Shown here: positions 1 to 64,000 of the stretch, piece after piece | Layout: each line of letters opens with the position of its first letter | Numbering within the stretch: the first letter of the stretch is position 1 | Notes under the pieces: generated by a model | Seen by the model: the letters and a program-made list of their open reading frames with translations, nothing else | The model's database searches: none | Told to the model about the DNA's origin: nothing | Program-made: the position numbers and the translations under genes | Source of the DNA: Spirochaetia bacterium | Lineage (GTDB): Bacteria > Spirochaetota > Spirochaetia > CADAEX01 | Direction of reading: 5' to 3' | Length of the DNA stretch: 64,000 bases | Assembly (NCBI GenBank): GCA_017649605.1 | Contig: JAGCGL010000049.1 | Coordinates: 11,402-75,401 of the forward strand

Positions 1-76
1 CTACACCTATAACCTTGATTACAGCACTTTCTACAGGACCTAACTTATCTTTGTCCTCAATTATTGTCAGTTCCAT
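1..76 (-). CDS. ftsZ: Cell division protein FtsZ, N-terminus only (runs off the window)
   Basis: Manual translation from ATG at 76 gives MELTIIEDKDKLGPVESAVIKVIGV, containing the FtsZ IKVIGV(G) motif. GGGGAGGGGAG RBS upstream; directly follows ftsA. Confidence 0.9.
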   Translation of the reverse strand, partial: MELTIIEDKDKLGPVESAVIKVIGV

Positions 77-95
77 TCTCCCCTCCCCCTATATA

Positions 96-1433
96 CTAAA
101 AATCCTTCATAAAGCTCTTGGTCTTTCCCCAAAGCCATTTACCTACATTCTTAAGAACTCCATCGCCGCTTTCCGATGGCATATCATCGCGGGAACCCAT
201 GCCTATATCAGGCTTTCTCCTTGCCATCTGAGCCCGGACTCTCATATCAAGCCCCACTTGGGCAAGGCCGATGGCTCCAGAATATTTTGGATTTTTATAA
301 ATTTCGCCATCAATCTTCTTTCCATCTTTCTCTATATCCACAGTAAAACCGATAGGATTTCCTATCCTAACAGGAATCTTGAACACTTCCTCAGCAACCT
401 CGCTTACTCCTGGAAGCAGAGCACCGCCTCCTGTAAGGACTATGCCGCTGTTCACATACTGCATAGCGTTTGCATCTTCTACTGCCCGTTTAACTTTGGA
501 GAAAATCTCCCACATCCTGGCCTTGGCAATCTCGCATACCTTAAGGCGGGAGATGCTTCTGTCGCCGAATGTGCCAGATATCAAAGGTATTTCAATAGTA
601 TCTTTTGGATCCACCAGCGATTCGTGGCAGGCACCCCGGTTAACCTTTATTTTCTCTGCTATTTCGCCGGAAAGCTTGAGCACAGCCGCAATATCGTTTG
701 TCACATAACGGCCGCCTATAGGAACAACACCTGTAAAGTAGGTGGCACCGTTCATCTGAATTCCAACCTCGGTTGTACCGCCGCCGATATCTATTACCAT
801 TACCCCGGTCTTTTCCTCCTCCGGGATCAGCACCGACTTGCAGTCTGCAAGTGTTATCGGAACCATGCTCTGTATGCCATATTCAGAACGCTCGATACAG
901 TTCTTAAGATTTTTCATGGCCGATGTTGAGGCTGTAATTATATGAGCCTTTACCTCAAGCCTGTTTCCGAACATGTTAAGGGGATTCTTTATGCCGCCCT
1001 GATTGTTAACCTTATATTCGATAGGCATGACAAAGAATGTCGCCCGGTCAGGAACCTCTGCGATACCACCGGCTGAGTGCATGGCCGCCTGCATGTTCTG
1101 CTCTGTGATCTCTGGTTTCTCGCCTTTTCTTTTGCTGACCACTCCAAAGGAATTGAGCCCTTTCACATGCTCTCCGCTTATGCCGCAGACTACATCTTCC
1201 ACATCCCTGCCAGACATATTCACTGCATCTTCTACAGCCTGGACAATAGATGCGCTTGCAGACTCCTTGTTGATTATCACGCCGTTACGGATTCCGTCGG
1301 ACGGGGCATTTCCTACACCCACAACCTTAAGGACAGGCTCTCCATTGCGGTCGGTATCGCATTCTCCTATTACAGCAGTAACATTTACTGTACCGATATC
1401 AAGCCCTACTACTATGTCTTTAGAATCCATCAT
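96..1433 (-). CDS. ftsA: Cell division protein FtsA
   Basis: VGLDIGT, VIDIGGGTT, GGRYVTNDIA and LTGGGALLPG actin-like motifs; dcw context. Confidence 0.97.
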   Translation of the reverse strand: MMDSKDIVVGLDIGTVNVTAVIGECDTDRNGEPVLKVVGVGNAPSDGIRNGVIINKESASASIVQAVEDAVNMSGRDVEDVVCGISGEHVKGLNSFGVVSKRKGEKPEITEQNMQAAMHSAGGIAEVPDRATFFVMPIEYKVNNQGGIKNPLNMFGNRLEVKAHIITASTSAMKNLKNCIERSEYGIQSMVPITLADCKSVLIPEEEKTGVMVIDIGGGTTEVGIQMNGATYFTGVVPIGGRYVTNDIAAVLKLSGEIAEKIKVNRGACHESLVDPKDTIEIPLISGTFGDRSISRLKVCEIAKARMWEIFSKVKRAVEDANAMQYVNSGIVLTGGGALLPGVSEVAEEVFKIPVRIGNPIGFTVDIEKDGKKIDGEIYKNPKYSGAIGLAQVGLDMRVRAQMARRKPDIGMGSRDDMPSESGDGVLKNVGKWLWGKTKSFMKDF

Positions 1434-2251
1434 CAGCCCTCCTTGACCTTATACACTATCTTGCCACCTCTGAAATCAAGCTCATCGGTCTGCTTATCAA
1501 TTCCGTTTTCTTCCATCACATCCAGGACAGTGAACATCTGCTGGAGCATCCTGTCGCTGATATCCGAGCTGGTGCGTATCCGGATACTGCTGTCAGCAGG
1601 ATAGATAACCACATCAAAAGTCCCCTCTGTCTTCTCCACAAATTTAATCTCTGAAATTTTCTCGAAAAGGGTGAAAGAAGACTGCTTTACTGCAGAAAGC
1701 CTGGAAAGATATGGGATGAACATGCTGGGCAGCTGTGTTCCCAGTCTCAAATTCTGGAATGTAAGACCCGAAATGACAGGAAGCTCATAGTCGGTTACCC
1801 CCTCGCCGATCTCGAATATAACCCCTTCCCTGTCCAGTGTCACAGGAACAGTACGTCCCTCCACCTCCATGAAGGCAAGGGCAAAAGGCTCCCGTCCCTC
1901 CACAGTTATTTTTATAAGCGATGGAAAATGTTTCTCCACAGTTGCACCCTGAATCAGGTTGTTCTCCAGAAGGCGTCTCTCAACCTCGGCAGCATCGATG
2001 GAGAAATAGCTGTCACCATCGGTTATTCCGGCCTGCTCAAGGATCTCGGAAGAAGAAAGCGCCACAGAAGCTGGAGCTTCCACCAGAACCCTCTGGATCT
2101 TAAGGTTCGGTGAGATAAACAACATGAAGGCAGCTTCCATGGACGCAAGACCAAGGATGAAGAGAAAAACAAAAAGGAGGATTTTTTTGTTTACTGTCCT
2201 GTTCTTATGTTTAACCGGGAAATAACCCGTATAAATATCAATACTACTCAT
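1433..2251 (-). CDS. ftsQ: Cell division protein FtsQ/DivIB (POTRA domain)
   Basis: Single TM helix, POTRA-like segment (VEKHFPSLIKITVEGREP), C-terminal ELDFR. Start placed at MSSID (2251) after GAGGAG. Confidence 0.88.
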   Translation of the reverse strand: MSSIDIYTGYFPVKHKNRTVNKKILLFVFLFILGLASMEAAFMLFISPNLKIQRVLVEAPASVALSSSEILEQAGITDGDSYFSIDAAEVERRLLENNLIQGATVEKHFPSLIKITVEGREPFALAFMEVEGRTVPVTLDREGVIFEIGEGVTDYELPVISGLTFQNLRLGTQLPSMFIPYLSRLSAVKQSSFTLFEKISEIKFVEKTEGTFDVVIYPADSSIRIRTSSDISDRMLQQMFTVLDVMEENGIDKQTDELDFRGGKIVYKVKEG

Positions 2252-3362
2252 AGTAATCTCCTCTGTCAGAGCCCCTCGATACATTCAGAAGGAAACCGCA
2301 CATTATCATAGTCACCAGCATGGAGGTTCCACCCTGGGAGAAGAATGGCATGGTAATTCCTGTAGTGGGGAGAAGCTCTGCCACAACAGCAGTGTTAACA
2401 AGCATCTGGAAGAAGATGCAGGTAGTAAATCCAAAAGCCACATACGACTTGAATTTGTCGGTGGCATTCCATGCAATATAGTAACCCTTGAAAGCCAAGA
2501 AGCCGAACAGCAGGATAATAATAAGGACACCTGCAAATCCCAGTTCCTCGCCTACAATGGCAAAGATAAAGTCAGATTTTGCCTCCGGAAGGCTTCCCAT
2601 CTTATAGCTTCCGCTTCCTATGCCCCGCCCGAAGATGCCGCCCGCAAGGAGCGCCTCCTTGGCCTTTACAATCTGGTAACTGCTTCCCTTGACATCGGTG
2701 TTTCCACCCATGTGGGATGTGAGACGCTCCAGACGATATGGCTCGCTGAGTATGAAAAGAAGGAAGAGAAGCCCCAGGGCTAGCCCCAGAAGGATAAGCA
2801 TTTTAAAGCGGAACTTGGAGACAAAGAACATAGTTCCGCAGAGTCCTACAATAAATAATGTGGTGGATAAATCGCTCTGCAGCCATACTATCTGGATGAC
2901 AATAAGAACCACTGTGAAGACAGATGTGGAATAATACTTCTTACGGCCGCTCTCGACCCTGACAAAGTCGGTGGCCAGGTAGAGGACAAGGGCTATCTTA
3001 TAGAACTCCGAAGGCTGTATTGAGAGGGCTCCGATGCGGATCCACCTGGAAGCACCGTTCACATAACCGTACAGAGGAGGCAGCATATTAAGGGCAAAAA
3101 CTGCAATGAGGAAAAATTTGTTAAGGTTGCTGAAGACATTCAGAGGCATATAGGCCACAATGATGGCAATGATGGAACCCATGCAGAACATAAGGGCCTG
3201 CCGGGATATAAAGTAGGTGAACGGTTTTCCTGAGTTGACAGCATCCGGGTAGGAGGCAGAGAACAGCATGGCCATACCGCTGCCTGCCAGAAGCAGGATC
3301 ACTGCCAGCAGCATTGTATCAAAAGAGGAACCGCGCTGTTTTTCCATCAAGAAACCTTCCAT
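2244..3362 (-). CDS. ftsW: SEDS peptidoglycan glycosyltransferase FtsW
   Basis: GASRWI, IQPSEF, LPEAKSDFIFAIVGEELG and PFFSQGGTS SEDS motifs. Confidence 0.96.
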   Translation of the reverse strand: MEGFLMEKQRGSSFDTMLLAVILLLAGSGMAMLFSASYPDAVNSGKPFTYFISRQALMFCMGSIIAIIVAYMPLNVFSNLNKFFLIAVFALNMLPPLYGYVNGASRWIRIGALSIQPSEFYKIALVLYLATDFVRVESGRKKYYSTSVFTVVLIVIQIVWLQSDLSTTLFIVGLCGTMFFVSKFRFKMLILLGLALGLLFLLFILSEPYRLERLTSHMGGNTDVKGSSYQIVKAKEALLAGGIFGRGIGSGSYKMGSLPEAKSDFIFAIVGEELGFAGVLIIILLFGFLAFKGYYIAWNATDKFKSYVAFGFTTCIFFQMLVNTAVVAELLPTTGITMPFFSQGGTSMLVTMIMCGFLLNVSRGSDRGDYYE

Positions 3363-3375
3363 CAGTCTCCTTTCC

Positions 3376-4458
3376 TTACTGCAGTTTCAGCGATGACAGG
3401 GCCAGTACTACAAAAAGCCCGCCTAAAATCCAGAACCGGGTGACAACCCGGGTCTCCTTCCATCCCAGTTTCTCAAAATGATGGTGAATAGGTGTCATAA
3501 GGAACACCCTCTTCCCTTCATGATTTGCACTGTGTTTCTTTGTATATTTGAAATAGAGGCACTGGATGATCACCGACAATGCCTCGATCACAAATACTCC
3601 TCCGATAAAGATAAGCAGTATCTCTTTCTTAAGAAGAAGCGCCATAAGTCCGATTATGCCGCCCAGAGAAAGGCTTCCGGTATCGCCCATGAACATCTCG
3701 GCAGGATGGCAGTTGAACCAGAGGAATCCTATTGATGCCCCTATAAGAGCAAGGCTTAGAACTGCCAGCTCGCTGCATCCGGACATGAACGGAATATTAA
3801 GATAAGCCGCAAAGTCTGCACGGCCTGTTATATATGCCAGGATCGCAAACCCAATTGCCACCAGGAACACAAGCCCTATCGCCAGGCCATCCAGACCGTC
3901 GGTCAGATTCACTGCGTTGGATGCGCCCACCAGAATTATTATGCCGAAAGGAATATAGAGCAGTCCCAGGTCGCATACCGGATATTTGTAGAACGGAACA
4001 TAGAGCATTGTAGTGTTATCGTTCCTGTTCAGATAGATAAGGATGACAATGATGGCCGACACAACGATCTGCCACATAATCTTGCGCTTTGGATTGAGCC
4101 CTACAGTATTTTTCATTGTTATCTTGAGCCAGTCGTCGGCAAAGCCTATGCCGCCGAAGCCAAGAACTGCAAAAAGGGAAAGCCAGGTGAAGCTGTTCCT
4201 GAGGTCCTGCCAGAGAAGAACAGAGATAACAATGGCAAAGATGATCAGGATACCGCCCATGGTAGGAGTTCCTTCCTTGACCCGATGGGTCTGTGGGCCG
4301 TCGGAGCGCACCTCCTGTCCCATCTTTTTCTTCTTCAGCCAGCGGATGACACCTGGCCCCATGATAAGGGATATGATAAGTGCTGTAACTGCCGCATACG
4401 ATGCTCTGAAGGTGATGTATTTAAATATGTTTATCTGGGAAGCTAACTCTTTTAACAC
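3376..4458 (-). CDS. mraY: Phospho-N-acetylmuramoyl-pentapeptide transferase
   Basis: KEGTPTMGG, NAVNLTDGLDGLA, FMGDTGS and PIHHHFE motifs. Confidence 0.98.
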   Translation of the reverse strand: MLKELASQINIFKYITFRASYAAVTALIISLIMGPGVIRWLKKKKMGQEVRSDGPQTHRVKEGTPTMGGILIIFAIVISVLLWQDLRNSFTWLSLFAVLGFGGIGFADDWLKITMKNTVGLNPKRKIMWQIVVSAIIVILIYLNRNDNTTMLYVPFYKYPVCDLGLLYIPFGIIILVGASNAVNLTDGLDGLAIGLVFLVAIGFAILAYITGRADFAAYLNIPFMSGCSELAVLSLALIGASIGFLWFNCHPAEMFMGDTGSLSLGGIIGLMALLLKKEILLIFIGGVFVIEALSVIIQCLYFKYTKKHSANHEGKRVFLMTPIHHHFEKLGWKETRVVTRFWILGGLFVVLALSSLKLQ

Positions 4459-4459
4459 T

Positions 4460-5854
4460 TCATTTACCCCTGCTCTTTAGTTTTTCCACAATCCGTTCCA
4501 TTGCCATGCCCCTGGAGCCCTTTACCACAACCAGGTCCCCAGGGCTGACAAAATCGACAACTGCCTTTTCCAGCGCCTCGTACTCAGGGCTCCAGAAAGG
4601 GCTTTTTCCTGCATCTATAAGTGCATCATAGGCAGCTTTCATCTCGTTTCCGAAAAGGAAGATACCTGATGCATCCGAATAAGAGAGCTTTCGCCCTATC
4701 TTTGCATGTATGCTGTCGGACTCATCACCCTGCTCCAGGAGAGACCCCAGCACAAACACCACACGTTTCACAGAGGAGGCTGCCTCGGATGCAAAATCCA
4801 CAACTGCCATTACAGCCTCTAAGTTGGCGTTGTAGCAGTCGCACAGAATATCTATGCCGCCGACCTTATAAAGTTCTCCCCGGCCGAACATAGTGCTGGC
4901 CCCTTCCAGAGCCTCTTTTATCTGCGTATCTGTTGCTCCGAAATAGCGTCCAACTGCGGCGGCCGCCATTGCATTCTGGAAGTTGTATTTTCCCATGAGC
5001 GGGAAATGTATCTTCTCTTCCCCCAGAGTGAACTCTGAGCCTTCTGTCCCCTTAAGCTCAAAGCCCTCTGCCATGGAGGCACCATATGTAAAGTACTGCA
5101 GCTCCTCTCCCACCTGATGCTGCAGGTAGTCGGCATAATCGTCGTTCTCGTTCACAAAGCCGGCCTCGAGCGATGGATTCTCGGAGAATATCTTTCCTTT
5201 CTCGAATGCAATGTTGTCCTGCGATCCCAGAATACCTATGTGGGCAGTGCCGATATTGGTCACAACCCCCACCTGCGGATGGAGCACACCAACCAGGGCA
5301 TCCATCTCTCCCTTGTGGTTTATGCCCATCTCGAACACGCCGAACTTGTGTTCAGCACGGATAGAGAACATGGAAAGAGGAAGGCCTATCTCGGAATTGA
5401 GGTTCCCCTTGGAGCATACAGTGCTGCCAAGCTTGGAAAGGATAGAGGCTATAAGCTCCTTGGTGGTGGTCTTTCCGCTTGAGCCTGTTATACCGACCAT
5501 CTTTATAGCCGGGAACTTGTCCCTGTAGAACCGGGCCAGAGCCTGCAGAGCGGCCAGAGCATCCTGAACCTGCAGGATGTAACATTTCCCCGACTCAATG
5601 GTTTTATTTATGTCAGGAGTCAAGCGCTCCACAACACACATACCAGCTCCTTTGTCTGCTGCAGACGAGACAAAGAGATGGCCGTCGGTCTGTTCCCCCT
5701 TCAATGCGAAGAAGATGGAACCTGGACCGGCCATCCTTGAGTCTGTGCATGCACCTGTAAAATATGTCCCCTCCCCAGAAGACAGCAACTGGCCACCAGT
5801 TGCCTTAACTATTTCATCTACGGAAAGAGCTAGTTCATTCTTGCTCCTCTGCAT
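4460..5854 (-). CDS. murF: UDP-N-acetylmuramoyl-tripeptide--D-Ala-D-Ala ligase
   Basis: TDSR, GITGSSGKTTTKE, NSEIGLP, DCYNAN and KGSRG motifs. Confidence 0.96.
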   Translation of the reverse strand: MQRSKNELALSVDEIVKATGGQLLSSGEGTYFTGACTDSRMAGPGSIFFALKGEQTDGHLFVSSAADKGAGMCVVERLTPDINKTIESGKCYILQVQDALAALQALARFYRDKFPAIKMVGITGSSGKTTTKELIASILSKLGSTVCSKGNLNSEIGLPLSMFSIRAEHKFGVFEMGINHKGEMDALVGVLHPQVGVVTNIGTAHIGILGSQDNIAFEKGKIFSENPSLEAGFVNENDDYADYLQHQVGEELQYFTYGASMAEGFELKGTEGSEFTLGEEKIHFPLMGKYNFQNAMAAAAVGRYFGATDTQIKEALEGASTMFGRGELYKVGGIDILCDCYNANLEAVMAVVDFASEAASSVKRVVFVLGSLLEQGDESDSIHAKIGRKLSYSDASGIFLFGNEMKAAYDALIDAGKSPFWSPEYEALEKAVVDFVSPGDLVVVKGSRGMAMERIVEKLKSRGK

Positions 5855-6143
5855 CCGAATCTACCTGACTCCTTGTCTCTATTATGATTGTCTGCCCTAC
5901 ACTTGCGTTGGACAGCTTCATTGTCTCCTTGACATCCTTCACATGCTGTGGAGAGCTGTAAGCCGAAAGAGCTGTAAGCTCCTGCTTGTTTTTCTCGAAC
6001 CACTGCTCCTGCGTGTTCTGATATTCGTTGACCTCGGCCTGAAGCCGCTCGTACTTATATCCCTGGTATATGTTCAGGGCAAACAGCCCCATTATTGCTA
6101 TAACAAGAACTAAAATGACAAAACTGCTCAACTTTCCTTTCAT
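5835..6143 (-). CDS. ftsL: FtsL-like septation protein
   Basis: Short protein with N-terminal TM and coiled coil, located between rsmH and murF. Confidence 0.7.
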   Translation of the reverse strand: MKGKLSSFVILVLVIAIMGLFALNIYQGYKYERLQAEVNEYQNTQEQWFEKNKQELTALSAYSSPQHVKDVKETMKLSNASVGQTIIIETRSQVDSDAEEQE

Positions 6144-7081
6144 ACAGCCACCTTTTCTGCCACCCGTAACTTGGAGCTGCGGGATGCAGCATTCTCCGAT
6201 ATCTCAGCCTCGGAGGGAGCTACCGGTTTCTTGGTGATTATATTCACCACCCGGTGATTTCTGCCGCAGGTACACCGTGGTGCAGAGTCTGGACAGATAC
6301 AATCTTTCTCTTTATCCCGGAAGAAATTCTTTACAATCCTGTCCTCCAGGGAATGGAATGTTATGACAGCTATCCTGCCGCCCGGAACCAGCACCTCGAG
6401 CGCCTTTTCCAAAGCCTCCGGCAGCCGCTCCAGCTCGCCGTTCACGGCGATACGCAGCGCCTGGAAGGTGCGTGTCGCAGGATGAATCTTGCCGTGCCGG
6501 TACCCTTCAGGCACTGCGTGGTAGACTACGTCTGCCAGCTGGGCGGCTGTGGTTATGGCACCTGATTCCCGCGCCTCCACTATGGCCCTGGCAATGCGCC
6601 TTGAGTAGCGCTCTTCGCCATAGTTGTAGATGATGTCGGCCAGGCGCTCTGCCGGATAGTTGTTGACCATGTCGGCGGCAGAGACTACCAGGTCTTCACC
6701 AAGCTCCATGTTCAGGGGCTCCTCCTTGCGGAAAGAGAACCCCCGGCCTGATTTTTCATAGTGGTATGTGGAGATTCCCAGGTCGAACAGGATCTTGTCC
6801 GGCCTTGGGGATCGGGTGGAATAGTCTGCAAAAAAACGGTTGAACCAGGTGTTGCAGAACTGAACACGCCCTTTGAAGGGGGCAAGACGCTCCTCTGCAA
6901 CCTTGAGTATATGGTCATCTGCATCCAGGCAGATCAGCTTGATATCGGGATAAGCAGAAAGAAGGGCCTCGGAATGGCCCCCTTCTCCGGTGGTGCAGTC
7001 TATGAACAGCTCGCCTGGTTTTGAGGGTTTTAAATAGGAGAGAACCTCGTTTTTAAGTACCGAATAGTGAACCACTTCCAT
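6140..7081 (-). CDS. rsmH: 16S rRNA m4C1402 methyltransferase RsmH
   Basis: HYSVL, DCTTGEGGHS, FDLGIS, HPATRTFQALRIAVN and TFHSLEDRIVK motifs. Confidence 0.98.
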   Translation of the reverse strand: MEVVHYSVLKNEVLSYLKPSKPGELFIDCTTGEGGHSEALLSAYPDIKLICLDADDHILKVAEERLAPFKGRVQFCNTWFNRFFADYSTRSPRPDKILFDLGISTYHYEKSGRGFSFRKEEPLNMELGEDLVVSAADMVNNYPAERLADIIYNYGEERYSRRIARAIVEARESGAITTAAQLADVVYHAVPEGYRHGKIHPATRTFQALRIAVNGELERLPEALEKALEVLVPGGRIAVITFHSLEDRIVKNFFRDKEKDCICPDSAPRCTCGRNHRVVNIITKKPVAPSEAEISENAASRSSKLRVAEKVAV

Positions 7082-7084
7082 AGC

Positions 7085-7516
7085 CTACTGGAGACTCCTG
7101 CCAATATTTTCCAATGCTGCCTTAACCTTGGATACATTTTCCTCAATATATTTGTCATAGAGACTTCTATTCCAAATATCGATATGCTCTTCCATCCCTT
7201 CGCAGATGGAGCATTCCTTGGTAAGTCCGGCATACTGGCGCAATGGCAGGGATATGTTGATGCGGCCTGTCCTGTCTATCTCGATCTCTTGAGCCGGGAT
7301 AAGGAAATGGCTCCGCACCACTCTTCCGTCTTCAGTAAAGCTGGAGGTTGTCTGGATAATGCGCTGCTTGAACTGTTCCCACAGCTCCGGGGTGAACATC
7401 CACAGACAGGTGTCGGCGCCACGGGTAATGTAGAGCTTTGTGCCCTGCATCCCGGTCCTGAGTCCTGCCGGAAGCATCATTCTCCCCTTGTCATCCAGAT
7501 TATTCCAATAAATCAC
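7085..7516 (-). CDS. mraZ: Transcriptional regulator MraZ
   Basis: Two DxxGR motifs (LDDKGR, IDRTGR); first gene of the dcw cluster; GTG start. Confidence 0.95.
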   Translation of the reverse strand: MIYWNNLDDKGRMMLPAGLRTGMQGTKLYITRGADTCLWMFTPELWEQFKQRIIQTTSSFTEDGRVVRSHFLIPAQEIEIDRTGRINISLPLRQYAGLTKECSICEGMEEHIDIWNRSLYDKYIEENVSKVKAALENIGRSLQ

Positions 7517-7520
7517 AATC

Positions 7521-7560
7521 TTCCACCACTAACATCCAAAATATACCACAATTTACCACT
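7521..7560 (-). promoter_or_regulatory. MraZ-binding repeats (GTGG at 10-bp periodicity)
   Basis: Minus strand reads aGTGGtaaat tGTGGtatat tTTGGatgtt aGTGGtggaa between the promoter and the mraZ start. Confidence 0.8.
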
Positions 7561-7567
7561 TATGGAC

Positions 7568-7597
7568 ATTATGGGGGATAGTAGGGAAAAATGTCAA
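7568..7597 (-). promoter_or_regulatory. Sigma70-type promoter of the dcw operon
   Basis: TTGACA-18 nt-CATAAT on the minus strand. Confidence 0.65.
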
Positions 7598-7712
7598 CTA
7601 TTTTTTTCCCAGATTTATAAAATTTTTTTTGGGAACTTTTTTGACACCCCTCCTGCAGTTGTCATACTCCCCTTTTTTTTGTATGCTATATATAGAAATA
7701 AAGGAAAAAACC

Positions 7713-9026
7713 ATGAGCATCATAGAACCGAAAGTCCTAAAAGGATTCAGAGACTCCCTCCCTGCCGAGGAGACAGAGAAGAAGAGGCTGTTCGCCATTC
7801 TGGAGAAGACATTCACCAGCTTCGGCTTTGCCCCTATCGACACTCCGGTGCTGGAGTACACACAGGTGCTTTTAGGCAAGGGCGGCGGCGAGACCGACAA
7901 GCAGATCTACCGCTTCACCGACAACGGCGACCGCGATGTCTCCATGCGTTTTGACCTTACTGTTCCCTTTGCCCGGTTTGTCAGCGCGAACCTGGACAAG
8001 CTTCCACTCCCCTTCAAGCGGTACCACATTGCCAAGGTATGGCGCGGCGAGAACACACAGAAAGGACGCTACCGCGAGTTCTACCAGTGCGACTTCGACA
8101 TAGTGGGGGTAGATTCTGCCGCCGCCGACCTGGAGATTCTGACCATGATCTGCCAGTCCCTCAAGAACATCGGTGTGGACGGCTTCAAGATCCACCTGGC
8201 AAGCAGACAGGTGTTCAACCGCTTCCTGGCCAAGCTGGGAATCCAGGACAAGCTTACCGATATCCTCCGTCTGGTGGACAAGCTGGCCAAGATCGGAGAG
8301 GAAGAGGTGGCAAAACAGCTGGCCGAGATTGCCGGCTCCAATGCTGCAGAGAAGATTCTTTCTTATATAAAGATGGAGGAGAGCTTCGACAAGACCCTGG
8401 AGAAGATCACTGCCCTTGCCGGCGGCGAGGCTGATGACACAGCACGGCTCTGTGCACTCAAGAAGGCTTTGGATGACAACGGTCTTGCAGACTGCTTTGT
8501 CCTTGACCCGTCAATAACCCGGGGCCTCGACTACTACACAGGCATAGTGTACGAGACATTCCTGGACAGCGCGCCGGAGTTCGGCTCTGTCTGCTCTGGC
8601 GGCCGGTACAACAACCTGGCTTCGCTCTACACCAAGACACAGCTTCCGGGCGTAGGTGCATCCATCGGCATAGACCGCCTTATCTCGGCCCTCGAGGCGC
8701 TTGGAAAGAAGAATGACAACCAGGCCCTGTGCGACACCATCATATTCAACACCGATGAGCCACTTTTAGGCCACTACACAAAGATAGCCCTGATGCTGCG
8801 GAAAGAGGGAATCTCCTGCGACCTCTACCCCGAGGCCAAGAAGCTCAACAAGCAGTTCGGCTACGTGGAGAAAAAGCATATCCCTGTGGGAATCATAATC
8901 GGAACCGATGAATATGAGTCCGGAACTATTACAGTCAAGGACCTCAGGACCAGGGAGAACTTCGAGAGACTGCCGCTGGAAAAGGGAATAGAGAAAATAA
9001 AATCTTTACTTAATCACGAGGCATAA
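7713..9026 (+). CDS. hisS: Histidyl-tRNA ligase
   Basis: RFDLTVP, GRYREFYQCDFD, RGLDYYTG and GGRY motifs; ATG at 7713 after AAGGA. Confidence 0.98.
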   Translation: MSIIEPKVLKGFRDSLPAEETEKKRLFAILEKTFTSFGFAPIDTPVLEYTQVLLGKGGGETDKQIYRFTDNGDRDVSMRFDLTVPFARFVSANLDKLPLPFKRYHIAKVWRGENTQKGRYREFYQCDFDIVGVDSAAADLEILTMICQSLKNIGVDGFKIHLASRQVFNRFLAKLGIQDKLTDILRLVDKLAKIGEEEVAKQLAEIAGSNAAEKILSYIKMEESFDKTLEKITALAGGEADDTARLCALKKALDDNGLADCFVLDPSITRGLDYYTGIVYETFLDSAPEFGSVCSGGRYNNLASLYTKTQLPGVGASIGIDRLISALEALGKKNDNQALCDTIIFNTDEPLLGHYTKIALMLRKEGISCDLYPEAKKLNKQFGYVEKKHIPVGIIIGTDEYESGTITVKDLRTRENFERLPLEKGIEKIKSLLNHEA

Positions 9027-11503
9027 TGCAACCACATGAACTGCCGGTCTACCGGCACAAAGAGACAATATTAGAGTACATAAAAAATAATAAAGTAATA
9101 GTAATAGAGAGCCCCACAGGAAGCGGAAAGACAACCCAGCTTCCTATGATACTGTACGAGGCAGGGTTCTCCACCAACGGAATAATCGGCGTAACACAGC
9201 CACGGCGCATTGCAACACTTTCGGTATGCGACTATATAGCGCGCCAGCTGGGCTGCGAGGTTCCGGGCACTGTGGGCTACAAGATGCGGTTCGCAGACCA
9301 GACCATATCAAGCACCAAGATCAAGATAATGACAGACGGCATACTGCTGCAGGAGATCAAGTTCGACCCATACCTGTCGCAGTACAGCTGCATAATTGTG
9401 GACGAGGCACACGAGCGGAGCCTTAACATAGACTTCATACTCGGCCTTCTGAAGCGGATCTCCAATGTGCGGGACGACTTCAAGATAATCATATCGTCGG
9501 CAACCATAAACACATCGGTCTTCTCCGAATACTTCGGGGGCTGTCCCGTAGTCCACATCGACTCAAAGATGTATCCGGTGGGAGTTGTCTACGACCCAGT
9601 GCCTGAGGATGCAAGACCCGAGGAACTCCTGCTCAAGGTGGGGGACATTGTTGAGCGGTGCATCGGGGAGGAGCGCGAAGGAGACATCCTTATATTCCTT
9701 TCGGGCGAGAAGATGATAAAGGACTGCATAACTATGCTGGATGCAAGCCCAGTGCGGGACAAGCTTATGCTGCTGCCGCTGTACGGAAGGCTATCCAAGG
9801 AGGAGCAGGAGCGGATCTTCATAGAGACACCGCCAGACAAGACCAAGGTGATAGTGGCCACAAACATAGCAGAGACCAGTGTGACCATCGACGGAATCAC
9901 CACTGTAATTGACTCAGGCCTTGCCAAGATAAACACCTACAACACACGGACATTCACATCATCGCTTTTAGAGGCACCTATCTCAAAGGCATCGTGCAAC
10001 CAGCGGAAAGGAAGGGCCGGAAGAACACAGTCTGGCACATGCTACAGGCTCTACACCAAGCAGAGCTTCGAGAGCCGTGTCATGTTCACCAAGGAGGAGA
10101 TCTACCGCACCGACCTGTCAGAGGTTATCCTGCGGATGGCAGAGCTGGGAATCACCGATTTTGAGTCCTTCGACTTCATCTCTTCGCCCGAGAAGAACGG
10201 CATAAAGAGCGCCATCGAGACCCTTGTCATGCTGGATGCCCTCAACGACGACAACACACTGACAAAGATAGGCGAGATGATGGCGGCCTACCCTCTCCTG
10301 CCGCGGCTTTCACGCATGCTGGTGGAGGCTGTCCTCAAGTATCCAGATGTGATCGAGGAGACTATAATCGCTGTCACATTCCTCTCCACCAACAGCCCGT
10401 TCCTGCTGCCGCAGGGTATGGAGATGGAGGCGCGCAAGGCACACCATTCCTTCCGGAGCAAATATGGCGACTTCGTATCCTACATCGATATATACGACTC
10501 CTTTGTGAACGCCGAGCACAAGGAGGAATTCTGCGACTCAAACTTCCTGGACCTGAAGGTTATGAACGAGATTGTCAGCATCAAGGAGCAGCTTGAGGAT
10601 ATTGTGGGCGAGCAGGGAATCCCTGTATCTGGTGGCGGCAGTGTCGAGAACTACCTGAGCGCCGTGGCCAAGGGCCTTATCCAGTTCGTATGTGTACGCA
10701 CAGGAAAAGGTGCCTACTCAAGCCTTACCGCCGAGCGCATCTTCATCCATCCTGGCTCTGTAATGTTCCACGAGAACCCTGATTTCATCGTAGCCGGCGA
10801 GATAGTGCGCACCAGCCGCATGTATGCCCACTCTGTATCGCCGCTCAACACCGAGATACTCAAGAGGATATCGCCTGAGCTTGCCGCAAAGCTGACCACA
10901 GCCATCCAGAAGGAGGCCAAGGGGAAGGAGAAGGCAGACAACGCATGGCAGATCAAGATAGGCAACCAGTTCTTCGAGCTCAAGAAAGGCAAGGGAAACA
11001 AGAACAAGACTGCGATACTCCAGTGGGAGAATCTGGCCAAGGTGATCAAGTCGGGCTCGTTCGTTGTTGACCCGCAGTCCAAGGATCTCAAGTGCAAAGT
11101 TATGTGGCACGACATGGAGTTCCTTACAAATGAGAAGCTGCGGGATGTGAAGCGGATGATCCCATATATAAACCCGGACCGGAAGTTCAAAGAGGAGCTG
11201 CCTTTTGTGGGAAGCATAAGCGCGAACAAGCACTTCGACCAGCTGGCCGACTGCATGGATATACTCCTCTGGCTGTGTCCAAAGAAGAAGAACGGCAAGG
11301 TGCTGGGCTTCATGACACTGCACACCGACGAGAGGGGCAACTACTGGATCAAGTCGGACCGGAGCTTCGACAACTCGGTGCTCACAACACTGGGAAGCCT
11401 CGAGATGCTTATGGACCAGGTGCCTGAAAAGGCAAACCCCAAGAGCATAAATAAGGTGAACTCAACCTACCGGTTCTTCAGCGAGATACTGAAAAAGTAC
11501 TAA
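9026..11503 (+). CDS. hrpA: DEAH-box RNA helicase, HrpA family
   Basis: SPTGSGKTT, TQPRR, DEAH, SAT, TNIAETS and QRKGRAGR motifs; 825 aa, the short spirochaete form. Confidence 0.92.
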   Translation: MQPHELPVYRHKETILEYIKNNKVIVIESPTGSGKTTQLPMILYEAGFSTNGIIGVTQPRRIATLSVCDYIARQLGCEVPGTVGYKMRFADQTISSTKIKIMTDGILLQEIKFDPYLSQYSCIIVDEAHERSLNIDFILGLLKRISNVRDDFKIIISSATINTSVFSEYFGGCPVVHIDSKMYPVGVVYDPVPEDARPEELLLKVGDIVERCIGEEREGDILIFLSGEKMIKDCITMLDASPVRDKLMLLPLYGRLSKEEQERIFIETPPDKTKVIVATNIAETSVTIDGITTVIDSGLAKINTYNTRTFTSSLLEAPISKASCNQRKGRAGRTQSGTCYRLYTKQSFESRVMFTKEEIYRTDLSEVILRMAELGITDFESFDFISSPEKNGIKSAIETLVMLDALNDDNTLTKIGEMMAAYPLLPRLSRMLVEAVLKYPDVIEETIIAVTFLSTNSPFLLPQGMEMEARKAHHSFRSKYGDFVSYIDIYDSFVNAEHKEEFCDSNFLDLKVMNEIVSIKEQLEDIVGEQGIPVSGGGSVENYLSAVAKGLIQFVCVRTGKGAYSSLTAERIFIHPGSVMFHENPDFIVAGEIVRTSRMYAHSVSPLNTEILKRISPELAAKLTTAIQKEAKGKEKADNAWQIKIGNQFFELKKGKGNKNKTAILQWENLAKVIKSGSFVVDPQSKDLKCKVMWHDMEFLTNEKLRDVKRMIPYINPDRKFKEELPFVGSISANKHFDQLADCMDILLWLCPKKKNGKVLGFMTLHTDERGNYWIKSDRSFDNSVLTTLGSLEMLMDQVPEKANPKSINKVNSTYRFFSEILKKY

Positions 11504-11895
11504 AGGACAGAAACTCCCAGAGATTTTGCCAGAGCCTTGAACTTCTTGTCCGTGGTCAGAAGAGTTGCCCCGTTGTGCCGGGCAAGCACCAAATAGAACA
11601 TATCGTAGATGTTGTGTTCCAGCCGTATTCCCTCGTGCAGGGCTTCTATTGCCAGCTCGCTGGTGTCAGTGTATTCATCCACCATCTGCAGGAGATAAGC
11701 GAGAGTCTTCCTTGCATTCTCCTCATCTACCGCACCATTCCGTGCATATTTCCAAAGCACATTGGTCACCTCAGAGTCAAACAAAGTGGGTGCAATAACT
11801 TTCTCTGCACCAGCAACCGCATTCATGAAGAGACTATATTTAGGCCCATGAAAAGCAATCTCAAAGGCAGCGCAGGTATCTAAAACATAAATCAT
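11500..11895 (-). CDS. vapC: PIN-domain toxin, VapC family
   Basis: YVLDT...E...N...YDMFYLVLA...LLTTD PIN acidic residues; ATGA-coupled to the upstream small gene. Confidence 0.9.
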   Translation of the reverse strand: MIYVLDTCAAFEIAFHGPKYSLFMNAVAGAEKVIAPTLFDSEVTNVLWKYARNGAVDEENARKTLAYLLQMVDEYTDTSELAIEALHEGIRLEHNIYDMFYLVLARHNGATLLTTDKKFKALAKSLGVSVL

Positions 11896-12164
11896 CTGAG
11901 CCTGCCTCCCCTACTGAGACCATCCCTGTCCTGCCGCACCAGATCAGCTGGAGAAGGGGAATGGGAAGGCAGATGAAGTTCCAGAGCATCAAGATCATTC
12001 AGCACCCTGCGGCGCCGTGCGCCGTTCTTGTTATCATCTGCGTTTAATATGGAAGTAAGCAGGAAAATAACCTGCTGGGGAACTGTACGGTTCTGCTCCT
12101 TGGCCACCTGAGCCAGAATCTGATATGTCTCCTGGGGAAAATCCCGGACCTGTAATAATGCCAT
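11892..12164 (-). CDS. Ribbon-helix-helix antitoxin (FitA/VapB-like), 90 aa
   Basis: MALLQVRDFPQETYQILAQVAKEQNRTV RHH pattern and C-terminal LVRQDRD; start at 12164 after AGGAG. Confidence 0.85.
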   Translation of the reverse strand: MALLQVRDFPQETYQILAQVAKEQNRTVPQQVIFLLTSILNADDNKNGARRRRVLNDLDALELHLPSHSPSPADLVRQDRDGLSRGGRLR

Positions 12165-12173
12165 AACTGCTCC

Positions 12174-12238
12174 TTGTATGCAAAATGATATCAACTTGCA
12201 TACAAAAATAATATAAGCTATTTTATGGCTGTTGTCAA
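12174..12238 (-). promoter_or_regulatory. vapBC promoter and palindromic operator
   Basis: TTGACA-17-TATATT (12238-12210), followed by TTGTATGCAA-aa-TGATATCA-ac-TTGCATACAA (12174-12205). Confidence 0.8.
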
Positions 12239-12241
12239 ATA

Positions 12242-12691
12242 TCACCACTCGATATAAGGCACACCCAGCCCCTCCTCCAGCCACTGGGCAATCTCGGATG
12301 CGATGTTGTCAAGCTTCTGGTTCTGACTGCGCCCGGTAATAGAGCACTCCCACACCACCCCTACTCTCCAGCCCAGATCCAACAGGGCGGAGATATTCTC
12401 CTGATCACGCTGCCTGTTGCGGGCAAACTTATGGCGCCAGAACGCCACATGGGTGGATGGCACACGGAACTTGGAGCAGTACCTGTGGCCGTGCCAGAAA
12501 CAGCCGTTCACAAATACCACTGCATGGAACTTGGGGAACACGATATCAGGAGATCCCGGCAGCTTCCTGCAGTTCTTGCGGAAACGCAGTCCCAGGGCAA
12601 ACAGACGGCTCCGGAGCAGAACCTCTGGTTTTGAGATACTTTTTATGTGGGACATGTTGTTGTGCCGGGCCTCAGGCGAAAGGTGATCCAT
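12242..12691 (-). CDS. vsr: Very short patch repair endonuclease
   Basis: MDHLSPEARHNNMSHIK, LPGSPDIV, FVNGCFWHGH, FW..K..RN..RD and VWEC motifs. Confidence 0.93.
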   Translation of the reverse strand: MDHLSPEARHNNMSHIKSISKPEVLLRSRLFALGLRFRKNCRKLPGSPDIVFPKFHAVVFVNGCFWHGHRYCSKFRVPSTHVAFWRHKFARNRQRDQENISALLDLGWRVGVVWECSITGRSQNQKLDNIASEIAQWLEEGLGVPYIEW

Positions 12692-12739
12692 ATGAAAAGT
12701 ATACCACATAAAACATTTTTAAAAAAGTTTTCAGGAAAT

Positions 12740-12767
12740 TGAAGCAAAATGAATTTTTTTTGAGTAT
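12740..12767 (+). promoter_or_regulatory. Putative alternative-sigma (ECF-like) promoter, copy 1
   Basis: TGAAGC-AAAATGAATTTTTTTT-GAGTAT upstream of the Rpn gene; the same motif recurs at 33777-33804 and 60971-60998. Confidence 0.6.
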
Positions 12768-12798
12768 GTACATGTAGTTCAATTTTAGGAGGACTACT

Positions 12799-13782
12799 AT
12801 GAAAGAAAAAATTTTCATACCAAAAGACAAGAAGCTGCTTGATCCCAAGGTGGACAGCACATTCAAATCCCTCTTCACACATGAAGGGGCCGGGTCAAAG
12901 ATTGCCCTGAAGAGCCTGGTGACCGCAATCATAGGCTATGAGCCAGAGACTGTGGAGGTCATAAACAACGAGCTTCCAAAGGAGCTTATCTATGCCAAGG
13001 ACATACGGCTTGACCTGCAGTGCAAGATGCCGGACGGAAGCAGGATAAATGTGGAGATGCAGACCTGTCTGAGCAATGACAATCTCAAAAACCGCGCGCT
13101 GTACTACGGGTGCAGGATGATGGGCGGAATAGAAATGCAGGGAAAGCCTTACAGCATACTGCCGAAGGTCTACCATGTCATGTTCACCAACTTCGGGCTG
13201 TTCGACAGAAGCGGGGAATACATGAGGAAATTCATTCTTCAGAGCGGCAGCACAGTGCTCTCCGACTGCTTCCAGATCATATTCATCCAGATGCCGTTCC
13301 TAGAGATCAGCAGCACAGATATCAGCAACTTGCTAGATATAGAAAAATGGATTATATTTTTAAGAGACAGTTCAGATAAAGATAAAAGAGACCTCCTTAA
13401 CCGCATTATGGGCAGCAACAAAGGAATAAAGGAGGCAGGAGAGATTCTGATGACCATAAGCGATGATGAAAGAGAATGGGCGATACAGGAGATGAGATAC
13501 AAGGCCGAGGTTGACCGCGAGGCCTTCCGCATTGCTGCTCATGACAAAGGCCTTGCTGAAGGACGTGCCGAGGGCCGGGAAGAAGGACTGGCAGAAGGTC
13601 GCGCTGAAGGGCTCAAAGAGGGATTGGCAGAAGGTCGCGCTGAAGGACTCAAAGAGGGATTGGCAGAAGGCCGGGAAGAGGGACTGGAGGCTGCAGCCAG
13701 AGGAATGAAGGCCGAGGGCATTCCTGCCGAGACAATAATAAAGATCACAGGGCTGAGTGCAGAGCAGGTTGAGGCGCTTTAA
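12799..13782 (+). CDS. Rpn family PD-(D/E)XK nuclease (putative transposase)
   Basis: LLDPKVDSTFKSLF, RLD...INVEMQ, RALYY, EG-repeat tail and C-terminal IIKITGLS; AGGAGG RBS. Confidence 0.92.
   Translation: MKEKIFIPKDKKLLDPKVDSTFKSLFTHEGAGSKIALKSLVTAIIGYEPETVEVINNELPKELIYAKDIRLDLQCKMPDGSRINVEMQTCLSNDNLKNRALYYGCRMMGGIEMQGKPYSILPKVYHVMFTNFGLFDRSGEYMRKFILQSGSTVLSDCFQIIFIQMPFLEISSTDISNLLDIEKWIIFLRDSSDKDKRDLLNRIMGSNKGIKEAGEILMTISDDEREWAIQEMRYKAEVDREAFRIAAHDKGLAEGRAEGREEGLAEGRAEGLKEGLAEGRAEGLKEGLAEGREEGLEAAARGMKAEGIPAETIIKITGLSAEQVEAL
13450..13782 (+). CDS. Putative internally initiated RpnS-like small protein (110 aa)
   Basis: In-frame ATG (MTISDDERE) with GGAGGCAGGAGA ending 7 nt upstream. Confidence 0.55.
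   Translation: MTISDDEREWAIQEMRYKAEVDREAFRIAAHDKGLAEGRAEGREEGLAEGRAEGLKEGLAEGRAEGLKEGLAEGREEGLEAAARGMKAEGIPAETIIKITGLSAEQVEAL
13549..13686 (+). repeat. Coding tandem repeat (12-bp subunits, 36-bp higher-order unit) in the Rpn tail
   Basis: TGGCAGAAGGTCGCGCTGAAGG(G/A)CTCAAAGAGGGAT at 13589 and 13625, partial at 13661; encodes EGLA/EGRA/EGLK units. Confidence 0.9.
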
Positions 13783-13811
13783 CTTGCAGGAAGCCTGGCA
13801 ATAGCATCAAC

Positions 13812-13833
13812 AAAGCCCCGATATCGGGGCTTT
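13812..13833. terminator. Probable bidirectional intrinsic terminator
   Basis: AAAGCCCCG-ATAT-CGGGGCTTT between convergent genes. Confidence 0.75.
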
Positions 13834-13861
13834 ATCAGTAGCTGATATTTTAGATCGTTTG

Positions 13862-14071
13862 TCAGATCAAAAGCATATTCTCTTTCATTGCATCATTTTC
13901 ATCAACAAAGACTGTTTGCATTTTGCCACAACAGATAGTATTTACTTCATAATTTATATCAGGAAAACCAGCACCAGCATAATTAACAAAATCAACTGTT
14001 GCTTCATGAACACATTGTTCTTTATCACAATACCAGAAAATAGTGTCACCAACTCTAAACTTTGCTTTCAT
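13862..14071 (-). CDS. Small hypothetical protein (69 aa, possibly SH3-like beta-barrel)
   Basis: ATGA overlap with the DUF2075 gene; KFRVGD N-terminus and alternating beta-strand pattern. Confidence 0.65.
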   Translation of the reverse strand: MKAKFRVGDTIFWYCDKEQCVHEATVDFVNYAGAGFPDINYEVNTICCGKMQTVFVDENDAMKENMLLI

Positions 14072-16116
14072 ATTATCTCCAAACCAATTTGTTTTAAATA
14101 TTCATAGGTTGGATCATAATAATCTGGTTTTCTTGTTTCGTCTTTATCAGAACCTTCCGGAACAACTATTATCATACCATGGCGAGCCCTAGTTAATAAA
14201 ACACGATATGCATTTAATTGGTACTTTTTCCGTTCTTCTGCCTTAACATACTGCCATTTACTTCCTGTAAATGAATAATTCTGCCAACCACCCTCGGAAT
14301 ATCGGAAATCACCATCCCAAATAACACAAGACCAATCAAGTTCTAGACCTTGAATATCAAACTCAGTTGCAACATCCTCAAGAAAAAGAGATGAACGGAT
14401 ATCATCTTTATCATCCAAGAACCAATGTACTGTATCAGGTTTAAAACGCACATCTATAGCTAATGGTTTAAGTCTATATGCTTGAGAAGAAACTATCATT
14501 CCATAACGTTCCGAACCTCTAGCTTTTTGCCGTAACCAATCTTTAGCCTTTTCAAGTGAACGTGTTAGGATAATTGGATATGCAGTTTTTATTTCTCTAT
14601 ATAGTTCCTTAGTTTTTTGAATATTCAAATCCAAAAGCTCATGAACAAAGCTTGAAACCTTTTCAGACCGGAATGAACGCATTGAAACAGCAAGATGTAA
14701 AGCTGGGTTTTCAATGACATTCTTATTATTTGACAATAACTGTTTTACTTTTCCTTCTGCATATTCTTTTTCTGTAAGCTGATTTGAAATATATATTTTC
14801 CAATTGTTGAATTTTTCGTTAAGAGAACGAATCCATTCTGAAATACCAGCTTCCCCTGTATTAATCTCTTGTCCACCTCCGACAAGGCAGATAATTACTG
14901 CCCAGTCTGGTCTCTGGTCCAACGACCATATAAGAAACTCAGGTTCGGAATAAGGGAAATTATTAATATGTTTTTTTCTTTTCAGCCAACTAGATAATTG
15001 TTCTTGAGTCCACGCCCTTTGAGCCTCATCAAAAATGGCAACATGCTCTACTTCGGCATATCCATCGCCTTCGTGTTTCTTAATTTTTGTTTTATCTATT
15101 TCTATTGAATCATTAATGATTGGGATTTTAATTTTCTCAAGAAATGTATTCCGGTAATGGTGAACAATCTGAATAAAAGAATGTACTTCACGTCTTGCTT
15201 GTGTAATTGGATATTTCTCATTCTTTTTCTGTTCTTCTTGTTGTTTTTTATCTCTTGCCAAAGCTTCTGTAAGTACACTTACAAGTGGAAAGTTTCCAGA
15301 AAGATAAACAGCTAAATCCTTTTTTTCTGTCCGCTCTATTGCAACCTTCAATCCAACCAATGTCTTTCCAGCACCTGGAACACCAGTAACAAAGCAAATT
15401 GCTTTTTCATTATTTTGTTTCGTTTTTTCAATTATATCTAAAATATAATTATTACTTTTTATTAGATTTTCTGCTGAAGCCTCTGTTCTAGTAATATCTG
15501 CAACATTTTGGTTATTGAATAATGCACTTGCAGCTTGGATAATTGTAGGGGTTGGAGAATACCTGCTATTCGCCCAATCTAAAAGATTATCATGACAGTC
15601 TTTTTTATTTTTTTCTAATATTATTTTAATAATTGAGCTGAGACTATCTTTATTTGAACAAATCGGCTCATAAACATTATCATCATACTGACATTGTACA
15701 TACTTATATGAACGCTCATTAGCCTCTGTTGCAATTAAAATTGGGACAATTATTTTATCATGACTAGCTTCATGAAAATTCTTCAGATCCAAAGCATAAT
15801 CCCAGACTTGCTCACTATCACTAATCAAATATGCTTTTTCACCAACTTTAAATTCTAGAACAAATATTATTCCATGAAAAACTAAAACAACATCAGCTCT
15901 TTTCCCTAATCGGGGAATTGAATATTCAAAAGCAATACGGCCTTCTGCAAAATTTTTAACAACATCTTTCATTATTGCTATTTCATCAAGCCAAGCTTCT
16001 ATTTGTAGAGAATTTGAATCAAATGAATTATCTTTAACAATTATACCTAAAATTTCATTCTCTGATTGCGAAAGAAATTTAGAAAAAGAGTCTTCGTAAT
16101 AATATCGTTCCAACAT
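14068..16116 (-). CDS. DUF2075 family nuclease-helicase (Nhi/Schlafen-group-3-like)
   Basis: N-terminal RADVV...VLEFK nuclease-like motif, GVPGAGKT Walker A, IFDEAQR, EFDIQGLELD, NAYRVLLTRAR; visibly AT-rich. Confidence 0.88.
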   Translation of the reverse strand: MLERYYYEDSFSKFLSQSENEILGIIVKDNSFDSNSLQIEAWLDEIAIMKDVVKNFAEGRIAFEYSIPRLGKRADVVLVFHGIIFVLEFKVGEKAYLISDSEQVWDYALDLKNFHEASHDKIIVPILIATEANERSYKYVQCQYDDNVYEPICSNKDSLSSIIKIILEKNKKDCHDNLLDWANSRYSPTPTIIQAASALFNNQNVADITRTEASAENLIKSNNYILDIIEKTKQNNEKAICFVTGVPGAGKTLVGLKVAIERTEKKDLAVYLSGNFPLVSVLTEALARDKKQQEEQKKNEKYPITQARREVHSFIQIVHHYRNTFLEKIKIPIINDSIEIDKTKIKKHEGDGYAEVEHVAIFDEAQRAWTQEQLSSWLKRKKHINNFPYSEPEFLIWSLDQRPDWAVIICLVGGGQEINTGEAGISEWIRSLNEKFNNWKIYISNQLTEKEYAEGKVKQLLSNNKNVIENPALHLAVSMRSFRSEKVSSFVHELLDLNIQKTKELYREIKTAYPIILTRSLEKAKDWLRQKARGSERYGMIVSSQAYRLKPLAIDVRFKPDTVHWFLDDKDDIRSSLFLEDVATEFDIQGLELDWSCVIWDGDFRYSEGGWQNYSFTGSKWQYVKAEERKKYQLNAYRVLLTRARHGMIIVVPEGSDKDETRKPDYYDPTYEYLKQIGLEII

Positions 16117-16174
16117 GGTAATATTTTATTCCATTAATTGAAAAAAAACTACTAAAAAATTATACTTCTCCCAT

Positions 16175-16561
16175 ATGAAGACCATCCATGTTGTAGCAGC
16201 CATCATTATCCGGGACCACAAGGTATTTGCCACACAGCGGGGCTACGGCGAATTCAAGGACGGCTGGGAGTTCCCCGGCGGCAAGGTGGAACCAGGCGAG
16301 GCTCCTCAGGATGCACTCAAGAGGGAGATCCGAGAGGAACTGGCCACCGAGATAGAGGTAGGCAACTACATCGACACAATAGAGCACGACTACCCTGCCT
16401 TCCATCTCTCTATGGAATGCTACGCCTGCTCTGTAGTCTCCGGCAAGCTTGAGCTGCTGGAACACGAAAACGCTATCTGGCTGTCAAAAGAAACCCTGCG
16501 TACTGTCTCATGGCTCCCGGCTGATATATCTATACTAGATAAGATAGAAAGATTACTTTGA
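16175..16561 (+). CDS. Nudix (d)NTP pyrophosphohydrolase, MutT/NudG-like
   Basis: WEFPGGKVEPGE.....LKREIREE Nudix box and WLPAD. Confidence 0.93.
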   Translation: MKTIHVVAAIIIRDHKVFATQRGYGEFKDGWEFPGGKVEPGEAPQDALKREIREELATEIEVGNYIDTIEHDYPAFHLSMECYACSVVSGKLELLEHENAIWLSKETLRTVSWLPADISILDKIERLL

Positions 16562-16720
16562 ATTATTGTACCTTTCGTCAAATATCTCGTCCCGATAATC
16601 TTTAGTAATCCAATCTTTTGCACCTGGTTTAAGCTTTAAATCCAGGGGTTCCCAGTCAGTAAATGAATCCTTTTTATCCTGCTGTTCTTTTATATTGTTG
16701 TCTTCAGTTGTTTTGTCCAT
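16553..16720 (-). CDS. 55-aa small protein missing from the ORF track
   Basis: AAGGGAG RBS, then ATG: MDKTTEDNNIKEQQDKKDSFTDWEPLDLKLKPGAKDWITKDYRDEIFDERYNNSK; starts 15 nt after the DUF2971 stop. Confidence 0.55.
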   Translation of the reverse strand: MDKTTEDNNIKEQQDKKDSFTDWEPLDLKLKPGAKDWITKDYRDEIFDERYNNSK

Positions 16721-16735
16721 TTTTTCTCCCTTTCA

Positions 16736-17608
16736 CTAATAATTAAAAATAATTGGCTCTTTAATCAATTTATATTCATCATAATCCGGTTTAACTCTAT
16801 AAAAATTTACTGTTTTATTTTGTGTCTTCAGTATTTCATAAATGATACGAGCTTTATCTGCGTCAACATTATATCCAAAAATTATCTCTGCAAGAGTATC
16901 ATATGGATAGAAAATTTTCGTTTCAAATAAATCGTCAGTTTTTATTAAAGGATTATCAACACAAATTGCCCGATATTCATTTTCTGATTCCCAGCACTTC
17001 TTTTTGTGAACCAAATAGTATGAAAGAATTTCATTCTGCTTTTTCAAATCACCGAAAGGTGATATTTTAAATCTGCCTTCATTATCATACATTATTTTTT
17101 TAAAGGGGATGTAGTCATCACAGTATCTAGAACTACAATTTTTCATATTAATTGAATTCTGAGAATATTTTATAAAATGTACTTTTGGTATCCCATTTTC
17201 TTCCACACAGTTATATCCAATACATATACCAGTATAAGCCCCACCATATAACCCCCACATCTGTTCATTAAGACAATCTGAAGTTAGGCTTAGTATATGA
17301 TTACTATTTGAAAACATTTCAATCAATTGATTTTTTTTAGAAGAATTTTCTGCTAAAAAAACTTTCAATTCTTCAATGTTTGAAAACTGTCCTTTTGGAT
17401 TTGTAATTTTATTATCTATAAATGCTTTATATTCTTCATCTGATGCTTTAAAATCAATTTTCATTCTACAATCAAAAGGATCATTAAGTTCAGATGGGCG
17501 AGAAAAATATAGATAATTATTTTCCAAAGAGTCTAATGTGTATTCAAAGCATTTAGAATCCGAAATATTTCTATATTTATAAAGAATCATCAAAGCTTCT
17601 TTAATCAC
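16736..17608 (-). CDS. DUF2971 domain protein
   Basis: LYKYR, YFSRPSELNDPFD, SLT...MWGLYG...GICIGY, K...WESENEYR and EIIFG motifs; AT-rich; start is GTG 17608 or ATG 17590. Confidence 0.85.
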   Translation of the reverse strand: MIKEALMILYKYRNISDSKCFEYTLDSLENNYLYFSRPSELNDPFDCRMKIDFKASDEEYKAFIDNKITNPKGQFSNIEELKVFLAENSSKKNQLIEMFSNSNHILSLTSDCLNEQMWGLYGGAYTGICIGYNCVEENGIPKVHFIKYSQNSINMKNCSSRYCDDYIPFKKIMYDNEGRFKISPFGDLKKQNEILSYYLVHKKKCWESENEYRAICVDNPLIKTDDLFETKIFYPYDTLAEIIFGYNVDADKARIIYEILKTQNKTVNFYRVKPDYDEYKLIKEPIIFNY

Positions 17609-18402
17609 CGTACCAGATATTCATCGAACCTATCCAAAACTTCAAGCATATCGGGCAAAAGGTAGTCGCGGCACTCGGCCATCAGCTCCTTCGGCATACC
17701 GTAGAAAGCCTCGGCAATACCTCCGGTGATGCAGGCCTGGGTGTCGGCATCGCCTCCCAATGACACAGCAAGCCGTATGGCATCCTCGTAGTCCTTGCTG
17801 TCCAGGAACGCCACTATCGCCTCGGGCACTGTCCCCTGGCAGGTCTCGTCAAAATCGTAATCGGGCCTTATCTGGTCGCAGGTGCGCTCCAAGTCGTAGT
17901 CAAACTCCTTCTGGATGTACTCCTTTATCTCCTGCTTGCTCTTTCCTGTGCGGGCCAGGAAGATGGCTGCTGCTGTGGCATCGGCTCCATCTATTCCGAA
18001 GGGATGGTTGTGGGTAACCTAGGCAGTCCACCGGGCCACCTTGCGGGTAGTCTCCAGAGTGTCGTAGAGCCATCCTGCTGCAGACACCCTCATGGCAGAT
18101 CCGTTGCCATAGCTTCCATAGGGCTCGGTCATATCAGAGAAAAGCCACTGGCGGAACTGGCCGCCGTAGCCTGCGAACGGGTACTTTGCACCCCACTTCT
18201 TGAAGCTTTTTATAAGGGCCTGCTTCACAGCCTTCTCCTCAGGATCCTTGCCCGCCTTTAAAAGCACATCTGCCACCGCTAATGTCATGACCGAGTCGTC
18301 GGTGAACATGGAATCGTCGCTGAGAAGCGGGAAATCTGTTGTGTCAATTGGGTTAAACTCATAGAGCGACCCTACTATGTCGCCTAAAATTGCTCCGTAC
18401 AT
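17605..18402 (-). pseudogene. ADP-ribosylglycohydrolase (DraG/ARH family) with one in-frame TAG at 18019-18021
   Basis: GAILGDIVGS, TDDS and GNGSAMRV, then WTA*VTHNHPFG continuing in the same frame to GGDADT; 266 codons in total. Confidence 0.85.
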
Positions 18403-18516
18403 TTATACTCCTTTTTAAATAATATAATATTTGGGGTGTCTCAAATAATGCTACAGATGAAAAAATAACAACATTTTTATAGACAATTTTTATATGCAGG
18501 AATAATATGAGGTTAT

Positions 18517-19812
18517 ATGGAACAGCGGCTCAAAGTTTCTTCCTTTCTAAAGTTCTGGGCACCACTTGCGCTCATGCAGGTCATAATGAACTTCGAGTTC
18601 CCTGCCATAATCGCCTTTATCTCCCGCATCGGAGATGCCAAGGAAAACCTGGCCATATTCACTGTGGTGACATCTCTCTCGCTGCTTCTTGAGGGTGTTA
18701 TAATCCAGATGCTCTCCGCCGCCACAGCGCTCTGCGACAGCTGGAACAACTACCAGAGAGTAAAGCATTTCCTCCTTATAGTGCTGGGCCTGCTTGTCAT
18801 CACCCATCTGTTCTGCATTCTTCCGGGGCCTTTCGACTTCATTGCCACCACCCTGCTCAAGCTGGAGCCTGATTACATAGAAAGCACACGGATAGCGTTC
18901 CTCCTTATGCTCCCCTGGGTGCCGACCATAGGGGTGCGCCGCCTGTGGCAGGGTGTCCTGATACGCAACGGGAAGACCGGCCTGGTATCCATGATAACTG
19001 TCATAAGGATAATTGTCTGCATAGCGGCGCTTGCAGTCATGCTCTCCTTCCGCAATGTGCCGGGCTGCTATGTGGCTTCCATCGCACTGAGCCTGGGAGT
19101 GACTTCCGGCGCCATATCGGCATATATCTTTGTCCGCCCGATCCTCAAGAAGCTGCGTAGTATAACATCGCCAAAGACCATGAGTTGGAAAGACCTTACC
19201 CTGTTCTATCTGCCGCTTGCCATGACATCGTTCGTGACCGAGGCAGACCGCCCTATAATCGCCGCAGGTATCTCGAGGGGACTGCTCCCTACAGAATCGC
19301 TTGCCGGATGGGGCGAGGTGATCTCCATAATCGCAGTCTTCCGCTCCCTCTGCTACTCGACACAGGAGGCATCTATAGCCCTTTTCAGCACCAAGGAAAA
19401 TAATCAGGTGATCCGCAAGGCTGTGTTCAGGATCTGCGCAGTTGTCTGCGCCACATGCTTCTTCTGCATCTTTGTGCCGCCGGTGCGGGACTATATACTT
19501 ATCAATATATCAGGTCTTACCCAGGAGCTTGCACAGATCTGCAGGGTGCCGCTCATGGTGATCTCGCTTACCCTGTTCACATTCCCGGTGGTCGCATGGC
19601 TCCGCTCCTTGAACATCTACAACAGGACAACCCGCAATATCGGCTGGGCTGTCACTCTGAACCTGATCGCAGTGACCCTGGCAGTTGTTGTCATGGACAA
19701 CTGCTTCTCCATGCTGGGTCTTATGATAGGCGCAATAAGCTACATCTTTGCTATGACAGCTGAGTCCGGCTACTTGACATTCAAGAGAATAAGTAGTAAT
19801 AATTCTTATTAA
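18517..19812 (+). CDS. MATE/MOP-superfamily-like membrane transporter
   Basis: About 12 TM segments in two repeated halves (FWAPLA / FYLPLA); RRLWQGVLIR. Confidence 0.7.
   Translation: MEQRLKVSSFLKFWAPLALMQVIMNFEFPAIIAFISRIGDAKENLAIFTVVTSLSLLLEGVIIQMLSAATALCDSWNNYQRVKHFLLIVLGLLVITHLFCILPGPFDFIATTLLKLEPDYIESTRIAFLLMLPWVPTIGVRRLWQGVLIRNGKTGLVSMITVIRIIVCIAALAVMLSFRNVPGCYVASIALSLGVTSGAISAYIFVRPILKKLRSITSPKTMSWKDLTLFYLPLAMTSFVTEADRPIIAAGISRGLLPTESLAGWGEVISIIAVFRSLCYSTQEASIALFSTKENNQVIRKAVFRICAVVCATCFFCIFVPPVRDYILINISGLTQELAQICRVPLMVISLTLFTFPVVAWLRSLNIYNRTTRNIGWAVTLNLIAVTLAVVVMDNCFSMLGLMIGAISYIFAMTAESGYLTFKRISSNNSY
19774..19811 (+). promoter_or_regulatory. Promoter and Per/Fur-box-like operator for the regulator-rubrerythrin pair
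   Basis: TTGACA at 19774; inverted repeat TAATAA-TTC-TTATTA at 19797-19811, immediately before the ATG. Confidence 0.6.
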
Positions 19813-19813
19813 G

Positions 19814-20203
19814 ATGAAGGCACAGAGATATTCAAAGCAGCGCGAGCTGGTGCTGCGGACAGTGAAAGATCATCTTACTCACCCTACCGCCCTGGAGATC
19901 TACGGTCTTACCCGGGAGAAGGATCCCACCATAAGCATGGGGACTGTATACCGGAACCTGAACCTTCTGGCCGAGCAGGGAAAGATACTCCGCATAAAGG
20001 TGCCCGGGGCGGCCGACCGGTACGACGGCATTATAGAGCCCCACAACCACGCTGTGTGCACAAAATGCGGCATGGTGATGGATTATAATTATAGCTTCGA
20101 TGACTTGAGCAGTCAGCTGGAGAAGAGCGGGTTCAAGTGCGAGGAGCTGAATATCACTGTGCGCGGAACATGTAAAAACTGCCTGACAAAGGCTGATGAA
20201 TAA
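19814..20203 (+). CDS. Fur-family regulator, PerR-like
   Basis: [16 protein letters not shown].VCxxCG and CxxC motifs; adjacent to rubrerythrin. Confidence 0.9.
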
Positions 20204-20220
20204 ATATATGGAGGAAGGAA

Positions 20221-20787
20221 ATGGCTAAATTTGTATGCCCTGTTTGCGGCTATGTTTTTGAGGGAGACGCTGCACCTGCAGTATGCCCTGTATGTAAATA
20301 TGCAGGACCCGACTGGAAGAAGGTAGAAGGCGAGATGAATTGGGCTGCTGAGCATGTTGTAGGCGTCGGAAAGAAGTTCGGACCAGATGTTCCGGCAGAT
20401 GTTCAGGAGAAGATCATTGCAGGACTCAGATCAAACTTCGAGGGAGAGTGCTGTGAGGTAGGTATGTACCTGGCTATGGCACGTGTTGCCCACAGAGAAG
20501 GATATCCTGAGATCGGACTCTACTGGGAGAAGGCTGGACTTGAGGAGGCTGAGCATGCAGCCAAGTTCGCAGAGCTTCTGGGCGAGGTTGTAACCGACAG
20601 CACAAAGAAGAACCTGCAGATGAGAGTAGATGCCGAGAACGGCGCAACAGCAGGAAAGACAGATCTGGCTCTGCTGGCTAAGAAATACAACCTGGATGCA
20701 ATCCATGACACAGTTCATGAGATGGCACGGGACGAGGCACGCCACGGAAAGGCCCTGAAGGGTCTTCTTGACAGATACTTCAAATAA
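20221..20787 (+). CDS. Reverse rubrerythrin (NADH peroxidase)
   Basis: N-terminal CPVCG...CPVC rubredoxin domain; EAEH and EARH di-iron motifs. Confidence 0.93.
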
Positions 20788-20806
20788 TCTGCCGCTTTAT
20801 TCACGC

Positions 20807-20839
20807 AAAAGGCCAGGGTATACACTCTGGCCTTTTTTT
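20807..20839 (+). terminator. Intrinsic terminator
   Basis: AAAAGGCCAGGGT-atac-ACTCTGGCC-TTTTTTT. Confidence 0.8.
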
Positions 20840-20855
20840 ATGTTATTTTATAAGT

Positions 20856-21314
20856 ATGAAAAAGATTCTGATTGAGTATCTGTACCTTGACCTCAAGACC
20901 TGTGACCGCTGTGTCGGCACAGATGCTGTGCTGGACAAGGTTGTGGAAGCGCTGACCCCTGCCCTCAGCCTTGCGGGGTATCAGCTGGAATACCATAAGC
21001 AGGAGATCTCCACCCCTGAACTTGCAAAGAAGTATCATTTCCTGTCATCCCCCACTGTCCGTGTGAACGGCCATGATATCTTTGGGAAGATCAAGGAGAC
21101 AGGCTGCAGCTGCTGCGGAGAGATCGCAGGGACAGATGTGGACTGCAGGGCATATGACAATGCAGGTCAGACTGTCGAGGTTCCAACAGAGGAGATGATG
21201 GCAGATGCCATTCTGCGGGCTGTATATAATCCAGCCGGATGTTCATGCGGGACATATAGGCTTCCTGGAAACTTAAAGCGATTCTTCATCGGTAAAAAGC
21301 GAAAATCATTATGA
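20856..21314 (+). CDS. DUF2703 thioredoxin-fold protein
   Basis: YLDLKTCDRCVGT, SSPTVRVNG, CSCC and DCR motifs. Confidence 0.8.
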   Translation: MKKILIEYLYLDLKTCDRCVGTDAVLDKVVEALTPALSLAGYQLEYHKQEISTPELAKKYHFLSSPTVRVNGHDIFGKIKETGCSCCGEIAGTDVDCRAYDNAGQTVEVPTEEMMADAILRAVYNPAGCSCGTYRLPGNLKRFFIGKKRKSL

Positions 21315-23059
21315 AAAAAACATCAGAGACACTTCCAAAATGGAATCTAACTAACATCTACAAGAACTTTGACGACCCTTCATACGAGGGCGATATAAAG
21401 GATTACCTGGCGCTGTGTGCAGAGCTAAAGACTCTGCTTTCTAAAGGGAAAAAAGAGGCTCTGGAGGAGACGGTGCAGCTTCTGGGGCGGGCCATGGACC
21501 TGATGGAGAACCTTTTCTCCTACGCCTATGCTCTCTTCTCGGTGAATACCGGAGACAACCGTGCCCTGCGGGAGGTATCCCGGCTTGAGGAGGCGCACCA
21601 GAAGCTAGCCGAGTGCTTTGTTCTTTTCAACAGCCTGGTAAAAAAGCACAAGAAAGATATCCCTGCCCTGCTCAAGAAAAGCCCTATCCTTGCAGAACGT
21701 GCCCAGTTCATGAAGGATTCCCTGATGGAGGCTGAACACCAGATGTCGGATACCGAGGAGGCCCTGGCACAGGAGCTCAAGGCTGCCGGAGGCGATGCAT
21801 GGGGAAGGCTTCAGGAGGCTGTCTCATCTTCCCTTTCAGGCGACGGAAAGAGCATTACAGAGCTCCGCAACCTGGCCTTTGACAGGAGCCGCAGTGTGCG
21901 CAAAAAGGCCTACGAGGCAGAGCTTGCCGCATGGAAGAGCATGGAGATACCGCTGGCCTACTCCCTGAACGGAGTTAAGAAGACTGCGGCGACACTGGAG
22001 AATAGGCGCAGCTGGAAGAGTGCTCTGGAGAAATCCCTGTTCCAGTCGCGCATGTCAGCCAAGACTCTGGAGGCGATGATCTCTGTAATGGAGGAGTCGC
22101 TGCCTGAGTTCCGAAAGTACCTTAAGAAGAAGGCGGAGCTCCTGGGTATAAAGCAGCTGGCCTTCTACGACCTCTTTGCCCCTATCTCCGAGAAAGCTTT
22201 CAAGCCGAAAGTATGGAGCTTTGACGAGGCAAGGGATTACATAATCCAGACCTTCGGAAGCTTTGCAGATGACATGGGGCTTTTTGCAAAGAACGCCTTT
22301 GAGAATGGCTGGATAGATTCGCCGCCGCACACAGGCAAAGTTGGCGGTGCCTACTGCACATCGTTTCCTATCGCCAAGGAATCCCGTGTTATGTGCAACT
22401 TCAGCCCCACATTCTCAGGAGTATCGACCATAGCCCATGAGCTGGGGCACGCCTACCACTTCCACCTGCTTCGCGAGGAGTGCGCATTCTCAAGGGCTTA
22501 CCCCATGACTCTGGCCGAGACTGCATCCATATTCTCCGAGACCATGCTGTACAACTGTACAATAAGCAGGGCCAAGGGATTCGAGAAGAAATACCTGACC
22601 GAGATGTTCCTGATGGAGGTGACCCAGGTTATTGTTGACATACTGTGCCGCTTCTACTTTGAGAAAGCTGTGTTCGAGAAGCAGAAAGAGGGACCACTCT
22701 CTGCCGGCGACCTGTGCGGCATGATGCTGGATGCCCAGAAGGCAACCTACGGCGATGCACTTGATCCGAAGCAGCTGCATCCGTATATGTGGGCAGTGAA
22801 GTGCCACTACTACAGCCCAGACCTGGGATTCTACAACTATCCTTATGCATTCGGGCAGCTTTTCTCCATTGGGCTTTACGCCAAGTACCTGGAGGACAAG
22901 AAGAGGTTCCCTGCCCTCTACAGGAAAGTGCTCATGGCAACAGGACGCACCGACATAAAAGGTGTGGCAAAGCTTGCCGGCATAGATGTGGAGAAAAAGG
23001 ATTTCTTCCAGGAGAGTATGAACTTTATAACCAGGATGATACGGAGCTTTCTGCGCTGA
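21311..23059 (+). CDS. M3 family oligoendopeptidase F
   Basis: KVGGAYC, AHELGHAYH, AETAS and FYNYPYAFG motifs. Confidence 0.93.
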   Translation: MKKTSETLPKWNLTNIYKNFDDPSYEGDIKDYLALCAELKTLLSKGKKEALEETVQLLGRAMDLMENLFSYAYALFSVNTGDNRALREVSRLEEAHQKLAECFVLFNSLVKKHKKDIPALLKKSPILAERAQFMKDSLMEAEHQMSDTEEALAQELKAAGGDAWGRLQEAVSSSLSGDGKSITELRNLAFDRSRSVRKKAYEAELAAWKSMEIPLAYSLNGVKKTAATLENRRSWKSALEKSLFQSRMSAKTLEAMISVMEESLPEFRKYLKKKAELLGIKQLAFYDLFAPISEKAFKPKVWSFDEARDYIIQTFGSFADDMGLFAKNAFENGWIDSPPHTGKVGGAYCTSFPIAKESRVMCNFSPTFSGVSTIAHELGHAYHFHLLREECAFSRAYPMTLAETASIFSETMLYNCTISRAKGFEKKYLTEMFLMEVTQVIVDILCRFYFEKAVFEKQKEGPLSAGDLCGMMLDAQKATYGDALDPKQLHPYMWAVKCHYYSPDLGFYNYPYAFGQLFSIGLYAKYLEDKKRFPALYRKVLMATGRTDIKGVAKLAGIDVEKKDFFQESMNFITRMIRSFLR

Positions 23060-25124
23060 AGACCTTGGCTATATCCTCAGCACTCTTGGCCTCTAAGATC
23101 TTCTTTCTGTTCTCTTCCTGACTCAGCACGCCTGATACTGCCGAAAGTACCTGAAGATGCGGCGATGCCTCATCGGTAGGTGATGCGATAAGCACAAAGA
23201 TTGTAGATGGCAGACCGTCCAGGGAGTCGAACTCGATTCCGCTCTTCTTCCTTCCTATTGCGATTGTAAGGTGCTTGACCCCTTCGCTCTTGGCATGCGG
23301 GAATGCGATTCCATGCTCCATGCCTGTGCTCATCTTCTGCTCCCTCTGCATTATGTCGTCCAGGAGAACCTGCCTGTCGGTGATGTTGGGTGAGGTGCTG
23401 ACCAGATCCACAAGCTCAAGGATTGCCTCGTCCTTGTTGCTGGCCTTAAGGTTGCAGATTATAAGATCCTTGGAGATCCTTCCCTGGAGAACCTCCACAT
23501 CCACCTTCTTCTCCTTGGTCTCGGCCGATTCCTTCCTTGCCTCTGCCACAGCCTCCATCTGCTGCTGGCTGCTCTGCTCGGTGTCCATGAAGCGGAGGAG
23601 GACTTCGTACATAGAGGTCTTGAGGAACTGCTCGTGGCGCTCCTTGGTGGTTATGTCGATTCCCTTGCCATGCTGTGTTATTGTGAAGACCATCCGGTTC
23701 ATCCGGGCATGGTAGATACCCTTGTCGCTGTCGATGGTGAGCACGAAGAAACCATCCTTGCGGAGGTCTGTGATAAGCATATAGGTAACCAGGTCGGCAA
23801 TCTCCCTGGTCTTAAAATCCCAGTGGCATGTCTTTGTGGCAGAGCTCTTGAGCTCCTTCCTTGTGCCCCGCTGCTTGCTCTTGAGTATGATGCTGAGGGC
23901 TGGAGGCGCTATGATGGTGGTGACCAGTGTCATCATTATGACAACACCGAAAAGCTGCTCGTCCAATATTCCTGCAGTTATTCCGATGCCTGCTATGATA
24001 AGGGCAACCTCGCCACGCGGAACCATACCGCATCCTATGCGGAGCGCACCATGGATATTGAATCCAAGATAGAGAGCCGGCCATCCGCATCCTATAAGCT
24101 TTCCAAGGATACAAGCCACTGTGTAGACCAGGCCGAACAGGAGGACATGGGCATCAAAAAGCTTGGCCACATGGACCATCATACCCATTACACAGAAGAA
24201 GAGCGGCACCAGGAATGCGGTGACACCCTCAAGCCGGTCAAGGATTATAGGGGCTATGTCGGTGCGGGATAGAGCAAGACCTGTTATGTAGGCGCCGATG
24301 ATCATGGCAAGACCCTGTTTCTCGAATATTCCTGCAAGGAGCAGGGCAATGCCGAATGCGAATATGGAGAAGTCATAGGAGCTGCGGAACTTCTTGAGGA
24401 GGATCGCAATGCTCTTTGAGCAGATAAGTGCCAATGCAGAAAGACCCAGCCAGATGCCGAAGGCACGGAATGCTATGTTGAGTATGGCAGAAGAGTTCAG
24501 ATGACTGCTGCTTCCAGACTGGTTCACTGCAGCCACAAGGCCCATCACTATGGCCAGGAGCACGATACCAAGAACATCGTCGAATACTGCGGCGGCAAGG
24601 GTTGTGACACCCTCGGGGGAATCCATCTTCTTCCTGTCCGATATGATGCGGGCTGTTATTCCTACCGATGTGGCTGTGGACATGATTCCGAAGAAGAGGC
24701 ACCGCTCGTCCCAGAAGTGGGTGTGGAGGACTGCCATGCATGTCGCTGCGCCGAAGATGAAGGAGAATACTACACCTGAGATACCGATTATTCCTCCCCT
24801 CACAGAATAGCGGAGGAAGAGGCCGAGGTCGGTCTCAAGGCCGGAGTTGAACAGAAGGATGATGGACGCGACCATGGCAAAGCCATAGAGCTCCGGAGTG
24901 ACAGCCAGAGATTCGGAATAGACAGGGAAAAGTCCGTGCGGAAAGCCTGGAAGTGGGATTGCGCCAAGGGCGAAAGGCCCTATGACAACACCGGATAAAA
25001 GCTCGCCTATTACCGACGGGAAACCGAGCCTCTCAGCAAGGCTTCCGAATATCTTTACTGCGAATATAATGATACTGATCTGAAATATAAGAGTGGTCAT
25101 AAGACCAGTGATCTGTCCTTCCAT
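23025..25124 (-). CDS. Cation:proton antiporter (CPA2) fused to a PTS EIIA-like domain
   Basis: TSVGIT, AAVFDDVLG and GMVPRGE; C-terminal RE..MSTG...GIAFPH. Confidence 0.9.
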   Translation of the reverse strand: MEGQITGLMTTLIFQISIIIFAVKIFGSLAERLGFPSVIGELLSGVVIGPFALGAIPLPGFPHGLFPVYSESLAVTPELYGFAMVASIILLFNSGLETDLGLFLRYSVRGGIIGISGVVFSFIFGAATCMAVLHTHFWDERCLFFGIMSTATSVGITARIISDRKKMDSPEGVTTLAAAVFDDVLGIVLLAIVMGLVAAVNQSGSSSHLNSSAILNIAFRAFGIWLGLSALALICSKSIAILLKKFRSSYDFSIFAFGIALLLAGIFEKQGLAMIIGAYITGLALSRTDIAPIILDRLEGVTAFLVPLFFCVMGMMVHVAKLFDAHVLLFGLVYTVACILGKLIGCGWPALYLGFNIHGALRIGCGMVPRGEVALIIAGIGITAGILDEQLFGVVIMMTLVTTIIAPPALSIILKSKQRGTRKELKSSATKTCHWDFKTREIADLVTYMLITDLRKDGFFVLTIDSDKGIYHARMNRMVFTITQHGKGIDITTKERHEQFLKTSMYEVLLRFMDTEQSSQQQMEAVAEARKESAETKEKKVDVEVLQGRISKDLIICNLKASNKDEAILELVDLVSTSPNITDRQVLLDDIMQREQKMSTGMEHGIAFPHAKSEGVKHLTIAIGRKKSGIEFDSLDGLPSTIFVLIASPTDEASPHLQVLSAVSGVLSQEENRKKILEAKSAEDIAKVFSAESSVSSWL

Positions 25125-25200
25125 TATCGTGACTCCAATTAAATGGTATCTCTTTTTGTTAAACTTTACAACTCGCTTTTACCATGATATAATTTAATAA

Positions 25201-25857
25201 ATGAGGAAAATATTTTCCCTCCTGCTCATACTGTTCATCTCGGTCTTCAGCCTGACTGCCCAAGGGGTAAGCCGGATGACCTATTTCGCCCATCTTTTCG
25301 GCATCGATTTCGACACAACCCAGGAGATTCCTCAGCGGGAGCTATCCATAATCTACTTTATCCTTGACAACACCGAGGAATACCATATCCACTGCATGCG
25401 GGGCGAAGACCAGAACCAGGTCTTTGTCCATCCCGACGGCACAGTGGTGGTTGTGGACAAACATCTGCATCCGGTGACCAACTATAACCGGGGAACCATA
25501 CGGATAGCGCGGAAGAACGACCCGCTGGGCCACTTTATCCTGGACACCCAGCCCTGGATCAATTTTGGAGTGGATTCAAGCGACCCGACAACTATCGATG
25601 AGCGGTTCGAGGCCTATCTTAAGGATGTGCAGAATGCTATTTTTGTGTTCCTGTTCCACAGGAGAAACGACCCTATCAAACAGATCTCTTACAGCGACCT
25701 GGACCAGGTGGACAAAGAGGTGTGCCACTTCTTCTATCAGATGCTGTTCAACAAGTCATTCAAGATTCAGCTGACCGACGAGAATATAGCCAAGATGCAC
25801 AAGAGCCCTAACCTGTGGTCCAAGTACTGCCGCCAGATATTCAATCTTTTCTTCTGA
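25201..25857 (+). CDS. Secreted hypothetical protein
   Basis: N-terminal signal peptide (SLTA-Q); host-like codon usage; TGATATAAT 7 nt upstream of the ATG. Confidence 0.75.
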   Translation: MRKIFSLLLILFISVFSLTAQGVSRMTYFAHLFGIDFDTTQEIPQRELSIIYFILDNTEEYHIHCMRGEDQNQVFVHPDGTVVVVDKHLHPVTNYNRGTIRIARKNDPLGHFILDTQPWINFGVDSSDPTTIDERFEAYLKDVQNAIFVFLFHRRNDPIKQISYSDLDQVDKEVCHFFYQMLFNKSFKIQLTDENIAKMHKSPNLWSKYCRQIFNLFF

Positions 25858-25867
25858 ACAGGGGAAT

Positions 25868-25894
25868 AAAAAAACCCGCACCGGGAAGTGCGGG
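25868..25894 (-). terminator. Intrinsic terminator after the tRNA genes
   Basis: CCCGCAC-ttcccg-GTGCGGG-TTTTTTT on the minus strand. Confidence 0.8.
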
Positions 25895-25908
25895 CTGTTG
25901 TAAGAAGG

Positions 25909-25980
25909 CATCTCCTACAGGAATCGAACCTGTGTTGACGGGATGAAAACCCGTTGTCCTAACCCCTAGACGAAGGAGAC
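25909..25980 (-). tRNA. tRNA-Glu(TTC)
   Basis: GTCTCCT/AGGAGAT acceptor stem, ACGGG-TT-TTC-AT-CCCGT anticodon arm, GGTTCGATT T-loop; CCA not encoded. Confidence 0.95.
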
Positions 25981-25986
25981 GCGTCT

Positions 25987-26059
25987 TGAGCTGCAATGGA
26001 TTCGAACCATTGACCCACGCCTTAAAAGGGCGTTGCTCTACCAGCTGAGCTAGCAGCCC
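25987..26059 (-). tRNA. tRNA-Lys(TTT)
   Basis: GGGCTGC acceptor, TAGCTCAGCTGGTAGAGC D-arm, ACGCC-CT-TTT-AA-GGCGT, GGTTCGAATCC; TTGACA-17-TAGATT promoter upstream. Confidence 0.95.
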
Positions 26060-26130
26060 AAAACAATAAATGCAACGACAAAAATCTATCAAGAATGAGC
26101 GATAATGTCAACTATTGCATTTGTTTAAAA

Positions 26131-26216
26131 TGCCGGAGGCGGAACTCGAATCCGCAAGGCTTTTAAGGGCCGGGGGATTTTAAGTCCCCTGTGTCTACCA
26201 ATTTCACCACTCCGGC
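26131..26216 (-). tRNA. tRNA-Leu(TAA)
   Basis: GCCGGAG/CTCCGGC acceptor stem, GGGGA-CT-TAA-AA-TCCCC, long variable arm; TTGACG-17-TAAAAT promoter upstream. Confidence 0.95.
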
Positions 26217-26310
26217 AGGTCTATTTATTTTACTTTTCCAGGCCATGACCGTCAAGATATTATTTTTATAAACCGTTTACAAAACATTATAAAAAGAATA
26301 CCTTTTTACT

Positions 26311-27147
26311 ATGAGCATGACAGAAGAAGTTGCCCAGCATGTGCACCTGTACAGGGGCATTGCAGATACACATACACACCTTATTCTCTGGCAGACCAAG
26401 GAGATGGACTGGAAAGCCCTGTTCCAGACCTGTGTAGATAATGGCCTTGAGCTGGCCCTTGATGTCGGGACCAACACCGACACCTTCGAAGAGAGGCTTT
26501 CCATGGTGAGCCAGTTTGACCAGCTGTACATAACAGACGGCCTTTCGGTGAGCAAGTCGGAGCTGCCTGCAGATGACCTCAAGAGGCGGCTTGGGGAGCT
26601 TGAGAAGCAGGTGGCAGAACACCGGGGCAAAGGCAAGCTCATTGCTGTTGGCGAGATAGGCCTTGACAATCACTTCGAGTACGGCGGTGTACAGGCGCAG
26701 AAGGAACTGTTCGCAGCCCAGCTGGACATAGCAAAGCAGTTTGACCTGCCTGTGGTTATCCACACCCGGGAGGCAGACCCCGACACTTACAGCATGCTTG
26801 CAGGCGCAAAGCTCGGCCGCGCAGGGATAATTCACTGCTTCTCAAGCGGCTGGGAATGGGCAAGGAAGTACCTGGACCTGGGGTTCTATATCTCTTTCTC
26901 GGGCAATGTCACATATAAAAAGTCAGAGCCTATTCAGGAGGCTGCAGCCAAGGTGCCGACCGGCCGGATCCTGGCCGAGACCGACGCTCCGTTCCTTACC
27001 CCGCAGAAGGTGCGGAAGTACCCCAACTGGAGCGGCTTCATAGGGTACACCTACGACTGCATAGCGGCCTTGCGCGGCACCTTGCCGGAGGAACTGGCGG
27101 TACAGGTGACACAGAATTTCCGCACTTTAATGGGGCTTACAAAGTGA
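26311..27147 (+). CDS. tatD: TatD family hydrolase
   Basis: DTHTH, GEIGLD, IHTREA, IIHCFS and ETDAPFL motifs. Confidence 0.93.
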   Translation: MSMTEEVAQHVHLYRGIADTHTHLILWQTKEMDWKALFQTCVDNGLELALDVGTNTDTFEERLSMVSQFDQLYITDGLSVSKSELPADDLKRRLGELEKQVAEHRGKGKLIAVGEIGLDNHFEYGGVQAQKELFAAQLDIAKQFDLPVVIHTREADPDTYSMLAGAKLGRAGIIHCFSSGWEWARKYLDLGFYISFSGNVTYKKSEPIQEAAAKVPTGRILAETDAPFLTPQKVRKYPNWSGFIGYTYDCIAALRGTLPEELAVQVTQNFRTLMGLTK

Positions 27148-27785
27148 TAAAGCATGTGCTGATGGATGTGGACCACACCCTGTACCCCCGCTCCTCCGGG
27201 GTCGAGGGTGCTATGGTGGTGCGCATAAACAAGTTCGTGGGCGACTACCTCGGAGTCTCCGCCGAAGAGGCGGCCAAGATGAGGGCAGAGCGCCCCGCCG
27301 GTGTCTACGCCAGCACCCTCGACTGGCTGCAGCGCAAGTATGGCTTCACCGATATCTACGGCTACTTCAGGGCTATCCATCCCACCAAGTTCTGGGAGCA
27401 TTTTCCAAAGAATTCAGAGCTTATACTCATGCTGGACAAGCTAAAGGTCCCCTGTTCCATATACACCAACTCATGGGCCAACCATGCCCTGAATGTCATG
27501 GACTACCTTGAGATAACTCCTTTCTTCAGAAAGATCTACGACCTCCCCTTCTGCCACTTTATAGGAAAGCCAGACCCACGGTCGTTCCGCTATGTGCTTG
27601 AAGACCTGAAACTTGAGCCGTCAGAAGTGCTACTGGCAGACGATGCACCCGATACTATAATCGCATACACAAAAATAGGGGGCAAAGGAGTCCTGGTGGA
27701 TGAGAACCTCAAACCACGGCAGAACTTCCCTGCCCCCATAATCAAAGAAATAACCCAGCTTACTCAGTTCACCGAGCTTTTCTGA
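27144..27785 (+). CDS. HAD-superfamily hydrolase (pyrimidine 5'-nucleotidase-like)
   Basis: DVDHTLY, YTNS, GKP and LADD motifs. Confidence 0.85.
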   Translation: MIKHVLMDVDHTLYPRSSGVEGAMVVRINKFVGDYLGVSAEEAAKMRAERPAGVYASTLDWLQRKYGFTDIYGYFRAIHPTKFWEHFPKNSELILMLDKLKVPCSIYTNSWANHALNVMDYLEITPFFRKIYDLPFCHFIGKPDPRSFRYVLEDLKLEPSEVLLADDAPDTIIAYTKIGGKGVLVDENLKPRQNFPAPIIKEITQLTQFTELF

Positions 27786-27788
27786 AGA

Positions 27789-28151
27789 TCACATATTTCG
27801 TGTGACCACAATATTTACATCTGTGTCCAGAATATTGGCAGCAACCACGTCGCCGGCAACTACAGGAGACTTAAGATCCAGGCTGTTGATCACATCCATG
27901 CACTTGAACTTGAGCTTCTCTGGGATAGGCTTGTCTGTCTTTACAGGAACCACAGGATGCACACCGCCTTTGATCCGTGCTGTGGAGCAGATCATGCGCC
28001 GCGGGTCTGTCACCTCGTTCTTGCCATAAACCTCACCACGCTTGCAGGTGTTGCCTGAAACATTGATATTGTCACCGCATACTGTGACTGTAAGTCTGCA
28101 GCCCATAGGACAGGAGACACATACTAATTTCTTCTCATAACAGCATTCCAT
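27789..28151 (-). CDS. DUF1667 CxxC protein
   Basis: CVSCPMGC, GNTCKRG and PVKT motifs; third gene of a GlpA-like trio. Confidence 0.88.
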   Translation of the reverse strand: MECCYEKKLVCVSCPMGCRLTVTVCGDNINVSGNTCKRGEVYGKNEVTDPRRMICSTARIKGGVHPVVPVKTDKPIPEKLKFKCMDVINSLDLKSPVVAGDVVAANILDTDVNIVVTRNM

Positions 28152-28152
28152 T

Positions 28153-29421
28153 TTATTTCTCCTCCTCTGGCTCTACAGTGATTCCAATCTCTTTTCCAGC
28201 CATTCCCTTGAAGATAGAGGATGGAACTGTAAGCTTTATCATCTCGCCCGGGGTCAGGAACGGCTTCTTGTACCGGCCCAGCTCCTTGCCGCCTTCTGTA
28301 ACAACCAGATAGCACTTGCCGAACACACGGTCAACTCTCATAAGGATGTCGAACTTGTCGCCCAGGTTCTCTGGTCTGAACATATGTGGAACTGCGTAGG
28401 AAAGGCCACCTGCAACTTTAAATGTGTTGGGCTGTGAGTTCTTTGTGATCTCTCCCTTGATGTAGAGGGCTGCATTCTTTCCTGCCTTGCGGCTCTCTTC
28501 TGTAACAAAGTCCACCAGGTCGTGCACATGCACTACGTTTCCGCAGGCAAACACACCTTCCATCGATGTCTCCATGGATTCGGTGACAACTGGGCCCGAT
28601 GTCTTCCGGTCGATCTTTATTCCAACCTGCCTTGACAGCTCGTTCTCCGGGATAAGTCCTACAGAGAGGAGCACTGTGTCGCATGCATACTCTTTCTCGG
28701 TGCCTGGGATCACTGCCTTGGTCTTCTTGTCGCACTCTGCGACTACAACCTTCTCCACCCTCTCCTTGCCGTAGATTCCTACGATGTTGTGGCTGTACCA
28801 CATTGGGATATTATAGTGGTCAAGGCACTGAACTACGTTTCTGGTAAGGCCTTTCGGGAAGGAGCTTCTTGCAACTACGGCGATAACCTCGCCCCCCTCG
28901 AGCACGATACGGCGTGCCATGATCATTCCGATGTCTCCGGAGCCCAGGATGATGACTTTCTTGCCCACCATCTGCCCTTCGATGTTGATATAACGCTGTG
29001 CAGCACCTGCTGTGAATACGCCCGACGGTCTGTCGCCTGCGATTCCGATGCCGCTTCTTGTCCTCTCGCGGCAGCCCATGGCAAGTACTATAGCCTTGGC
29101 CTTGAGCTCGAAGATTCCCTGCTTGCTGTTCATCACAGTCAGTGTCTTATCCTGCGCAATGTCCAGTACAATTGTATCAAGGAAATACTTGATCTCTGTT
29201 TCCTTGGTCATGTTTATAAAGCGCTGCGCATACTCTGGACCGGTGAGCTCCTCTTTGAACACATGGAGTCCGAATCCGTTGTGGATGCACTGCTGCAGGA
29301 TTCCGCCCGGCTCAACATCGCGCTCTACAATAGCTATACTCTTGATTCCGTTGTTATATGCCTCAAGGGCAGCTGCCATTCCGGCAGGACCGCCGCCGAC
29401 TACTACTAAATCAAAATTCAT
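28153..29421 (-). CDS. FAD/NAD(P)-dependent oxidoreductase
   Basis: GGGPAG, QCIHNGFG, GSGDIG and CGNVVHVHDLVD motifs. Confidence 0.9.
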   Translation of the reverse strand: MNFDLVVVGGGPAGMAAALEAYNNGIKSIAIVERDVEPGGILQQCIHNGFGLHVFKEELTGPEYAQRFINMTKETEIKYFLDTIVLDIAQDKTLTVMNSKQGIFELKAKAIVLAMGCRERTRSGIGIAGDRPSGVFTAGAAQRYINIEGQMVGKKVIILGSGDIGMIMARRIVLEGGEVIAVVARSSFPKGLTRNVVQCLDHYNIPMWYSHNIVGIYGKERVEKVVVAECDKKTKAVIPGTEKEYACDTVLLSVGLIPENELSRQVGIKIDRKTSGPVVTESMETSMEGVFACGNVVHVHDLVDFVTEESRKAGKNAALYIKGEITKNSQPNTFKVAGGLSYAVPHMFRPENLGDKFDILMRVDRVFGKCYLVVTEGGKELGRYKKPFLTPGEMIKLTVPSSIFKGMAGKEIGITVEPEEEK

Positions 29422-29430
29422 CTCATCCTC

Positions 29431-30858
29431 CTACTTTGTCTTCCCGGTAAGGATGTATGATCCTTTCTTATCCAGCACAATATCCTTCCATTCGCATCCA
29501 AGCTCCCGTGCAAGGATCTCGTGCACCTTAGGTCCGCAGAAACCACCCTGGCACCGGCCCATTCCCGGACGGCAGCGCCGCTTTATGGCATCCAGTGTGA
29601 CAGCTGGGATCGGGCGGTGGATCTCGTCCACAATCTCGCCCTCGGTAATCCGCTCGCAGCGGCAGATGATTCTTCCGTAGCGCGGGTCTTTCTTTACCAG
29701 CGCAGCCTGCTCTGCTGGAGAGAGCTCCATGAATACAGTCCGCTTTACAATCGGGTTGAACTCTTTCTTAGGATTCAGCGCAATGCCGCAGTTCTTTACA
29801 ATGTCCACCACATAGAGGGCAATGGCAGGGGCTGCGGAAAGTCCAGGGGACTTGATTCCTGCCACGTCGATGAACTTAGGTGCATCCTTAACCTCGCGGA
29901 TGACAAAGTCGCCTGTGGAAGGCTCAGCACGCATACCTGCGAAGTTTCTTATGCAGTTTCTGGTGGTGATGGTTGGAACCAGCTTGGAGCAGCCCTGGCG
30001 GACTCTGTTAAGAGCCTCGTCTGTTGTTCCGGTGTCGTCCCTGTCCTGGTCCACATCGCTTGTAGGTCCAAGGATTACGTTTCCATGCACAGAGCGGGCA
30101 ACCAGGATACCCTTTCCATTCTTGTCAGGACATGGGAAAAGGACAGACTGGATCTTGTCGTTCTCGCTCTTGTCCAGGAGGAAGTACTGTCCGATCTTTG
30201 GTGTGATGCTGAAGTCCGGCTTTGCGACCATGTTGTGGATGATGTCGGAGTAGACACCAGCCGCGTTGATGACGCACTTTGCCTCAACATCGCCTGCATC
30301 GCTGTGGATTATATAGCCGCCGGCTGTCTTCTCGATGGAGTCAACCTTATAGTTCAGCTTATAGTCTGCGCCGTTCATCACAGCGTTCTCCATAAGAGCT
30401 GTGGTAAGGAGCATCGGATCTACAACTCCGGCTGTAGGGGCATAGAGGGCAGCCTTTGCATCTGGGCTTGCCGCAGGCTCCTTCTCGAGGAGTTTCTTTA
30501 CATCTACAATCTCAAGGCCTGGAATGCCGTTCTTCTTTCCTCTCTCCAGGAGAACCTTCAGGGTCTCCACCTGCTCATCAGTAAAAGCAACTACAAAAGA
30601 GCCGCACCGGTTGAACGGAACAGAGAGCTCCTTGCAGAGTTTATCAAACATCGGGTTGCCTTCGCTGTTAAGCTTAGCCATAAGTGTACCCGGCTCTGGA
30701 TCATATCCAGCATGTACTATAGAAGAGTTGGCTTTGGATGTTCCTGCGCAGACATCGTTTCCCTTATCAACCACAATAAACTTGAGCTGATATCTGGAAA
30801 GCTCCCTGGCAATGGCAGCACCTATTACGCCAGCACCTATGATTGCTATGTCGTACAT
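29431..30858 (-). CDS. Glycerol-3-phosphate dehydrogenase-like FAD oxidoreductase with BFD-type [2Fe-2S] domain
   Basis: GAGVIG, TSKANS..HAG, GIKSPGLS, CRCE and GRCQGGFC motifs. Confidence 0.88.
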   Translation of the reverse strand: MYDIAIIGAGVIGAAIARELSRYQLKFIVVDKGNDVCAGTSKANSSIVHAGYDPEPGTLMAKLNSEGNPMFDKLCKELSVPFNRCGSFVVAFTDEQVETLKVLLERGKKNGIPGLEIVDVKKLLEKEPAASPDAKAALYAPTAGVVDPMLLTTALMENAVMNGADYKLNYKVDSIEKTAGGYIIHSDAGDVEAKCVINAAGVYSDIIHNMVAKPDFSITPKIGQYFLLDKSENDKIQSVLFPCPDKNGKGILVARSVHGNVILGPTSDVDQDRDDTGTTDEALNRVRQGCSKLVPTITTRNCIRNFAGMRAEPSTGDFVIREVKDAPKFIDVAGIKSPGLSAAPAIALYVVDIVKNCGIALNPKKEFNPIVKRTVFMELSPAEQAALVKKDPRYGRIICRCERITEGEIVDEIHRPIPAVTLDAIKRRCRPGMGRCQGGFCGPKVHEILARELGCEWKDIVLDKKGSYILTGKTK

Positions 30859-30938
30859 AGTTCCCCCATCAAAAATCTAGTATAGTTTGATTATATGCCC
30901 TTTGCAAAAAATATTCTACTGGTATACTATCAATATAG

Positions 30939-31814
30939 ATGAATCTGACCATCTTTGTCCTGACACTCATATCCGGCATACTTAATGCGACCTGGAACTT
31001 CTTCTCCAAGAAGAAAGCTGGAGATTATTCTGTCATGGTTACAGGATTAGCATTATCACATCTGACAATACTGCCCGTCACCCTTGTACTGATCTCCATC
31101 GAAGGTCTGGATATACATGCCGTTCCGGTCATACTGCTGTCAGGGTTCTTCGCCGGGCTGAACACGCTGCTGCTGGTCTTTATGTATGAAAGCTCTGATA
31201 TCTCCATGGCCTACCCTGTGACCAGAGGAACAGGGGTCATGTTCATTGCCATACTGAGTTCCATCTTCCTGGGCGAGCAGATATCACGCCTGGCAATAGT
31301 GGGCATTTCCCTTGTACTTCTGGGAGTTTTCCTGTTTGCGCTTACCAGGGGGAGAAAGCTTTCTGACATATGGGAGAGCATAAAGAGGCAGAAGATAGCC
31401 TTTTTCACGGGTCTTTCCATGGTAGGCTACAACCTGGTGGACCGGGTCGCAGTACAGAGTGTCAATCCCCTGTTCCTCTACAATTTACGGGGAATTGTCG
31501 CCATGAGTTTTGCCATCGGCTTTCTTATGCTGAAGCGGGGTTATACCTTAAGCCATATGAGGGACACCTTTAGGCACGAATGGAAATATTCCTGCATTAT
31601 CGGCTACGGCGGCTTCATCGGCTATGCCATAATACTGATGATCTACTACCTGTTTGCCGAGGCAAAGGCCAGCTACATAACCCCTATTCGGGAAACTTCC
31701 ATAGTGATTGGCGCAATCCTGGGATTCCTGTTCTTAAAGGAGAAGGCCACCCTGAACAAGCTTGCCGGAATCCTTGCCATTGTGCTGGGCGTAATCCTTA
31801 TCAAAGTTGGTTAA
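30939..31814 (+). CDS. EamA/DMT family transporter
   Basis: About 10 TM segments; SMAYPVTRG, LGEQ, RETS and FLKE motifs. Confidence 0.88.
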   Translation: MNLTIFVLTLISGILNATWNFFSKKKAGDYSVMVTGLALSHLTILPVTLVLISIEGLDIHAVPVILLSGFFAGLNTLLLVFMYESSDISMAYPVTRGTGVMFIAILSSIFLGEQISRLAIVGISLVLLGVFLFALTRGRKLSDIWESIKRQKIAFFTGLSMVGYNLVDRVAVQSVNPLFLYNLRGIVAMSFAIGFLMLKRGYTLSHMRDTFRHEWKYSCIIGYGGFIGYAIILMIYYLFAEAKASYITPIRETSIVIGAILGFLFLKEKATLNKLAGILAIVLGVILIKVG

Positions 31815-33757
31815 CTGTTGTACCCCATCTCTCTTGCTCTTGCATCTACCATAGCCTGTGCTTTGGTCATGTCATTGGCTTGTACTGCATCGAGGTATTC
31901 GGTGTCGGTCTGGGAGCTTATGTCGTTTTCAGGGTTGACAATTTCGTCAGATTCTGTATCGAACTTATCGAATGAAGCACCAGAGCCATGATAGGCACTC
32001 TGGAACAGAAGATTGGTGTGGCTGTCGGTTGAATTATTCTGGTTGACAATCTCAACATCTTTTGCTAAACTAATTATAAGCCCTGCAATCGGGGATTGTC
32101 TCTCACCATCGGTGAAGGCATCCAGTTGCCCTGTGGGGCTTATTTCTTTGTAAGGTGTAACATCTACAGCTTCAACAGTATATATTCTTGACCCATCTTT
32201 TTTATACTCAATTACAGTAAGCATTACAGGAACATATTTATCGTTTGTTGGGTCAAGCATCAAAGAGCCAAGTCTATGAACTTGCACTACTTCTTTTCTG
32301 TTATGAGTATCTGGATGTACAACTTCCCTATATGCTTTCTTAAACAAGAAGTCAACATTAGCAACTGCAAGAGCATGAAGCCGAGAGGAAATTGACTTTT
32401 TGGTAGCCTTTTCGCCACCCATTTTATCAAGCCCCTTTCCTGTAATCCTTGCAGTAATACCTAAAATATCATTTGTAATATCCGTATTAAAGTCTGGTGA
32501 TTTCTTAACTTCCTTAATAGCTTCTGAAACCGAATTAGCAGTACGCTGTGATTTTTTATCTTCCTCAATGTTATGCTCGGTCTGGAACAGTATGCTCGGA
32601 TTATCAGAGAATGTGCCTACATTGTCAGTAGCTGATTTGATTTGGTTAGGAGAGAAGGCTATGTAGTGATTTGATTTAATCCCTGTATCGGTAACATTGT
32701 TAAGGATAGTTCCGTCAAAGCCCTCTTTCTTTGCTTTAGTAGCCTCTAAATAAGTGAAGTTGGTCTTTCTGCCTTTGTTTATGGACTTGCCCTCGTTCTC
32801 GCCTACACCATTCCCAAACCAGTCATAGCCATCCATGTCAAAGGTTTTTGGATTTCTGATATTCAAGAATGTTCCCAGAACTCTTGCAGTTTCGGTATTC
32901 CTATTATTGGCAATCTGTTCTGAAAGTGCTTGGTCATCTGTGAACATGAACATTCCGCTTGACCTTGATGTATCAAAAGTATCAAAGTCTGCGTTTGTTC
33001 CATGATATACAACTAACGGCTCGCCAGTGTCTGGGTCGATTACTTTTGACACCTCATCGGGGTTGACAGATAAAACATCATCGAGTATCTTTAAATAAAG
33101 GGCAATGCCTCCGTGTGGCTTACTATCTTCGGGTAGATGGGCAGCGGTTTGAAGGGTATTGCTCTTAATTTTTATTTCGTCTTCAACAAAAACTTCATGA
33201 ACATAAAGCCTGTTTTTGTTGACATCTTGTATCGCCCTGCAAAAGACCAGATTGCGTTTTCCATCATATTCGATAGGATATGCAAAATAATGATTGATTT
33301 GTTCTTTCCCACTAAAATCTTTTTCGCTTGATAGATAAACAGCATTCTCAAAATCATCTTGTAAAGATGGCAAAATATCTAATTTCTTTTGCCCGTAACC
33401 ATGAGCAAGTGTATCTTTAACGCTTCTTAAATCAATTATTATATTTCCGACAGTTGTTTTATAAGTTTTAGGTTTTGGGAATAATCTTTCGGCGGACTTC
33501 TGTACCGTTAACCCATCTACCTTCTTAAAAGCCCCTTTAGATATAATTTTAACCTTTGTCTGTTCAAGTTTCTGCTTCTGCCATGCTCTTACCCAGTCTC
33601 CAAACCACTTGATAAAGTTAGGTGTCCGCACCTGCACCCACTGTCTCTCGGTGAGTTTGGTCGGTTTTCCGTTGGGGGATTTCAGCCACTGGTCTGTGCC
33701 TTTGTACTTTGACTCTATTTCCTTATATTGGCGGTCGGCTTCTTCGACATCAATCAT
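31811..33757 (-). CDS. Phage-type polyvalent protein fragment: ART-PolyVal-like domain plus two LPD3/BECR-like domains
   Basis: PNGKPTKL.ERQW.QVRTPNF..WFGDW, GEPLVVYHGT, FLNIRNP, GFDG and PNQIKSATDN motifs; GGAGG RBS before ATG 33757; lower GC than the EamA flank. Confidence 0.75.
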   Translation of the reverse strand: MIDVEEADRQYKEIESKYKGTDQWLKSPNGKPTKLTERQWVQVRTPNFIKWFGDWVRAWQKQKLEQTKVKIISKGAFKKVDGLTVQKSAERLFPKPKTYKTTVGNIIIDLRSVKDTLAHGYGQKKLDILPSLQDDFENAVYLSSEKDFSGKEQINHYFAYPIEYDGKRNLVFCRAIQDVNKNRLYVHEVFVEDEIKIKSNTLQTAAHLPEDSKPHGGIALYLKILDDVLSVNPDEVSKVIDPDTGEPLVVYHGTNADFDTFDTSRSSGMFMFTDDQALSEQIANNRNTETARVLGTFLNIRNPKTFDMDGYDWFGNGVGENEGKSINKGRKTNFTYLEATKAKKEGFDGTILNNVTDTGIKSNHYIAFSPNQIKSATDNVGTFSDNPSILFQTEHNIEEDKKSQRTANSVSEAIKEVKKSPDFNTDITNDILGITARITGKGLDKMGGEKATKKSISSRLHALAVANVDFLFKKAYREVVHPDTHNRKEVVQVHRLGSLMLDPTNDKYVPVMLTVIEYKKDGSRIYTVEAVDVTPYKEISPTGQLDAFTDGERQSPIAGLIISLAKDVEIVNQNNSTDSHTNLLFQSAYHGSGASFDKFDTESDEIVNPENDISSQTDTEYLDAVQANDMTKAQAMVDARAREMGYNS

Positions 33758-33776
33758 GCATGCCTCCACCTTGTAT

Positions 33777-33804
33777 AAACACAAAAAAATTTCATTTTGC
33801 TTCA
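33777..33804 (-). promoter_or_regulatory. Putative alternative-sigma (ECF-like) promoter, copy 2
   Basis: TGAAGC-AAAATGAAATTTTTTT-GTGTTT upstream of the polyvalent gene RBS. Confidence 0.6.
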
Positions 33805-33863
33805 TTTCCTGGAAATAATTATTTTTATCAAAGCTGGCTTATTGATAACCTGAACTAATAAAT

Positions 33864-33931
33864 AATCATAACATAGTCCGAATAAAACAGTAATTTTCTC
33901 CTACCTTTAAGGGAAATCACAGATTTATACT
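33864..33931 (+). promoter_or_regulatory. 40-bp operator (copy 1) plus TATACT -10
   Basis: AATCATAACATAGTCCGAATAAAACAGTAATTTTCTCCTA, then 22 nt, then TATACT; 38/40 identical to 35635-35674. Confidence 0.75.
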
Positions 33932-33937
33932 GATAAT

Positions 33938-34975
33938 ATGAAAATATTTTTCTCTGCAGAATATGATGAAAATGAACTTAAGCCTTTATATGAGATAGGT
34001 GAAGTAGATAAACAGGGCTGGGCCCTTGGACTTCCGAAGTTTTCGGAAGAGGAACTGGTCAAAAAGACCCAGGATGCTGACATTATAATAACGAGCTACG
34101 ACGACATCACCCGGAAGGTAATAGAAAGTGCCCCCTATCTGAAATTAATCGCCTGCACCCGTGCCACCCCTGTGAATGTCGACATGCAGGCGGCCAAGGA
34201 AAGGAATATTCCGGTGCTGTATACCCCCGGGAGGAATTCCGACTGCACCGCCGAGATGACAATCGGACTCATGCTCTCTGTTGCCCGCAATATTCCCCAG
34301 GCCTACCGCGCCTTAAAAGAGGGCCGATTTACGGCAGATCCCGGATTCCATAAGGAGACCCGCGAGGGGCTTAAGAAGGATGTTATCTGGGATATGACCA
34401 TGGATTCCCCCTACATGGTTTTCAAAGGAACCCAGCTTAAAGGAAAAACACTGGGTATACTGGGATATGGCAGCATAGGACGCCGTGTGGGAAAGATTAC
34501 CCGGGCCATTGGTATGGAGCTGCTTATATACGATCCATATGTGGGCGAAGTAGATGTTGAGGAGTTCGGGATCCGGAAAGCAGAAAGCATTGCAGAGCTG
34601 ATGAAGGAATCGGACTTTGTCACCTGCCATCTCAAGGTGACACCGGAGACTGAAGGAATAGTAAGCAGAGAGATGATCTCGCTCATGAAACCGACTGCAT
34701 ATTTCATCAATGCATCCAGGGGGGCAATCCTTGACGAGGAAGCCCTTATAGATGCGCTGCGCGAAAAGAAGATCCGCGGGGCAGCCTTCGATGTCTATTC
34801 CAGCGAGCCTATCCGGAGCAACCACCCCTACATAACCGAGCTGGATAATGTTGTAATCACACCACACATAGCCGGAGCTACAGATGATGTCCTGACCAAT
34901 CACACCAGGATGATTGTTGCAGATGTAAAGCGTTTCCTCAGAGGGGAACACATGCTGTATCAGTATAAATATTGA
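33938..34975 (+). CDS. D-isomer-specific 2-hydroxyacid dehydrogenase
   Basis: TPGRN, GYGSIG, INASRG and TPHIAGA motifs. Confidence 0.92.
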   Translation: MKIFFSAEYDENELKPLYEIGEVDKQGWALGLPKFSEEELVKKTQDADIIITSYDDITRKVIESAPYLKLIACTRATPVNVDMQAAKERNIPVLYTPGRNSDCTAEMTIGLMLSVARNIPQAYRALKEGRFTADPGFHKETREGLKKDVIWDMTMDSPYMVFKGTQLKGKTLGILGYGSIGRRVGKITRAIGMELLIYDPYVGEVDVEEFGIRKAESIAELMKESDFVTCHLKVTPETEGIVSREMISLMKPTAYFINASRGAILDEEALIDALREKKIRGAAFDVYSSEPIRSNHPYITELDNVVITPHIAGATDDVLTNHTRMIVADVKRFLRGEHMLYQYKY

Positions 34976-34985
34976 GGAATAAACG

Positions 34986-35642
34986 ATGGACAGAGAAAAG
35001 GCAAAAAAAGCGCAGGCAGAAGTCTATAAGACAGCACTGGATATGTACCGCAGCGGGCTGGTCTCAGGAACCTGGGGAAACATTTCTGCCAGGATAGATG
35101 AAACTTTTATGGCAATCACACCGTCGGGGATGGCATACGAAGGCCTTACCCCTGAGCAGATGGTAATTGTAAACATAGACACACTGGCCTACGAGGGGAC
35201 CTTGAAGCCTTCTATCGAGGCAGTTGTTCATGCAGAAATCTATAAGAACCGGCCGGAAGTGAATGGTATAATGCATACCCATTCCACCTATGCCCTTACT
35301 GTGGCAGCGGCAAGGAAAGAGATTCCCCCTGTCTGCGAGGACCAGGTGCAGATTCTCGGTGGCTCCATACGGGTGGCAGACTATGCTATGCCAGGTACCA
35401 AGGAAATGGCTGCCGCCTGCGTCAAGGCGCTGGAAGGAAGGCAGGGGGCACTTATAGCCAACCATGGTGCGATAAGCTGCGATGTCTCCCTGGCAAAAGC
35501 TTTCATAGGCTCACAGATCATCGAAAAAACTGCTATGGTTTACATCAACTCTATGGCTATAGGCGGTGCTGTCGAGATCTCCCAGAAAGATGTAGATTAT
35601 TTTGCCGATTTCTTCCGGAATAAATACGGTCAAAAATCATAA
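34986..35642 (+). CDS. Class II aldolase/adducin family (FucA-like)
   Basis: GNISAR, ITPSG, PSIE...H, HTHS and ANHG motifs. Confidence 0.92.
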   Translation: MDREKAKKAQAEVYKTALDMYRSGLVSGTWGNISARIDETFMAITPSGMAYEGLTPEQMVIVNIDTLAYEGTLKPSIEAVVHAEIYKNRPEVNGIMHTHSTYALTVAAARKEIPPVCEDQVQILGGSIRVADYAMPGTKEMAAACVKALEGRQGALIANHGAISCDVSLAKAFIGSQIIEKTAMVYINSMAIGGAVEISQKDVDYFADFFRNKYGQKS

Positions 35643-35702
35643 TATAGTCCGAAAAAAACAGTAATTTTCTCCTAACTGTTCCCGGAGCTGCAGTTTTATA
35701 CT
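35635..35702 (+). promoter_or_regulatory. 40-bp operator (copy 2) plus TATACT -10
   Basis: AATCATAATATAGTCCGAAAAAAACAGTAATTTTCTCCTA, then 22 nt, then TATACT. Confidence 0.75.
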
Positions 35703-35732
35703 GGAATAAAACGAGGATAAAAAGGAGAAACT

Positions 35733-37772
35733 ATGAAAAAACTACTTCTAACATGTTTAATGTTGTTCGTAGCACTTGGTCTCTTCGCTGGCGCTAAAGG
35801 CGAGAAAGCTTCTGGCGGCGCAGCAACCGGACCAAAGAGCGACGCACCAACCATTGCAGACATGAAAGGAATACCTGCAGGAAAATACCAAGGACAGTAT
35901 GAACTTGCAGAGTATGAAAAACTGAGCGGAAAGAAGCTTGAGTTCAAGCAGAACCCAATCTTTGACAATGCTGGTCTTCCTCCTGTTGCAGAAAGACTTC
36001 CTAAGGATGTTATGGTTCTTCCTCCATACAATGAAATCGGAAAATATGGCGGAACATACAGAGCTATGTCCAGAGGACCTGAGTCTGGAACATCAGAAGT
36101 TCTTTCCATACGTCATGTAAACCTGGTAAGAATGACAGATGACCTTAAGGCTATTGTTCCAGATGTTGCAAAAGATTATGAATGGAACAGCGACTTCACA
36201 GAGCTTACATTCCATCTGAGAGAAGGACACAAGTGGTCTGACGGTGAGCCTTTCACAACAGAAGATATCCGCTTCTGGTGGGAAGACATCAAACTCAACA
36301 AAGAGCTTACCGGTAAAGTAAACAGCCTTTTCAGATTCGGCGGAGAGCCTATGAAGGTTACAGTTGTAGACAAATACACTGTTAAGTTCGGATTCAACGT
36401 ACCAGCTCCTGGATTCCTGCTCATGCTTGCAAGCTACTACTGCCAGCCATTCCAGCCTAAGCACGTTCTCATGAAGTACCATAAGAAGTACAACCCAGAT
36501 GCAGACAAACTGGCTGCTTCCTTGGGATTCGATAACTGGGTAATGCTTTTCGGCGTTTATTATAACGACTGGAAGGACTGTGTTCATTGCCTGTCCGGCA
36601 AGCTCCCTGTTTCTGTACCGACCCTGGAATCCCATGTTCTGGTCGAGGAGACAACAGAACACAGACTGTTCAAAGCAAACCCATTCTATCATATTGTAGA
36701 TACAGCAGGAAATCAGCTTCCATACACCAATGAGATTGATGAAGTATTCCACGAGGATCAGGAAATCATGACCCTTAAGGTATTGAACGGTGAAGTGGAC
36801 CGCAAGAACCAGGGTATGAGCCTGCAGCAGTATACAGCTCTTAAAGAGAATGAATCAAAGGGACTGTATAAGGTTAAGCTTATCCAGAACGGTTTGACAT
36901 CAGCAAAAACATTTGCTCTCAACCCAACCCACAAGGATCCTGTTCTCAGAGAGCTCTTCAATAACATCAAGTTCAAGCAGGCATTGTCACTGGCTCTGAA
37001 CAGAGATGAGATCAACGAGATTGTTTACCTTGGAATCGGTACTCCAGCACAGTACACACCAGGTAACCCATTGACCTGTTCCTTCATCACACCAGAGATG
37101 ACCAAATATATGGCAGAATATAATCCAGAGAAGTCAAAAGCTCTGCTGGATGAGATCGGCCTTAAAGTCGGCAAGGACGGTTTCCGCCTGCGCCCAGATG
37201 GCAAGCCGCTGGTAATCTATGCTACATTCACAACTCAGGGCTCACCTGCAATTATGGTTGAGATGCTTAAAGAGTATTGGGATGCTATCGGTGTAAGAAC
37301 AGAGATCAAGGAAGTAAATACAGACCTGTATAAGCAGCTTCTGGCCAACAATGACCATGACATCGGTATCTTCTCTCCTACAACAACTGAGATTTCAAGC
37401 TTCTACAACAGAGAGTATTCTCCATTCATTCCTGAGTTCGGTGACTCTTTCGGCTGTGGAGTTGAATGGCTGAACTGGTACAATACCAATGGTAAGGAAG
37501 GCATGGAGCCTCCTAAAGATATCAAGACACTCTTTGACCTGTATGAGAAGTTCCTGACAACTGAATTCGGAACTCCAGAATATTACAAACTGGCTGGAGA
37601 GATGTCAGAAATTGTAGTCAAGAACCTGTTCCTGATCGGTACAGTTTACGACCTCAAGGGACCAATAGTAGTTGGATCCAGACTTAAGAACGCAATCGAT
37701 CCTGCTATGAAGGGATACACATACTACTACGAATATTCAATTAAACCATGTCAGTGGTACCTTGAACAGTAA
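35733..37772 (+). CDS. ABC transporter substrate-binding protein, family 5 (probably sugar-binding)
   Basis: Signal peptide; LPPVAERLP, LREGHKWSDGEPFT and DTAGNQLPY motifs. Confidence 0.92.
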   Translation: MKKLLLTCLMLFVALGLFAGAKGEKASGGAATGPKSDAPTIADMKGIPAGKYQGQYELAEYEKLSGKKLEFKQNPIFDNAGLPPVAERLPKDVMVLPPYNEIGKYGGTYRAMSRGPESGTSEVLSIRHVNLVRMTDDLKAIVPDVAKDYEWNSDFTELTFHLREGHKWSDGEPFTTEDIRFWWEDIKLNKELTGKVNSLFRFGGEPMKVTVVDKYTVKFGFNVPAPGFLLMLASYYCQPFQPKHVLMKYHKKYNPDADKLAASLGFDNWVMLFGVYYNDWKDCVHCLSGKLPVSVPTLESHVLVEETTEHRLFKANPFYHIVDTAGNQLPYTNEIDEVFHEDQEIMTLKVLNGEVDRKNQGMSLQQYTALKENESKGLYKVKLIQNGLTSAKTFALNPTHKDPVLRELFNNIKFKQALSLALNRDEINEIVYLGIGTPAQYTPGNPLTCSFITPEMTKYMAEYNPEKSKALLDEIGLKVGKDGFRLRPDGKPLVIYATFTTQGSPAIMVEMLKEYWDAIGVRTEIKEVNTDLYKQLLANNDHDIGIFSPTTTEISSFYNREYSPFIPEFGDSFGCGVEWLNWYNTNGKEGMEPPKDIKTLFDLYEKFLTTEFGTPEYYKLAGEMSEIVVKNLFLIGTVYDLKGPIVVGSRLKNAIDPAMKGYTYYYEYSIKPCQWYLEQ

Positions 37773-37781
37773 TTATCTTCC

Positions 37782-37812
37782 GCTGCACTGCCCACCGGCA
37801 GTGCAGCTTTTT
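37782..37812 (+). terminator. Stem-loop after the SBP gene (terminator or mRNA stabiliser)
   Basis: GCTGCACTGCC-cacc-GGCAGTGCAGC-TTTTT. Confidence 0.75.
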
Positions 37813-37826
37813 TAATGGAGATATTG

Positions 37827-38822
37827 ATGGTAAATTTCATTCTTAAAAAACTTTTATCGACATTAATCACAATATTCTTTGTTTCAATAGTTGTATTTAT
37901 AATAATAGAGTTACCTCCAGGAGACTTTACAGACAGTTTTGCGGCAGGACGGTCAGACCAGGGCGAAGTGGTCTCTAAGGCTGAAATCGAGAATATGAGA
38001 GCACTATATGGATTGGACCGGCCGGTACATGAACGATATTTCAAATGGATCTGGGGCATTATAAGCCGTGGAGATTTTGGAATATCTTTCAGGTATAAAA
38101 GCCCGGTTCTGTTTGTAATCGGTGAAAGAATATCCTTTACAACTTATCTGGCCCTCCTGACCATGCTTTTTACATATCTGATCGCCATACCTATAGGAAT
38201 TTATTCTGCAATGCGGCAGTATACTTTAGGCGATTATTTCTTTACATTTGCCGGATATCTGGGACTCTCTATTCCCTCTTTCCTTCTGGCATTGCTGCTC
38301 CTCTACTTCAGCACAAAATATACCCATACTACTGTAGGCGGTCTTTTCTCGCCTGAATTCAAGAATGCGGCCTGGAGCATGGCAAAGGTAGTGGACATGC
38401 TTAAGCATATCTGGGTTGCCGCTGTAGTTCTGGCTGTGGCAGGAACTGCAAAGGTAATCAGAACCTTGCGCGCCACACTGTTGGACGAGAAAAGCAAGCT
38501 GTATGTGACAGCCGCCAAAGCCAGAGGTGTATCTGGGAATTCACTGATTATGAAATACCCGGTCAGAGCTGCAATGAACCCCATTGCCAGCACCCTTGGC
38601 TGGGAACTTTCCTATGTAATTTCCGGTTCCCCTATTGTAGCAGTTGTACTCTCTATCCCAGACATGGGACCGCTATATCTTACCGCTCTTTTAAGCCAGG
38701 ATATGTACCTTGCAGGAACGCTGCTTATCTTTATGAGCTTGATGACCATTATCGGAACATTTATTTCTGATATCCTTCTTGCCATCTTGGATCCAAGAAT
38801 CAGACTGGGGATAAAGATATGA
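37827..38822 (+). CDS. ABC permease, DppB/OppB-like
   Basis: LPPGD, YGLD, GDFGIS, YVTAAKARG and LDPRIR motifs. Confidence 0.92.
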   Translation: MVNFILKKLLSTLITIFFVSIVVFIIIELPPGDFTDSFAAGRSDQGEVVSKAEIENMRALYGLDRPVHERYFKWIWGIISRGDFGISFRYKSPVLFVIGERISFTTYLALLTMLFTYLIAIPIGIYSAMRQYTLGDYFFTFAGYLGLSIPSFLLALLLLYFSTKYTHTTVGGLFSPEFKNAAWSMAKVVDMLKHIWVAAVVLAVAGTAKVIRTLRATLLDEKSKLYVTAAKARGVSGNSLIMKYPVRAAMNPIASTLGWELSYVISGSPIVAVVLSIPDMGPLYLTALLSQDMYLAGTLLIFMSLMTIIGTFISDILLAILDPRIRLGIKI

Positions 38823-39934
38823 AGATACAAGACGATAATTCAAAAATTAAATATTATACCGCGTCCCAATGGCAGCTCATATGGTGGAGATTCCGCAAGC
38901 ACAGGCTTTCAATTGTCGGAATAACAATTCTTTCTATATTCCTTATATTTGCACTGTTCCCTGAGTTTTTTGCACCCTATGGCCCGACACAGAGAAATGG
39001 GGAAAATGTATTCTGCCCTCCTTCAAAAATAGTTTTCAAAAACGCAGATGGAAAATTCTCTCCTGTTCCGCATGTCTATGGTTTCAAGCGGGAAAGAAAC
39101 AAAGAGACCCTTAAGATGGAGTATGTGGTTGATGAGACCAATATCCAGTCCCTTAAATTTTTTGTAAAGGGGGAAAAGTATAAGCTTTTCGGAATCCTGC
39201 CAGGTTCTATCCATATCTATGGTGTGGAAAATGGATTTGTCCACCTGTGGGGAACTGATAATATGGCCAGGGATGTTTTCTCCCGTACTATATTTGCCAC
39301 CAGAAGCTCGCTCTCCATCGGTGTCCTGGGTCTTTTCATCGCATTTGTAATTGGACTTGTCATAGGTGGTGTTTCGGGCTATTTCGGAGGCTGGGTAGAT
39401 AACTTCATCCAGCGTCTGACCGAATTCATACGTTCTATTCCTACCTATCCGCTGTGGATGGGTGTTGCGGCCGCCATGCCCAAGGAATGGAGCCCAAAGA
39501 CAGTCTATTTCATGATGACCATAATCCTGGGCTTTATCGGCTGGACAACCCTGGCCCGCCGTATCAGAAGCCAGATCATAGCCATCAGGGAAGCAGATTT
39601 CATCGTAGCTGCGAAGCTGTGCGGAGCAAGCGATATGCGCATCATATTCAAGCATATGATACCTACATTCATAAGCTATATCATAGTTGACCTGACCATA
39701 TCGTTCCCTAACATGATATTGAGCGAGACCTCCTTAAGCTTCCTGGGCCTTGGCCTCCGGCCACCGGTGACCAGCTGGGGAGTACTGCTTAAAGCGGCAC
39801 AGAATATAGATACTATAATGAGCAGCCCATGGATGCTTATTCCTTCTATCTTCGTAATACTTGCAGTTCTCTCATTCAGCTTTGTAGGCGACGGACTCAG
39901 AGATGCTGCCGACCCATATTCAGAAAAATCTTGA
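38819..39934 (+). CDS. ABC permease, DppC/OppC-like
   Basis: GTDNMARD, LSFLGLG and GDGLRDAADP motifs. Confidence 0.92.
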   Translation: MKIQDDNSKIKYYTASQWQLIWWRFRKHRLSIVGITILSIFLIFALFPEFFAPYGPTQRNGENVFCPPSKIVFKNADGKFSPVPHVYGFKRERNKETLKMEYVVDETNIQSLKFFVKGEKYKLFGILPGSIHIYGVENGFVHLWGTDNMARDVFSRTIFATRSSLSIGVLGLFIAFVIGLVIGGVSGYFGGWVDNFIQRLTEFIRSIPTYPLWMGVAAAMPKEWSPKTVYFMMTIILGFIGWTTLARRIRSQIIAIREADFIVAAKLCGASDMRIIFKHMIPTFISYIIVDLTISFPNMILSETSLSFLGLGLRPPVTSWGVLLKAAQNIDTIMSSPWMLIPSIFVILAVLSFSFVGDGLRDAADPYSEKS

Positions 39935-39942
39935 GGTATGCC

Positions 39943-40950
39943 ATGGATAAAAAAACACTGCTTGAAGTAAAAGATTTATCAGTATATTTCAACCTTAGGG
40001 AAGGTGTATTGAAAGCTGTCGACGGAGTAAGCTTCAATGTTGATAAAAACTCAACTGTAGGAATAGTTGGTGAAAGCGGTTCCGGAAAAAGTGTGACAGC
40101 ACAGGCCTTCATGAGGATTCTGCCTGATACAGCAGAGATAAAGAGTGGTGAGATCAACTACTATAAGGATCCGGACAATCCTATAAAAATTCATGAACTT
40201 CCCGACAGAAGCCCGATTCTGAGCAATATCAGAGGCAAAGAGATAAGCATGATATTCCAGGAGCCTATGAGTGCATTCTCACCTCTCCATACCATTGGAC
40301 ATCAGATGATCGAATGCCTTATGCTCCATACACCCATGACTAAACAGGAGGCCCGTGAGCGGTCCATAGAGATGCTGGCAAAGGTTGGAATCTCCAACCC
40401 TGATAAACGTGTAGACCAGTATTCCTTTGAGCTTTCCGGCGGAATGCGGCAGAGAGCCATGATTGCCATTGCTCTTTCCACCAACCCTTCCATAGTTATT
40501 GCGGACGAGCCGACAACATCACTTGATGTAACAATCCAGGCCCAGATTCTTAAGCTTATGAAAGATATGCAGCAGGAATTCAACATGAGCATAATCTTCA
40601 TAACCCATAACCTGGGAGTAATAGCCCAGATGGCAGATACTATACAGATTATGTACCTGGGTAAGATAATGGAGTCGGGAACAGCAGAGGAAATCTTCTA
40701 TGAACCCCGCCATCCTTACACCATCAACCTTCTTAAGGCAATCCCTAAAATCGGAAGCAATACGGGTGGAAAGCTTGAAGCTATTCCGGGGCAGATTCCT
40801 GGACCGTTCGATGTCCAGAAAGGCTGCAAATTCTGTACCAGATGTCCATCGGCCATAAAAGGACTGTGCGACCAGAGGTCACCGGAGATCAAGAAGTATT
40901 CAGAAACACATAGTGTATTCTGCTGGAAATGCCTTGAACAGGAGAAATAG
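39943..40950 (+). CDS. ABC ATPase, DppD/OppD-like
   Basis: [20 protein letters not shown] and Cys-rich C-terminus. Confidence 0.93.
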
Positions 40951-40953
40951 GAT

Positions 40954-41964
40954 ATGGAAGATAATATTCTTGTCGTAAAAAACTTAAGCAAAGAATTTCC
41001 TATATACAAAGGTTTTCTCAGAAGAAGCAATATGTCTGTAAAGGCTGTGAACAATGTCTCTTTCGAAATACACCGCGGAGAGACACTGGGGCTGGTGGGA
41101 GAAAGCGGATCAGGCAAAACCACACTGGGCAGATTGGTCTTAAGGGCAATGGAGCCTACAGCCGGAGAGATTGTCTATAACTTCGCTGATGAGAAGAGTG
41201 TGGACATTCTTAAACTTAAGAAAAAGCAGCTTTATAAAATCAGATCAAAGATACAGATGGTGTTCCAGGATCCATATTCTTCCCTGAACCCACGTATGAC
41301 AGTCCGGGATATAATAGCAGAGACCCTTGTGGCAAACAAGACCATGAGCAGGAGCGAGATAGACAACCGTGTCCGGGAGATAGCAGACCTGTGCAAGCTG
41401 AACCTGGAGCACTTAAGACGGTTCCCTCATGCCTTCTCCGGAGGGCAGAGACAGCGTATCGGTATTGCCAGGGCGCTGGCAGTAAACCCTGAATTTGTAG
41501 TATGTGACGAGTCCGTATCTGCTCTTGATGTTTCTGTACAGGCCGAAATCATCAACCTGTTCAAAGAGCTTCAGGTGATCAAGGATATCACATACCTTTT
41601 CATTGCCCACGACTTAAGCATTGTGGAGCATATAAGCGACAGGATCATTGTTATGTATCTGGGGCAGATTGTGGAAGAGGCAGATAAGAAGACACTGTTC
41701 GAAAATCCTATGCACCCTTACACTGAGGCATTGATGTCTGCAATTCCTGAGCCTGATCCACTGCGCAAGATGGCCCCGATCTTCCTGGAAGGCGAGATTC
41801 CTAACCCGATCAATCCTCCAACAGGCTGCTATTTCCATCCACGCTGTCATTATGCCACCGAGAAATGCAAGAAAGAAATGCCATGCCTGCGCTGTTTCGG
41901 CAACCATAAGGTAGCCTGCCACCGGGCAGAGGAGCTTCATTTAAAGCAGTACATAAAATATTAA
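40954..41964 (+). CDS. ABC ATPase, DppF/OppF-like
   Basis: [16 protein letters not shown] and GCYFHPRC motifs. Confidence 0.93.
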
Positions 41965-41986
41965 ACATCAATAGATGGAGAGAAAA

Positions 41987-42883
41987 ATGGAAAACAATCT
42001 TAAGAACTTACGTTTTGTGCCATGCTACGATGGTTTTCTTTCCGGCAACAAATCTGCCTCCGAGATCATCGATATCTGCAAGGCTTCGGGATTTTATGGA
42101 ATCGAAGGGCATGCCGAGTATGGCATATTCAATGACTCCATTGAGAATCTTACTAAAACCGGAGAGGCCTTCAAGGCGGCGGGTCTCTCTATAGACACCT
42201 ACCACCTGCCCTGGGAGGACAAGGTGCTGGATGACATATCAACCCTGTATGAATGCGATAGAACCAGGGTTGTGGAAAAAGCAAAGTATTGGATAGAAAG
42301 AGCTGTGGCTGTGGGCAGCACCATCGGAGTGATGCACCCCTGCAACCGCCGCCGCCATAACGGCCTCCTCTGCTACGATGTTGCAATAGAGGGCGAGGAC
42401 CGGATTTTCGGCCAGGTGCATAAATCGCTGCAGGATCTTCTTAAGTTCTGCGAGCAGTTCAATTTCAGACTGGCAGTCGAGAACTTTGTCCCTTATTCCG
42501 GCGGTATGCTTGGAAGCACCAACGAGCATATGTTAAGAATCTACGAAGAAAACAAACATCCGCTCCTTGGATTCTGTCTTGATACAGGCCATGCTCTTAT
42601 GGCCTTCGGAAAAGACGTGATGAAAGCTTACTATGCTATGGAAGAGCATATTATTGCATTCCATCTGGCAGACAACGCCGGCGACCGGGATTCCCATATC
42701 CTGCCAGGTCATGGTAACTTCCCATGGGGCGATTTCTTCAAGGCTCTGAACAAGCGTGGATTCACAGGCAATGTATGTGTAGAGACTCCTCCTTTCGATA
42801 TCGGGCCAAACTACTCTGTCGAAGCATGGTGCAAGATGTTCAAAGAAATGAATGATCTGGTGGAGAAATCGCTGGAGGAATGA
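41987..42883 (+). CDS. Sugar phosphate isomerase/epimerase family TIM barrel, paralogue 1
   Basis: EN, DTGH, HLADN, DSH..PG.G and E metal-ligand pattern. Confidence 0.88.
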   Translation: MENNLKNLRFVPCYDGFLSGNKSASEIIDICKASGFYGIEGHAEYGIFNDSIENLTKTGEAFKAAGLSIDTYHLPWEDKVLDDISTLYECDRTRVVEKAKYWIERAVAVGSTIGVMHPCNRRRHNGLLCYDVAIEGEDRIFGQVHKSLQDLLKFCEQFNFRLAVENFVPYSGGMLGSTNEHMLRIYEENKHPLLGFCLDTGHALMAFGKDVMKAYYAMEEHIIAFHLADNAGDRDSHILPGHGNFPWGDFFKALNKRGFTGNVCVETPPFDIGPNYSVEAWCKMFKEMNDLVEKSLEE

Positions 42884-43764
42884 TGTATAGATTTGTACCA
42901 TCCTATGACACAGGAGTAATGCAGTCCAAAAAAACAGCTGAAGAAATAATTGAACTGTGCAAGAAATCTGGATTCTATGGAATGGAGGGAGTTTACGGAG
43001 AAGGAATACTAAATGGTTCTCTTGAGGAGCTTACTAAGATTGGAGAAGCCTTCAAGGCTGCAGGACTTTCCATAGATACATTCCATCTTCCATACAGCCA
43101 TGCCGAGATGAACGATATCTCAAACCTCTATGAATGTGACCGTAAGAGAGTTGTAGAGAATGTGAAAAGCTGGATTGAGAAAGCTGTGGCTGTAGGCAGC
43201 ACCATTGGAATAATCCACCCATGTTCCCGCCGCCGGTGGAACGGCTTGCAGTGCTATGATATTGCGATTGAGGGCGAGGACAGGATGTTCGGACAGGTGT
43301 GCAAATCGCTTCAGGAGCTCTTGAAATTCGGCGAGCAGTTCGGTTTCAGGATTGCTGTTGAGAATATAGAACCTTATGGCGGCGGAATGCTTGGAAGCCG
43401 CGGCGAGCACCTTAAAAGGATTTACGAGGAGAACAAGCACCCCAACTTAGGCTTCTGCCTGGATACAGGCCATGCCCTTATGTCCTATGGACATGATGTT
43501 ATGGATCTATATTACGACATGGAGGAGCACCTTATTGCTTTCCACCTGGCCGACAACGCAGGCGACCGGGATTCCCATATACTGCCCGGCCACGGCAACT
43601 TCCCATGGGGCGACTTCTTCAAAGCCCTTAAGAAACGGGGATTCACAGGCAATGTCTGCGTAGAGGCACCACCTTTTGACATTGGTCCTAACTATTCCGA
43701 TGAGGCCTGGTGCAATATGTTCAAAGAGATGAATAAATTAGTGGAGAAATCTTTGGAGGATTAG
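42880..43764 (+). CDS. Sugar phosphate isomerase/epimerase family TIM barrel, paralogue 2
   Basis: Same motifs; obviously similar to both neighbours. Confidence 0.88.
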   Translation: MMYRFVPSYDTGVMQSKKTAEEIIELCKKSGFYGMEGVYGEGILNGSLEELTKIGEAFKAAGLSIDTFHLPYSHAEMNDISNLYECDRKRVVENVKSWIEKAVAVGSTIGIIHPCSRRRWNGLQCYDIAIEGEDRMFGQVCKSLQELLKFGEQFGFRIAVENIEPYGGGMLGSRGEHLKRIYEENKHPNLGFCLDTGHALMSYGHDVMDLYYDMEEHLIAFHLADNAGDRDSHILPGHGNFPWGDFFKALKKRGFTGNVCVEAPPFDIGPNYSDEAWCNMFKEMNKLVEKSLED

Positions 43765-43766
43765 CT

Positions 43767-44663
43767 ATGGAAAACAACATTAAGAATTTACGTTTTTGTC
43801 CTTCCTATGATGGTTTTGTAGCTGGAAACAAATCGGTATCCGAGACTATTGATATTCTAAAAACAGCTGGCTTCTATGGACTTGAAGGATGGGCAGGCCA
43901 TGGATTTTTCGACGGCTCTGTCGAAGATCTTGCCAAGGTTGGCGAAGCTTTCAAGGCTGCCGGACTTGTCATAAACACTTTCCATCTGCCCTATGAACAG
44001 CCTGTCTTAGACGATATTGCCGCTCTGTACGAACTGGACAGAACCAGAGCTGTAGAGCGGATGAAAATCTGGATTGAGAAAGCTGCGGCCTGCGGAGCTA
44101 AAATAGGTATTCTCCATCCCACCACCAGAGCAGCTGTCAATGGACTAAGCTGCTATGATGTAGAGAAGGAGGGGCTTGACCGGATATGTGCACAGGCAAA
44201 TAAATCTCTGCAGACTATGCTCAAGTTCTCTGAACAGTTTGATTTCAAGATTGCTATTGAGAACATGCCGCCCCGCTCAGGTGGAAGGCTCGGAAGCAAG
44301 AATGAGCATATTTTAAAGCTGTATGAGGAAAACAGACATCCTAATCTTGGCTTCTGTCTCGATACAGGCCATGCCCTGCTCTCTTATGGGAAAGATGCCA
44401 TGAAAGCCTACTATGCTATGGAAGACCACCTTATTGCCTTCCACCTGGCCGACAATGCAGGCGACCGGGATTCCCACCTGCTGCCTGGCCACGGCAGATT
44501 CCCATGGGATGATTTCTTCAGGGCTCTTAACAAACGGGGATTCAGCGACACAGTATGTGCTGAGACAGTTCCATTTGATATAGGTCCCAACTACTCTGTC
44601 GAGTCGTGGTGCAATATGTTCAAGACATTGAATGGATTAGTTGAGAAAGCAATAGGGAATTAA
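43767..44663 (+). CDS. Sugar phosphate isomerase/epimerase family TIM barrel, paralogue 3
   Basis: Same motifs. Confidence 0.88.
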   Translation: MENNIKNLRFCPSYDGFVAGNKSVSETIDILKTAGFYGLEGWAGHGFFDGSVEDLAKVGEAFKAAGLVINTFHLPYEQPVLDDIAALYELDRTRAVERMKIWIEKAAACGAKIGILHPTTRAAVNGLSCYDVEKEGLDRICAQANKSLQTMLKFSEQFDFKIAIENMPPRSGGRLGSKNEHILKLYEENRHPNLGFCLDTGHALLSYGKDAMKAYYAMEDHLIAFHLADNAGDRDSHLLPGHGRFPWDDFFRALNKRGFSDTVCAETVPFDIGPNYSVESWCNMFKTLNGLVEKAIGN

Positions 44664-44670
44664 ACAGCAT

Positions 44671-45399
44671 TTATTTCTTCTTGTTCTCCCGGTATTCTGT
44701 CGGGGTGAATCCGGTGTATTTCTTGAACAGCCGTCCGAAGTAGGAAGGATCGTCGTAGCCTGTCTTCTCGGAGATATCGTAGGTCTTCTGCTCTGTCTCC
44801 AGAAGCATTTTCTTGGCCTCTTCCATCCGTATCCTGATAAGGTAGTCCCAGATAGTGATTCCTGTCTCTTTCTTGAAGATATTGCAGAAATAATTCTTGC
44901 TTAAGGAGACATAGTTGGATATCTTGTTCAGGTTTATATTCTCCTGGAAATTCTTCTTGATATACTCACAGGCCAGCCGCACAGGCAGAGAATAATTGAC
45001 TGAGCTCACATGGTCTGTCTGCTTAGAGTTATGGCTGATATTATAAATCGCCTTGTTGATAAGCTCCTTAAGCTCTGCCTCGTTAATAGGCTTGAGGAGA
45101 TACCCTGTAACTCCAAAGTCCAGGGCCTTGCGGGCATACTCAAAGGTACCGTAGGCTGTCAGGATAATTATCTCGCAGTTATAGCTGTTGGTTTTGATCC
45201 ACTCTATGAACTCAAAGCCATCCATACCAGGCATCATTATATCGGTAAGGACAATGTCGGGTATCTCCTGCTTGATTTTCTCCATTGCCACGGCAGCACT
45301 TTCCGCATACTCAGGGACAATTTCAAAAGATTTCCAGTCTATAGTAGCCTTGACTATCTCAAAGCTGGTCTGTTCATCATCAATCATCAATAATCGCAT
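44671..45399 (-). CDS. Response regulator with AraC-type HTH (YesN-like)
   Basis: DDE, DIMMPGMDG and YLLKP receiver motifs; GYDDPSYF...FKK..G.TP AraC motif. Confidence 0.95.
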   Translation of the reverse strand: MRLLMIDDEQTSFEIVKATIDWKSFEIVPEYAESAAVAMEKIKQEIPDIVLTDIMMPGMDGFEFIEWIKTNSYNCEIIILTAYGTFEYARKALDFGVTGYLLKPINEAELKELINKAIYNISHNSKQTDHVSSVNYSLPVRLACEYIKKNFQENINLNKISNYVSLSKNYFCNIFKKETGITIWDYLIRIRMEEAKKMLLETEQKTYDISEKTGYDDPSYFGRLFKKYTGFTPTEYRENKKK

Positions 45400-46988
45400 A
45401 GTTCATCCGGTATCCTTATAGTTATCACAGTACCCTCTTCCACTTTGGAGCTGATACTCAGTCCATACTTCCAGCCATATTGCATCTTGATTCTGCTGTT
45501 CACATTTATAAGCCCAAGGTTGTGGGAAGATCCCACTGCGCCCTCTGCCTCGAGGCACCCCTGTATATACTTAAGCCTTCCCTCTTCTATCCCGTTTCCA
45601 TTGTCGGAGATCACAAACGAAGTAACCCGGCTGCTGGTGGAGACCAAGACCTTTATTTCCAGCGGCCTGTCGGTTCTGAACCCATACTTGATAGAGTTCT
45701 CCACCACCGGCTGAAGCAGCAGCTTGAGGGTCTGGTGGTTAAACAGTGTTTCGGGGCAATCTATGGAGAGTATAATGCTCTTTTTAAACCGTATCTGGTT
45801 TATTGCCACATAGTTCTGTATGCTTCCCAGCTCCTCTTTTATCGAAACCTTTTTATCCTGGTCAAAAAGCCCGTAGTGCATAAGGTTTCCAAGTGTATCT
45901 ATTGTTTTTATTATATCTGCATTCTGGCTGTTTATAGCCATAAGCTTAAGGGAATTCAATGTGTTAAGAAGAAAATGTGGATTTATCTGATCCTGAAGCG
46001 TCTTTATATTGGCCTGTGTGGCAAGCATCTCCTTCTCGTAGACCTCCCTGGTAAGGGCAGAGACCTTATCTATCATCATATCCAGCTTGTCGCTCAGTTC
46101 CTCTATCTCCTGGTAGCTGTCATCATGCAACTTTATGTCAAACCGCCCCCTGGATATGAATGTGATGAGCTCCTTCATACGGTTGATAGGCTGGAATACC
46201 CTCTTCTCCAGGATTATGTTCTGAATAAAAAGCCAGATTATGAAGACCAGGAATACCACCAGAATCGATATCTTTAGCTTTAAGACATCATCTTCTATCT
46301 TGGAATAATCCACATGGAGCTCAAAATATAAATTGTTCTTAAGGGCATATCTGAATGTCTTGTCATATTCGCTGTTATAGAAATGATTCTCCAGCGACAC
46401 ATAGTTTCTTGCCGAATCATAGAGCATAGATTTTTCCAGGACTGCACCGGCATTCTTAAGTGTGGCAAGAAGACCGTTTATATAACTTCTGTCCAGAAAT
46501 ACAATAATAAAAAGATCATTCTCCAAAGGATAGATTATTGATATCTCTTCGTAGGTGAATGAATCATATAGATCACGGACCGATGATGTGGAGAAGAAAT
46601 ATGGGGCGCTGTTGTTCTGCAGCCTGCCAGATGGGAAGAAAGCATCAGGATTTACCGGAGAATAGCGCACAGGAACTGGATATTCAACCCGTTTCCCTTT
46701 TAAGAACCCCACATTGAGCACACTCTTTTCCCTTGACAACTCCCTCACCTTTTTATCCAACGATATATCGGAGCTTATTATCTTAAGGAACGATTCAGCT
46801 GTGCTGTCAAAGAACATATCCAGATATTTTGCAGTCATCTGGACCTCGTTCTCATACTTTGAGTTGCTTATGTCATAAATAATAGTGATTGCAACATTGT
46901 AGACAATAATAAAGATTGAGAAAGAGAGGAGAAGCAGGGCGATTATGGCATGCCTGAAAATAATGTTCTTAAGGCTTCGGCCTCTCAA
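45387..46988 (-). CDS. Sensor histidine kinase (YesM-like)
   Basis: Two TM segments, HAMP, QINPHFLLNTL, QPVVENSIKYG, DNGNG and GLINV motifs. Confidence 0.93.
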   Translation of the reverse strand: MRGRSLKNIIFRHAIIALLLLSFSIFIIVYNVAITIIYDISNSKYENEVQMTAKYLDMFFDSTAESFLKIISSDISLDKKVRELSREKSVLNVGFLKGKRVEYPVPVRYSPVNPDAFFPSGRLQNNSAPYFFSTSSVRDLYDSFTYEEISIIYPLENDLFIIVFLDRSYINGLLATLKNAGAVLEKSMLYDSARNYVSLENHFYNSEYDKTFRYALKNNLYFELHVDYSKIEDDVLKLKISILVVFLVFIIWLFIQNIILEKRVFQPINRMKELITFISRGRFDIKLHDDSYQEIEELSDKLDMMIDKVSALTREVYEKEMLATQANIKTLQDQINPHFLLNTLNSLKLMAINSQNADIIKTIDTLGNLMHYGLFDQDKKVSIKEELGSIQNYVAINQIRFKKSIILSIDCPETLFNHQTLKLLLQPVVENSIKYGFRTDRPLEIKVLVSTSSRVTSFVISDNGNGIEEGRLKYIQGCLEAEGAVGSSHNLGLINVNSRIKMQYGWKYGLSISSKVEEGTVITIRIPDELCDY

Positions 46989-46997
46989 ACTGCCCCC

Positions 46998-48116
46998 TTA
47001 TTCTACATAAATCCGCGGTACCCTTGGGTTGATGTTGCAAAGAAGCTCGTAGGAGATAGTATTGCAGATATCGGCAGCCTCAAAGGCATCCATCGCATTC
47101 TCGCCGGCACCGAAGAGGATTACCTCATCATCCGGCTTTACACCATTTGGGTTGGTACCCAGGTCCACCATGAACTGGTCCATGCAGACTCTTCCTGCCA
47201 GCGGATAGCATTTTCCATTTATACAGACACGCCCTTTGTTGGAGAGAAGCCGGTTATAGCCGTCGGCATACCCTGCCCCGATTACAGCTATTGTGGTATC
47301 CTCAGGAGCCTGCCAGGTAAAGCCATAGGAGACTTTCTCCCCTTTTCTTATATCCTTGACCTGGAGAACATGGGAAACAAAGTTCATCACCGGCTTAAGA
47401 TCCAGCTTTCCTTCGCATTCCCTGCTGGGAGGATAGCCATAGACCAGGATTCCGGGCCGCACCATATCGAACCAGGTCTCGGGGTACATAAGAATAGCCC
47501 CCGATGCGGCACAGTGGATGACTGGAATGTTTATCCCTGCCCCTTTTATGCTGTCTATTGCCCGCTTGAAGTTATCTATCTGCTTTCTGGTGTCCTGCAC
47601 ATCCACATCATCCAGCGTGTCAGAGACTGCAAAGTGGGTGCAGGCTCCGGCCAGCTCCAGATATGGGCTTGAATCGATGTAGCGGGCAAGAGGAAGGGCA
47701 TCCTCCCAGCGGCAGCCGGCACGGCTCATACCAGAATCGACCTTAAGGTGGACTTTAACTTTTTTACCACCCTTTTCTGCAGCCTTCTCCACAGCCTTGG
47801 CATATTCCAGGCAGGAGACAAAAGGCTGGATATCGTATTCCACAACAGCTGAAAGCCCTTCGGTTATACAGCCGCGGTATATAAGAATCGGAAGTTTGAC
47901 CCCAACCTTGCGGAGCCTGATTCCTTCGGATACATCGGCAATTCCCGCCGCATCCACCAGGCCGCTTTTCTCGGCGGCTTTGACAAGCACCACAGACCCG
48001 TGGCCATAGCAGTCGGCCTTGGCAGCCATACAGATCTTACGGCCAGTGACTCTTTTTATCTCCTCAAGGTTATGGAGGAAGTTTGAAACATTGATTTTTG
48101 CGTATGTTACAGGCAT
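46998..48116 (-). CDS. alr: Alanine racemase
   Basis: KADCYGHG, HLKVDSGMSR, VRPGI, GYADG and GRVCMDQ motifs. Confidence 0.96.
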   Translation of the reverse strand: MPVTYAKINVSNFLHNLEEIKRVTGRKICMAAKADCYGHGSVVLVKAAEKSGLVDAAGIADVSEGIRLRKVGVKLPILIYRGCITEGLSAVVEYDIQPFVSCLEYAKAVEKAAEKGGKKVKVHLKVDSGMSRAGCRWEDALPLARYIDSSPYLELAGACTHFAVSDTLDDVDVQDTRKQIDNFKRAIDSIKGAGINIPVIHCAASGAILMYPETWFDMVRPGILVYGYPPSRECEGKLDLKPVMNFVSHVLQVKDIRKGEKVSYGFTWQAPEDTTIAVIGAGYADGYNRLLSNKGRVCINGKCYPLAGRVCMDQFMVDLGTNPNGVKPDDEVILFGAGENAMDAFEAADICNTISYELLCNINPRVPRIYVE

Positions 48117-48128
48117 AGCTTTATTTTA

Positions 48129-49463
48129 TCAATCTGGAATTGATTTGTAAATCTTAAGAAAGTAAAAAATTGCCGCCGCCCCGGTTATTACCCAGGAGAA
48201 AATATAGAGAAGATACAGGGATTCTATAGTCTTGAAGAATGCAAAAACAGTGAATATCCAGATAAGCCTGAACACGCAGGATCCCATGATTATGATAAAG
48301 GATGGTACTAAAGTCTTCCCCAGTCCACGGGCCGCCGCCACAGAGCCGTCCATCAGGGCCGAGATACAGAAGGAGAAGGACATGATGAAAAGCTTTTTCA
48401 TACCGGCATCTATTACTGCGCTGTCGTTGGTGAATATACCTATAAGGGCCCTGCCGTTGGCGTAGAACAGGCCGCCGAGGAGCGCCCCTGCAAAGAAGGC
48501 AATGCCGGTGCTTATAAGGTAGGACTGGAATATCCGCTTTTTGTTCCCAGCACCGTAGTTCTGCCCCACAAATGTGGCTCCTGCTATGTAGAATGCGGCC
48601 ATGGTCTGGTACACCAGGATATCGAGCCTGTCCTCGGCGGCGACACCCGCAACTGTGATTGCGCTGAAGGAGTTGACACCCATCTGCACAAAGCTGTTGG
48701 CAAGGGCGAAGACAGAGTGCTGGAGCCCGGCAGGCAGCCCCACCTTAAGTATATGTATGGCACTCTTGCCGTTGAAGTACATCTGCGAAAACTTCACATC
48801 CAGCTGCGGGGTGCGCCGGAACACAGCATTCAGAACCAGCACCGCAGAGACCCCCTGGCTTAGCGAAGTGGCAAGGGCAACACCTGCTACCCCCATCCCG
48901 AATGCCACAATGAACAGGACATCCAGAGTCACATTTATGATTCCGGCCACCAGCAGGTATAAAAGAGGTCTGCGTGTGTCGCCTATGGCGTTTAAGACTG
49001 CGTTGCCGAAGTTGTACAGAGCCAGTGCCGGCAGCCCCATCATGCAGATGCAGAAATAGAGGACAGCGCTCTCCATAAGCTCAGGCTTGGTGTTCATGGC
49101 AGAGAGCACCGGGCGGCACAGGATTATGCCCAATGCCATAAGGACTATGCCAGAGGCAAGACATACAAAGAATGCGGTGTAGATAGTGGAGTTTCTTAGG
49201 TTATCCCGCTTGGCCCCCACATAGTAGGCTACTATGGCGTTCACACCGCTGGCTATTCCTATGAGCATACCTATGTAGAAGAAGATAGGTGTCGTGGTGC
49301 TTCCTACTGCCCCCAGGGCCGCAGCACCGGCAAAGCGCCCTGCCACCGCCACATCGGCAATGTTGAAAAGCACCTGCAGCATGTTGGTGAATATAAGAGG
49401 CAGACTGAATATTAAAATACCTTTATACAGAGACCCCTGGCAGGGATCCAGAGCTTTGCCCAT
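48129..49463 (-). CDS. MATE family efflux transporter
   Basis: LFNIAD, GDTRRPL, GVAGVALAT and GQNYGAG motifs. Confidence 0.92.
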   Translation of the reverse strand: MGKALDPCQGSLYKGILIFSLPLIFTNMLQVLFNIADVAVAGRFAGAAALGAVGSTTTPIFFYIGMLIGIASGVNAIVAYYVGAKRDNLRNSTIYTAFFVCLASGIVLMALGIILCRPVLSAMNTKPELMESAVLYFCICMMGLPALALYNFGNAVLNAIGDTRRPLLYLLVAGIINVTLDVLFIVAFGMGVAGVALATSLSQGVSAVLVLNAVFRRTPQLDVKFSQMYFNGKSAIHILKVGLPAGLQHSVFALANSFVQMGVNSFSAITVAGVAAEDRLDILVYQTMAAFYIAGATFVGQNYGAGNKKRIFQSYLISTGIAFFAGALLGGLFYANGRALIGIFTNDSAVIDAGMKKLFIMSFSFCISALMDGSVAAARGLGKTLVPSFIIIMGSCVFRLIWIFTVFAFFKTIESLYLLYIFSWVITGAAAIFYFLKIYKSIPD

Positions 49464-50021
49464 TTACTCTTCGGTTTCTCGCTTCTTCTTTGCAGCCTTC
49501 TTTGCCGCCTTGCGCTGCTCTTTCTCAAGCTTAGCCTTGGCCTTGGCCTCTTTTCGCCTTTCCTTGAACTCTGCCTCGGCAATCTTTTCCTTTGTAGTCT
49601 TCTTGTTGAACAGCCGCTTGAAGAAACCACCCTTCTCCCGTTCCTCGGCTATGTTCTCAAGCCCTTTGTTGGACATCAGAGCAGGCCAGGTTGGATAGTA
49701 TACAGCCTCATCAGTGTTATATTTATCAAGAATCCGGTTGAACCGTTCCTCGGCATCATCAAGCTTACGCTGCTTGAATTTTATGAATGCGATCTCGTAC
49801 TCTGCTTCGATAATCTTGTTCTTCATATCAGGATACCTGCGCATGAACTCCTCGTAGAACTGTATGGCCAGCTTGTACCGGTTCCAGTCTATAACTGCCT
49901 CCTGGGCCTTCTGGAAGAACTCCTCTGGAGTAAGATCCGGGTTGTTCAAGTCTTTCTTCAAGGAATGACATGAGGTGAACAAAAGTACTATCAGCATCAT
50001 AAAAAGTAAAATTCTTTTCAT
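49464..50021 (-). CDS. TPR-type lipoprotein (BamD-like)
   Basis: Lipobox LFTSC, TPR-like helices and a Lys/Ala-rich tail. Confidence 0.65.
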   Translation of the reverse strand: MKRILLFMMLIVLLFTSCHSLKKDLNNPDLTPEEFFQKAQEAVIDWNRYKLAIQFYEEFMRRYPDMKNKIIEAEYEIAFIKFKQRKLDDAEERFNRILDKYNTDEAVYYPTWPALMSNKGLENIAEEREKGGFFKRLFNKKTTKEKIAEAEFKERRKEAKAKAKLEKEQRKAAKKAAKKKRETEE

Positions 50022-50049
50022 ATTCTTACCATCTTTCATATAATCACAT

Positions 50050-50727
50050 TTAGAAGAAGTAGTAAACCTCCGGCTCAAACTCTTCTCTCTTCTCTGGCGG
50101 AGCAGTCATCTCCTCAAGATTGCCGGAGAAACTCTTAACCTTCCACTTACCGCCATCCTTGGCCATCACAAATTCGCATATACAGTCGCCGTTGCCCATA
50201 AAGCAGCGGGCTGTGACCTTGGTCTCTCCTCCGGTGGCAATGCTGTTTCCAACCCTTACCTCGGTGGGGAAAAACCTGGAGTTGTGCCACTCCTCAAAAA
50301 GCATGGTCAGCAGAGTACGGTTGTCCTCTGTAAAATAACCCGAAGGGCTTTTGGAAATTTTTCCAGCCCTGTAGTCATCGAAGAACAGAGCAACTGCTGT
50401 CTCGGCCGAATCGTTCTTAAGGCCAGAATCCACAATCTTGCCTATTATAAAGTCCTGCGGCACCACCGGATCAGCCTTTCCAGCCATAAGGAAACGCTTT
50501 TCGCTGTAATTCTCTATGGAAATAACATTCTGGTGGCTTTTCTTCTTGGTACGGGATGCAGTTATGCTCTTTTCTATGCTGTTGACACGATCCTGTTTCC
50601 TTTCCTGAACAGTACTCTCTTTGGTCTCCACAGCGCTCCCGTCAACACCCTTGGTACTGACAGCACGGTTTCCGTCGCAGGAGGCTATAAGGAGAATGAA
50701 AATCAGAAAAGACAACAGTTTTCTCAT
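50050..50727 (-). CDS. Hypothetical lipoprotein
   Basis: Lipobox LIASC; TGGTATATT 7 nt upstream of ATG 50727. Confidence 0.7.
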   Translation of the reverse strand: MRKLLSFLIFILLIASCDGNRAVSTKGVDGSAVETKESTVQERKQDRVNSIEKSITASRTKKKSHQNVISIENYSEKRFLMAGKADPVVPQDFIIGKIVDSGLKNDSAETAVALFFDDYRAGKISKSPSGYFTEDNRTLLTMLFEEWHNSRFFPTEVRVGNSIATGGETKVTARCFMGNGDCICEFVMAKDGGKWKVKSFSGNLEEMTAPPEKREEFEPEVYYFF

Positions 50728-50758
50728 TATATTAAATATACCATATAAATAAAACAAT

Positions 50759-50784
50759 GTCACCCTGAACTTGTTTCAGAGTCT
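50759..50784 (+). repeat. REP-like extragenic palindrome
   Basis: GTCACCCTGAACTTGTTTCAGAGTCT imperfect hairpin, single copy in this window. Confidence 0.5.
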
Positions 50785-50789
50785 GTGAG

Positions 50790-50818
50790 TTGACATTGCT
50801 CTTTTTGCGTGGGATAAT
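50790..50818 (+). promoter_or_regulatory. Sigma70 promoter of fba
   Basis: TTGACA-17-GATAAT with TGn extension. Confidence 0.75.
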
Positions 50819-50848
50819 AATAGAAACAAACAAATAGGAGCGTGCTAA

Positions 50849-51841
50849 ATGACAAGTTACAAAGAGCTTGGCTTGGTGAACACCAGAGAGATGTTCAAGA
50901 AAGCAGTTAAGGAAGCTTATGCAGTTCCTGCATACAACTTCAATAACCTTGAGCAGCTGCAGGCAATAATTCAGGCTTGTGTCGAGACAAAATCACCTGT
51001 AATCATCCAGGTTTCCTCCGGCGCAAGAAAATATGCCAATGCAAACCTTCTCAAGAACATGGCAAAGGGTGCTGTAGAGTATGCACACGAGCTGGGATAT
51101 AATATTCCGATCTGTCTGCACCTGGACCACGGCGACACATTCGAGCTTTGCAAGGACTGTATCGAGAAGGGATTCTCATCTGTAATGATCGACGGTTCAA
51201 GCAAATCATTCGAGGACAACATCGCAATCACAAAGCAGGTTGTAGACTATGCGCATCAGTATGATGTGACTGTAGAGGGAGAGCTGGGAGTTCTGGCCGG
51301 TGTAGAGGATGATGTCGCAGCAGAGAAATCACACTATACAAGACCTGAGGATGTAGAGGAGTTTGTAAAGCGGACAGGCGTTGATTCCCTGGCTATCTCC
51401 ATCGGAACATCCCACGGTGCCAACAAATTCCGCCCTGAGCAGTGCACACGGAACGCAGAAGGAATCCTTATTCCTCCTCCACTCCGCCACGACATTCTGG
51501 CCGAAATCGAGAAGAGAATCCCTGGATTCCCTATCGTTCTCCACGGCTCATCATCTGTTCCACAGGAATATGTGAAGATCATCAACACCTACGGCGGAAA
51601 GCTCAAGGACTCTGTAGGTATTCCTGAGTCTGAGCTTCAGAAGGCTGTAAAGTCTGCTGTATGCAAGGTAAACATCGACTCCGACGGAAGACTGGCTATG
51701 ACAGCTGCTATCAGGAAATACCTGGTGGACGATCCTGCAGCATTCGACCCAAGAAAGTATCTTGGCCCGGCACGGGAAGAGCTTAAGAAGCTGTATATGC
51801 ACAAGAATATCAATGTTCTGTTCTCAGCCGGCAAGGCTTGA
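50849..51841 (+). CDS. fba: Class II fructose-1,6-bisphosphate aldolase
   Basis: HLDHG, SSVMIDGS, VEGELG, GTSHG, VLHGSS and KVNIDSD motifs. Confidence 0.96.
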   Translation: MTSYKELGLVNTREMFKKAVKEAYAVPAYNFNNLEQLQAIIQACVETKSPVIIQVSSGARKYANANLLKNMAKGAVEYAHELGYNIPICLHLDHGDTFELCKDCIEKGFSSVMIDGSSKSFEDNIAITKQVVDYAHQYDVTVEGELGVLAGVEDDVAAEKSHYTRPEDVEEFVKRTGVDSLAISIGTSHGANKFRPEQCTRNAEGILIPPPLRHDILAEIEKRIPGFPIVLHGSSSVPQEYVKIINTYGGKLKDSVGIPESELQKAVKSAVCKVNIDSDGRLAMTAAIRKYLVDDPAAFDPRKYLGPAREELKKLYMHKNINVLFSAGKA

Positions 51842-51866
51842 TTCAGACAGTACGCAATGAAAGAAT

Positions 51867-51902
51867 AAAAAAGCCATCCTCCAGGGGATGGCTTTTCTTT
51901 TT
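51867..51902. terminator. Bidirectional intrinsic terminator
   Basis: AAAAAAGCCATCCT-cca-GGGGATGGCTTTTCTTTT between convergent genes. Confidence 0.85.
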
Positions 51903-51917
51903 ATGCAGGGCTTTCAG

Positions 51918-52658
51918 TTAAAGCACTGCTTTAAGGAACTGCTGGAGCCGTTCGCACTTAGGGTGCTCGAAGATCTCCTGTGGGGTCCCCTCCTCAGCTA
52001 TGACACCGCCATCTATAAAGAGGACACGGTCTGCCACTTCCCGGGCAAAACCCATCTCGTGGGTAACCACAGCCATGGTCATTCCAGCCTTGGCCAGATC
52101 CTTCATTACATTGAGAACCTCTCCTACCATCTCGGGGTCCAGTGCCGATGTAGGCTCGTCGAAGAGCATTACATCAGGATTCATTGCCAGTGACCGTACA
52201 ATAGCTATACGCTGCTTCTGGCCGCCCGAACAGGTTGAAGGATATTTATCCGCCTTGTCCTCAAGGCCGACTCTCTTAAGAAGATCGATGGCAATTTTCT
52301 TAGCCTCCTCCTCGCTCTTAAGATTCAGGGTCACCGGGGCAAGCATAAGATTCTGCAGGATTGTAAGGTGCGGGAACAGGTTGAAGTGCTGGAACACCAT
52401 TCCCATCTTCTGACGTGCCTTGTCCAGATCGGTCTTGGGGTCGGTCAGGTTGATTCCCTCGAAAGTTATACTTCCTCCGGTAGGAGTCTCCAGCATGTTA
52501 AGACACCGCAGGAATGTCGATTTACCGCATCCTGATGGGCCTATTATTACAATCTTTTCTCCCCGGCGGATATCCAGGCAGATATCCTCAAGTACATTGC
52601 GCCCGCCGTTGAAAGATTTCTGGAGGTGGCTGACTTTAATTAAAACTTCATCTGTCAC
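51918..52658 (-). CDS. Polar amino acid ABC transporter ATPase (GlnQ-like)
   Basis: [16 protein letters not shown] and [10 protein letters not shown] motifs; probable GTG start at 52658. Confidence 0.93.
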
Positions 52659-53313
52659 TTCTGGCCATCCTTTTCTCGAACACATCAAATACCTTGGTAA
52701 GTCCCAGTGTCAGGATAAGGTAGATGATGGCACAGGTGAGAAGTGGAATCCACGCATTGTAGGTTGCGTTGCGGATCATGTCTCCGGCCTTGGTCATATC
52801 CATTACTGCGATAAAGCTGGCTACCGATGTCTCCTTGATAAGCACGATGAACTCGCTGGTATAGGTAGGGAGCACAGCTTTTACTGCCTGGGGCAGGATA
52901 ATCTTGAACAGGGTCTGCCGCTTGGAAAGTCCCAGCGAACGGCCTGCCTCGGTCTGTCCGATGTCCACCCCCTGGATACCGGCACGGAAAATCTCGGTGC
53001 AGTAGGCGCCGGAATTGAGGCCGTACGCAAGGATCGCAACCACAAGCTTTGGCAGGTGCAGCGGAGCAAACACAACAAAGTAGAAGATCATAAGCTGTGT
53101 AGCCAGCGGCAGGCCGCGGAGCACTGTGGTGTATAGGGTTCCTATTCCCTTAAGGATCCTGTTGTCTGAGATTTTCATCAGGGCCAGGATACAGCCCAGG
53201 ATTGTTCCTATGATAATAGCACAGACAGCAATAATCAGGGTAACGCCTAAGCCCTGGAGAATCAGGACATAGCGTTGCCCCGCTATCATTGTGTCATATA
53301 TGGAATGAAACAT
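52648..53313 (-). CDS. Polar amino acid ABC transporter permease
   Basis: [25 protein letters not shown] and KETS motifs. Confidence 0.93.
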
Positions 53314-54098
53314 TACTTTCTGATGATGATGACCTGCTCAGAAGCATAGTATGGAACTGAGAAGTCAACATTTTTCTTTCTCTCTTCGGTGATAGACATA
53401 CCAGCTGCGATAAAGTCGATGGTGCCTGCCTGAAGTGCAGGGATAAGGCTGTCGAATGCCATATCAACCACTTCCAGCTTAACACCGGCTTTTGCTGCGA
53501 TATACTCACCCATGGAGATATCGAAACCTGCGATATTCTTGCCCTCTACATACTCGAATGGAGGGAATGCTGCGTTTGTTCCCAGCTTGATTGTGCCGGA
53601 CTTTGCATCGTTGGCAATTGCTGGAATGACAATCTTTCCATCCACTGGCATGAAAGCTGCAACCAGCTTCTCGTAACCGCCGTTGGCCTGGAGCTCTTTG
53701 ATTGTTGCATCAACAATGTCCAGAACTGCCTTGTTGCCTTTCTTTACTGCGATAGCATACTCTTCCTTGTTAGCGGAGAACTCTGCATCTCTTACAATTG
53801 CAAGCTCAGGGTTCTTGTCTACAATAGCCTGTGCTGGGAGCTCGTCGAGTACAACACAGTCGATTGCGCCGTTCTTAAGGTCAAGGGCTGCATCGATACC
53901 GCTCTTGAATGAATTGAGCTTAACGCCCTTTACATTGTCCTGAACCCAAGCCTCGCCTGTAGTTCCGGTCTGAACACCAATCTTAAGACCCTCAAGGTCT
54001 GCAATTCCGTTGATAACCTTTTTCTCTTTGCTTCCGCCGGCAAAACATACGCTTGCTGCAAGAAGAAGAATAAGAGCAAACATTAAAATCTTTTTCAT
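53313..54098 (-). CDS. Polar amino acid ABC substrate-binding protein, circularly permuted
   Basis: KIGVQTGTT block precedes the GTNAAFPPFEY...ITEERKKNVDFSVPYY block. Confidence 0.9.
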   Translation of the reverse strand: MKKILMFALILLLAASVCFAGGSKEKKVINGIADLEGLKIGVQTGTTGEAWVQDNVKGVKLNSFKSGIDAALDLKNGAIDCVVLDELPAQAIVDKNPELAIVRDAEFSANKEEYAIAVKKGNKAVLDIVDATIKELQANGGYEKLVAAFMPVDGKIVIPAIANDAKSGTIKLGTNAAFPPFEYVEGKNIAGFDISMGEYIAAKAGVKLEVVDMAFDSLIPALQAGTIDFIAAGMSITEERKKNVDFSVPYYASEQVIIIRK

Positions 54099-54149
54099 TT
54101 TTCTCTCCTAATTATGTGAAAATGTATCACAATATCTCTATTTATTCAA

Positions 54150-55118
54150 TTATATCTTTTTATACATATTCCAGGAAGTGGATATCAGGTTCTCCACGCT
54201 GCTGTGGAGTGCCTTCCATCCCAGAAGCTTATAAGCCTTGTCGGAGCTGGCCACAAGGTTTGCCGGATCTCCTGGCCGCCGGTCTACAAACTCAACCGGG
54301 AAGTCCACACCAGTTATCTCCTTGGCCTTATCGGCCATCTCCTTAACGCTCACACCAGTGCCTGTTCCCAGGTTCACAGTCAGGCTCTGCCTGTTCTTAA
54401 GCAGGTACTCGGCGGCCATAAGATGTCCGGTTGCCAGGTCGGTGACATGGATGTAGTCTCTTATGCAGGTGCCGTCTGGGGTCGGATAGTCGTTTCCGAA
54501 TATGGAGAGCTTCTTTCTGATTCCAGCAGCCGCCTCCATGATAATAGGAAGCAGGTTGGCCGGGTTCTTCTCAAGACCCTTTATGCGTCCCTCTGCATCG
54601 TAACCGGCAGCGTTGAAGTACCGGAGTGCTGCAAACTTAAGCCCCTTAAGCTTGTCGTACCAGATCAGGAAATCCTCTATAGCCAGCTTTGTGAAACCGT
54701 AGTAGTTGGCCGGGTTCTTCGGATGCTCCTCGTCTATAGGGAGGTAGGCAGGCTCTCCATACACAGCGGCGGAGGAGGAGAACACAATGTTCTCTATGCC
54801 AGCCTTAACTGCGCTGTTCAGAATATTTATAGTACCTGTTATGTTGTTAACCGAGTATTTTTCCGGGTTAACCATAGACTCTCCCGCCGCCTTGAATGCA
54901 GCCAGGTGGATGATCAGGTCGTAGCCGCCAGCCATGGCGCTGTCAAGCTCTGCAGGGTTAAGGATATCCCCTTTTATGAATTCCTCATCGGGAAAAATGT
55001 TGACCATCTGCCCGGTAGAGAGGTTGTCAAATACAGTGACCTTATAGCCGTTATCCAGAAAATGGCGGGCCACATGGGAGCCGATGTATCCTGCGCCGCC
55101 TATTATAAGTGCTTTCAT
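54150..55118 (-). CDS. galE: UDP-glucose 4-epimerase
   Basis: GGAGYIGSH, FSSSAAVYG, YGFTK, LRYFN and DGTCIRDYIHV motifs. Confidence 0.96.
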   Translation of the reverse strand: MKALIIGGAGYIGSHVARHFLDNGYKVTVFDNLSTGQMVNIFPDEEFIKGDILNPAELDSAMAGGYDLIIHLAAFKAAGESMVNPEKYSVNNITGTINILNSAVKAGIENIVFSSSAAVYGEPAYLPIDEEHPKNPANYYGFTKLAIEDFLIWYDKLKGLKFAALRYFNAAGYDAEGRIKGLEKNPANLLPIIMEAAAGIRKKLSIFGNDYPTPDGTCIRDYIHVTDLATGHLMAAEYLLKNRQSLTVNLGTGTGVSVKEMADKAKEITGVDFPVEFVDRRPGDPANLVASSDKAYKLLGWKALHSSVENLISTSWNMYKKI

Positions 55119-55129
55119 TCTTACTCCTG

Positions 55130-57376
55130 TCAGAAGAGGCTCTTGAGCCCTTTCTTCATCTCCTTCTGCATATCCTTTGATGCCTTATCAAGCTCTTTCT
55201 GTATATTCTGGGTCTGCTTGTCCACCTCTTTCTGTGCCTCTTTCTTTACAGCGTTAATCTGTTTTTCTGCTTCTTTCTTGAGCATCTTCTCAACTTCTTT
55301 CTGCAGCTTCTTCTGCTGGTTGTCCAGGTCTGCCACAAAGCCCTTGAGATCGCTTACATTGGTGAATACCACAGTCTTCATGCCTGTATACTTCTGAACC
55401 TGCTCCGAGAACTCGGTGGAAATCTTCTCAAGCTTGCTGTTGACCTCTTTCTCAAGCTTATTCTTGAGGCTGGTTATCTCCTGGTTCATGACAGTCTTAA
55501 GGCCTCTTGCAATCTGTCTGTCCACATCGGTCCTGAGGTCGAAGTCCAGCTTGTCCTCCTTGGAGTATGCGAAGTCGATGCCGAAGTCAACCTCGCTGAT
55601 TGTGGCCAGGACACGGGCATACAGGTCGTAGATGAAGTCCGGCTTGAAAGAGGAAGCTGTAATTGCAGCCGGATCTATCATAAGGTATGCCGATGTGCCG
55701 AATTTTTCGCTCTTATCGTAGAAGATATTTGCCTTTACCACAGCTTTTCCATCTATGACAGGCACTCCTTTAAGCTTTTTGGTGTTAGGCACCTGCAGTT
55801 TGATAGGATAGGTTTTTCCTACAAAGTTCACATCCACCATGTTCCCCTTTGGGTTGGTTCTGAAATCACCCAGGAAGTCCAGGGACTCGGTGTAGCCATC
55901 CCTGATAAGGTTTATATCGCCGGTGATAGGCTTATCCAGAAGGTCAGCATTATTACAGATGTTGAACACAGTCCCCTCGAGGGAGAATTTCTTGTCTGGC
56001 GAGTTGCCTCCCAGCTGTATCTCCCGGAGCAGGAAAGATGGCAGGTCTTTACGATAGGTGACATCGCGCCCCTTAAGGCGTACCACCAGTTTCTTCTGTT
56101 TTTTCTGTTTTTCAGGCAGCTTAGGCAGTGTCTTACCAGATGACTGGAAATCCTTGGCCATATCTATGCCGTCCTTGATATATGGATACCACTTGCCAAG
56201 AAGTGTGGCGAAGAAGGTGTCGAAACAGCTGGAGATAAAACGCTTGCCATCATCAATGTTAGGAACCTTGATAGATTTTATCCTGTTCTGGATATAGTCA
56301 GAGTCGTGCTTTACAGAGCTCTGGAACTTGTCAGCAAGTCCCTGCACCGCCTTGGTGTCCCGGACAAAGTGGTCAGATATCTCCTCGGCCCGCTTCTCCA
56401 TATCCTCGGCCTTTTTCTTGGTCGCGTTCACCTGTGTGATAAGATCCTGCAGCTCCTGAGGAGTATCGATCTTGCTCAGATCCATCTTGGTATATTTTTT
56501 TACCTCTTTGCCGAACTCCTTGATATCATTCTTGGTGGTATCAATCTCATCCTGCCAATTCTTGTAGATAGTGGTCATGTCAGATACAATCTCGTCCTTC
56601 ATGGCCGGAGTCTGCAGAGCATTCAGAGACTCCTCCAAGAATGTCTCGGGATCGTAGAAGCCCAGAATATCGGTTATCTCCTCCTGAGTCTGAGCAGCCA
56701 AGGCATCCAGAAGCTCCTGCTTCTTTTTCTCGAATGCCTCGTCCCGCTCCTTCTGCTTTTTCACTTTGGCCTTCAGCACCGCTTCGGGCAGGGCTCCAGA
56801 TGTCTTGCGGGGAGTGCCATAGGTTATGCCTGTGCACTGGGCCAGGTCCATGACAAATTTCCTTTTTAGAAGCTCGGTCAGGTTAAAGTCCACAGAGATG
56901 TTGCCTATCTCGAAGAGGTTTTCCATAGGCTTATCCTTGTTGGCCACAGCCACGCCGCGGATAGTGAGGCTTGAGTCGAATATCTTAAGGTTCACATAGT
57001 CTATGTCTGCCTTAGCCCAGAATATGTTCTCAAGGGCATACTGAAGTCCTCGCTTAACCAGTGGGTTCTTGTAGATGTTCACCAGTGTCACCATGGAGAC
57101 AATAAGGATTATGAGGGCAGCCAGCCAGATGATGTGGATACGCCCCTTCTGGCTCTTGATCTGAGCAGCCATATCCTTGAGCCGTTTAACCTCGTCCTTG
57201 TCAAAGGTGCGGTCTCCTGGAATCTGAAGAACCTTGTCATCCTGCTTGAAAAGCCCCTCTACATATTCCCGGTCGTCATCGATGTAGATGCGGGAAAGGA
57301 GCTTGCGCTTAAGGCTATTGGGGTTATATTTCTTTCTGAAGATTTTAGGAAGCTTGTCCCGGTTGAATTCAGCCAC
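55130..57376 (-). CDS. TIGR03545 family protein
   Basis: One TM, PMENLFE, GTPRKTSGAL and R..GRDV motifs, coiled coils; paired with TIGR03546. Confidence 0.8.
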   Translation of the reverse strand: MAEFNRDKLPKIFRKKYNPNSLKRKLLSRIYIDDDREYVEGLFKQDDKVLQIPGDRTFDKDEVKRLKDMAAQIKSQKGRIHIIWLAALIILIVSMVTLVNIYKNPLVKRGLQYALENIFWAKADIDYVNLKIFDSSLTIRGVAVANKDKPMENLFEIGNISVDFNLTELLKRKFVMDLAQCTGITYGTPRKTSGALPEAVLKAKVKKQKERDEAFEKKKQELLDALAAQTQEEITDILGFYDPETFLEESLNALQTPAMKDEIVSDMTTIYKNWQDEIDTTKNDIKEFGKEVKKYTKMDLSKIDTPQELQDLITQVNATKKKAEDMEKRAEEISDHFVRDTKAVQGLADKFQSSVKHDSDYIQNRIKSIKVPNIDDGKRFISSCFDTFFATLLGKWYPYIKDGIDMAKDFQSSGKTLPKLPEKQKKQKKLVVRLKGRDVTYRKDLPSFLLREIQLGGNSPDKKFSLEGTVFNICNNADLLDKPITGDINLIRDGYTESLDFLGDFRTNPKGNMVDVNFVGKTYPIKLQVPNTKKLKGVPVIDGKAVVKANIFYDKSEKFGTSAYLMIDPAAITASSFKPDFIYDLYARVLATISEVDFGIDFAYSKEDKLDFDLRTDVDRQIARGLKTVMNQEITSLKNKLEKEVNSKLEKISTEFSEQVQKYTGMKTVVFTNVSDLKGFVADLDNQQKKLQKEVEKMLKKEAEKQINAVKKEAQKEVDKQTQNIQKELDKASKDMQKEMKKGLKSLF

Positions 57377-57887
57377 GGTTCACCTCCCCTATCTTAAGAA
57401 GCAGTTTGATGAAAGGCACTTTCATAAGGAACTGATATGCCTTGCTGCGGACAAAGTATTGGTACAGGGTGTTCCGCCATACCCGAATAAAGATGCGGGC
57501 CAGTATGTAGAACGGAATGTATAGGATGATTCCCCAGGCAAGTCCGCCCATGACCACCGAGTTGTTGAACCTGGTGAATGCCACGAATGGGGTGTCGAGC
57601 CAGACTGCAAAGGTGGGGGTCAGGGCCGGATGGGTCAGGATTGCATAGCCGGTTGAGTCGAAGAGAGGGTCTGCCAGCGGGATGAAGATAGAACCCAGGA
57701 TAATGCTGAGGAACAGAGTACTCCGGTTGATCCTGAAGAAGAATGTCACTATAAAAAGAAAAATCCACAATAGGTTCCCTTTTGGAACGAAAGCCAGGAG
57801 CATACCGAGAGCAAAGGCATGGGCCAGCTCGCCGGGAGCCCGGTTTGCGTTCAGGGATTTGAACATGGCTTGAAAATAGTTTACCAC
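57369..57887 (-). CDS. TIGR03546 family membrane protein
   Basis: LNAN.APGELA and TRFNNSVVMG motifs. Confidence 0.82.
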   Translation of the reverse strand: MVNYFQAMFKSLNANRAPGELAHAFALGMLLAFVPKGNLLWIFLFIVTFFFRINRSTLFLSIILGSIFIPLADPLFDSTGYAILTHPALTPTFAVWLDTPFVAFTRFNNSVVMGGLAWGIILYIPFYILARIFIRVWRNTLYQYFVRSKAYQFLMKVPFIKLLLKIGEVNRG

Positions 57888-57971
57888 CTGCGCTGCCTCC
57901 TAATATATTTATAATATATCAGGTTTGGCAGTAAAGCAATAAGTAATAATCCTGCCAGTCAGCGACATTCT

Positions 57972-58898
57972 TTACGGGTTGTCTATCGACCAGCCTGCAG
58001 GTACCTTGGAAACATTAAAATCTCCTGCTACTCCTGGAGCTGTCACCAGGGCCGCAGGACAGGTGAATATACCAGAAGGTTTAACTCCATCAACCCAATT
58101 GCTGGTTGCAAATAAACCAGCAGGCCAACTTGTAAAAGGAACTGTTATAAAGCTGAGCTTTGAACAGCCATTGAACATCCTTTCATAACAAAAATTAGGT
58201 AAAGTGGTTGCCGGTAATTCTGGGGCTCTTGTCAACTCGGTACACTTATAGAACATCCTTTCATAACACTTTTCTGTCAAGGTTTCTGCAGGCAATTCCG
58301 GGGCTAATGTCAAACCGGTGCATAAATTGAACATAGAAGCATAACACCTTAATGCCAAAGTTGTGGCAGGAAGTTCCGGAGGAGATGTAAGGATGGCACA
58401 ATTATTGAATAGTCCCAAGAAGCATTCAGGACATGGAATTGCTGTTGTGGCGCAGTCCTTGTCCACCAGACTCATGACATTGCCGCTGGCTGCTATAGTG
58501 CCGCCTGTCATGACAAATTTTATCGTCCGGTAATTAGCTCCTGTACCATCACCATCTGAGAAAGCAGGATTAGTTGTTTTTGCCCGTATGTACATCTTTT
58601 CTCCGCTTGCCAAGGAGACTGTGGTATCGTCAATAACAAAATCAGTCCAGGTTGTGCCGCCATCCTTTGAGTATTCTACTGTTGGTACAGGAGTAGATAC
58701 TGTTCCGTTATAACTCACAGTTGTAGAAACTGTCGAAGCTGCCGAAGCAGTAAAACAAAGCCATGGTGCATTTGCTACGCCACCACCGCCAGCGCCGCCA
58801 CCGCCAGCGCCGCCACCGGCAGGCTCTTCATCGCTTCCACCACCACACAGTACGAAGACTAACCACAAAAACCTGACAAATAACAAAGAATAAGCCAA
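57972..58898 (-). CDS. Surface protein with ~24-aa ELPATTL..CY..MF repeats (BspA/LRR-like); start uncertain
   Basis: Three ELPAxTL repeats, ASGNVMSL, Gly linker after a hydrophobic stretch ending in Cys; only TTG starts (58898 or 58886). Confidence 0.7.
   Translation of the reverse strand: MAYSLLFVRFLWLVFVLCGGGSDEEPAGGGAGGGGAGGGGVANAPWLCFTASAASTVSTTVSYNGTVSTPVPTVEYSKDGGTTWTDFVIDDTTVSLASGEKMYIRAKTTNPAFSDGDGTGANYRTIKFVMTGGTIAASGNVMSLVDKDCATTAIPCPECFLGLFNNCAILTSPPELPATTLALRCYASMFNLCTGLTLAPELPAETLTEKCYERMFYKCTELTRAPELPATTLPNFCYERMFNGCSKLSFITVPFTSWPAGLFATSNWVDGVKPSGIFTCPAALVTAPGVAGDFNVSKVPAGWSIDNP
58779..58820 (-). repeat. 15-bp coding tandem repeat (GGGAG linker)
   Basis: Minus strand GGTGGCGGCGCTGGC twice plus a partial third unit. 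Confidence 0.8.
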
Positions 58899-59090
58899 GC
58901 AGAACCACTATGTCATAAGACAAGGCACAGAAAATAGGTGCCGCGATATTGCGGGCTGCCGGTAAAAGCATGTCACCTACACCCAAAAGAAACGAATGAG
59001 GTGACTTTGCTTGTCGGCAGAATCGCACCTAATCGAGGTACCTATTTATCTGTGCCTTAAATAATGTTTTGTTCTGCTGTGGCTTATTCT
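58887..59090. ncRNA. ~204-nt rod-like hairpin, candidate structured RNA (6S-like) or palindromic element
   Basis: Nested complementary arms traced by eye with one large internal bubble; details in findings. Confidence 0.45.
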
Positions 59091-60907
59091 ACTGTAACAC
59101 TCTTGGCCAGGTTCTTGGGCTGATCCACATCGCGGCCCAGCTCCAGCGCGGAGTAGTAAGCCAGAAGCTGCAGAGGAATACTCATCAGGAACGGGTAGAT
59201 GTACTCCACAGTTTTCGGAACCTCAATAACATCATCAGCAATACCGTACACATCTTTATCTCCTTCTGCTGCCACTGCTATAATCTTGCCGCCACGGGAC
59301 TTAACTTCCTTCATATTGGATATGATCTTGTCGTGGAGCCGGTCGTCGGTGACCAGGAACAATGACGGTGTCTTCTCGTTTATAAGGGCTATCGGGCCGT
59401 GCTTTATCTCTGCGGCGCTGAAGCCTTCGGCATGGATATAAGAGATCTCCTTGAGTTTGAGTGCCCCTTCCATAGCCACTGGATAGTTGATTCCGCGGCC
59501 AAGGAACAGGAAGCTTTCGGTATGACAGTACTTTTTGGCAATAGCCTCAATCTTAGGTGCTGACTTGAATATAGTCTTAAGTTTCTCAGGCACAGCCTCC
59601 ATCTCATCTATGAACTCAAGGCCATCCTCGAAGGACATGTTCCTGAGCCGGGCCATGATAAGTGTGAATATGTACATTGCTGTCATCTGGGAGGTGAATG
59701 CCTTGGTGGATGCAACTGCAATCTCCGGACCTGAGTGGATGTAGACACCGCCGTCCGATTCCCGCGCTATTGTGGATCCTACCACGTTGCAGATTCCTAG
59801 GACTCTTGCACCCTTTCTCTGGAGCTCCCTCATGGCATAGAGGGTATCCATGGTCTCGCCAGACTGTGATATTGCGAAGTAAAGTGTATTCTTCTCGATG
59901 ATAGGGTTTCTGTAACGGAGCTCGGATGCGATCTCGGCATGGGCCGGGATTCCTGCCATGCTCTCTAAAAGGTATGCGGCGACAAGACCTGCGTGATACG
60001 AGGTTCCCGCAGCAATTATCACAACCCGCTCCACCTTGAGGAGCTCTTCTGTGGTCATGTTGAGGCCACCCAGGTGTCCTGTTGCATGGGTTCTGTCCAG
60101 CCTTCCCTTCATTCCCCGGACTATAGACTCGCTCTGCTCGTAGATCTCCTTGAGCATATAGTGGTCGTAGCCTGCCTTCTCGAAGGATTCTGCCTGCCAC
60201 TCTATTATGTCGATATCCTTGTTTATGATATTCTCGTCCAGATCCATGGTCTGGAAGCTCTCTGGGGTCACAGTGACAATCTCGCCATCCTGAAGATAGA
60301 TGACCTGCTTGGTGTAGCTGATGATAGCTGATGCATCGGAAGCCAGGAACATCTCGCCGTCCCCTACTCCCATGATAAGAGGAGAACCGTTCCGGGCTCC
60401 CACCATCATATCGGGATGATCCTGGTGCATTACAACCAGTCCGTAGGTTCCCTTGAGAAGGCTTACAGTCTCAAGGACTGCCTTGGTCAAGTCTCCCTTG
60501 TAGCACTGCTCGATAAGATGTGCTATAACCTCTGTATCTGTATCTGATTTGAGAGAATGCCCCTTGTCCTTGAGGAGCTCCCTGAGCTTCTCGTAGTTCT
60601 CGATGATTCCATTGTGGACAATGGCGATTTTGCCGCTGCAGTCTGTGTGCGGATGGGCATTGGACTCTGTAACTCCGCCGTGGGTTGCCCACCGGGTGTG
60701 GCCTATTCCGTTGTGGCCGAATGGCCTTGGCGGCACTATTGCCAGCAGGTTCTTGAGCTTTCCAGTCGATTTGATGATTTTAAAGCCTTCGGGTGAATCT
60801 ACACAGATTCCTGCCGAGTCGTAACCCCGGTATTCAAGACGCTTAAGCCCTTCCAGAAGGACTTCTGATGATGGTTTTTTCCCGACATATCCGATAATTC
60901 CGCACAT
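59084..60907 (-). CDS. glmS: Glutamine--fructose-6-phosphate transaminase
   Basis: MCGIIG start at 60907; LEYRGYDSAG, GHTRWATHG, SQSGET and PKNLAKSVTVE motifs. Confidence 0.98.
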   Translation of the reverse strand: MCGIIGYVGKKPSSEVLLEGLKRLEYRGYDSAGICVDSPEGFKIIKSTGKLKNLLAIVPPRPFGHNGIGHTRWATHGGVTESNAHPHTDCSGKIAIVHNGIIENYEKLRELLKDKGHSLKSDTDTEVIAHLIEQCYKGDLTKAVLETVSLLKGTYGLVVMHQDHPDMMVGARNGSPLIMGVGDGEMFLASDASAIISYTKQVIYLQDGEIVTVTPESFQTMDLDENIINKDIDIIEWQAESFEKAGYDHYMLKEIYEQSESIVRGMKGRLDRTHATGHLGGLNMTTEELLKVERVVIIAAGTSYHAGLVAAYLLESMAGIPAHAEIASELRYRNPIIEKNTLYFAISQSGETMDTLYAMRELQRKGARVLGICNVVGSTIARESDGGVYIHSGPEIAVASTKAFTSQMTAMYIFTLIMARLRNMSFEDGLEFIDEMEAVPEKLKTIFKSAPKIEAIAKKYCHTESFLFLGRGINYPVAMEGALKLKEISYIHAEGFSAAEIKHGPIALINEKTPSLFLVTDDRLHDKIISNMKEVKSRGGKIIAVAAEGDKDVYGIADDVIEVPKTVEYIYPFLMSIPLQLLAYYSALELGRDVDQPKNLAKSVTVE

Positions 60908-60970
60908 ATGCACGCTCCCAGTATATTTCTTACTTATTTTATCGGCAAAATAAAAAATTTTTTTAAAAAT

Positions 60971-60998
60971 TGAAGCAAAAATGATTTTTTTTGTGTTT
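60971..60998 (+). promoter_or_regulatory. Putative alternative-sigma (ECF-like) promoter, copy 3
   Basis: TGAAGC-AAAAATGATTTTTTTT-GTGTTT before the AGGAGG of the 61019 gene. Confidence 0.6.
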
Positions 60999-61018
60999 AT
61001 AAGGGCAGGAGGATAAAT

Positions 61019-62041
61019 ATGACAGTACATTTTTTTAATGTTCCGCTGGTATGCCTGGCCCTGCTTAGCGCATGCACACCGCTGCCAGCCGAGAGAAAAC
61101 CAGACCAGGGCACAGCCGCTCCGCCGGTGGCGACTGAGGTATTGAACAGCTCCCCCAGCCTGATAACCCTTAGGTTTGACAAGGAGATATCAGCAGACCC
61201 AACTGCCTTTATGATTGTGCCGGAGATCGGCATATCCAGTGTGGAGTGTCACGGGCAGACGGTGGAGGTCTACCCTGCCCAGCCCCTGGTGGCCGGCGAG
61301 GAGTACTTCATCAAGGGGACAGTGCAGGATTCAAAGAGCAATTCAACATCATTCGGAATGACATTCTTCGGCTTCAACCCTGACCTTCCGGTCCTTTTGA
61401 TAAACGAGTTCACCACCAACGGCTCGGGCAAGCATCCCGACACTGTGGAGCTGTATGTGAAAAAAGGGGGCAACGCCGCAGGGATAACCCTGTTCGGCGG
61501 AACCAAGACCACATTCCAGGACAAGTTCATACTGCCCTCCTTCCATGTGAATGCGGGGGATTATGTTCTTATCCACCTTAAGCCCCAGGGTATAGAGACA
61601 GAGGTGGATGAAAAGGAAAGAAAGGATGAAGCAAAAGGCTACGATTCCAGCGACACAGCCTGGGATTTCTGGGTGCAGGGAGGAAGCGGCCTTTCGGGAA
61701 ACAATGGTGCTCTTACTTTGTACACCAACCCTTATGGCCAGCTGATGGATGCAGCCTTATATACAAACCGCACCTCGGAATCGGATGCCAACTACCGGGG
61801 ATTCGGCAGCGCAAAGTTCATGCTGCAGGCCGACGAGATTGCTGATGCAGGGGGCTGGAATATCGAGGAGGATGAAATTGCGCCCGAGGACTGCATCTGG
61901 TCGGCCGACTCCACCGCCACCCGCTCCATATGCCGTTCCAGCACCTCCAAGGATACCGATTCCAAGGGGGACTGGCATACAGTGCCCACCTCAAAGTATT
62001 CATTTGGAAAGGAGAACAGCGATGAAATATATGCAAAATAA
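61019..62041 (+). CDS. Lipoprotein with Ig-like and lamin-tail-like domains (resembles treponemal TP0183 family)
   Basis: Lipobox LSAC, ITLRFDKEI Ig-like strand, LLINEF...DTVELY and LSGNNG lamin-tail motifs; AGGAGG RBS. Confidence 0.7.
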   Translation: MTVHFFNVPLVCLALLSACTPLPAERKPDQGTAAPPVATEVLNSSPSLITLRFDKEISADPTAFMIVPEIGISSVECHGQTVEVYPAQPLVAGEEYFIKGTVQDSKSNSTSFGMTFFGFNPDLPVLLINEFTTNGSGKHPDTVELYVKKGGNAAGITLFGGTKTTFQDKFILPSFHVNAGDYVLIHLKPQGIETEVDEKERKDEAKGYDSSDTAWDFWVQGGSGLSGNNGALTLYTNPYGQLMDAALYTNRTSESDANYRGFGSAKFMLQADEIADAGGWNIEEDEIAPEDCIWSADSTATRSICRSSTSKDTDSKGDWHTVPTSKYSFGKENSDEIYAK

Positions 62042-62110
62042 TAATATTATGAAAAAAAGTTATTTCATTTTTTCTGTTCTATGGTATAATCCGATTAATA
62101 AGGAGTATTT

Positions 62111-63610
62111 ATGGAAACTATGAACTTTGGCTTTATCTCGGTTCTTCCACCGATTATCGCCATCGCCCTGGCTCTTATAACCAAGGAGGTTTATTCCTCC
62201 CTGTTCATCGGTATCCTTATCGGTGGAGCCATCTACGCCGGAGGATCTTTCACAGTATTCTTCGAGCATGTTCTTCAGGACGGAATGGTATCCCAGCTTT
62301 CTGACAGCTGGAATGTTGGTATCCTCATCTTCCTCGTTATCTTAGGTGTTATGGTTTGCCTTATGAACAAAGCAGGCGGATCTGCCGCTTTCGGAAACTG
62401 GGCAAAAAAACATATCAAGACTAAAACAGGAGCACAGCTTGCAACAATCGCACTTGGTGTCATGATCTTCATCGACGACTACTTCAACTGTCTTACAGTA
62501 GGAAGCGTAATGAAGCCTGTTACAGACAACTACAAGATCTCCAAGGAGAAACTTGCATACCTTATCGACGCAACAGCAGCACCAATCTGTATTATCGCAC
62601 CTATCAGCTCCTGGGCAGCAGCAGTTGCAGGATTTGCACCGGAAGGACAGAACGGTATCGCCCTCTTCTGCAGTGCTATTCCTTATAACTTCTACGCTCT
62701 GTTCACAATCGGCATGATGATTATCCTCTCTATCTTCAGCCTGGACTTCGGACCGATGAAGAAATTCGAGGCAGCAGTGGCAAGAGTGACAGAAAAGAGC
62801 GAGCAGGAGAACATAGCTATTGGAAACGGCAAGGTTATCGACCTGGTGTTCCCGATTGTAATCCTTATCTTAATGTGTGTTCTCGGTATGATCTATACCG
62901 GTGGATTCTTCGCTTCCGGCGAGGATAAGGCTGGCTTTGTCGATGCATTTGCAAACAGCGATGCATCAGTTGGTCTGGTTATCGGATCTATGGCAGCCCT
63001 TATCATCACACTGATTTTCTATCTGCCAAGAAGAGTTCTTTCTTTCAAGGAATGTATGGCTTGTATTCCAGAGGGATTCAAGGCAATGGTTCCAGCTATC
63101 CTTATCCTCTCTCTGGCATGGACACTTAAGGCTATGACAGACAGCCTGGGAGCAGCTGACTATGTAGCAGGTGTTGTTGAAGGCAGCGCAGCCGGCTTCA
63201 AGAACTTCCTCCCTGCAATCATCTTCCTTATTGCATGCGGCCTTGCATTTGCAACCGGTACATCATGGGGAACATTCGGTATCCTTATTCCTATCTGTAT
63301 CGCAGCATTCCCAGAGGCTGGAGACCCGATCCGGATCATCTCCATCTCTGCATGTATGGCTGGTGCTGTCTGCGGCGACCACTGCTCACCTGTCTCTGAT
63401 ACCACAATCATGGCAAGTGCAGGTGCTCAGTGTAACCACGTGAACCATGTCGCAACACAGCTGCCATATGCAATCTCTGTTGCAGTAATCTCATTCATCA
63501 CATACATCTTCGCTGGATTCATCAAGAATGCATTCGTCTCAATCCTCTTCGGACTGGTGATCCTGATTGCATTCCTCCTCTACATGAGAAAGAGAGAAGC
63601 AGCAAAATAA
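62111..63610 (+). CDS. Na+/H+ antiporter NhaC family protein
   Basis: FIDDYFN, PISSW, TGTSWGTFGI and GDHCSPVSDTT motifs. Confidence 0.92.
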   Translation: METMNFGFISVLPPIIAIALALITKEVYSSLFIGILIGGAIYAGGSFTVFFEHVLQDGMVSQLSDSWNVGILIFLVILGVMVCLMNKAGGSAAFGNWAKKHIKTKTGAQLATIALGVMIFIDDYFNCLTVGSVMKPVTDNYKISKEKLAYLIDATAAPICIIAPISSWAAAVAGFAPEGQNGIALFCSAIPYNFYALFTIGMMIILSIFSLDFGPMKKFEAAVARVTEKSEQENIAIGNGKVIDLVFPIVILILMCVLGMIYTGGFFASGEDKAGFVDAFANSDASVGLVIGSMAALIITLIFYLPRRVLSFKECMACIPEGFKAMVPAILILSLAWTLKAMTDSLGAADYVAGVVEGSAAGFKNFLPAIIFLIACGLAFATGTSWGTFGILIPICIAAFPEAGDPIRIISISACMAGAVCGDHCSPVSDTTIMASAGAQCNHVNHVATQLPYAISVAVISFITYIFAGFIKNAFVSILFGLVILIAFLLYMRKREAAK

Positions 63611-63628
63611 TCGAAAAGTATTTCTGAT

Positions 63629-63663
63629 AAAAAAAGAGCAGCGTTTCTGCTGCTCTTTTTTTT
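63629..63663. terminator. Bidirectional intrinsic terminator
   Basis: AAAAAAAGAGCAGC-gtttct-GCTGCTCTTTTTTTT. Confidence 0.88.
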
Positions 63664-63673
63664 GCCCTGTCTA

Positions 63674-64000
63674 TCAGAAAGGACCGTTTATAAGGCCGTA
63701 GCCCTGGTCCGGCAGATAGCTGTAAAGGTAGTACCAGGAGAATCTCTTGCCTCCTGTGCTCACTGTTCCAGGCACCACCTGGAACTCGCCGCCGAATGTG
63801 CCGTCGGACTGGATACCCCATACATAATCGGCCTTGCCGTCCACTTTGACACCGTCTCCTGTCTTTGTAAGGGAAGGCCATTTATCAGGTGCACCCTTGA
63901 TGTTGTTGCTAATGACAATTGATGTCTTTGCCCGCTCGCCGGAGGAGTCAAGGAGCATTATGCGGTAGGTTCCGCCCGGCAGGCTCTCTTCCGGTGTAGG
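63674..64000 (-). CDS. Hypothetical protein, C-terminal part (5' end outside the window)
   Basis: Frame is open from the window end (..ESLPGGTYRIMLLDSSGE..) to the stop at 63674, followed by a terminator. Confidence 0.65.
   Translation of the reverse strand, partial: PTPEESLPGGTYRIMLLDSSGERAKTSIVISNNIKGAPDKWPSLTKTGDGVKVDGKADYVWGIQSDGTFGGEFQVVPGTVSTGGKRFSWYYLYSYLPDQGYGLINGPF

Follow-up and report, generated by a model that had tools for sequence, protein, structure and literature searches.

A short bipartite motif that recurs in a 64,000-nucleotide stretch of DNA from a rumen spirochaete (the window) is probably the core of a dedicated promoter for a competence-type regulon, through which this organism would take up and recombine DNA. 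In the source genome (G000, a metagenome-assembled genome (MAG) of an uncultured rumen spirochaete; 1.79 Mb, 92.7% complete, 6.4% contamination), the motif heads comEC, comF, comM, radC, a second ssb paralog, recA, and genes for a recQ-family helicase and a secreted nuclease. The proposal of the initial annotation, a regulon linked to DNA uptake and marked by a promoter class of its own, is borne out by comEC, comF, comM, radC, ssb and recA, and the sequences point to a competence-like regulon, undescribed in spirochaetes, with a putative link to transformation. The members of the genus are uncultured, and are represented by MAGs of the ruminant and horse gut.

When the pattern TGAAGCAAAA-N12-GWGTWT was searched with up to two mismatches, the window yielded exactly three matches, compared with 0.17 expected, and none of 100 shuffled windows reached three. 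The three strings lie at the positions and on the strands originally reported, each directed at the adjacent gene and followed by GGAGG and then by an ATG (12799, 33757 (-) and 61019), as had been described. The predicted promoters and the genes that they head are as follows.

12712..12776, + strand: predicted promoter copy 1 (nhmmer E=8.9e-12; C68 24117-24178), with A/T tracts at ~12712-12738, the -35 box TGAAGC at 12740-12745, a 16-nt A/T spacer, GAGTAT at 12762-12767, and a predicted transcription start at 12776, the A of GTA, placed by register with the leaderless copies.
12799..13782, + strand: gene for an Rpn-family PD-(D/E)XK nuclease / putative transposase, 327 aa, with the ribosome-binding site (RBS) AGGAGG upstream.
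33768..33832, - strand: predicted promoter copy 2 (nhmmer E=1.1e-10; C68 45223-45163), with the -35 box TGAAGC at 33804-33799, GTGTTT at 33782-33777, and a predicted start at ~33769-33768, directly 5' of GGAGG at 33767-33763.
31811..33757, - strand: gene for a stand-alone polyvalent-type protein, 648 aa when read from the ATG at 33757 (PF18760 E=1.2e-26, PF18798 E=6.7e-17).
60943..61007, + strand: predicted promoter copy 3 (nhmmer E=3.6e-11; C68 72352-72414), with the -35 box TGAAGC at 60971-60976, GTGTTT at 60993-60998, and a predicted start at ~61007, where AGGAGG begins.
61019..62041, + strand: gene for a TP_1001-family lipoprotein, 340 aa, with the lipobox LLSAC.

The first of these genes is a member of the Rpn family and a predicted nuclease (PF12784 PDDEXK_2 E=2e-35; TIGR01784 121.9 bits, passing the cut-off of 52.1). 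The polyvalent-type protein combines an ART-PolyVal ADP-ribosyltransferase domain (PF18760) with LPD3 (PF18798); its gene is accessory, lies between genes for an EamA transporter and a 2-hydroxyacid dehydrogenase, and has relatives in only 4 of 20 family genomes, the source genome included. Both findings uphold the suggestion that a nuclease and a phage-type polyvalent protein have been recruited. In the case of the third gene, the label "lamin-tail lipoprotein" was not confirmed, since the protein has no match to LTD (PF00932) at E<=5 and only one irrelevant Pfam match; LTD-bearing clusters are weak feature look-alikes (scores 0.90-0.91). The protein instead has 315 homologues and, among the matches listed, all carry a precomputed PF26342 (TP_1001_2nd, the spirochaetal TP_1001 family). 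A Na+/H+ antiporter gene (62111-63610) lies 69 nt 3' of it.

Searching the genome with an nhmmer profile built from 23 seeds gave 30 matches at E<=0.014, which represent 29 distinct copies because two of the 30 are one locus split by a contig overlap. All 29 are co-oriented with an open reading frame whose start lies 36-102 nt beyond the first T of TTGAAGC (a contig end truncates one of the frames), so that the gene-proximal placement described for the window holds for every copy found in the genome-wide scan. Of the 30 matches, 28 have TGAAGC as their -35 hexamer, and the copies of the ~60-nt element align in the same register to ~1 nt. While the core of the motif stands as first reported, the conserved element is longer, with ~25 nt of phased A/T tracts 5' of TTGAAGC and TATAC..GTA on the 3' side.

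This anatomy suggests how the element may work. The phased A/T tracts resemble an UP element and the -35 box TTGAAGC would lie at about -37 to -31 (TGAAGC, -36 to -31), followed by an A/T-rich spacer with a fixed length of 16 nt in the source genome and by an invariant GT at about -12/-11, inside G-N-G-T-W-T-A-T-A. An RBS is present at 18 copies, while at nine others an ATG or GTG stands at +36 to +39 with no RBS; these nine precede radC (where a terminator-like hairpin lies upstream of the element), comEC, comF, the nuclease gene, a TPR lipoprotein gene, MuF_C, an LPD3-like gene and two lipoprotein genes. On the strength of these nine genes, transcription is predicted to start at the A of the conserved GTA, which would make the transcripts leaderless or give them very short leaders starting at or near the Shine-Dalgarno sequence. 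Judged by sequence, the element would thus act as a promoter from this start and would co-regulate the genes that it heads.

Using Pfam (for first and second genes) and NCBIfam names to assign genes, we found that six of the seven genes of the competence set carry the element (comEC, comF, comM, ssbB, recA and radC). The exception is dprA, which sits behind an xerD-like gene and has no copy of the element in the source genome; the expected enrichment before competence and repair genes therefore holds for the six but not for dprA. The ssb gene concerned encodes an SsbB-like paralog; the housekeeping ssb that every genome carries besides it lacks the motif. The remaining headed genes include two for Rpn nucleases, seven toxin-antitoxin modules, polyvalent-protein genes and envelope lipoprotein genes.

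Beyond the source genome, the exact extended pattern was found in five of eight congeners and in none of 32 genomes outside the genus. A looser form, TGAA(G/T)CA-N15-17-GT, is more widespread, and the heptamer TGAA[GT][CT]A was scored within 110 nt upstream of genes. Across the family, the heptamer precedes comM (11/16), recA (16/19), radC (13/17), comF (15/19), ssbB (16/19) and the TP_1001 gene (16/17), a total of 87 of 107 upstream regions compared with 0 of 30 controls (ssbA 0/11, the gene for the ECF sigma factor 0/19); comEC was kept out of this count and, in other genera, sits behind another gene. In one genus (g4), comM lacks the box (0/3). Beyond the family, TGAA[GT]C precedes comM at 14 of 33 loci (antisense controls 3/33, intragenic controls 4/33) and TP_1001 homologues at 33 of 70 (controls 3/70 and 3/70). 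The copies before comM, recA, radC, comF, ssbB and TP_1001 are syntenic across four genera, and since copies at orthologous loci resemble one another (0.79) more closely than those of a single genome do (0.65), they appear to have been inherited in place. The promoter of the window's TP_1001-family lipoprotein gene is kept in all four genera of the family, and this gene is a conserved core member of the regulon. The core would thus comprise comM, recA, radC, comF, the SsbB-like paralog and the TP_1001-family lipoprotein, with comEC within the genus, where Rpn nucleases, toxin-antitoxin pairs, ORF6N proteins and polyvalent-protein domains would be accessory genes under the same promoter.

Inheritance in place and synteny across four genera also speak against the idea that the motif marks one end of a small mobile element, is a transposed repeat or is simply the generic strong promoter of the organism, a reading that is largely refuted and that we consider very improbable. 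The similarity over ~60 nt does exceed what a promoter strictly needs, many of the headed genes are of mobile type (Rpn, toxin-antitoxin, polyvalent), and the one canonical copy in the sister species described below could have come with an accessory gene. The similarity reaches, however, no further than the predicted start on one side and ~60 nt upstream on the other, and the alignment showed no inverted-repeat partner. A MITE or insertion-sequence end was rejected on the placement, orientation and synteny of the copies, all 29 being gene-proximal and co-oriented, and copies being orthologous and syntenic across genera. No Rfam family matches the element sites. As for a generic promoter, housekeeping tRNA genes and the recA P1 promoter of other genera use TTGAC-N17-TAAAAT. 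The tRNA operon at 25909-26216 (-) has an ordinary sigma-70 type promoter, TTGACG-N17-TAAAAT at 26255-26227, and in this one case checked, the statement that housekeeping promoters differ holds.

A further question is whether the regulon answers DNA damage or stress independently of LexA, as a substitute for SOS, rather than being a transformation programme; comEC, comF, comM and radC would then serve repair or the uptake of DNA as a nutrient. We regard this as unlikely. A regulon under LexA itself was rejected, as LexA_DNA_bind has no match in the source genome and recA is preceded by the TTGAAGC motif, with no palindromic SOS box. The lack of a LexA match would equally suit a LexA-independent damage response, as would the cargo of recA, ssb, recQ-family helicase, toxin-antitoxin and mobile-type genes, which is typical of SOS. 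It would also be in keeping with the position of dprA outside the regulon, given that all competence regulons characterised to date have dprA among their core genes. Moreover, ComEA (HHH_3, PF12836) and the type IV pilus ATPase (T2SSE, PF00437) have no match in the 92.7%-complete source genome, so that a complete uptake machine is not evident. Against this, the 28 first genes include no uvr or other excision-repair gene and no translesion polymerase, the import of DNA is the specific role of comEC and comF, and the motif-headed ssb is the second, non-housekeeping paralog, a type of gene that the competence regulons of Gram-positive bacteria likewise hold. The two readings are mutually compatible because, in bacteria without SOS, competence can be a damage response. 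To our knowledge, no spirochaete is naturally transformable, and our literature searches returned no report of one.

Turning to the factor that reads the box, the initial annotation had compared the motif with ECF promoters and assigned it to an alternative sigma factor. The comparison of geometry was sound: TGAAGC-N16-GNGT at the three window sites, with TGAAGC at -36 to -31, the 16-nt spacer and GT at ~-12 from the predicted start, fits the bipartite -35/-10 arrangement of an ECF (group 4) promoter. The ECF signature itself, AAC in the -35 box with CGT in the -10 part, is absent from the copies in the source genome, in which only the GT is invariant. The -35 box is TGAATC in other genera of the family and the C of CGTAT occurs only in other Spirochaetia, giving the form TGAA(G/T)C-N16-18-CGTAT in relatives (several of the family- and class-level -10 alignments being read by eye).

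The assignment to an alternative sigma factor found no support. In a sister species (G003), the -35 box has changed in six of six orthologous promoters and at comEC, while the flanks are unchanged; this genome has 12 copies of AAGTCAAATCAAAA and retains one canonical copy. No substitution specific to this species occurs in region 4 of any of its sigma factors RpoD, RpoS-like sigma, FliA and ECF sigma, and none of these four core sigma-70-family proteins fits as the reader, though the geometry fits an ECF-type sigma.

One sigma candidate is the conserved 174-aa ECF sigma encoded outside the window (G000:C49:14193-14714) next to a zinc-finger anti-sigma gene. If stress released this sigma, it would read TGAAGC-N16-GT directly, with feedback through the comEC-rsmA-cysS-sigma string of genes; we hold this to be rather doubtful. 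It is the sole ECF sigma common to the genus and is present in 19 of 20 family genomes, and the regulon promoter has ECF-like geometry, with the same TGTTT(A) -10 part and 16-nt spacer as the promoter of the sigma gene itself. In the source genome and one congener (G006), the gene lies 2.4 kb downstream of comEC, on the same strand and with short intergenic gaps, and read-through from the comEC copy may occur in both. Nevertheless, its own promoter is TGTAAC-N16-TGTTT in 19 of 19 genomes and the heptamer precedes it in none of the 19, contrary to the expectation that the motif would be found there. Its region 4.2 is invariant across the family, with no change in the sister species, which keeps TGTAAC before this gene despite its rewritten regulon box. 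A scan with TGTAAC-N15-17-TGTT recovered a separate small set of six matches, including the genes for the ECF sigma and the RpoS-like sigma.

Alternatively, a dedicated activator could bind the box, overlapping the -35 position, and bring in RNA polymerase with RpoD or the RpoS-like sigma, in the manner of ComK, or of CRP with Sxy, in other competent bacteria. Such an activator, a possibility we entertain with some reserve, would account for a box rewritten regulon-wide between unchanged flanks with no species-specific region-4 substitution in any of the four sigmas, and it is consistent with TATA(C/T)A at about -11 to -6 and with the ancestral box, TGAATCA, being a 7-bp palindrome. Yet no candidate gene was found, and a box of 6-7 bp at a fixed 16-17 nt from GT is the kind of target read by region 4 of a sigma factor, whereas for a dimeric activator it is short. 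With 20-22 nt from TTGAAG to TATAcA, the spacing is too long for a standard sigma-70 promoter, and the CGTAT of other Spirochaetia is an ECF-like -10 part.

Taken as a whole, the data allow a broader and more speculative picture, which in its entirety seems to us improbable. Spirochaetia may have had, since ancient times, a programme dedicated to competence, with a distinct promoter class, TGAA(G/T)C-N16-CGTAT/GT, read by a protein that is not recognisably of the sigma-70 family and whose changed DNA preference in one rumen species would have forced a regulon-wide rewrite of the -35 box. Uptake would proceed without type IV pili or ComEA, by way of the TP_1001-family lipoprotein, a secreted ExeM/NucH-like nuclease and other lipoproteins, and Rpn, toxin-antitoxin and polyvalent genes would have captured the promoter for expression when foreign DNA enters. 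Next to nothing has been charted of natural transformation, or of how it is controlled, in spirochaetes, which include major pathogens and are hard to manipulate genetically. A promoter that ties together comEC, comF, comM, radC, ssbB and recA offers a concrete handle, as it predicts the conditions and the factor to seek, and possibly a way to switch competence on in cultured relatives. It also nominates envelope proteins of unknown function, including the T. pallidum TP_1001 family, as parts of a pilus-less DNA-uptake route. The change of the -35 box at every promoter examined in the sister species would be a rare example, found in nature, of a whole regulon evolving in step with the factor that reads it, and promoter capture by genes of the toxin-antitoxin, Rpn and polyvalent-protein kinds is relevant to the ways in which mobile elements profit from competence.

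Among known promoters, those of B. subtilis SigW, SigX and SigM have TGAAAC or TGTAAC, a spacer of 16-17 nt and CGTA (SigW, TGAAAC-N16-CGTA). The spirochaete element shares with them a 6-nt -35 box starting TG.A, the 16-17-nt spacer, a GT-containing -10 part and a predicted start ~10 nt further on, but it has AAGC or AATC in place of AAC. The resident ECF sigma presumably corresponds to TP0092 of Treponema pallidum, the only ECF sigma known in that species, which would adjoin cysS as the sigma of the source genome does; the TP0092 regulon is reportedly tied to oxidative-stress genes, not to DNA uptake. According to PMC4222731, TP0092 is the sigma factor RpoE, with 22 putative controlled ORFs deduced from binding sites. 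In the source genome, the AAC-type box (TGTAAC) precedes the resident ECF sigma gene and not the regulon genes.

In gene content, the spirochaete regulon is very similar to the CRP-S / Sxy (TfoX) regulon, which holds comM, radC, ssb, comF, rec2/comEC and a toxin-antitoxin pair, and in both a specialised site replaces a normal promoter element. CRP-S is, however, a 22-bp palindrome upstream of a sigma-70 promoter, whereas the spirochaete element is a bipartite motif of -35/-10 type. That system is described as the competence regulon of Pasteurellaceae and relatives in PMC5809987.

The spirochaete regulon differs from those of ComX and SigH in phylum and sequence, in having a bipartite element with a -35 box where the streptococcal ComX element is a -10-type box, in lacking dprA and pilus genes, and in its many transcripts that are predicted to be leaderless; the sigma-70-family matches included no sigma resembling ComX or SigH. 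The gene lists of those regulons include comEC, comF, ssbB, recA, radC and related genes. Like them, the spirochaete regulon would place comEC, comF, ssbB, recA, radC and other genes under one short promoter element with a dedicated reader, and accessory, strain-specific genes also lie on that element. Such regulons are treated for streptococcal ComX (sigma X) and for SigH of Staphylococcus aureus and Lactobacillus sakei in PMC6560143, PMC3486894 and PMC3364868.

When the window was scanned with the bipartite pattern proposed in the initial annotation, allowing up to two mismatches, we recovered exactly three sites against 0.17 expected, and none of 100 shuffles reached three. The motif strings reported there are present in the window as described, and each site is oriented towards its gene, with GGAGG and then ATG downstream:

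12799-13782, plus strand, Rpn nuclease
31811-33757, minus strand, polyvalent-type protein
61019-62041, plus strand, lipoprotein

Rfam returned no family over these window sites. In the source assembly, the window corresponds to G000:C68:11402-75401. A strict scan of the whole source assembly (G000; 1.79 Mb, 136 contigs, 48% GC, 92.7% complete, 6.4% contaminated) yielded 23 copies, and a profile built from these gave 30 matches at E<=0.014, four further matches at E 0.65-6 being excluded from the census. Since the end of contig C79 overlaps that of C6, two of the matches represent one locus, leaving 29 distinct copies. The conserved stretch spans about 60 nt, tttttcAAAcTTTTTTCTCAAAAA-TTGAAGC-AAAATGAAtTTTTTTT-GnGTnTATAC-agGTA, with the hexamer TGAAGC in 28 of the 30 matches, a run of 4-8 T in strong copies and a constant distance from the box to the GT. 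Gene proximity and orientation, which had been proposed as a genome-wide check, hold for 29 of 29 copies: all face an ORF (one truncated by a contig end) that starts 36-102 nt downstream, counted from the first T of TTGAAGC. These results confirm the original observation and make it far stronger than a first reading could reveal. Phase variation through the T-tract found no support, as run length varies (8 T in 10 copies, 7 T in 7, 6 T in 6) but the box-to-GT distance is fixed, and recA carries an A-run instead.

The start codons offer a way to place the transcription start. In nine copies the start codon lies at +36 to +39 without a Shine-Dalgarno sequence, coinciding with the GTA that is conserved in leader-bearing copies; a ribosome-binding site is present in 18 copies and two are ambiguous. 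Examples of the leaderless arrangement are comEC (...TATAGGGGT|ATG) and radC (...AAGAAAGGT|ATG), and orthologues of both genes in sister genomes retain the same ATG. Leaderless mRNAs begin at the A of the start codon, so the box would span -36 to -31, with the invariant GT near -12/-11. We infer that transcription starts at the conserved GTA. The predicted geometry is that of an ECF-type promoter, not of sigma-70, because joining TTGAAG to TATAcA would need a 20-22-nt spacer; an ordinary TTGACG-N17-TAAAAT promoter precedes the tRNA operon of the window. Directly upstream of the radC copy lies a hairpin with a T-run. In a HigB module (G000:C42:5281, minus strand) and a Gp49 module (G000:C15:11479, minus strand), a sigma-70-like TTGACA-N17-TATAGT/TATATT lies between motif and gene, so that these modules apparently have two tandem promoters.

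The first genes behind 28 copies were classified by Pfam and NCBIfam, and fell into six groups.

First genes headed by the promoter in the source genome
DNA uptake and processing: ComEC (Competence domain only), ComF, ComM/YifB, RadC, SSB, RecA, a RecQ-family helicase, a lipoprotein nuclease (Exo_endo_phos_3 / ExeM-NucH type)
Rpn-family nucleases, two: TIGR01784, above cut-off
ORF6N proteins, two
Polyvalent-protein-domain proteins, four: ART-PolyVal+LPD3; MuF_C; CdiA_C; a weak LPD3 match below cut-off
Toxin-antitoxin first genes, seven: RelE, RelB twice, HigB, Gp49, HicB-like, DUF4160
Envelope or unknown, five: a TPR lipoprotein, a 340-aa TP_1001-family lipoprotein, 250-aa and 425-aa lipoproteins, a 1926-aa secreted protein

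The motif thus stands before comEC, comF, comM, radC, an ssb and recA, much as had been anticipated for competence and repair genes. Second genes complete toxin-antitoxin pairs (YafQ, YoeB, HTH antitoxins), and the gene behind the helicase encodes NrdR. ComEC of the source genome is a 447-aa protein with the Competence domain only, in agreement with a ComEC survey according to which this form dominates in Spirochaetes (PMC6299819). At least two ssb matches occur in every family genome searched except G012 (81% complete), and the motif-headed paralogue shares only about 40% identity with the other ssb. A copy had also been expected before dprA; there is none at that gene, which follows a xerD-like gene a short way beyond the window. 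Searches of the source genome, a 92.7%-complete MAG, found no ComEA (HHH_3), no T2SSE/PilB ATPase and no LexA; together with the missing dprA copy, these results count against a textbook competence set. On G000:C24 (34666-36783), a gene for an OEP (TolC-like) outer-membrane protein and two ORFs of about 450 aa come after the leaderless TPR lipoprotein gene headed by the motif, all on one strand; we know of no role for such an envelope operon in DNA uptake.

Among the motif-headed genes of the window, that of the Rpn nuclease keeps its assignment (Pfam, TIGR01784) and sits in a defence-island-like neighbourhood (11500-17608):

11500-11895, minus strand, PIN-domain protein
12242-12709, minus strand, Vsr mismatch endonuclease
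14068-16116, minus strand, Schlafen-group-3 helicase protein
16736-17608, minus strand, DUF2971 protein

The polyvalent-type protein is encoded by a single accessory gene, flanked by genes for an EamA transporter and a dehydrogenase, with relatives in only 4 of 20 family genomes, the source genome included. One distant relative, in the congener G004, lies directly upstream of comEC: in both G002 and G004, a 261-aa gene with 30% identity to the N-terminal part of the window protein stands before comEC (G004:C106:18188-18931, minus strand; G002 L151), and at the G002 locus the motif precedes this gene, which has a leaderless start. The lipoprotein had been labelled a lamin-tail protein, a label that Pfam does not confirm, as it is not a Pfam LTD protein; a core component of the regulon, it belongs to the TP_1001 family, which is widespread in spirochaetes. 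A profile search of PDB sequences for this lipoprotein gave chance-level matches only (best E=0.078), and a literature search on TP1001 returned no functional study.

Turning to conservation, the lineage consists of uncultured Spirochaetia, its congeners were recovered as MAGs from the gut of yak, sheep, goat, buffalo and horse, and its RecA is at most 77% identical to anything beyond the genus. The exact extended pattern was found in 5 of 8 congeners and in 0 of 32 other genomes (11 of the same family, 21 of other families). A shorter form of the motif is much older. Across the family, the sense strand was searched for the heptamer TGAA[GT][CT]A over the 110 nt before each gene start, with these counts:

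comM, 11/16
recA, 16/19
radC, 13/17
comF, 15/19
ssbB, 16/19
TP_1001, 16/17
total, 87/107
housekeeping ssb (control), 0/11
ECF sigma gene (control), 0/19

This count excludes seven partial or second comM matches, one radC and two TP_1001 matches at contig ends, ssbA matches without loci, and comEC; it was used in place of an expression that also demanded GT[TA] and proved overly strict in genus g1. Misses are concentrated in the sister species G003, where none of the six genes has the heptamer, in the more distantly related congeners G001, G005 and G007, and, for comM, in genus g4. Read by eye, the other genera have TGAATCA or TGAAGTA as the box and, 15-17 nt further on, (C/T)GTT(T/A)A; recA there has an additional upstream TTGACC-N17-TAAAAT; the comparison of -10 parts across genera was made partly by eye. 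Beyond the family, 14 of 33 Spirochaetia loci have TGAA[GT]C ahead of comM (antisense and intragenic controls, 3 and 4), and 33 of 70 loci have it ahead of TP_1001 homologues (controls, 3 and 3). CGTAT often follows, for instance in MAGs labelled Sediminispirochaeta, Oceanispirochaeta, Marispirochaeta, Rectinema and Treponemataceae. In genus g1 (G000:C108, comM loci L126-L132), comM lies directly downstream of what appears by eye to be a 5S rRNA 3' end, which would explain why contigs in most of these assemblies end some hundreds of bases before comM. Two genes contain an in-frame stop codon: TGA in the G001 homologue of TP_1001 (G001:C3:13937-14926, L415) and, within the match, TAG in the SsbB-like gene of G017 (G017:C1:1684356-1684736, L259). 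Either could be a pseudogene or reflect an error in sequencing.

In G003, whose ComM and RecA are 92% and 98% identical to those of the source genome, TTGAAGC is replaced by (G)TCAAATC, TCAAAGC, TTCAAGC or CCCAAGC in every orthologous promoter examined, with 12 copies of AAGTCAAATCAAAA in the genome and the sequence flanking the box unchanged. The change does not reflect concerted evolution or wholesale gene conversion of the cassette, since promoters of the same gene in different genomes are more alike (identity 0.79) than those of different genes in the same genome (0.65; unrelated pairs, 0.62). The switch looks like a compensated change of specificity.

As for the reader of the box, the source genome has five sigma-70-family genes, of which RpoD, a 284-aa RpoS-like protein, FliA/WhiG and a 174-aa ECF sigma with an adjoining anti-sigma gene form the core set of the genus; the fifth, a 165-aa ECF sigma (G000:C63), was rejected as reader, with no match at E<=1e-10 in five congeners. 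Of these, the core ECF sigma would be the first choice; its gene forms the distal end of a comEC-rsmA-cysS-sigma string in G000 and G006. Yet in all 19 family genomes having the gene it has a conserved promoter of its own, TGTAAC-N16-TGTTT(T/A)-5 nt-ATG, whose TGTAAC G003 retains; always following cysS, the gene has this promoter overlapping the cysS stop and is apparently leaderless (G000:C49:14159-14195; orthologous loci L187-L191, L394-L407). Moreover, although G003 rewrote the -35 box of the regulon, region 4 shows no G003-specific substitution in this sigma, the RpoS-like sigma, FliA or RpoD. An extra small sigma in G002, G003 and G008 was also rejected: its neighbours are genes for GG-leader peptides, and the N-terminal part that overlaps does not differ between G003 and G008. 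This 168-aa protein is encoded at contig ends (G002:C5, L383; G008:C51 and C104, L392 and L514; G003:C62, L513), and the small ORFs next to it end in ...LDEAALEKVAGG and look like GG-leader (RiPP or bacteriocin) precursors. Proteins with only an HTH sigma-like match were set aside too, being read by eye from sequence as LuxR/NarL-type response regulators adjoining a sensor-kinase-like ORF. Given the unchanged region 4, the retained TGTAAC and the peptide-cluster setting of the extra sigma, we assign no sigma as reader. The ECF-like geometry noted in the initial annotation is supported, but its assignment to an alternative sigma is not, each recognisable sigma factor having evidence against it; a divergent protein of sigma type, or else an activator occupying the -35 position, may read the box. 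For T. pallidum TP0092 (RpoE), a passage citing earlier work gives 22 putative controlled ORFs (PMC4222731).

Taken together, census, gene content and conservation support the earlier suggestion of an undescribed regulon tied to DNA uptake, with the motif-headed genes probably forming a competence-type regulon with a dedicated promoter; that they are co-regulated and linked to transformation we infer from sequence. Our full-text literature searches found no competence regulon or control of natural transformation described in spirochaetes; this would be such a regulon in a phylum where none has been described. Two features are unusual: the -35 box switch of one species, affecting every promoter examined, and the capture of the promoter by mobile-type genes.

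Parts of the picture resemble known systems. The RpoS-like gene (G000:C60, L110 1296-1330) has a textbook sigma-54 promoter, TTGGCACGATACTTGCT, upstream, overlapping a TGTAAC-N17-TGTTCT site that resembles the promoter of the core ECF sigma gene and is one of only six such TGTAAC sites in the source genome; this recalls the RpoN-RpoS cascade of Borrelia. Likewise, an SsbB paralogue is a feature of Gram-positive competence regulons, and it is this protein that the motif-headed second ssb brings to mind.
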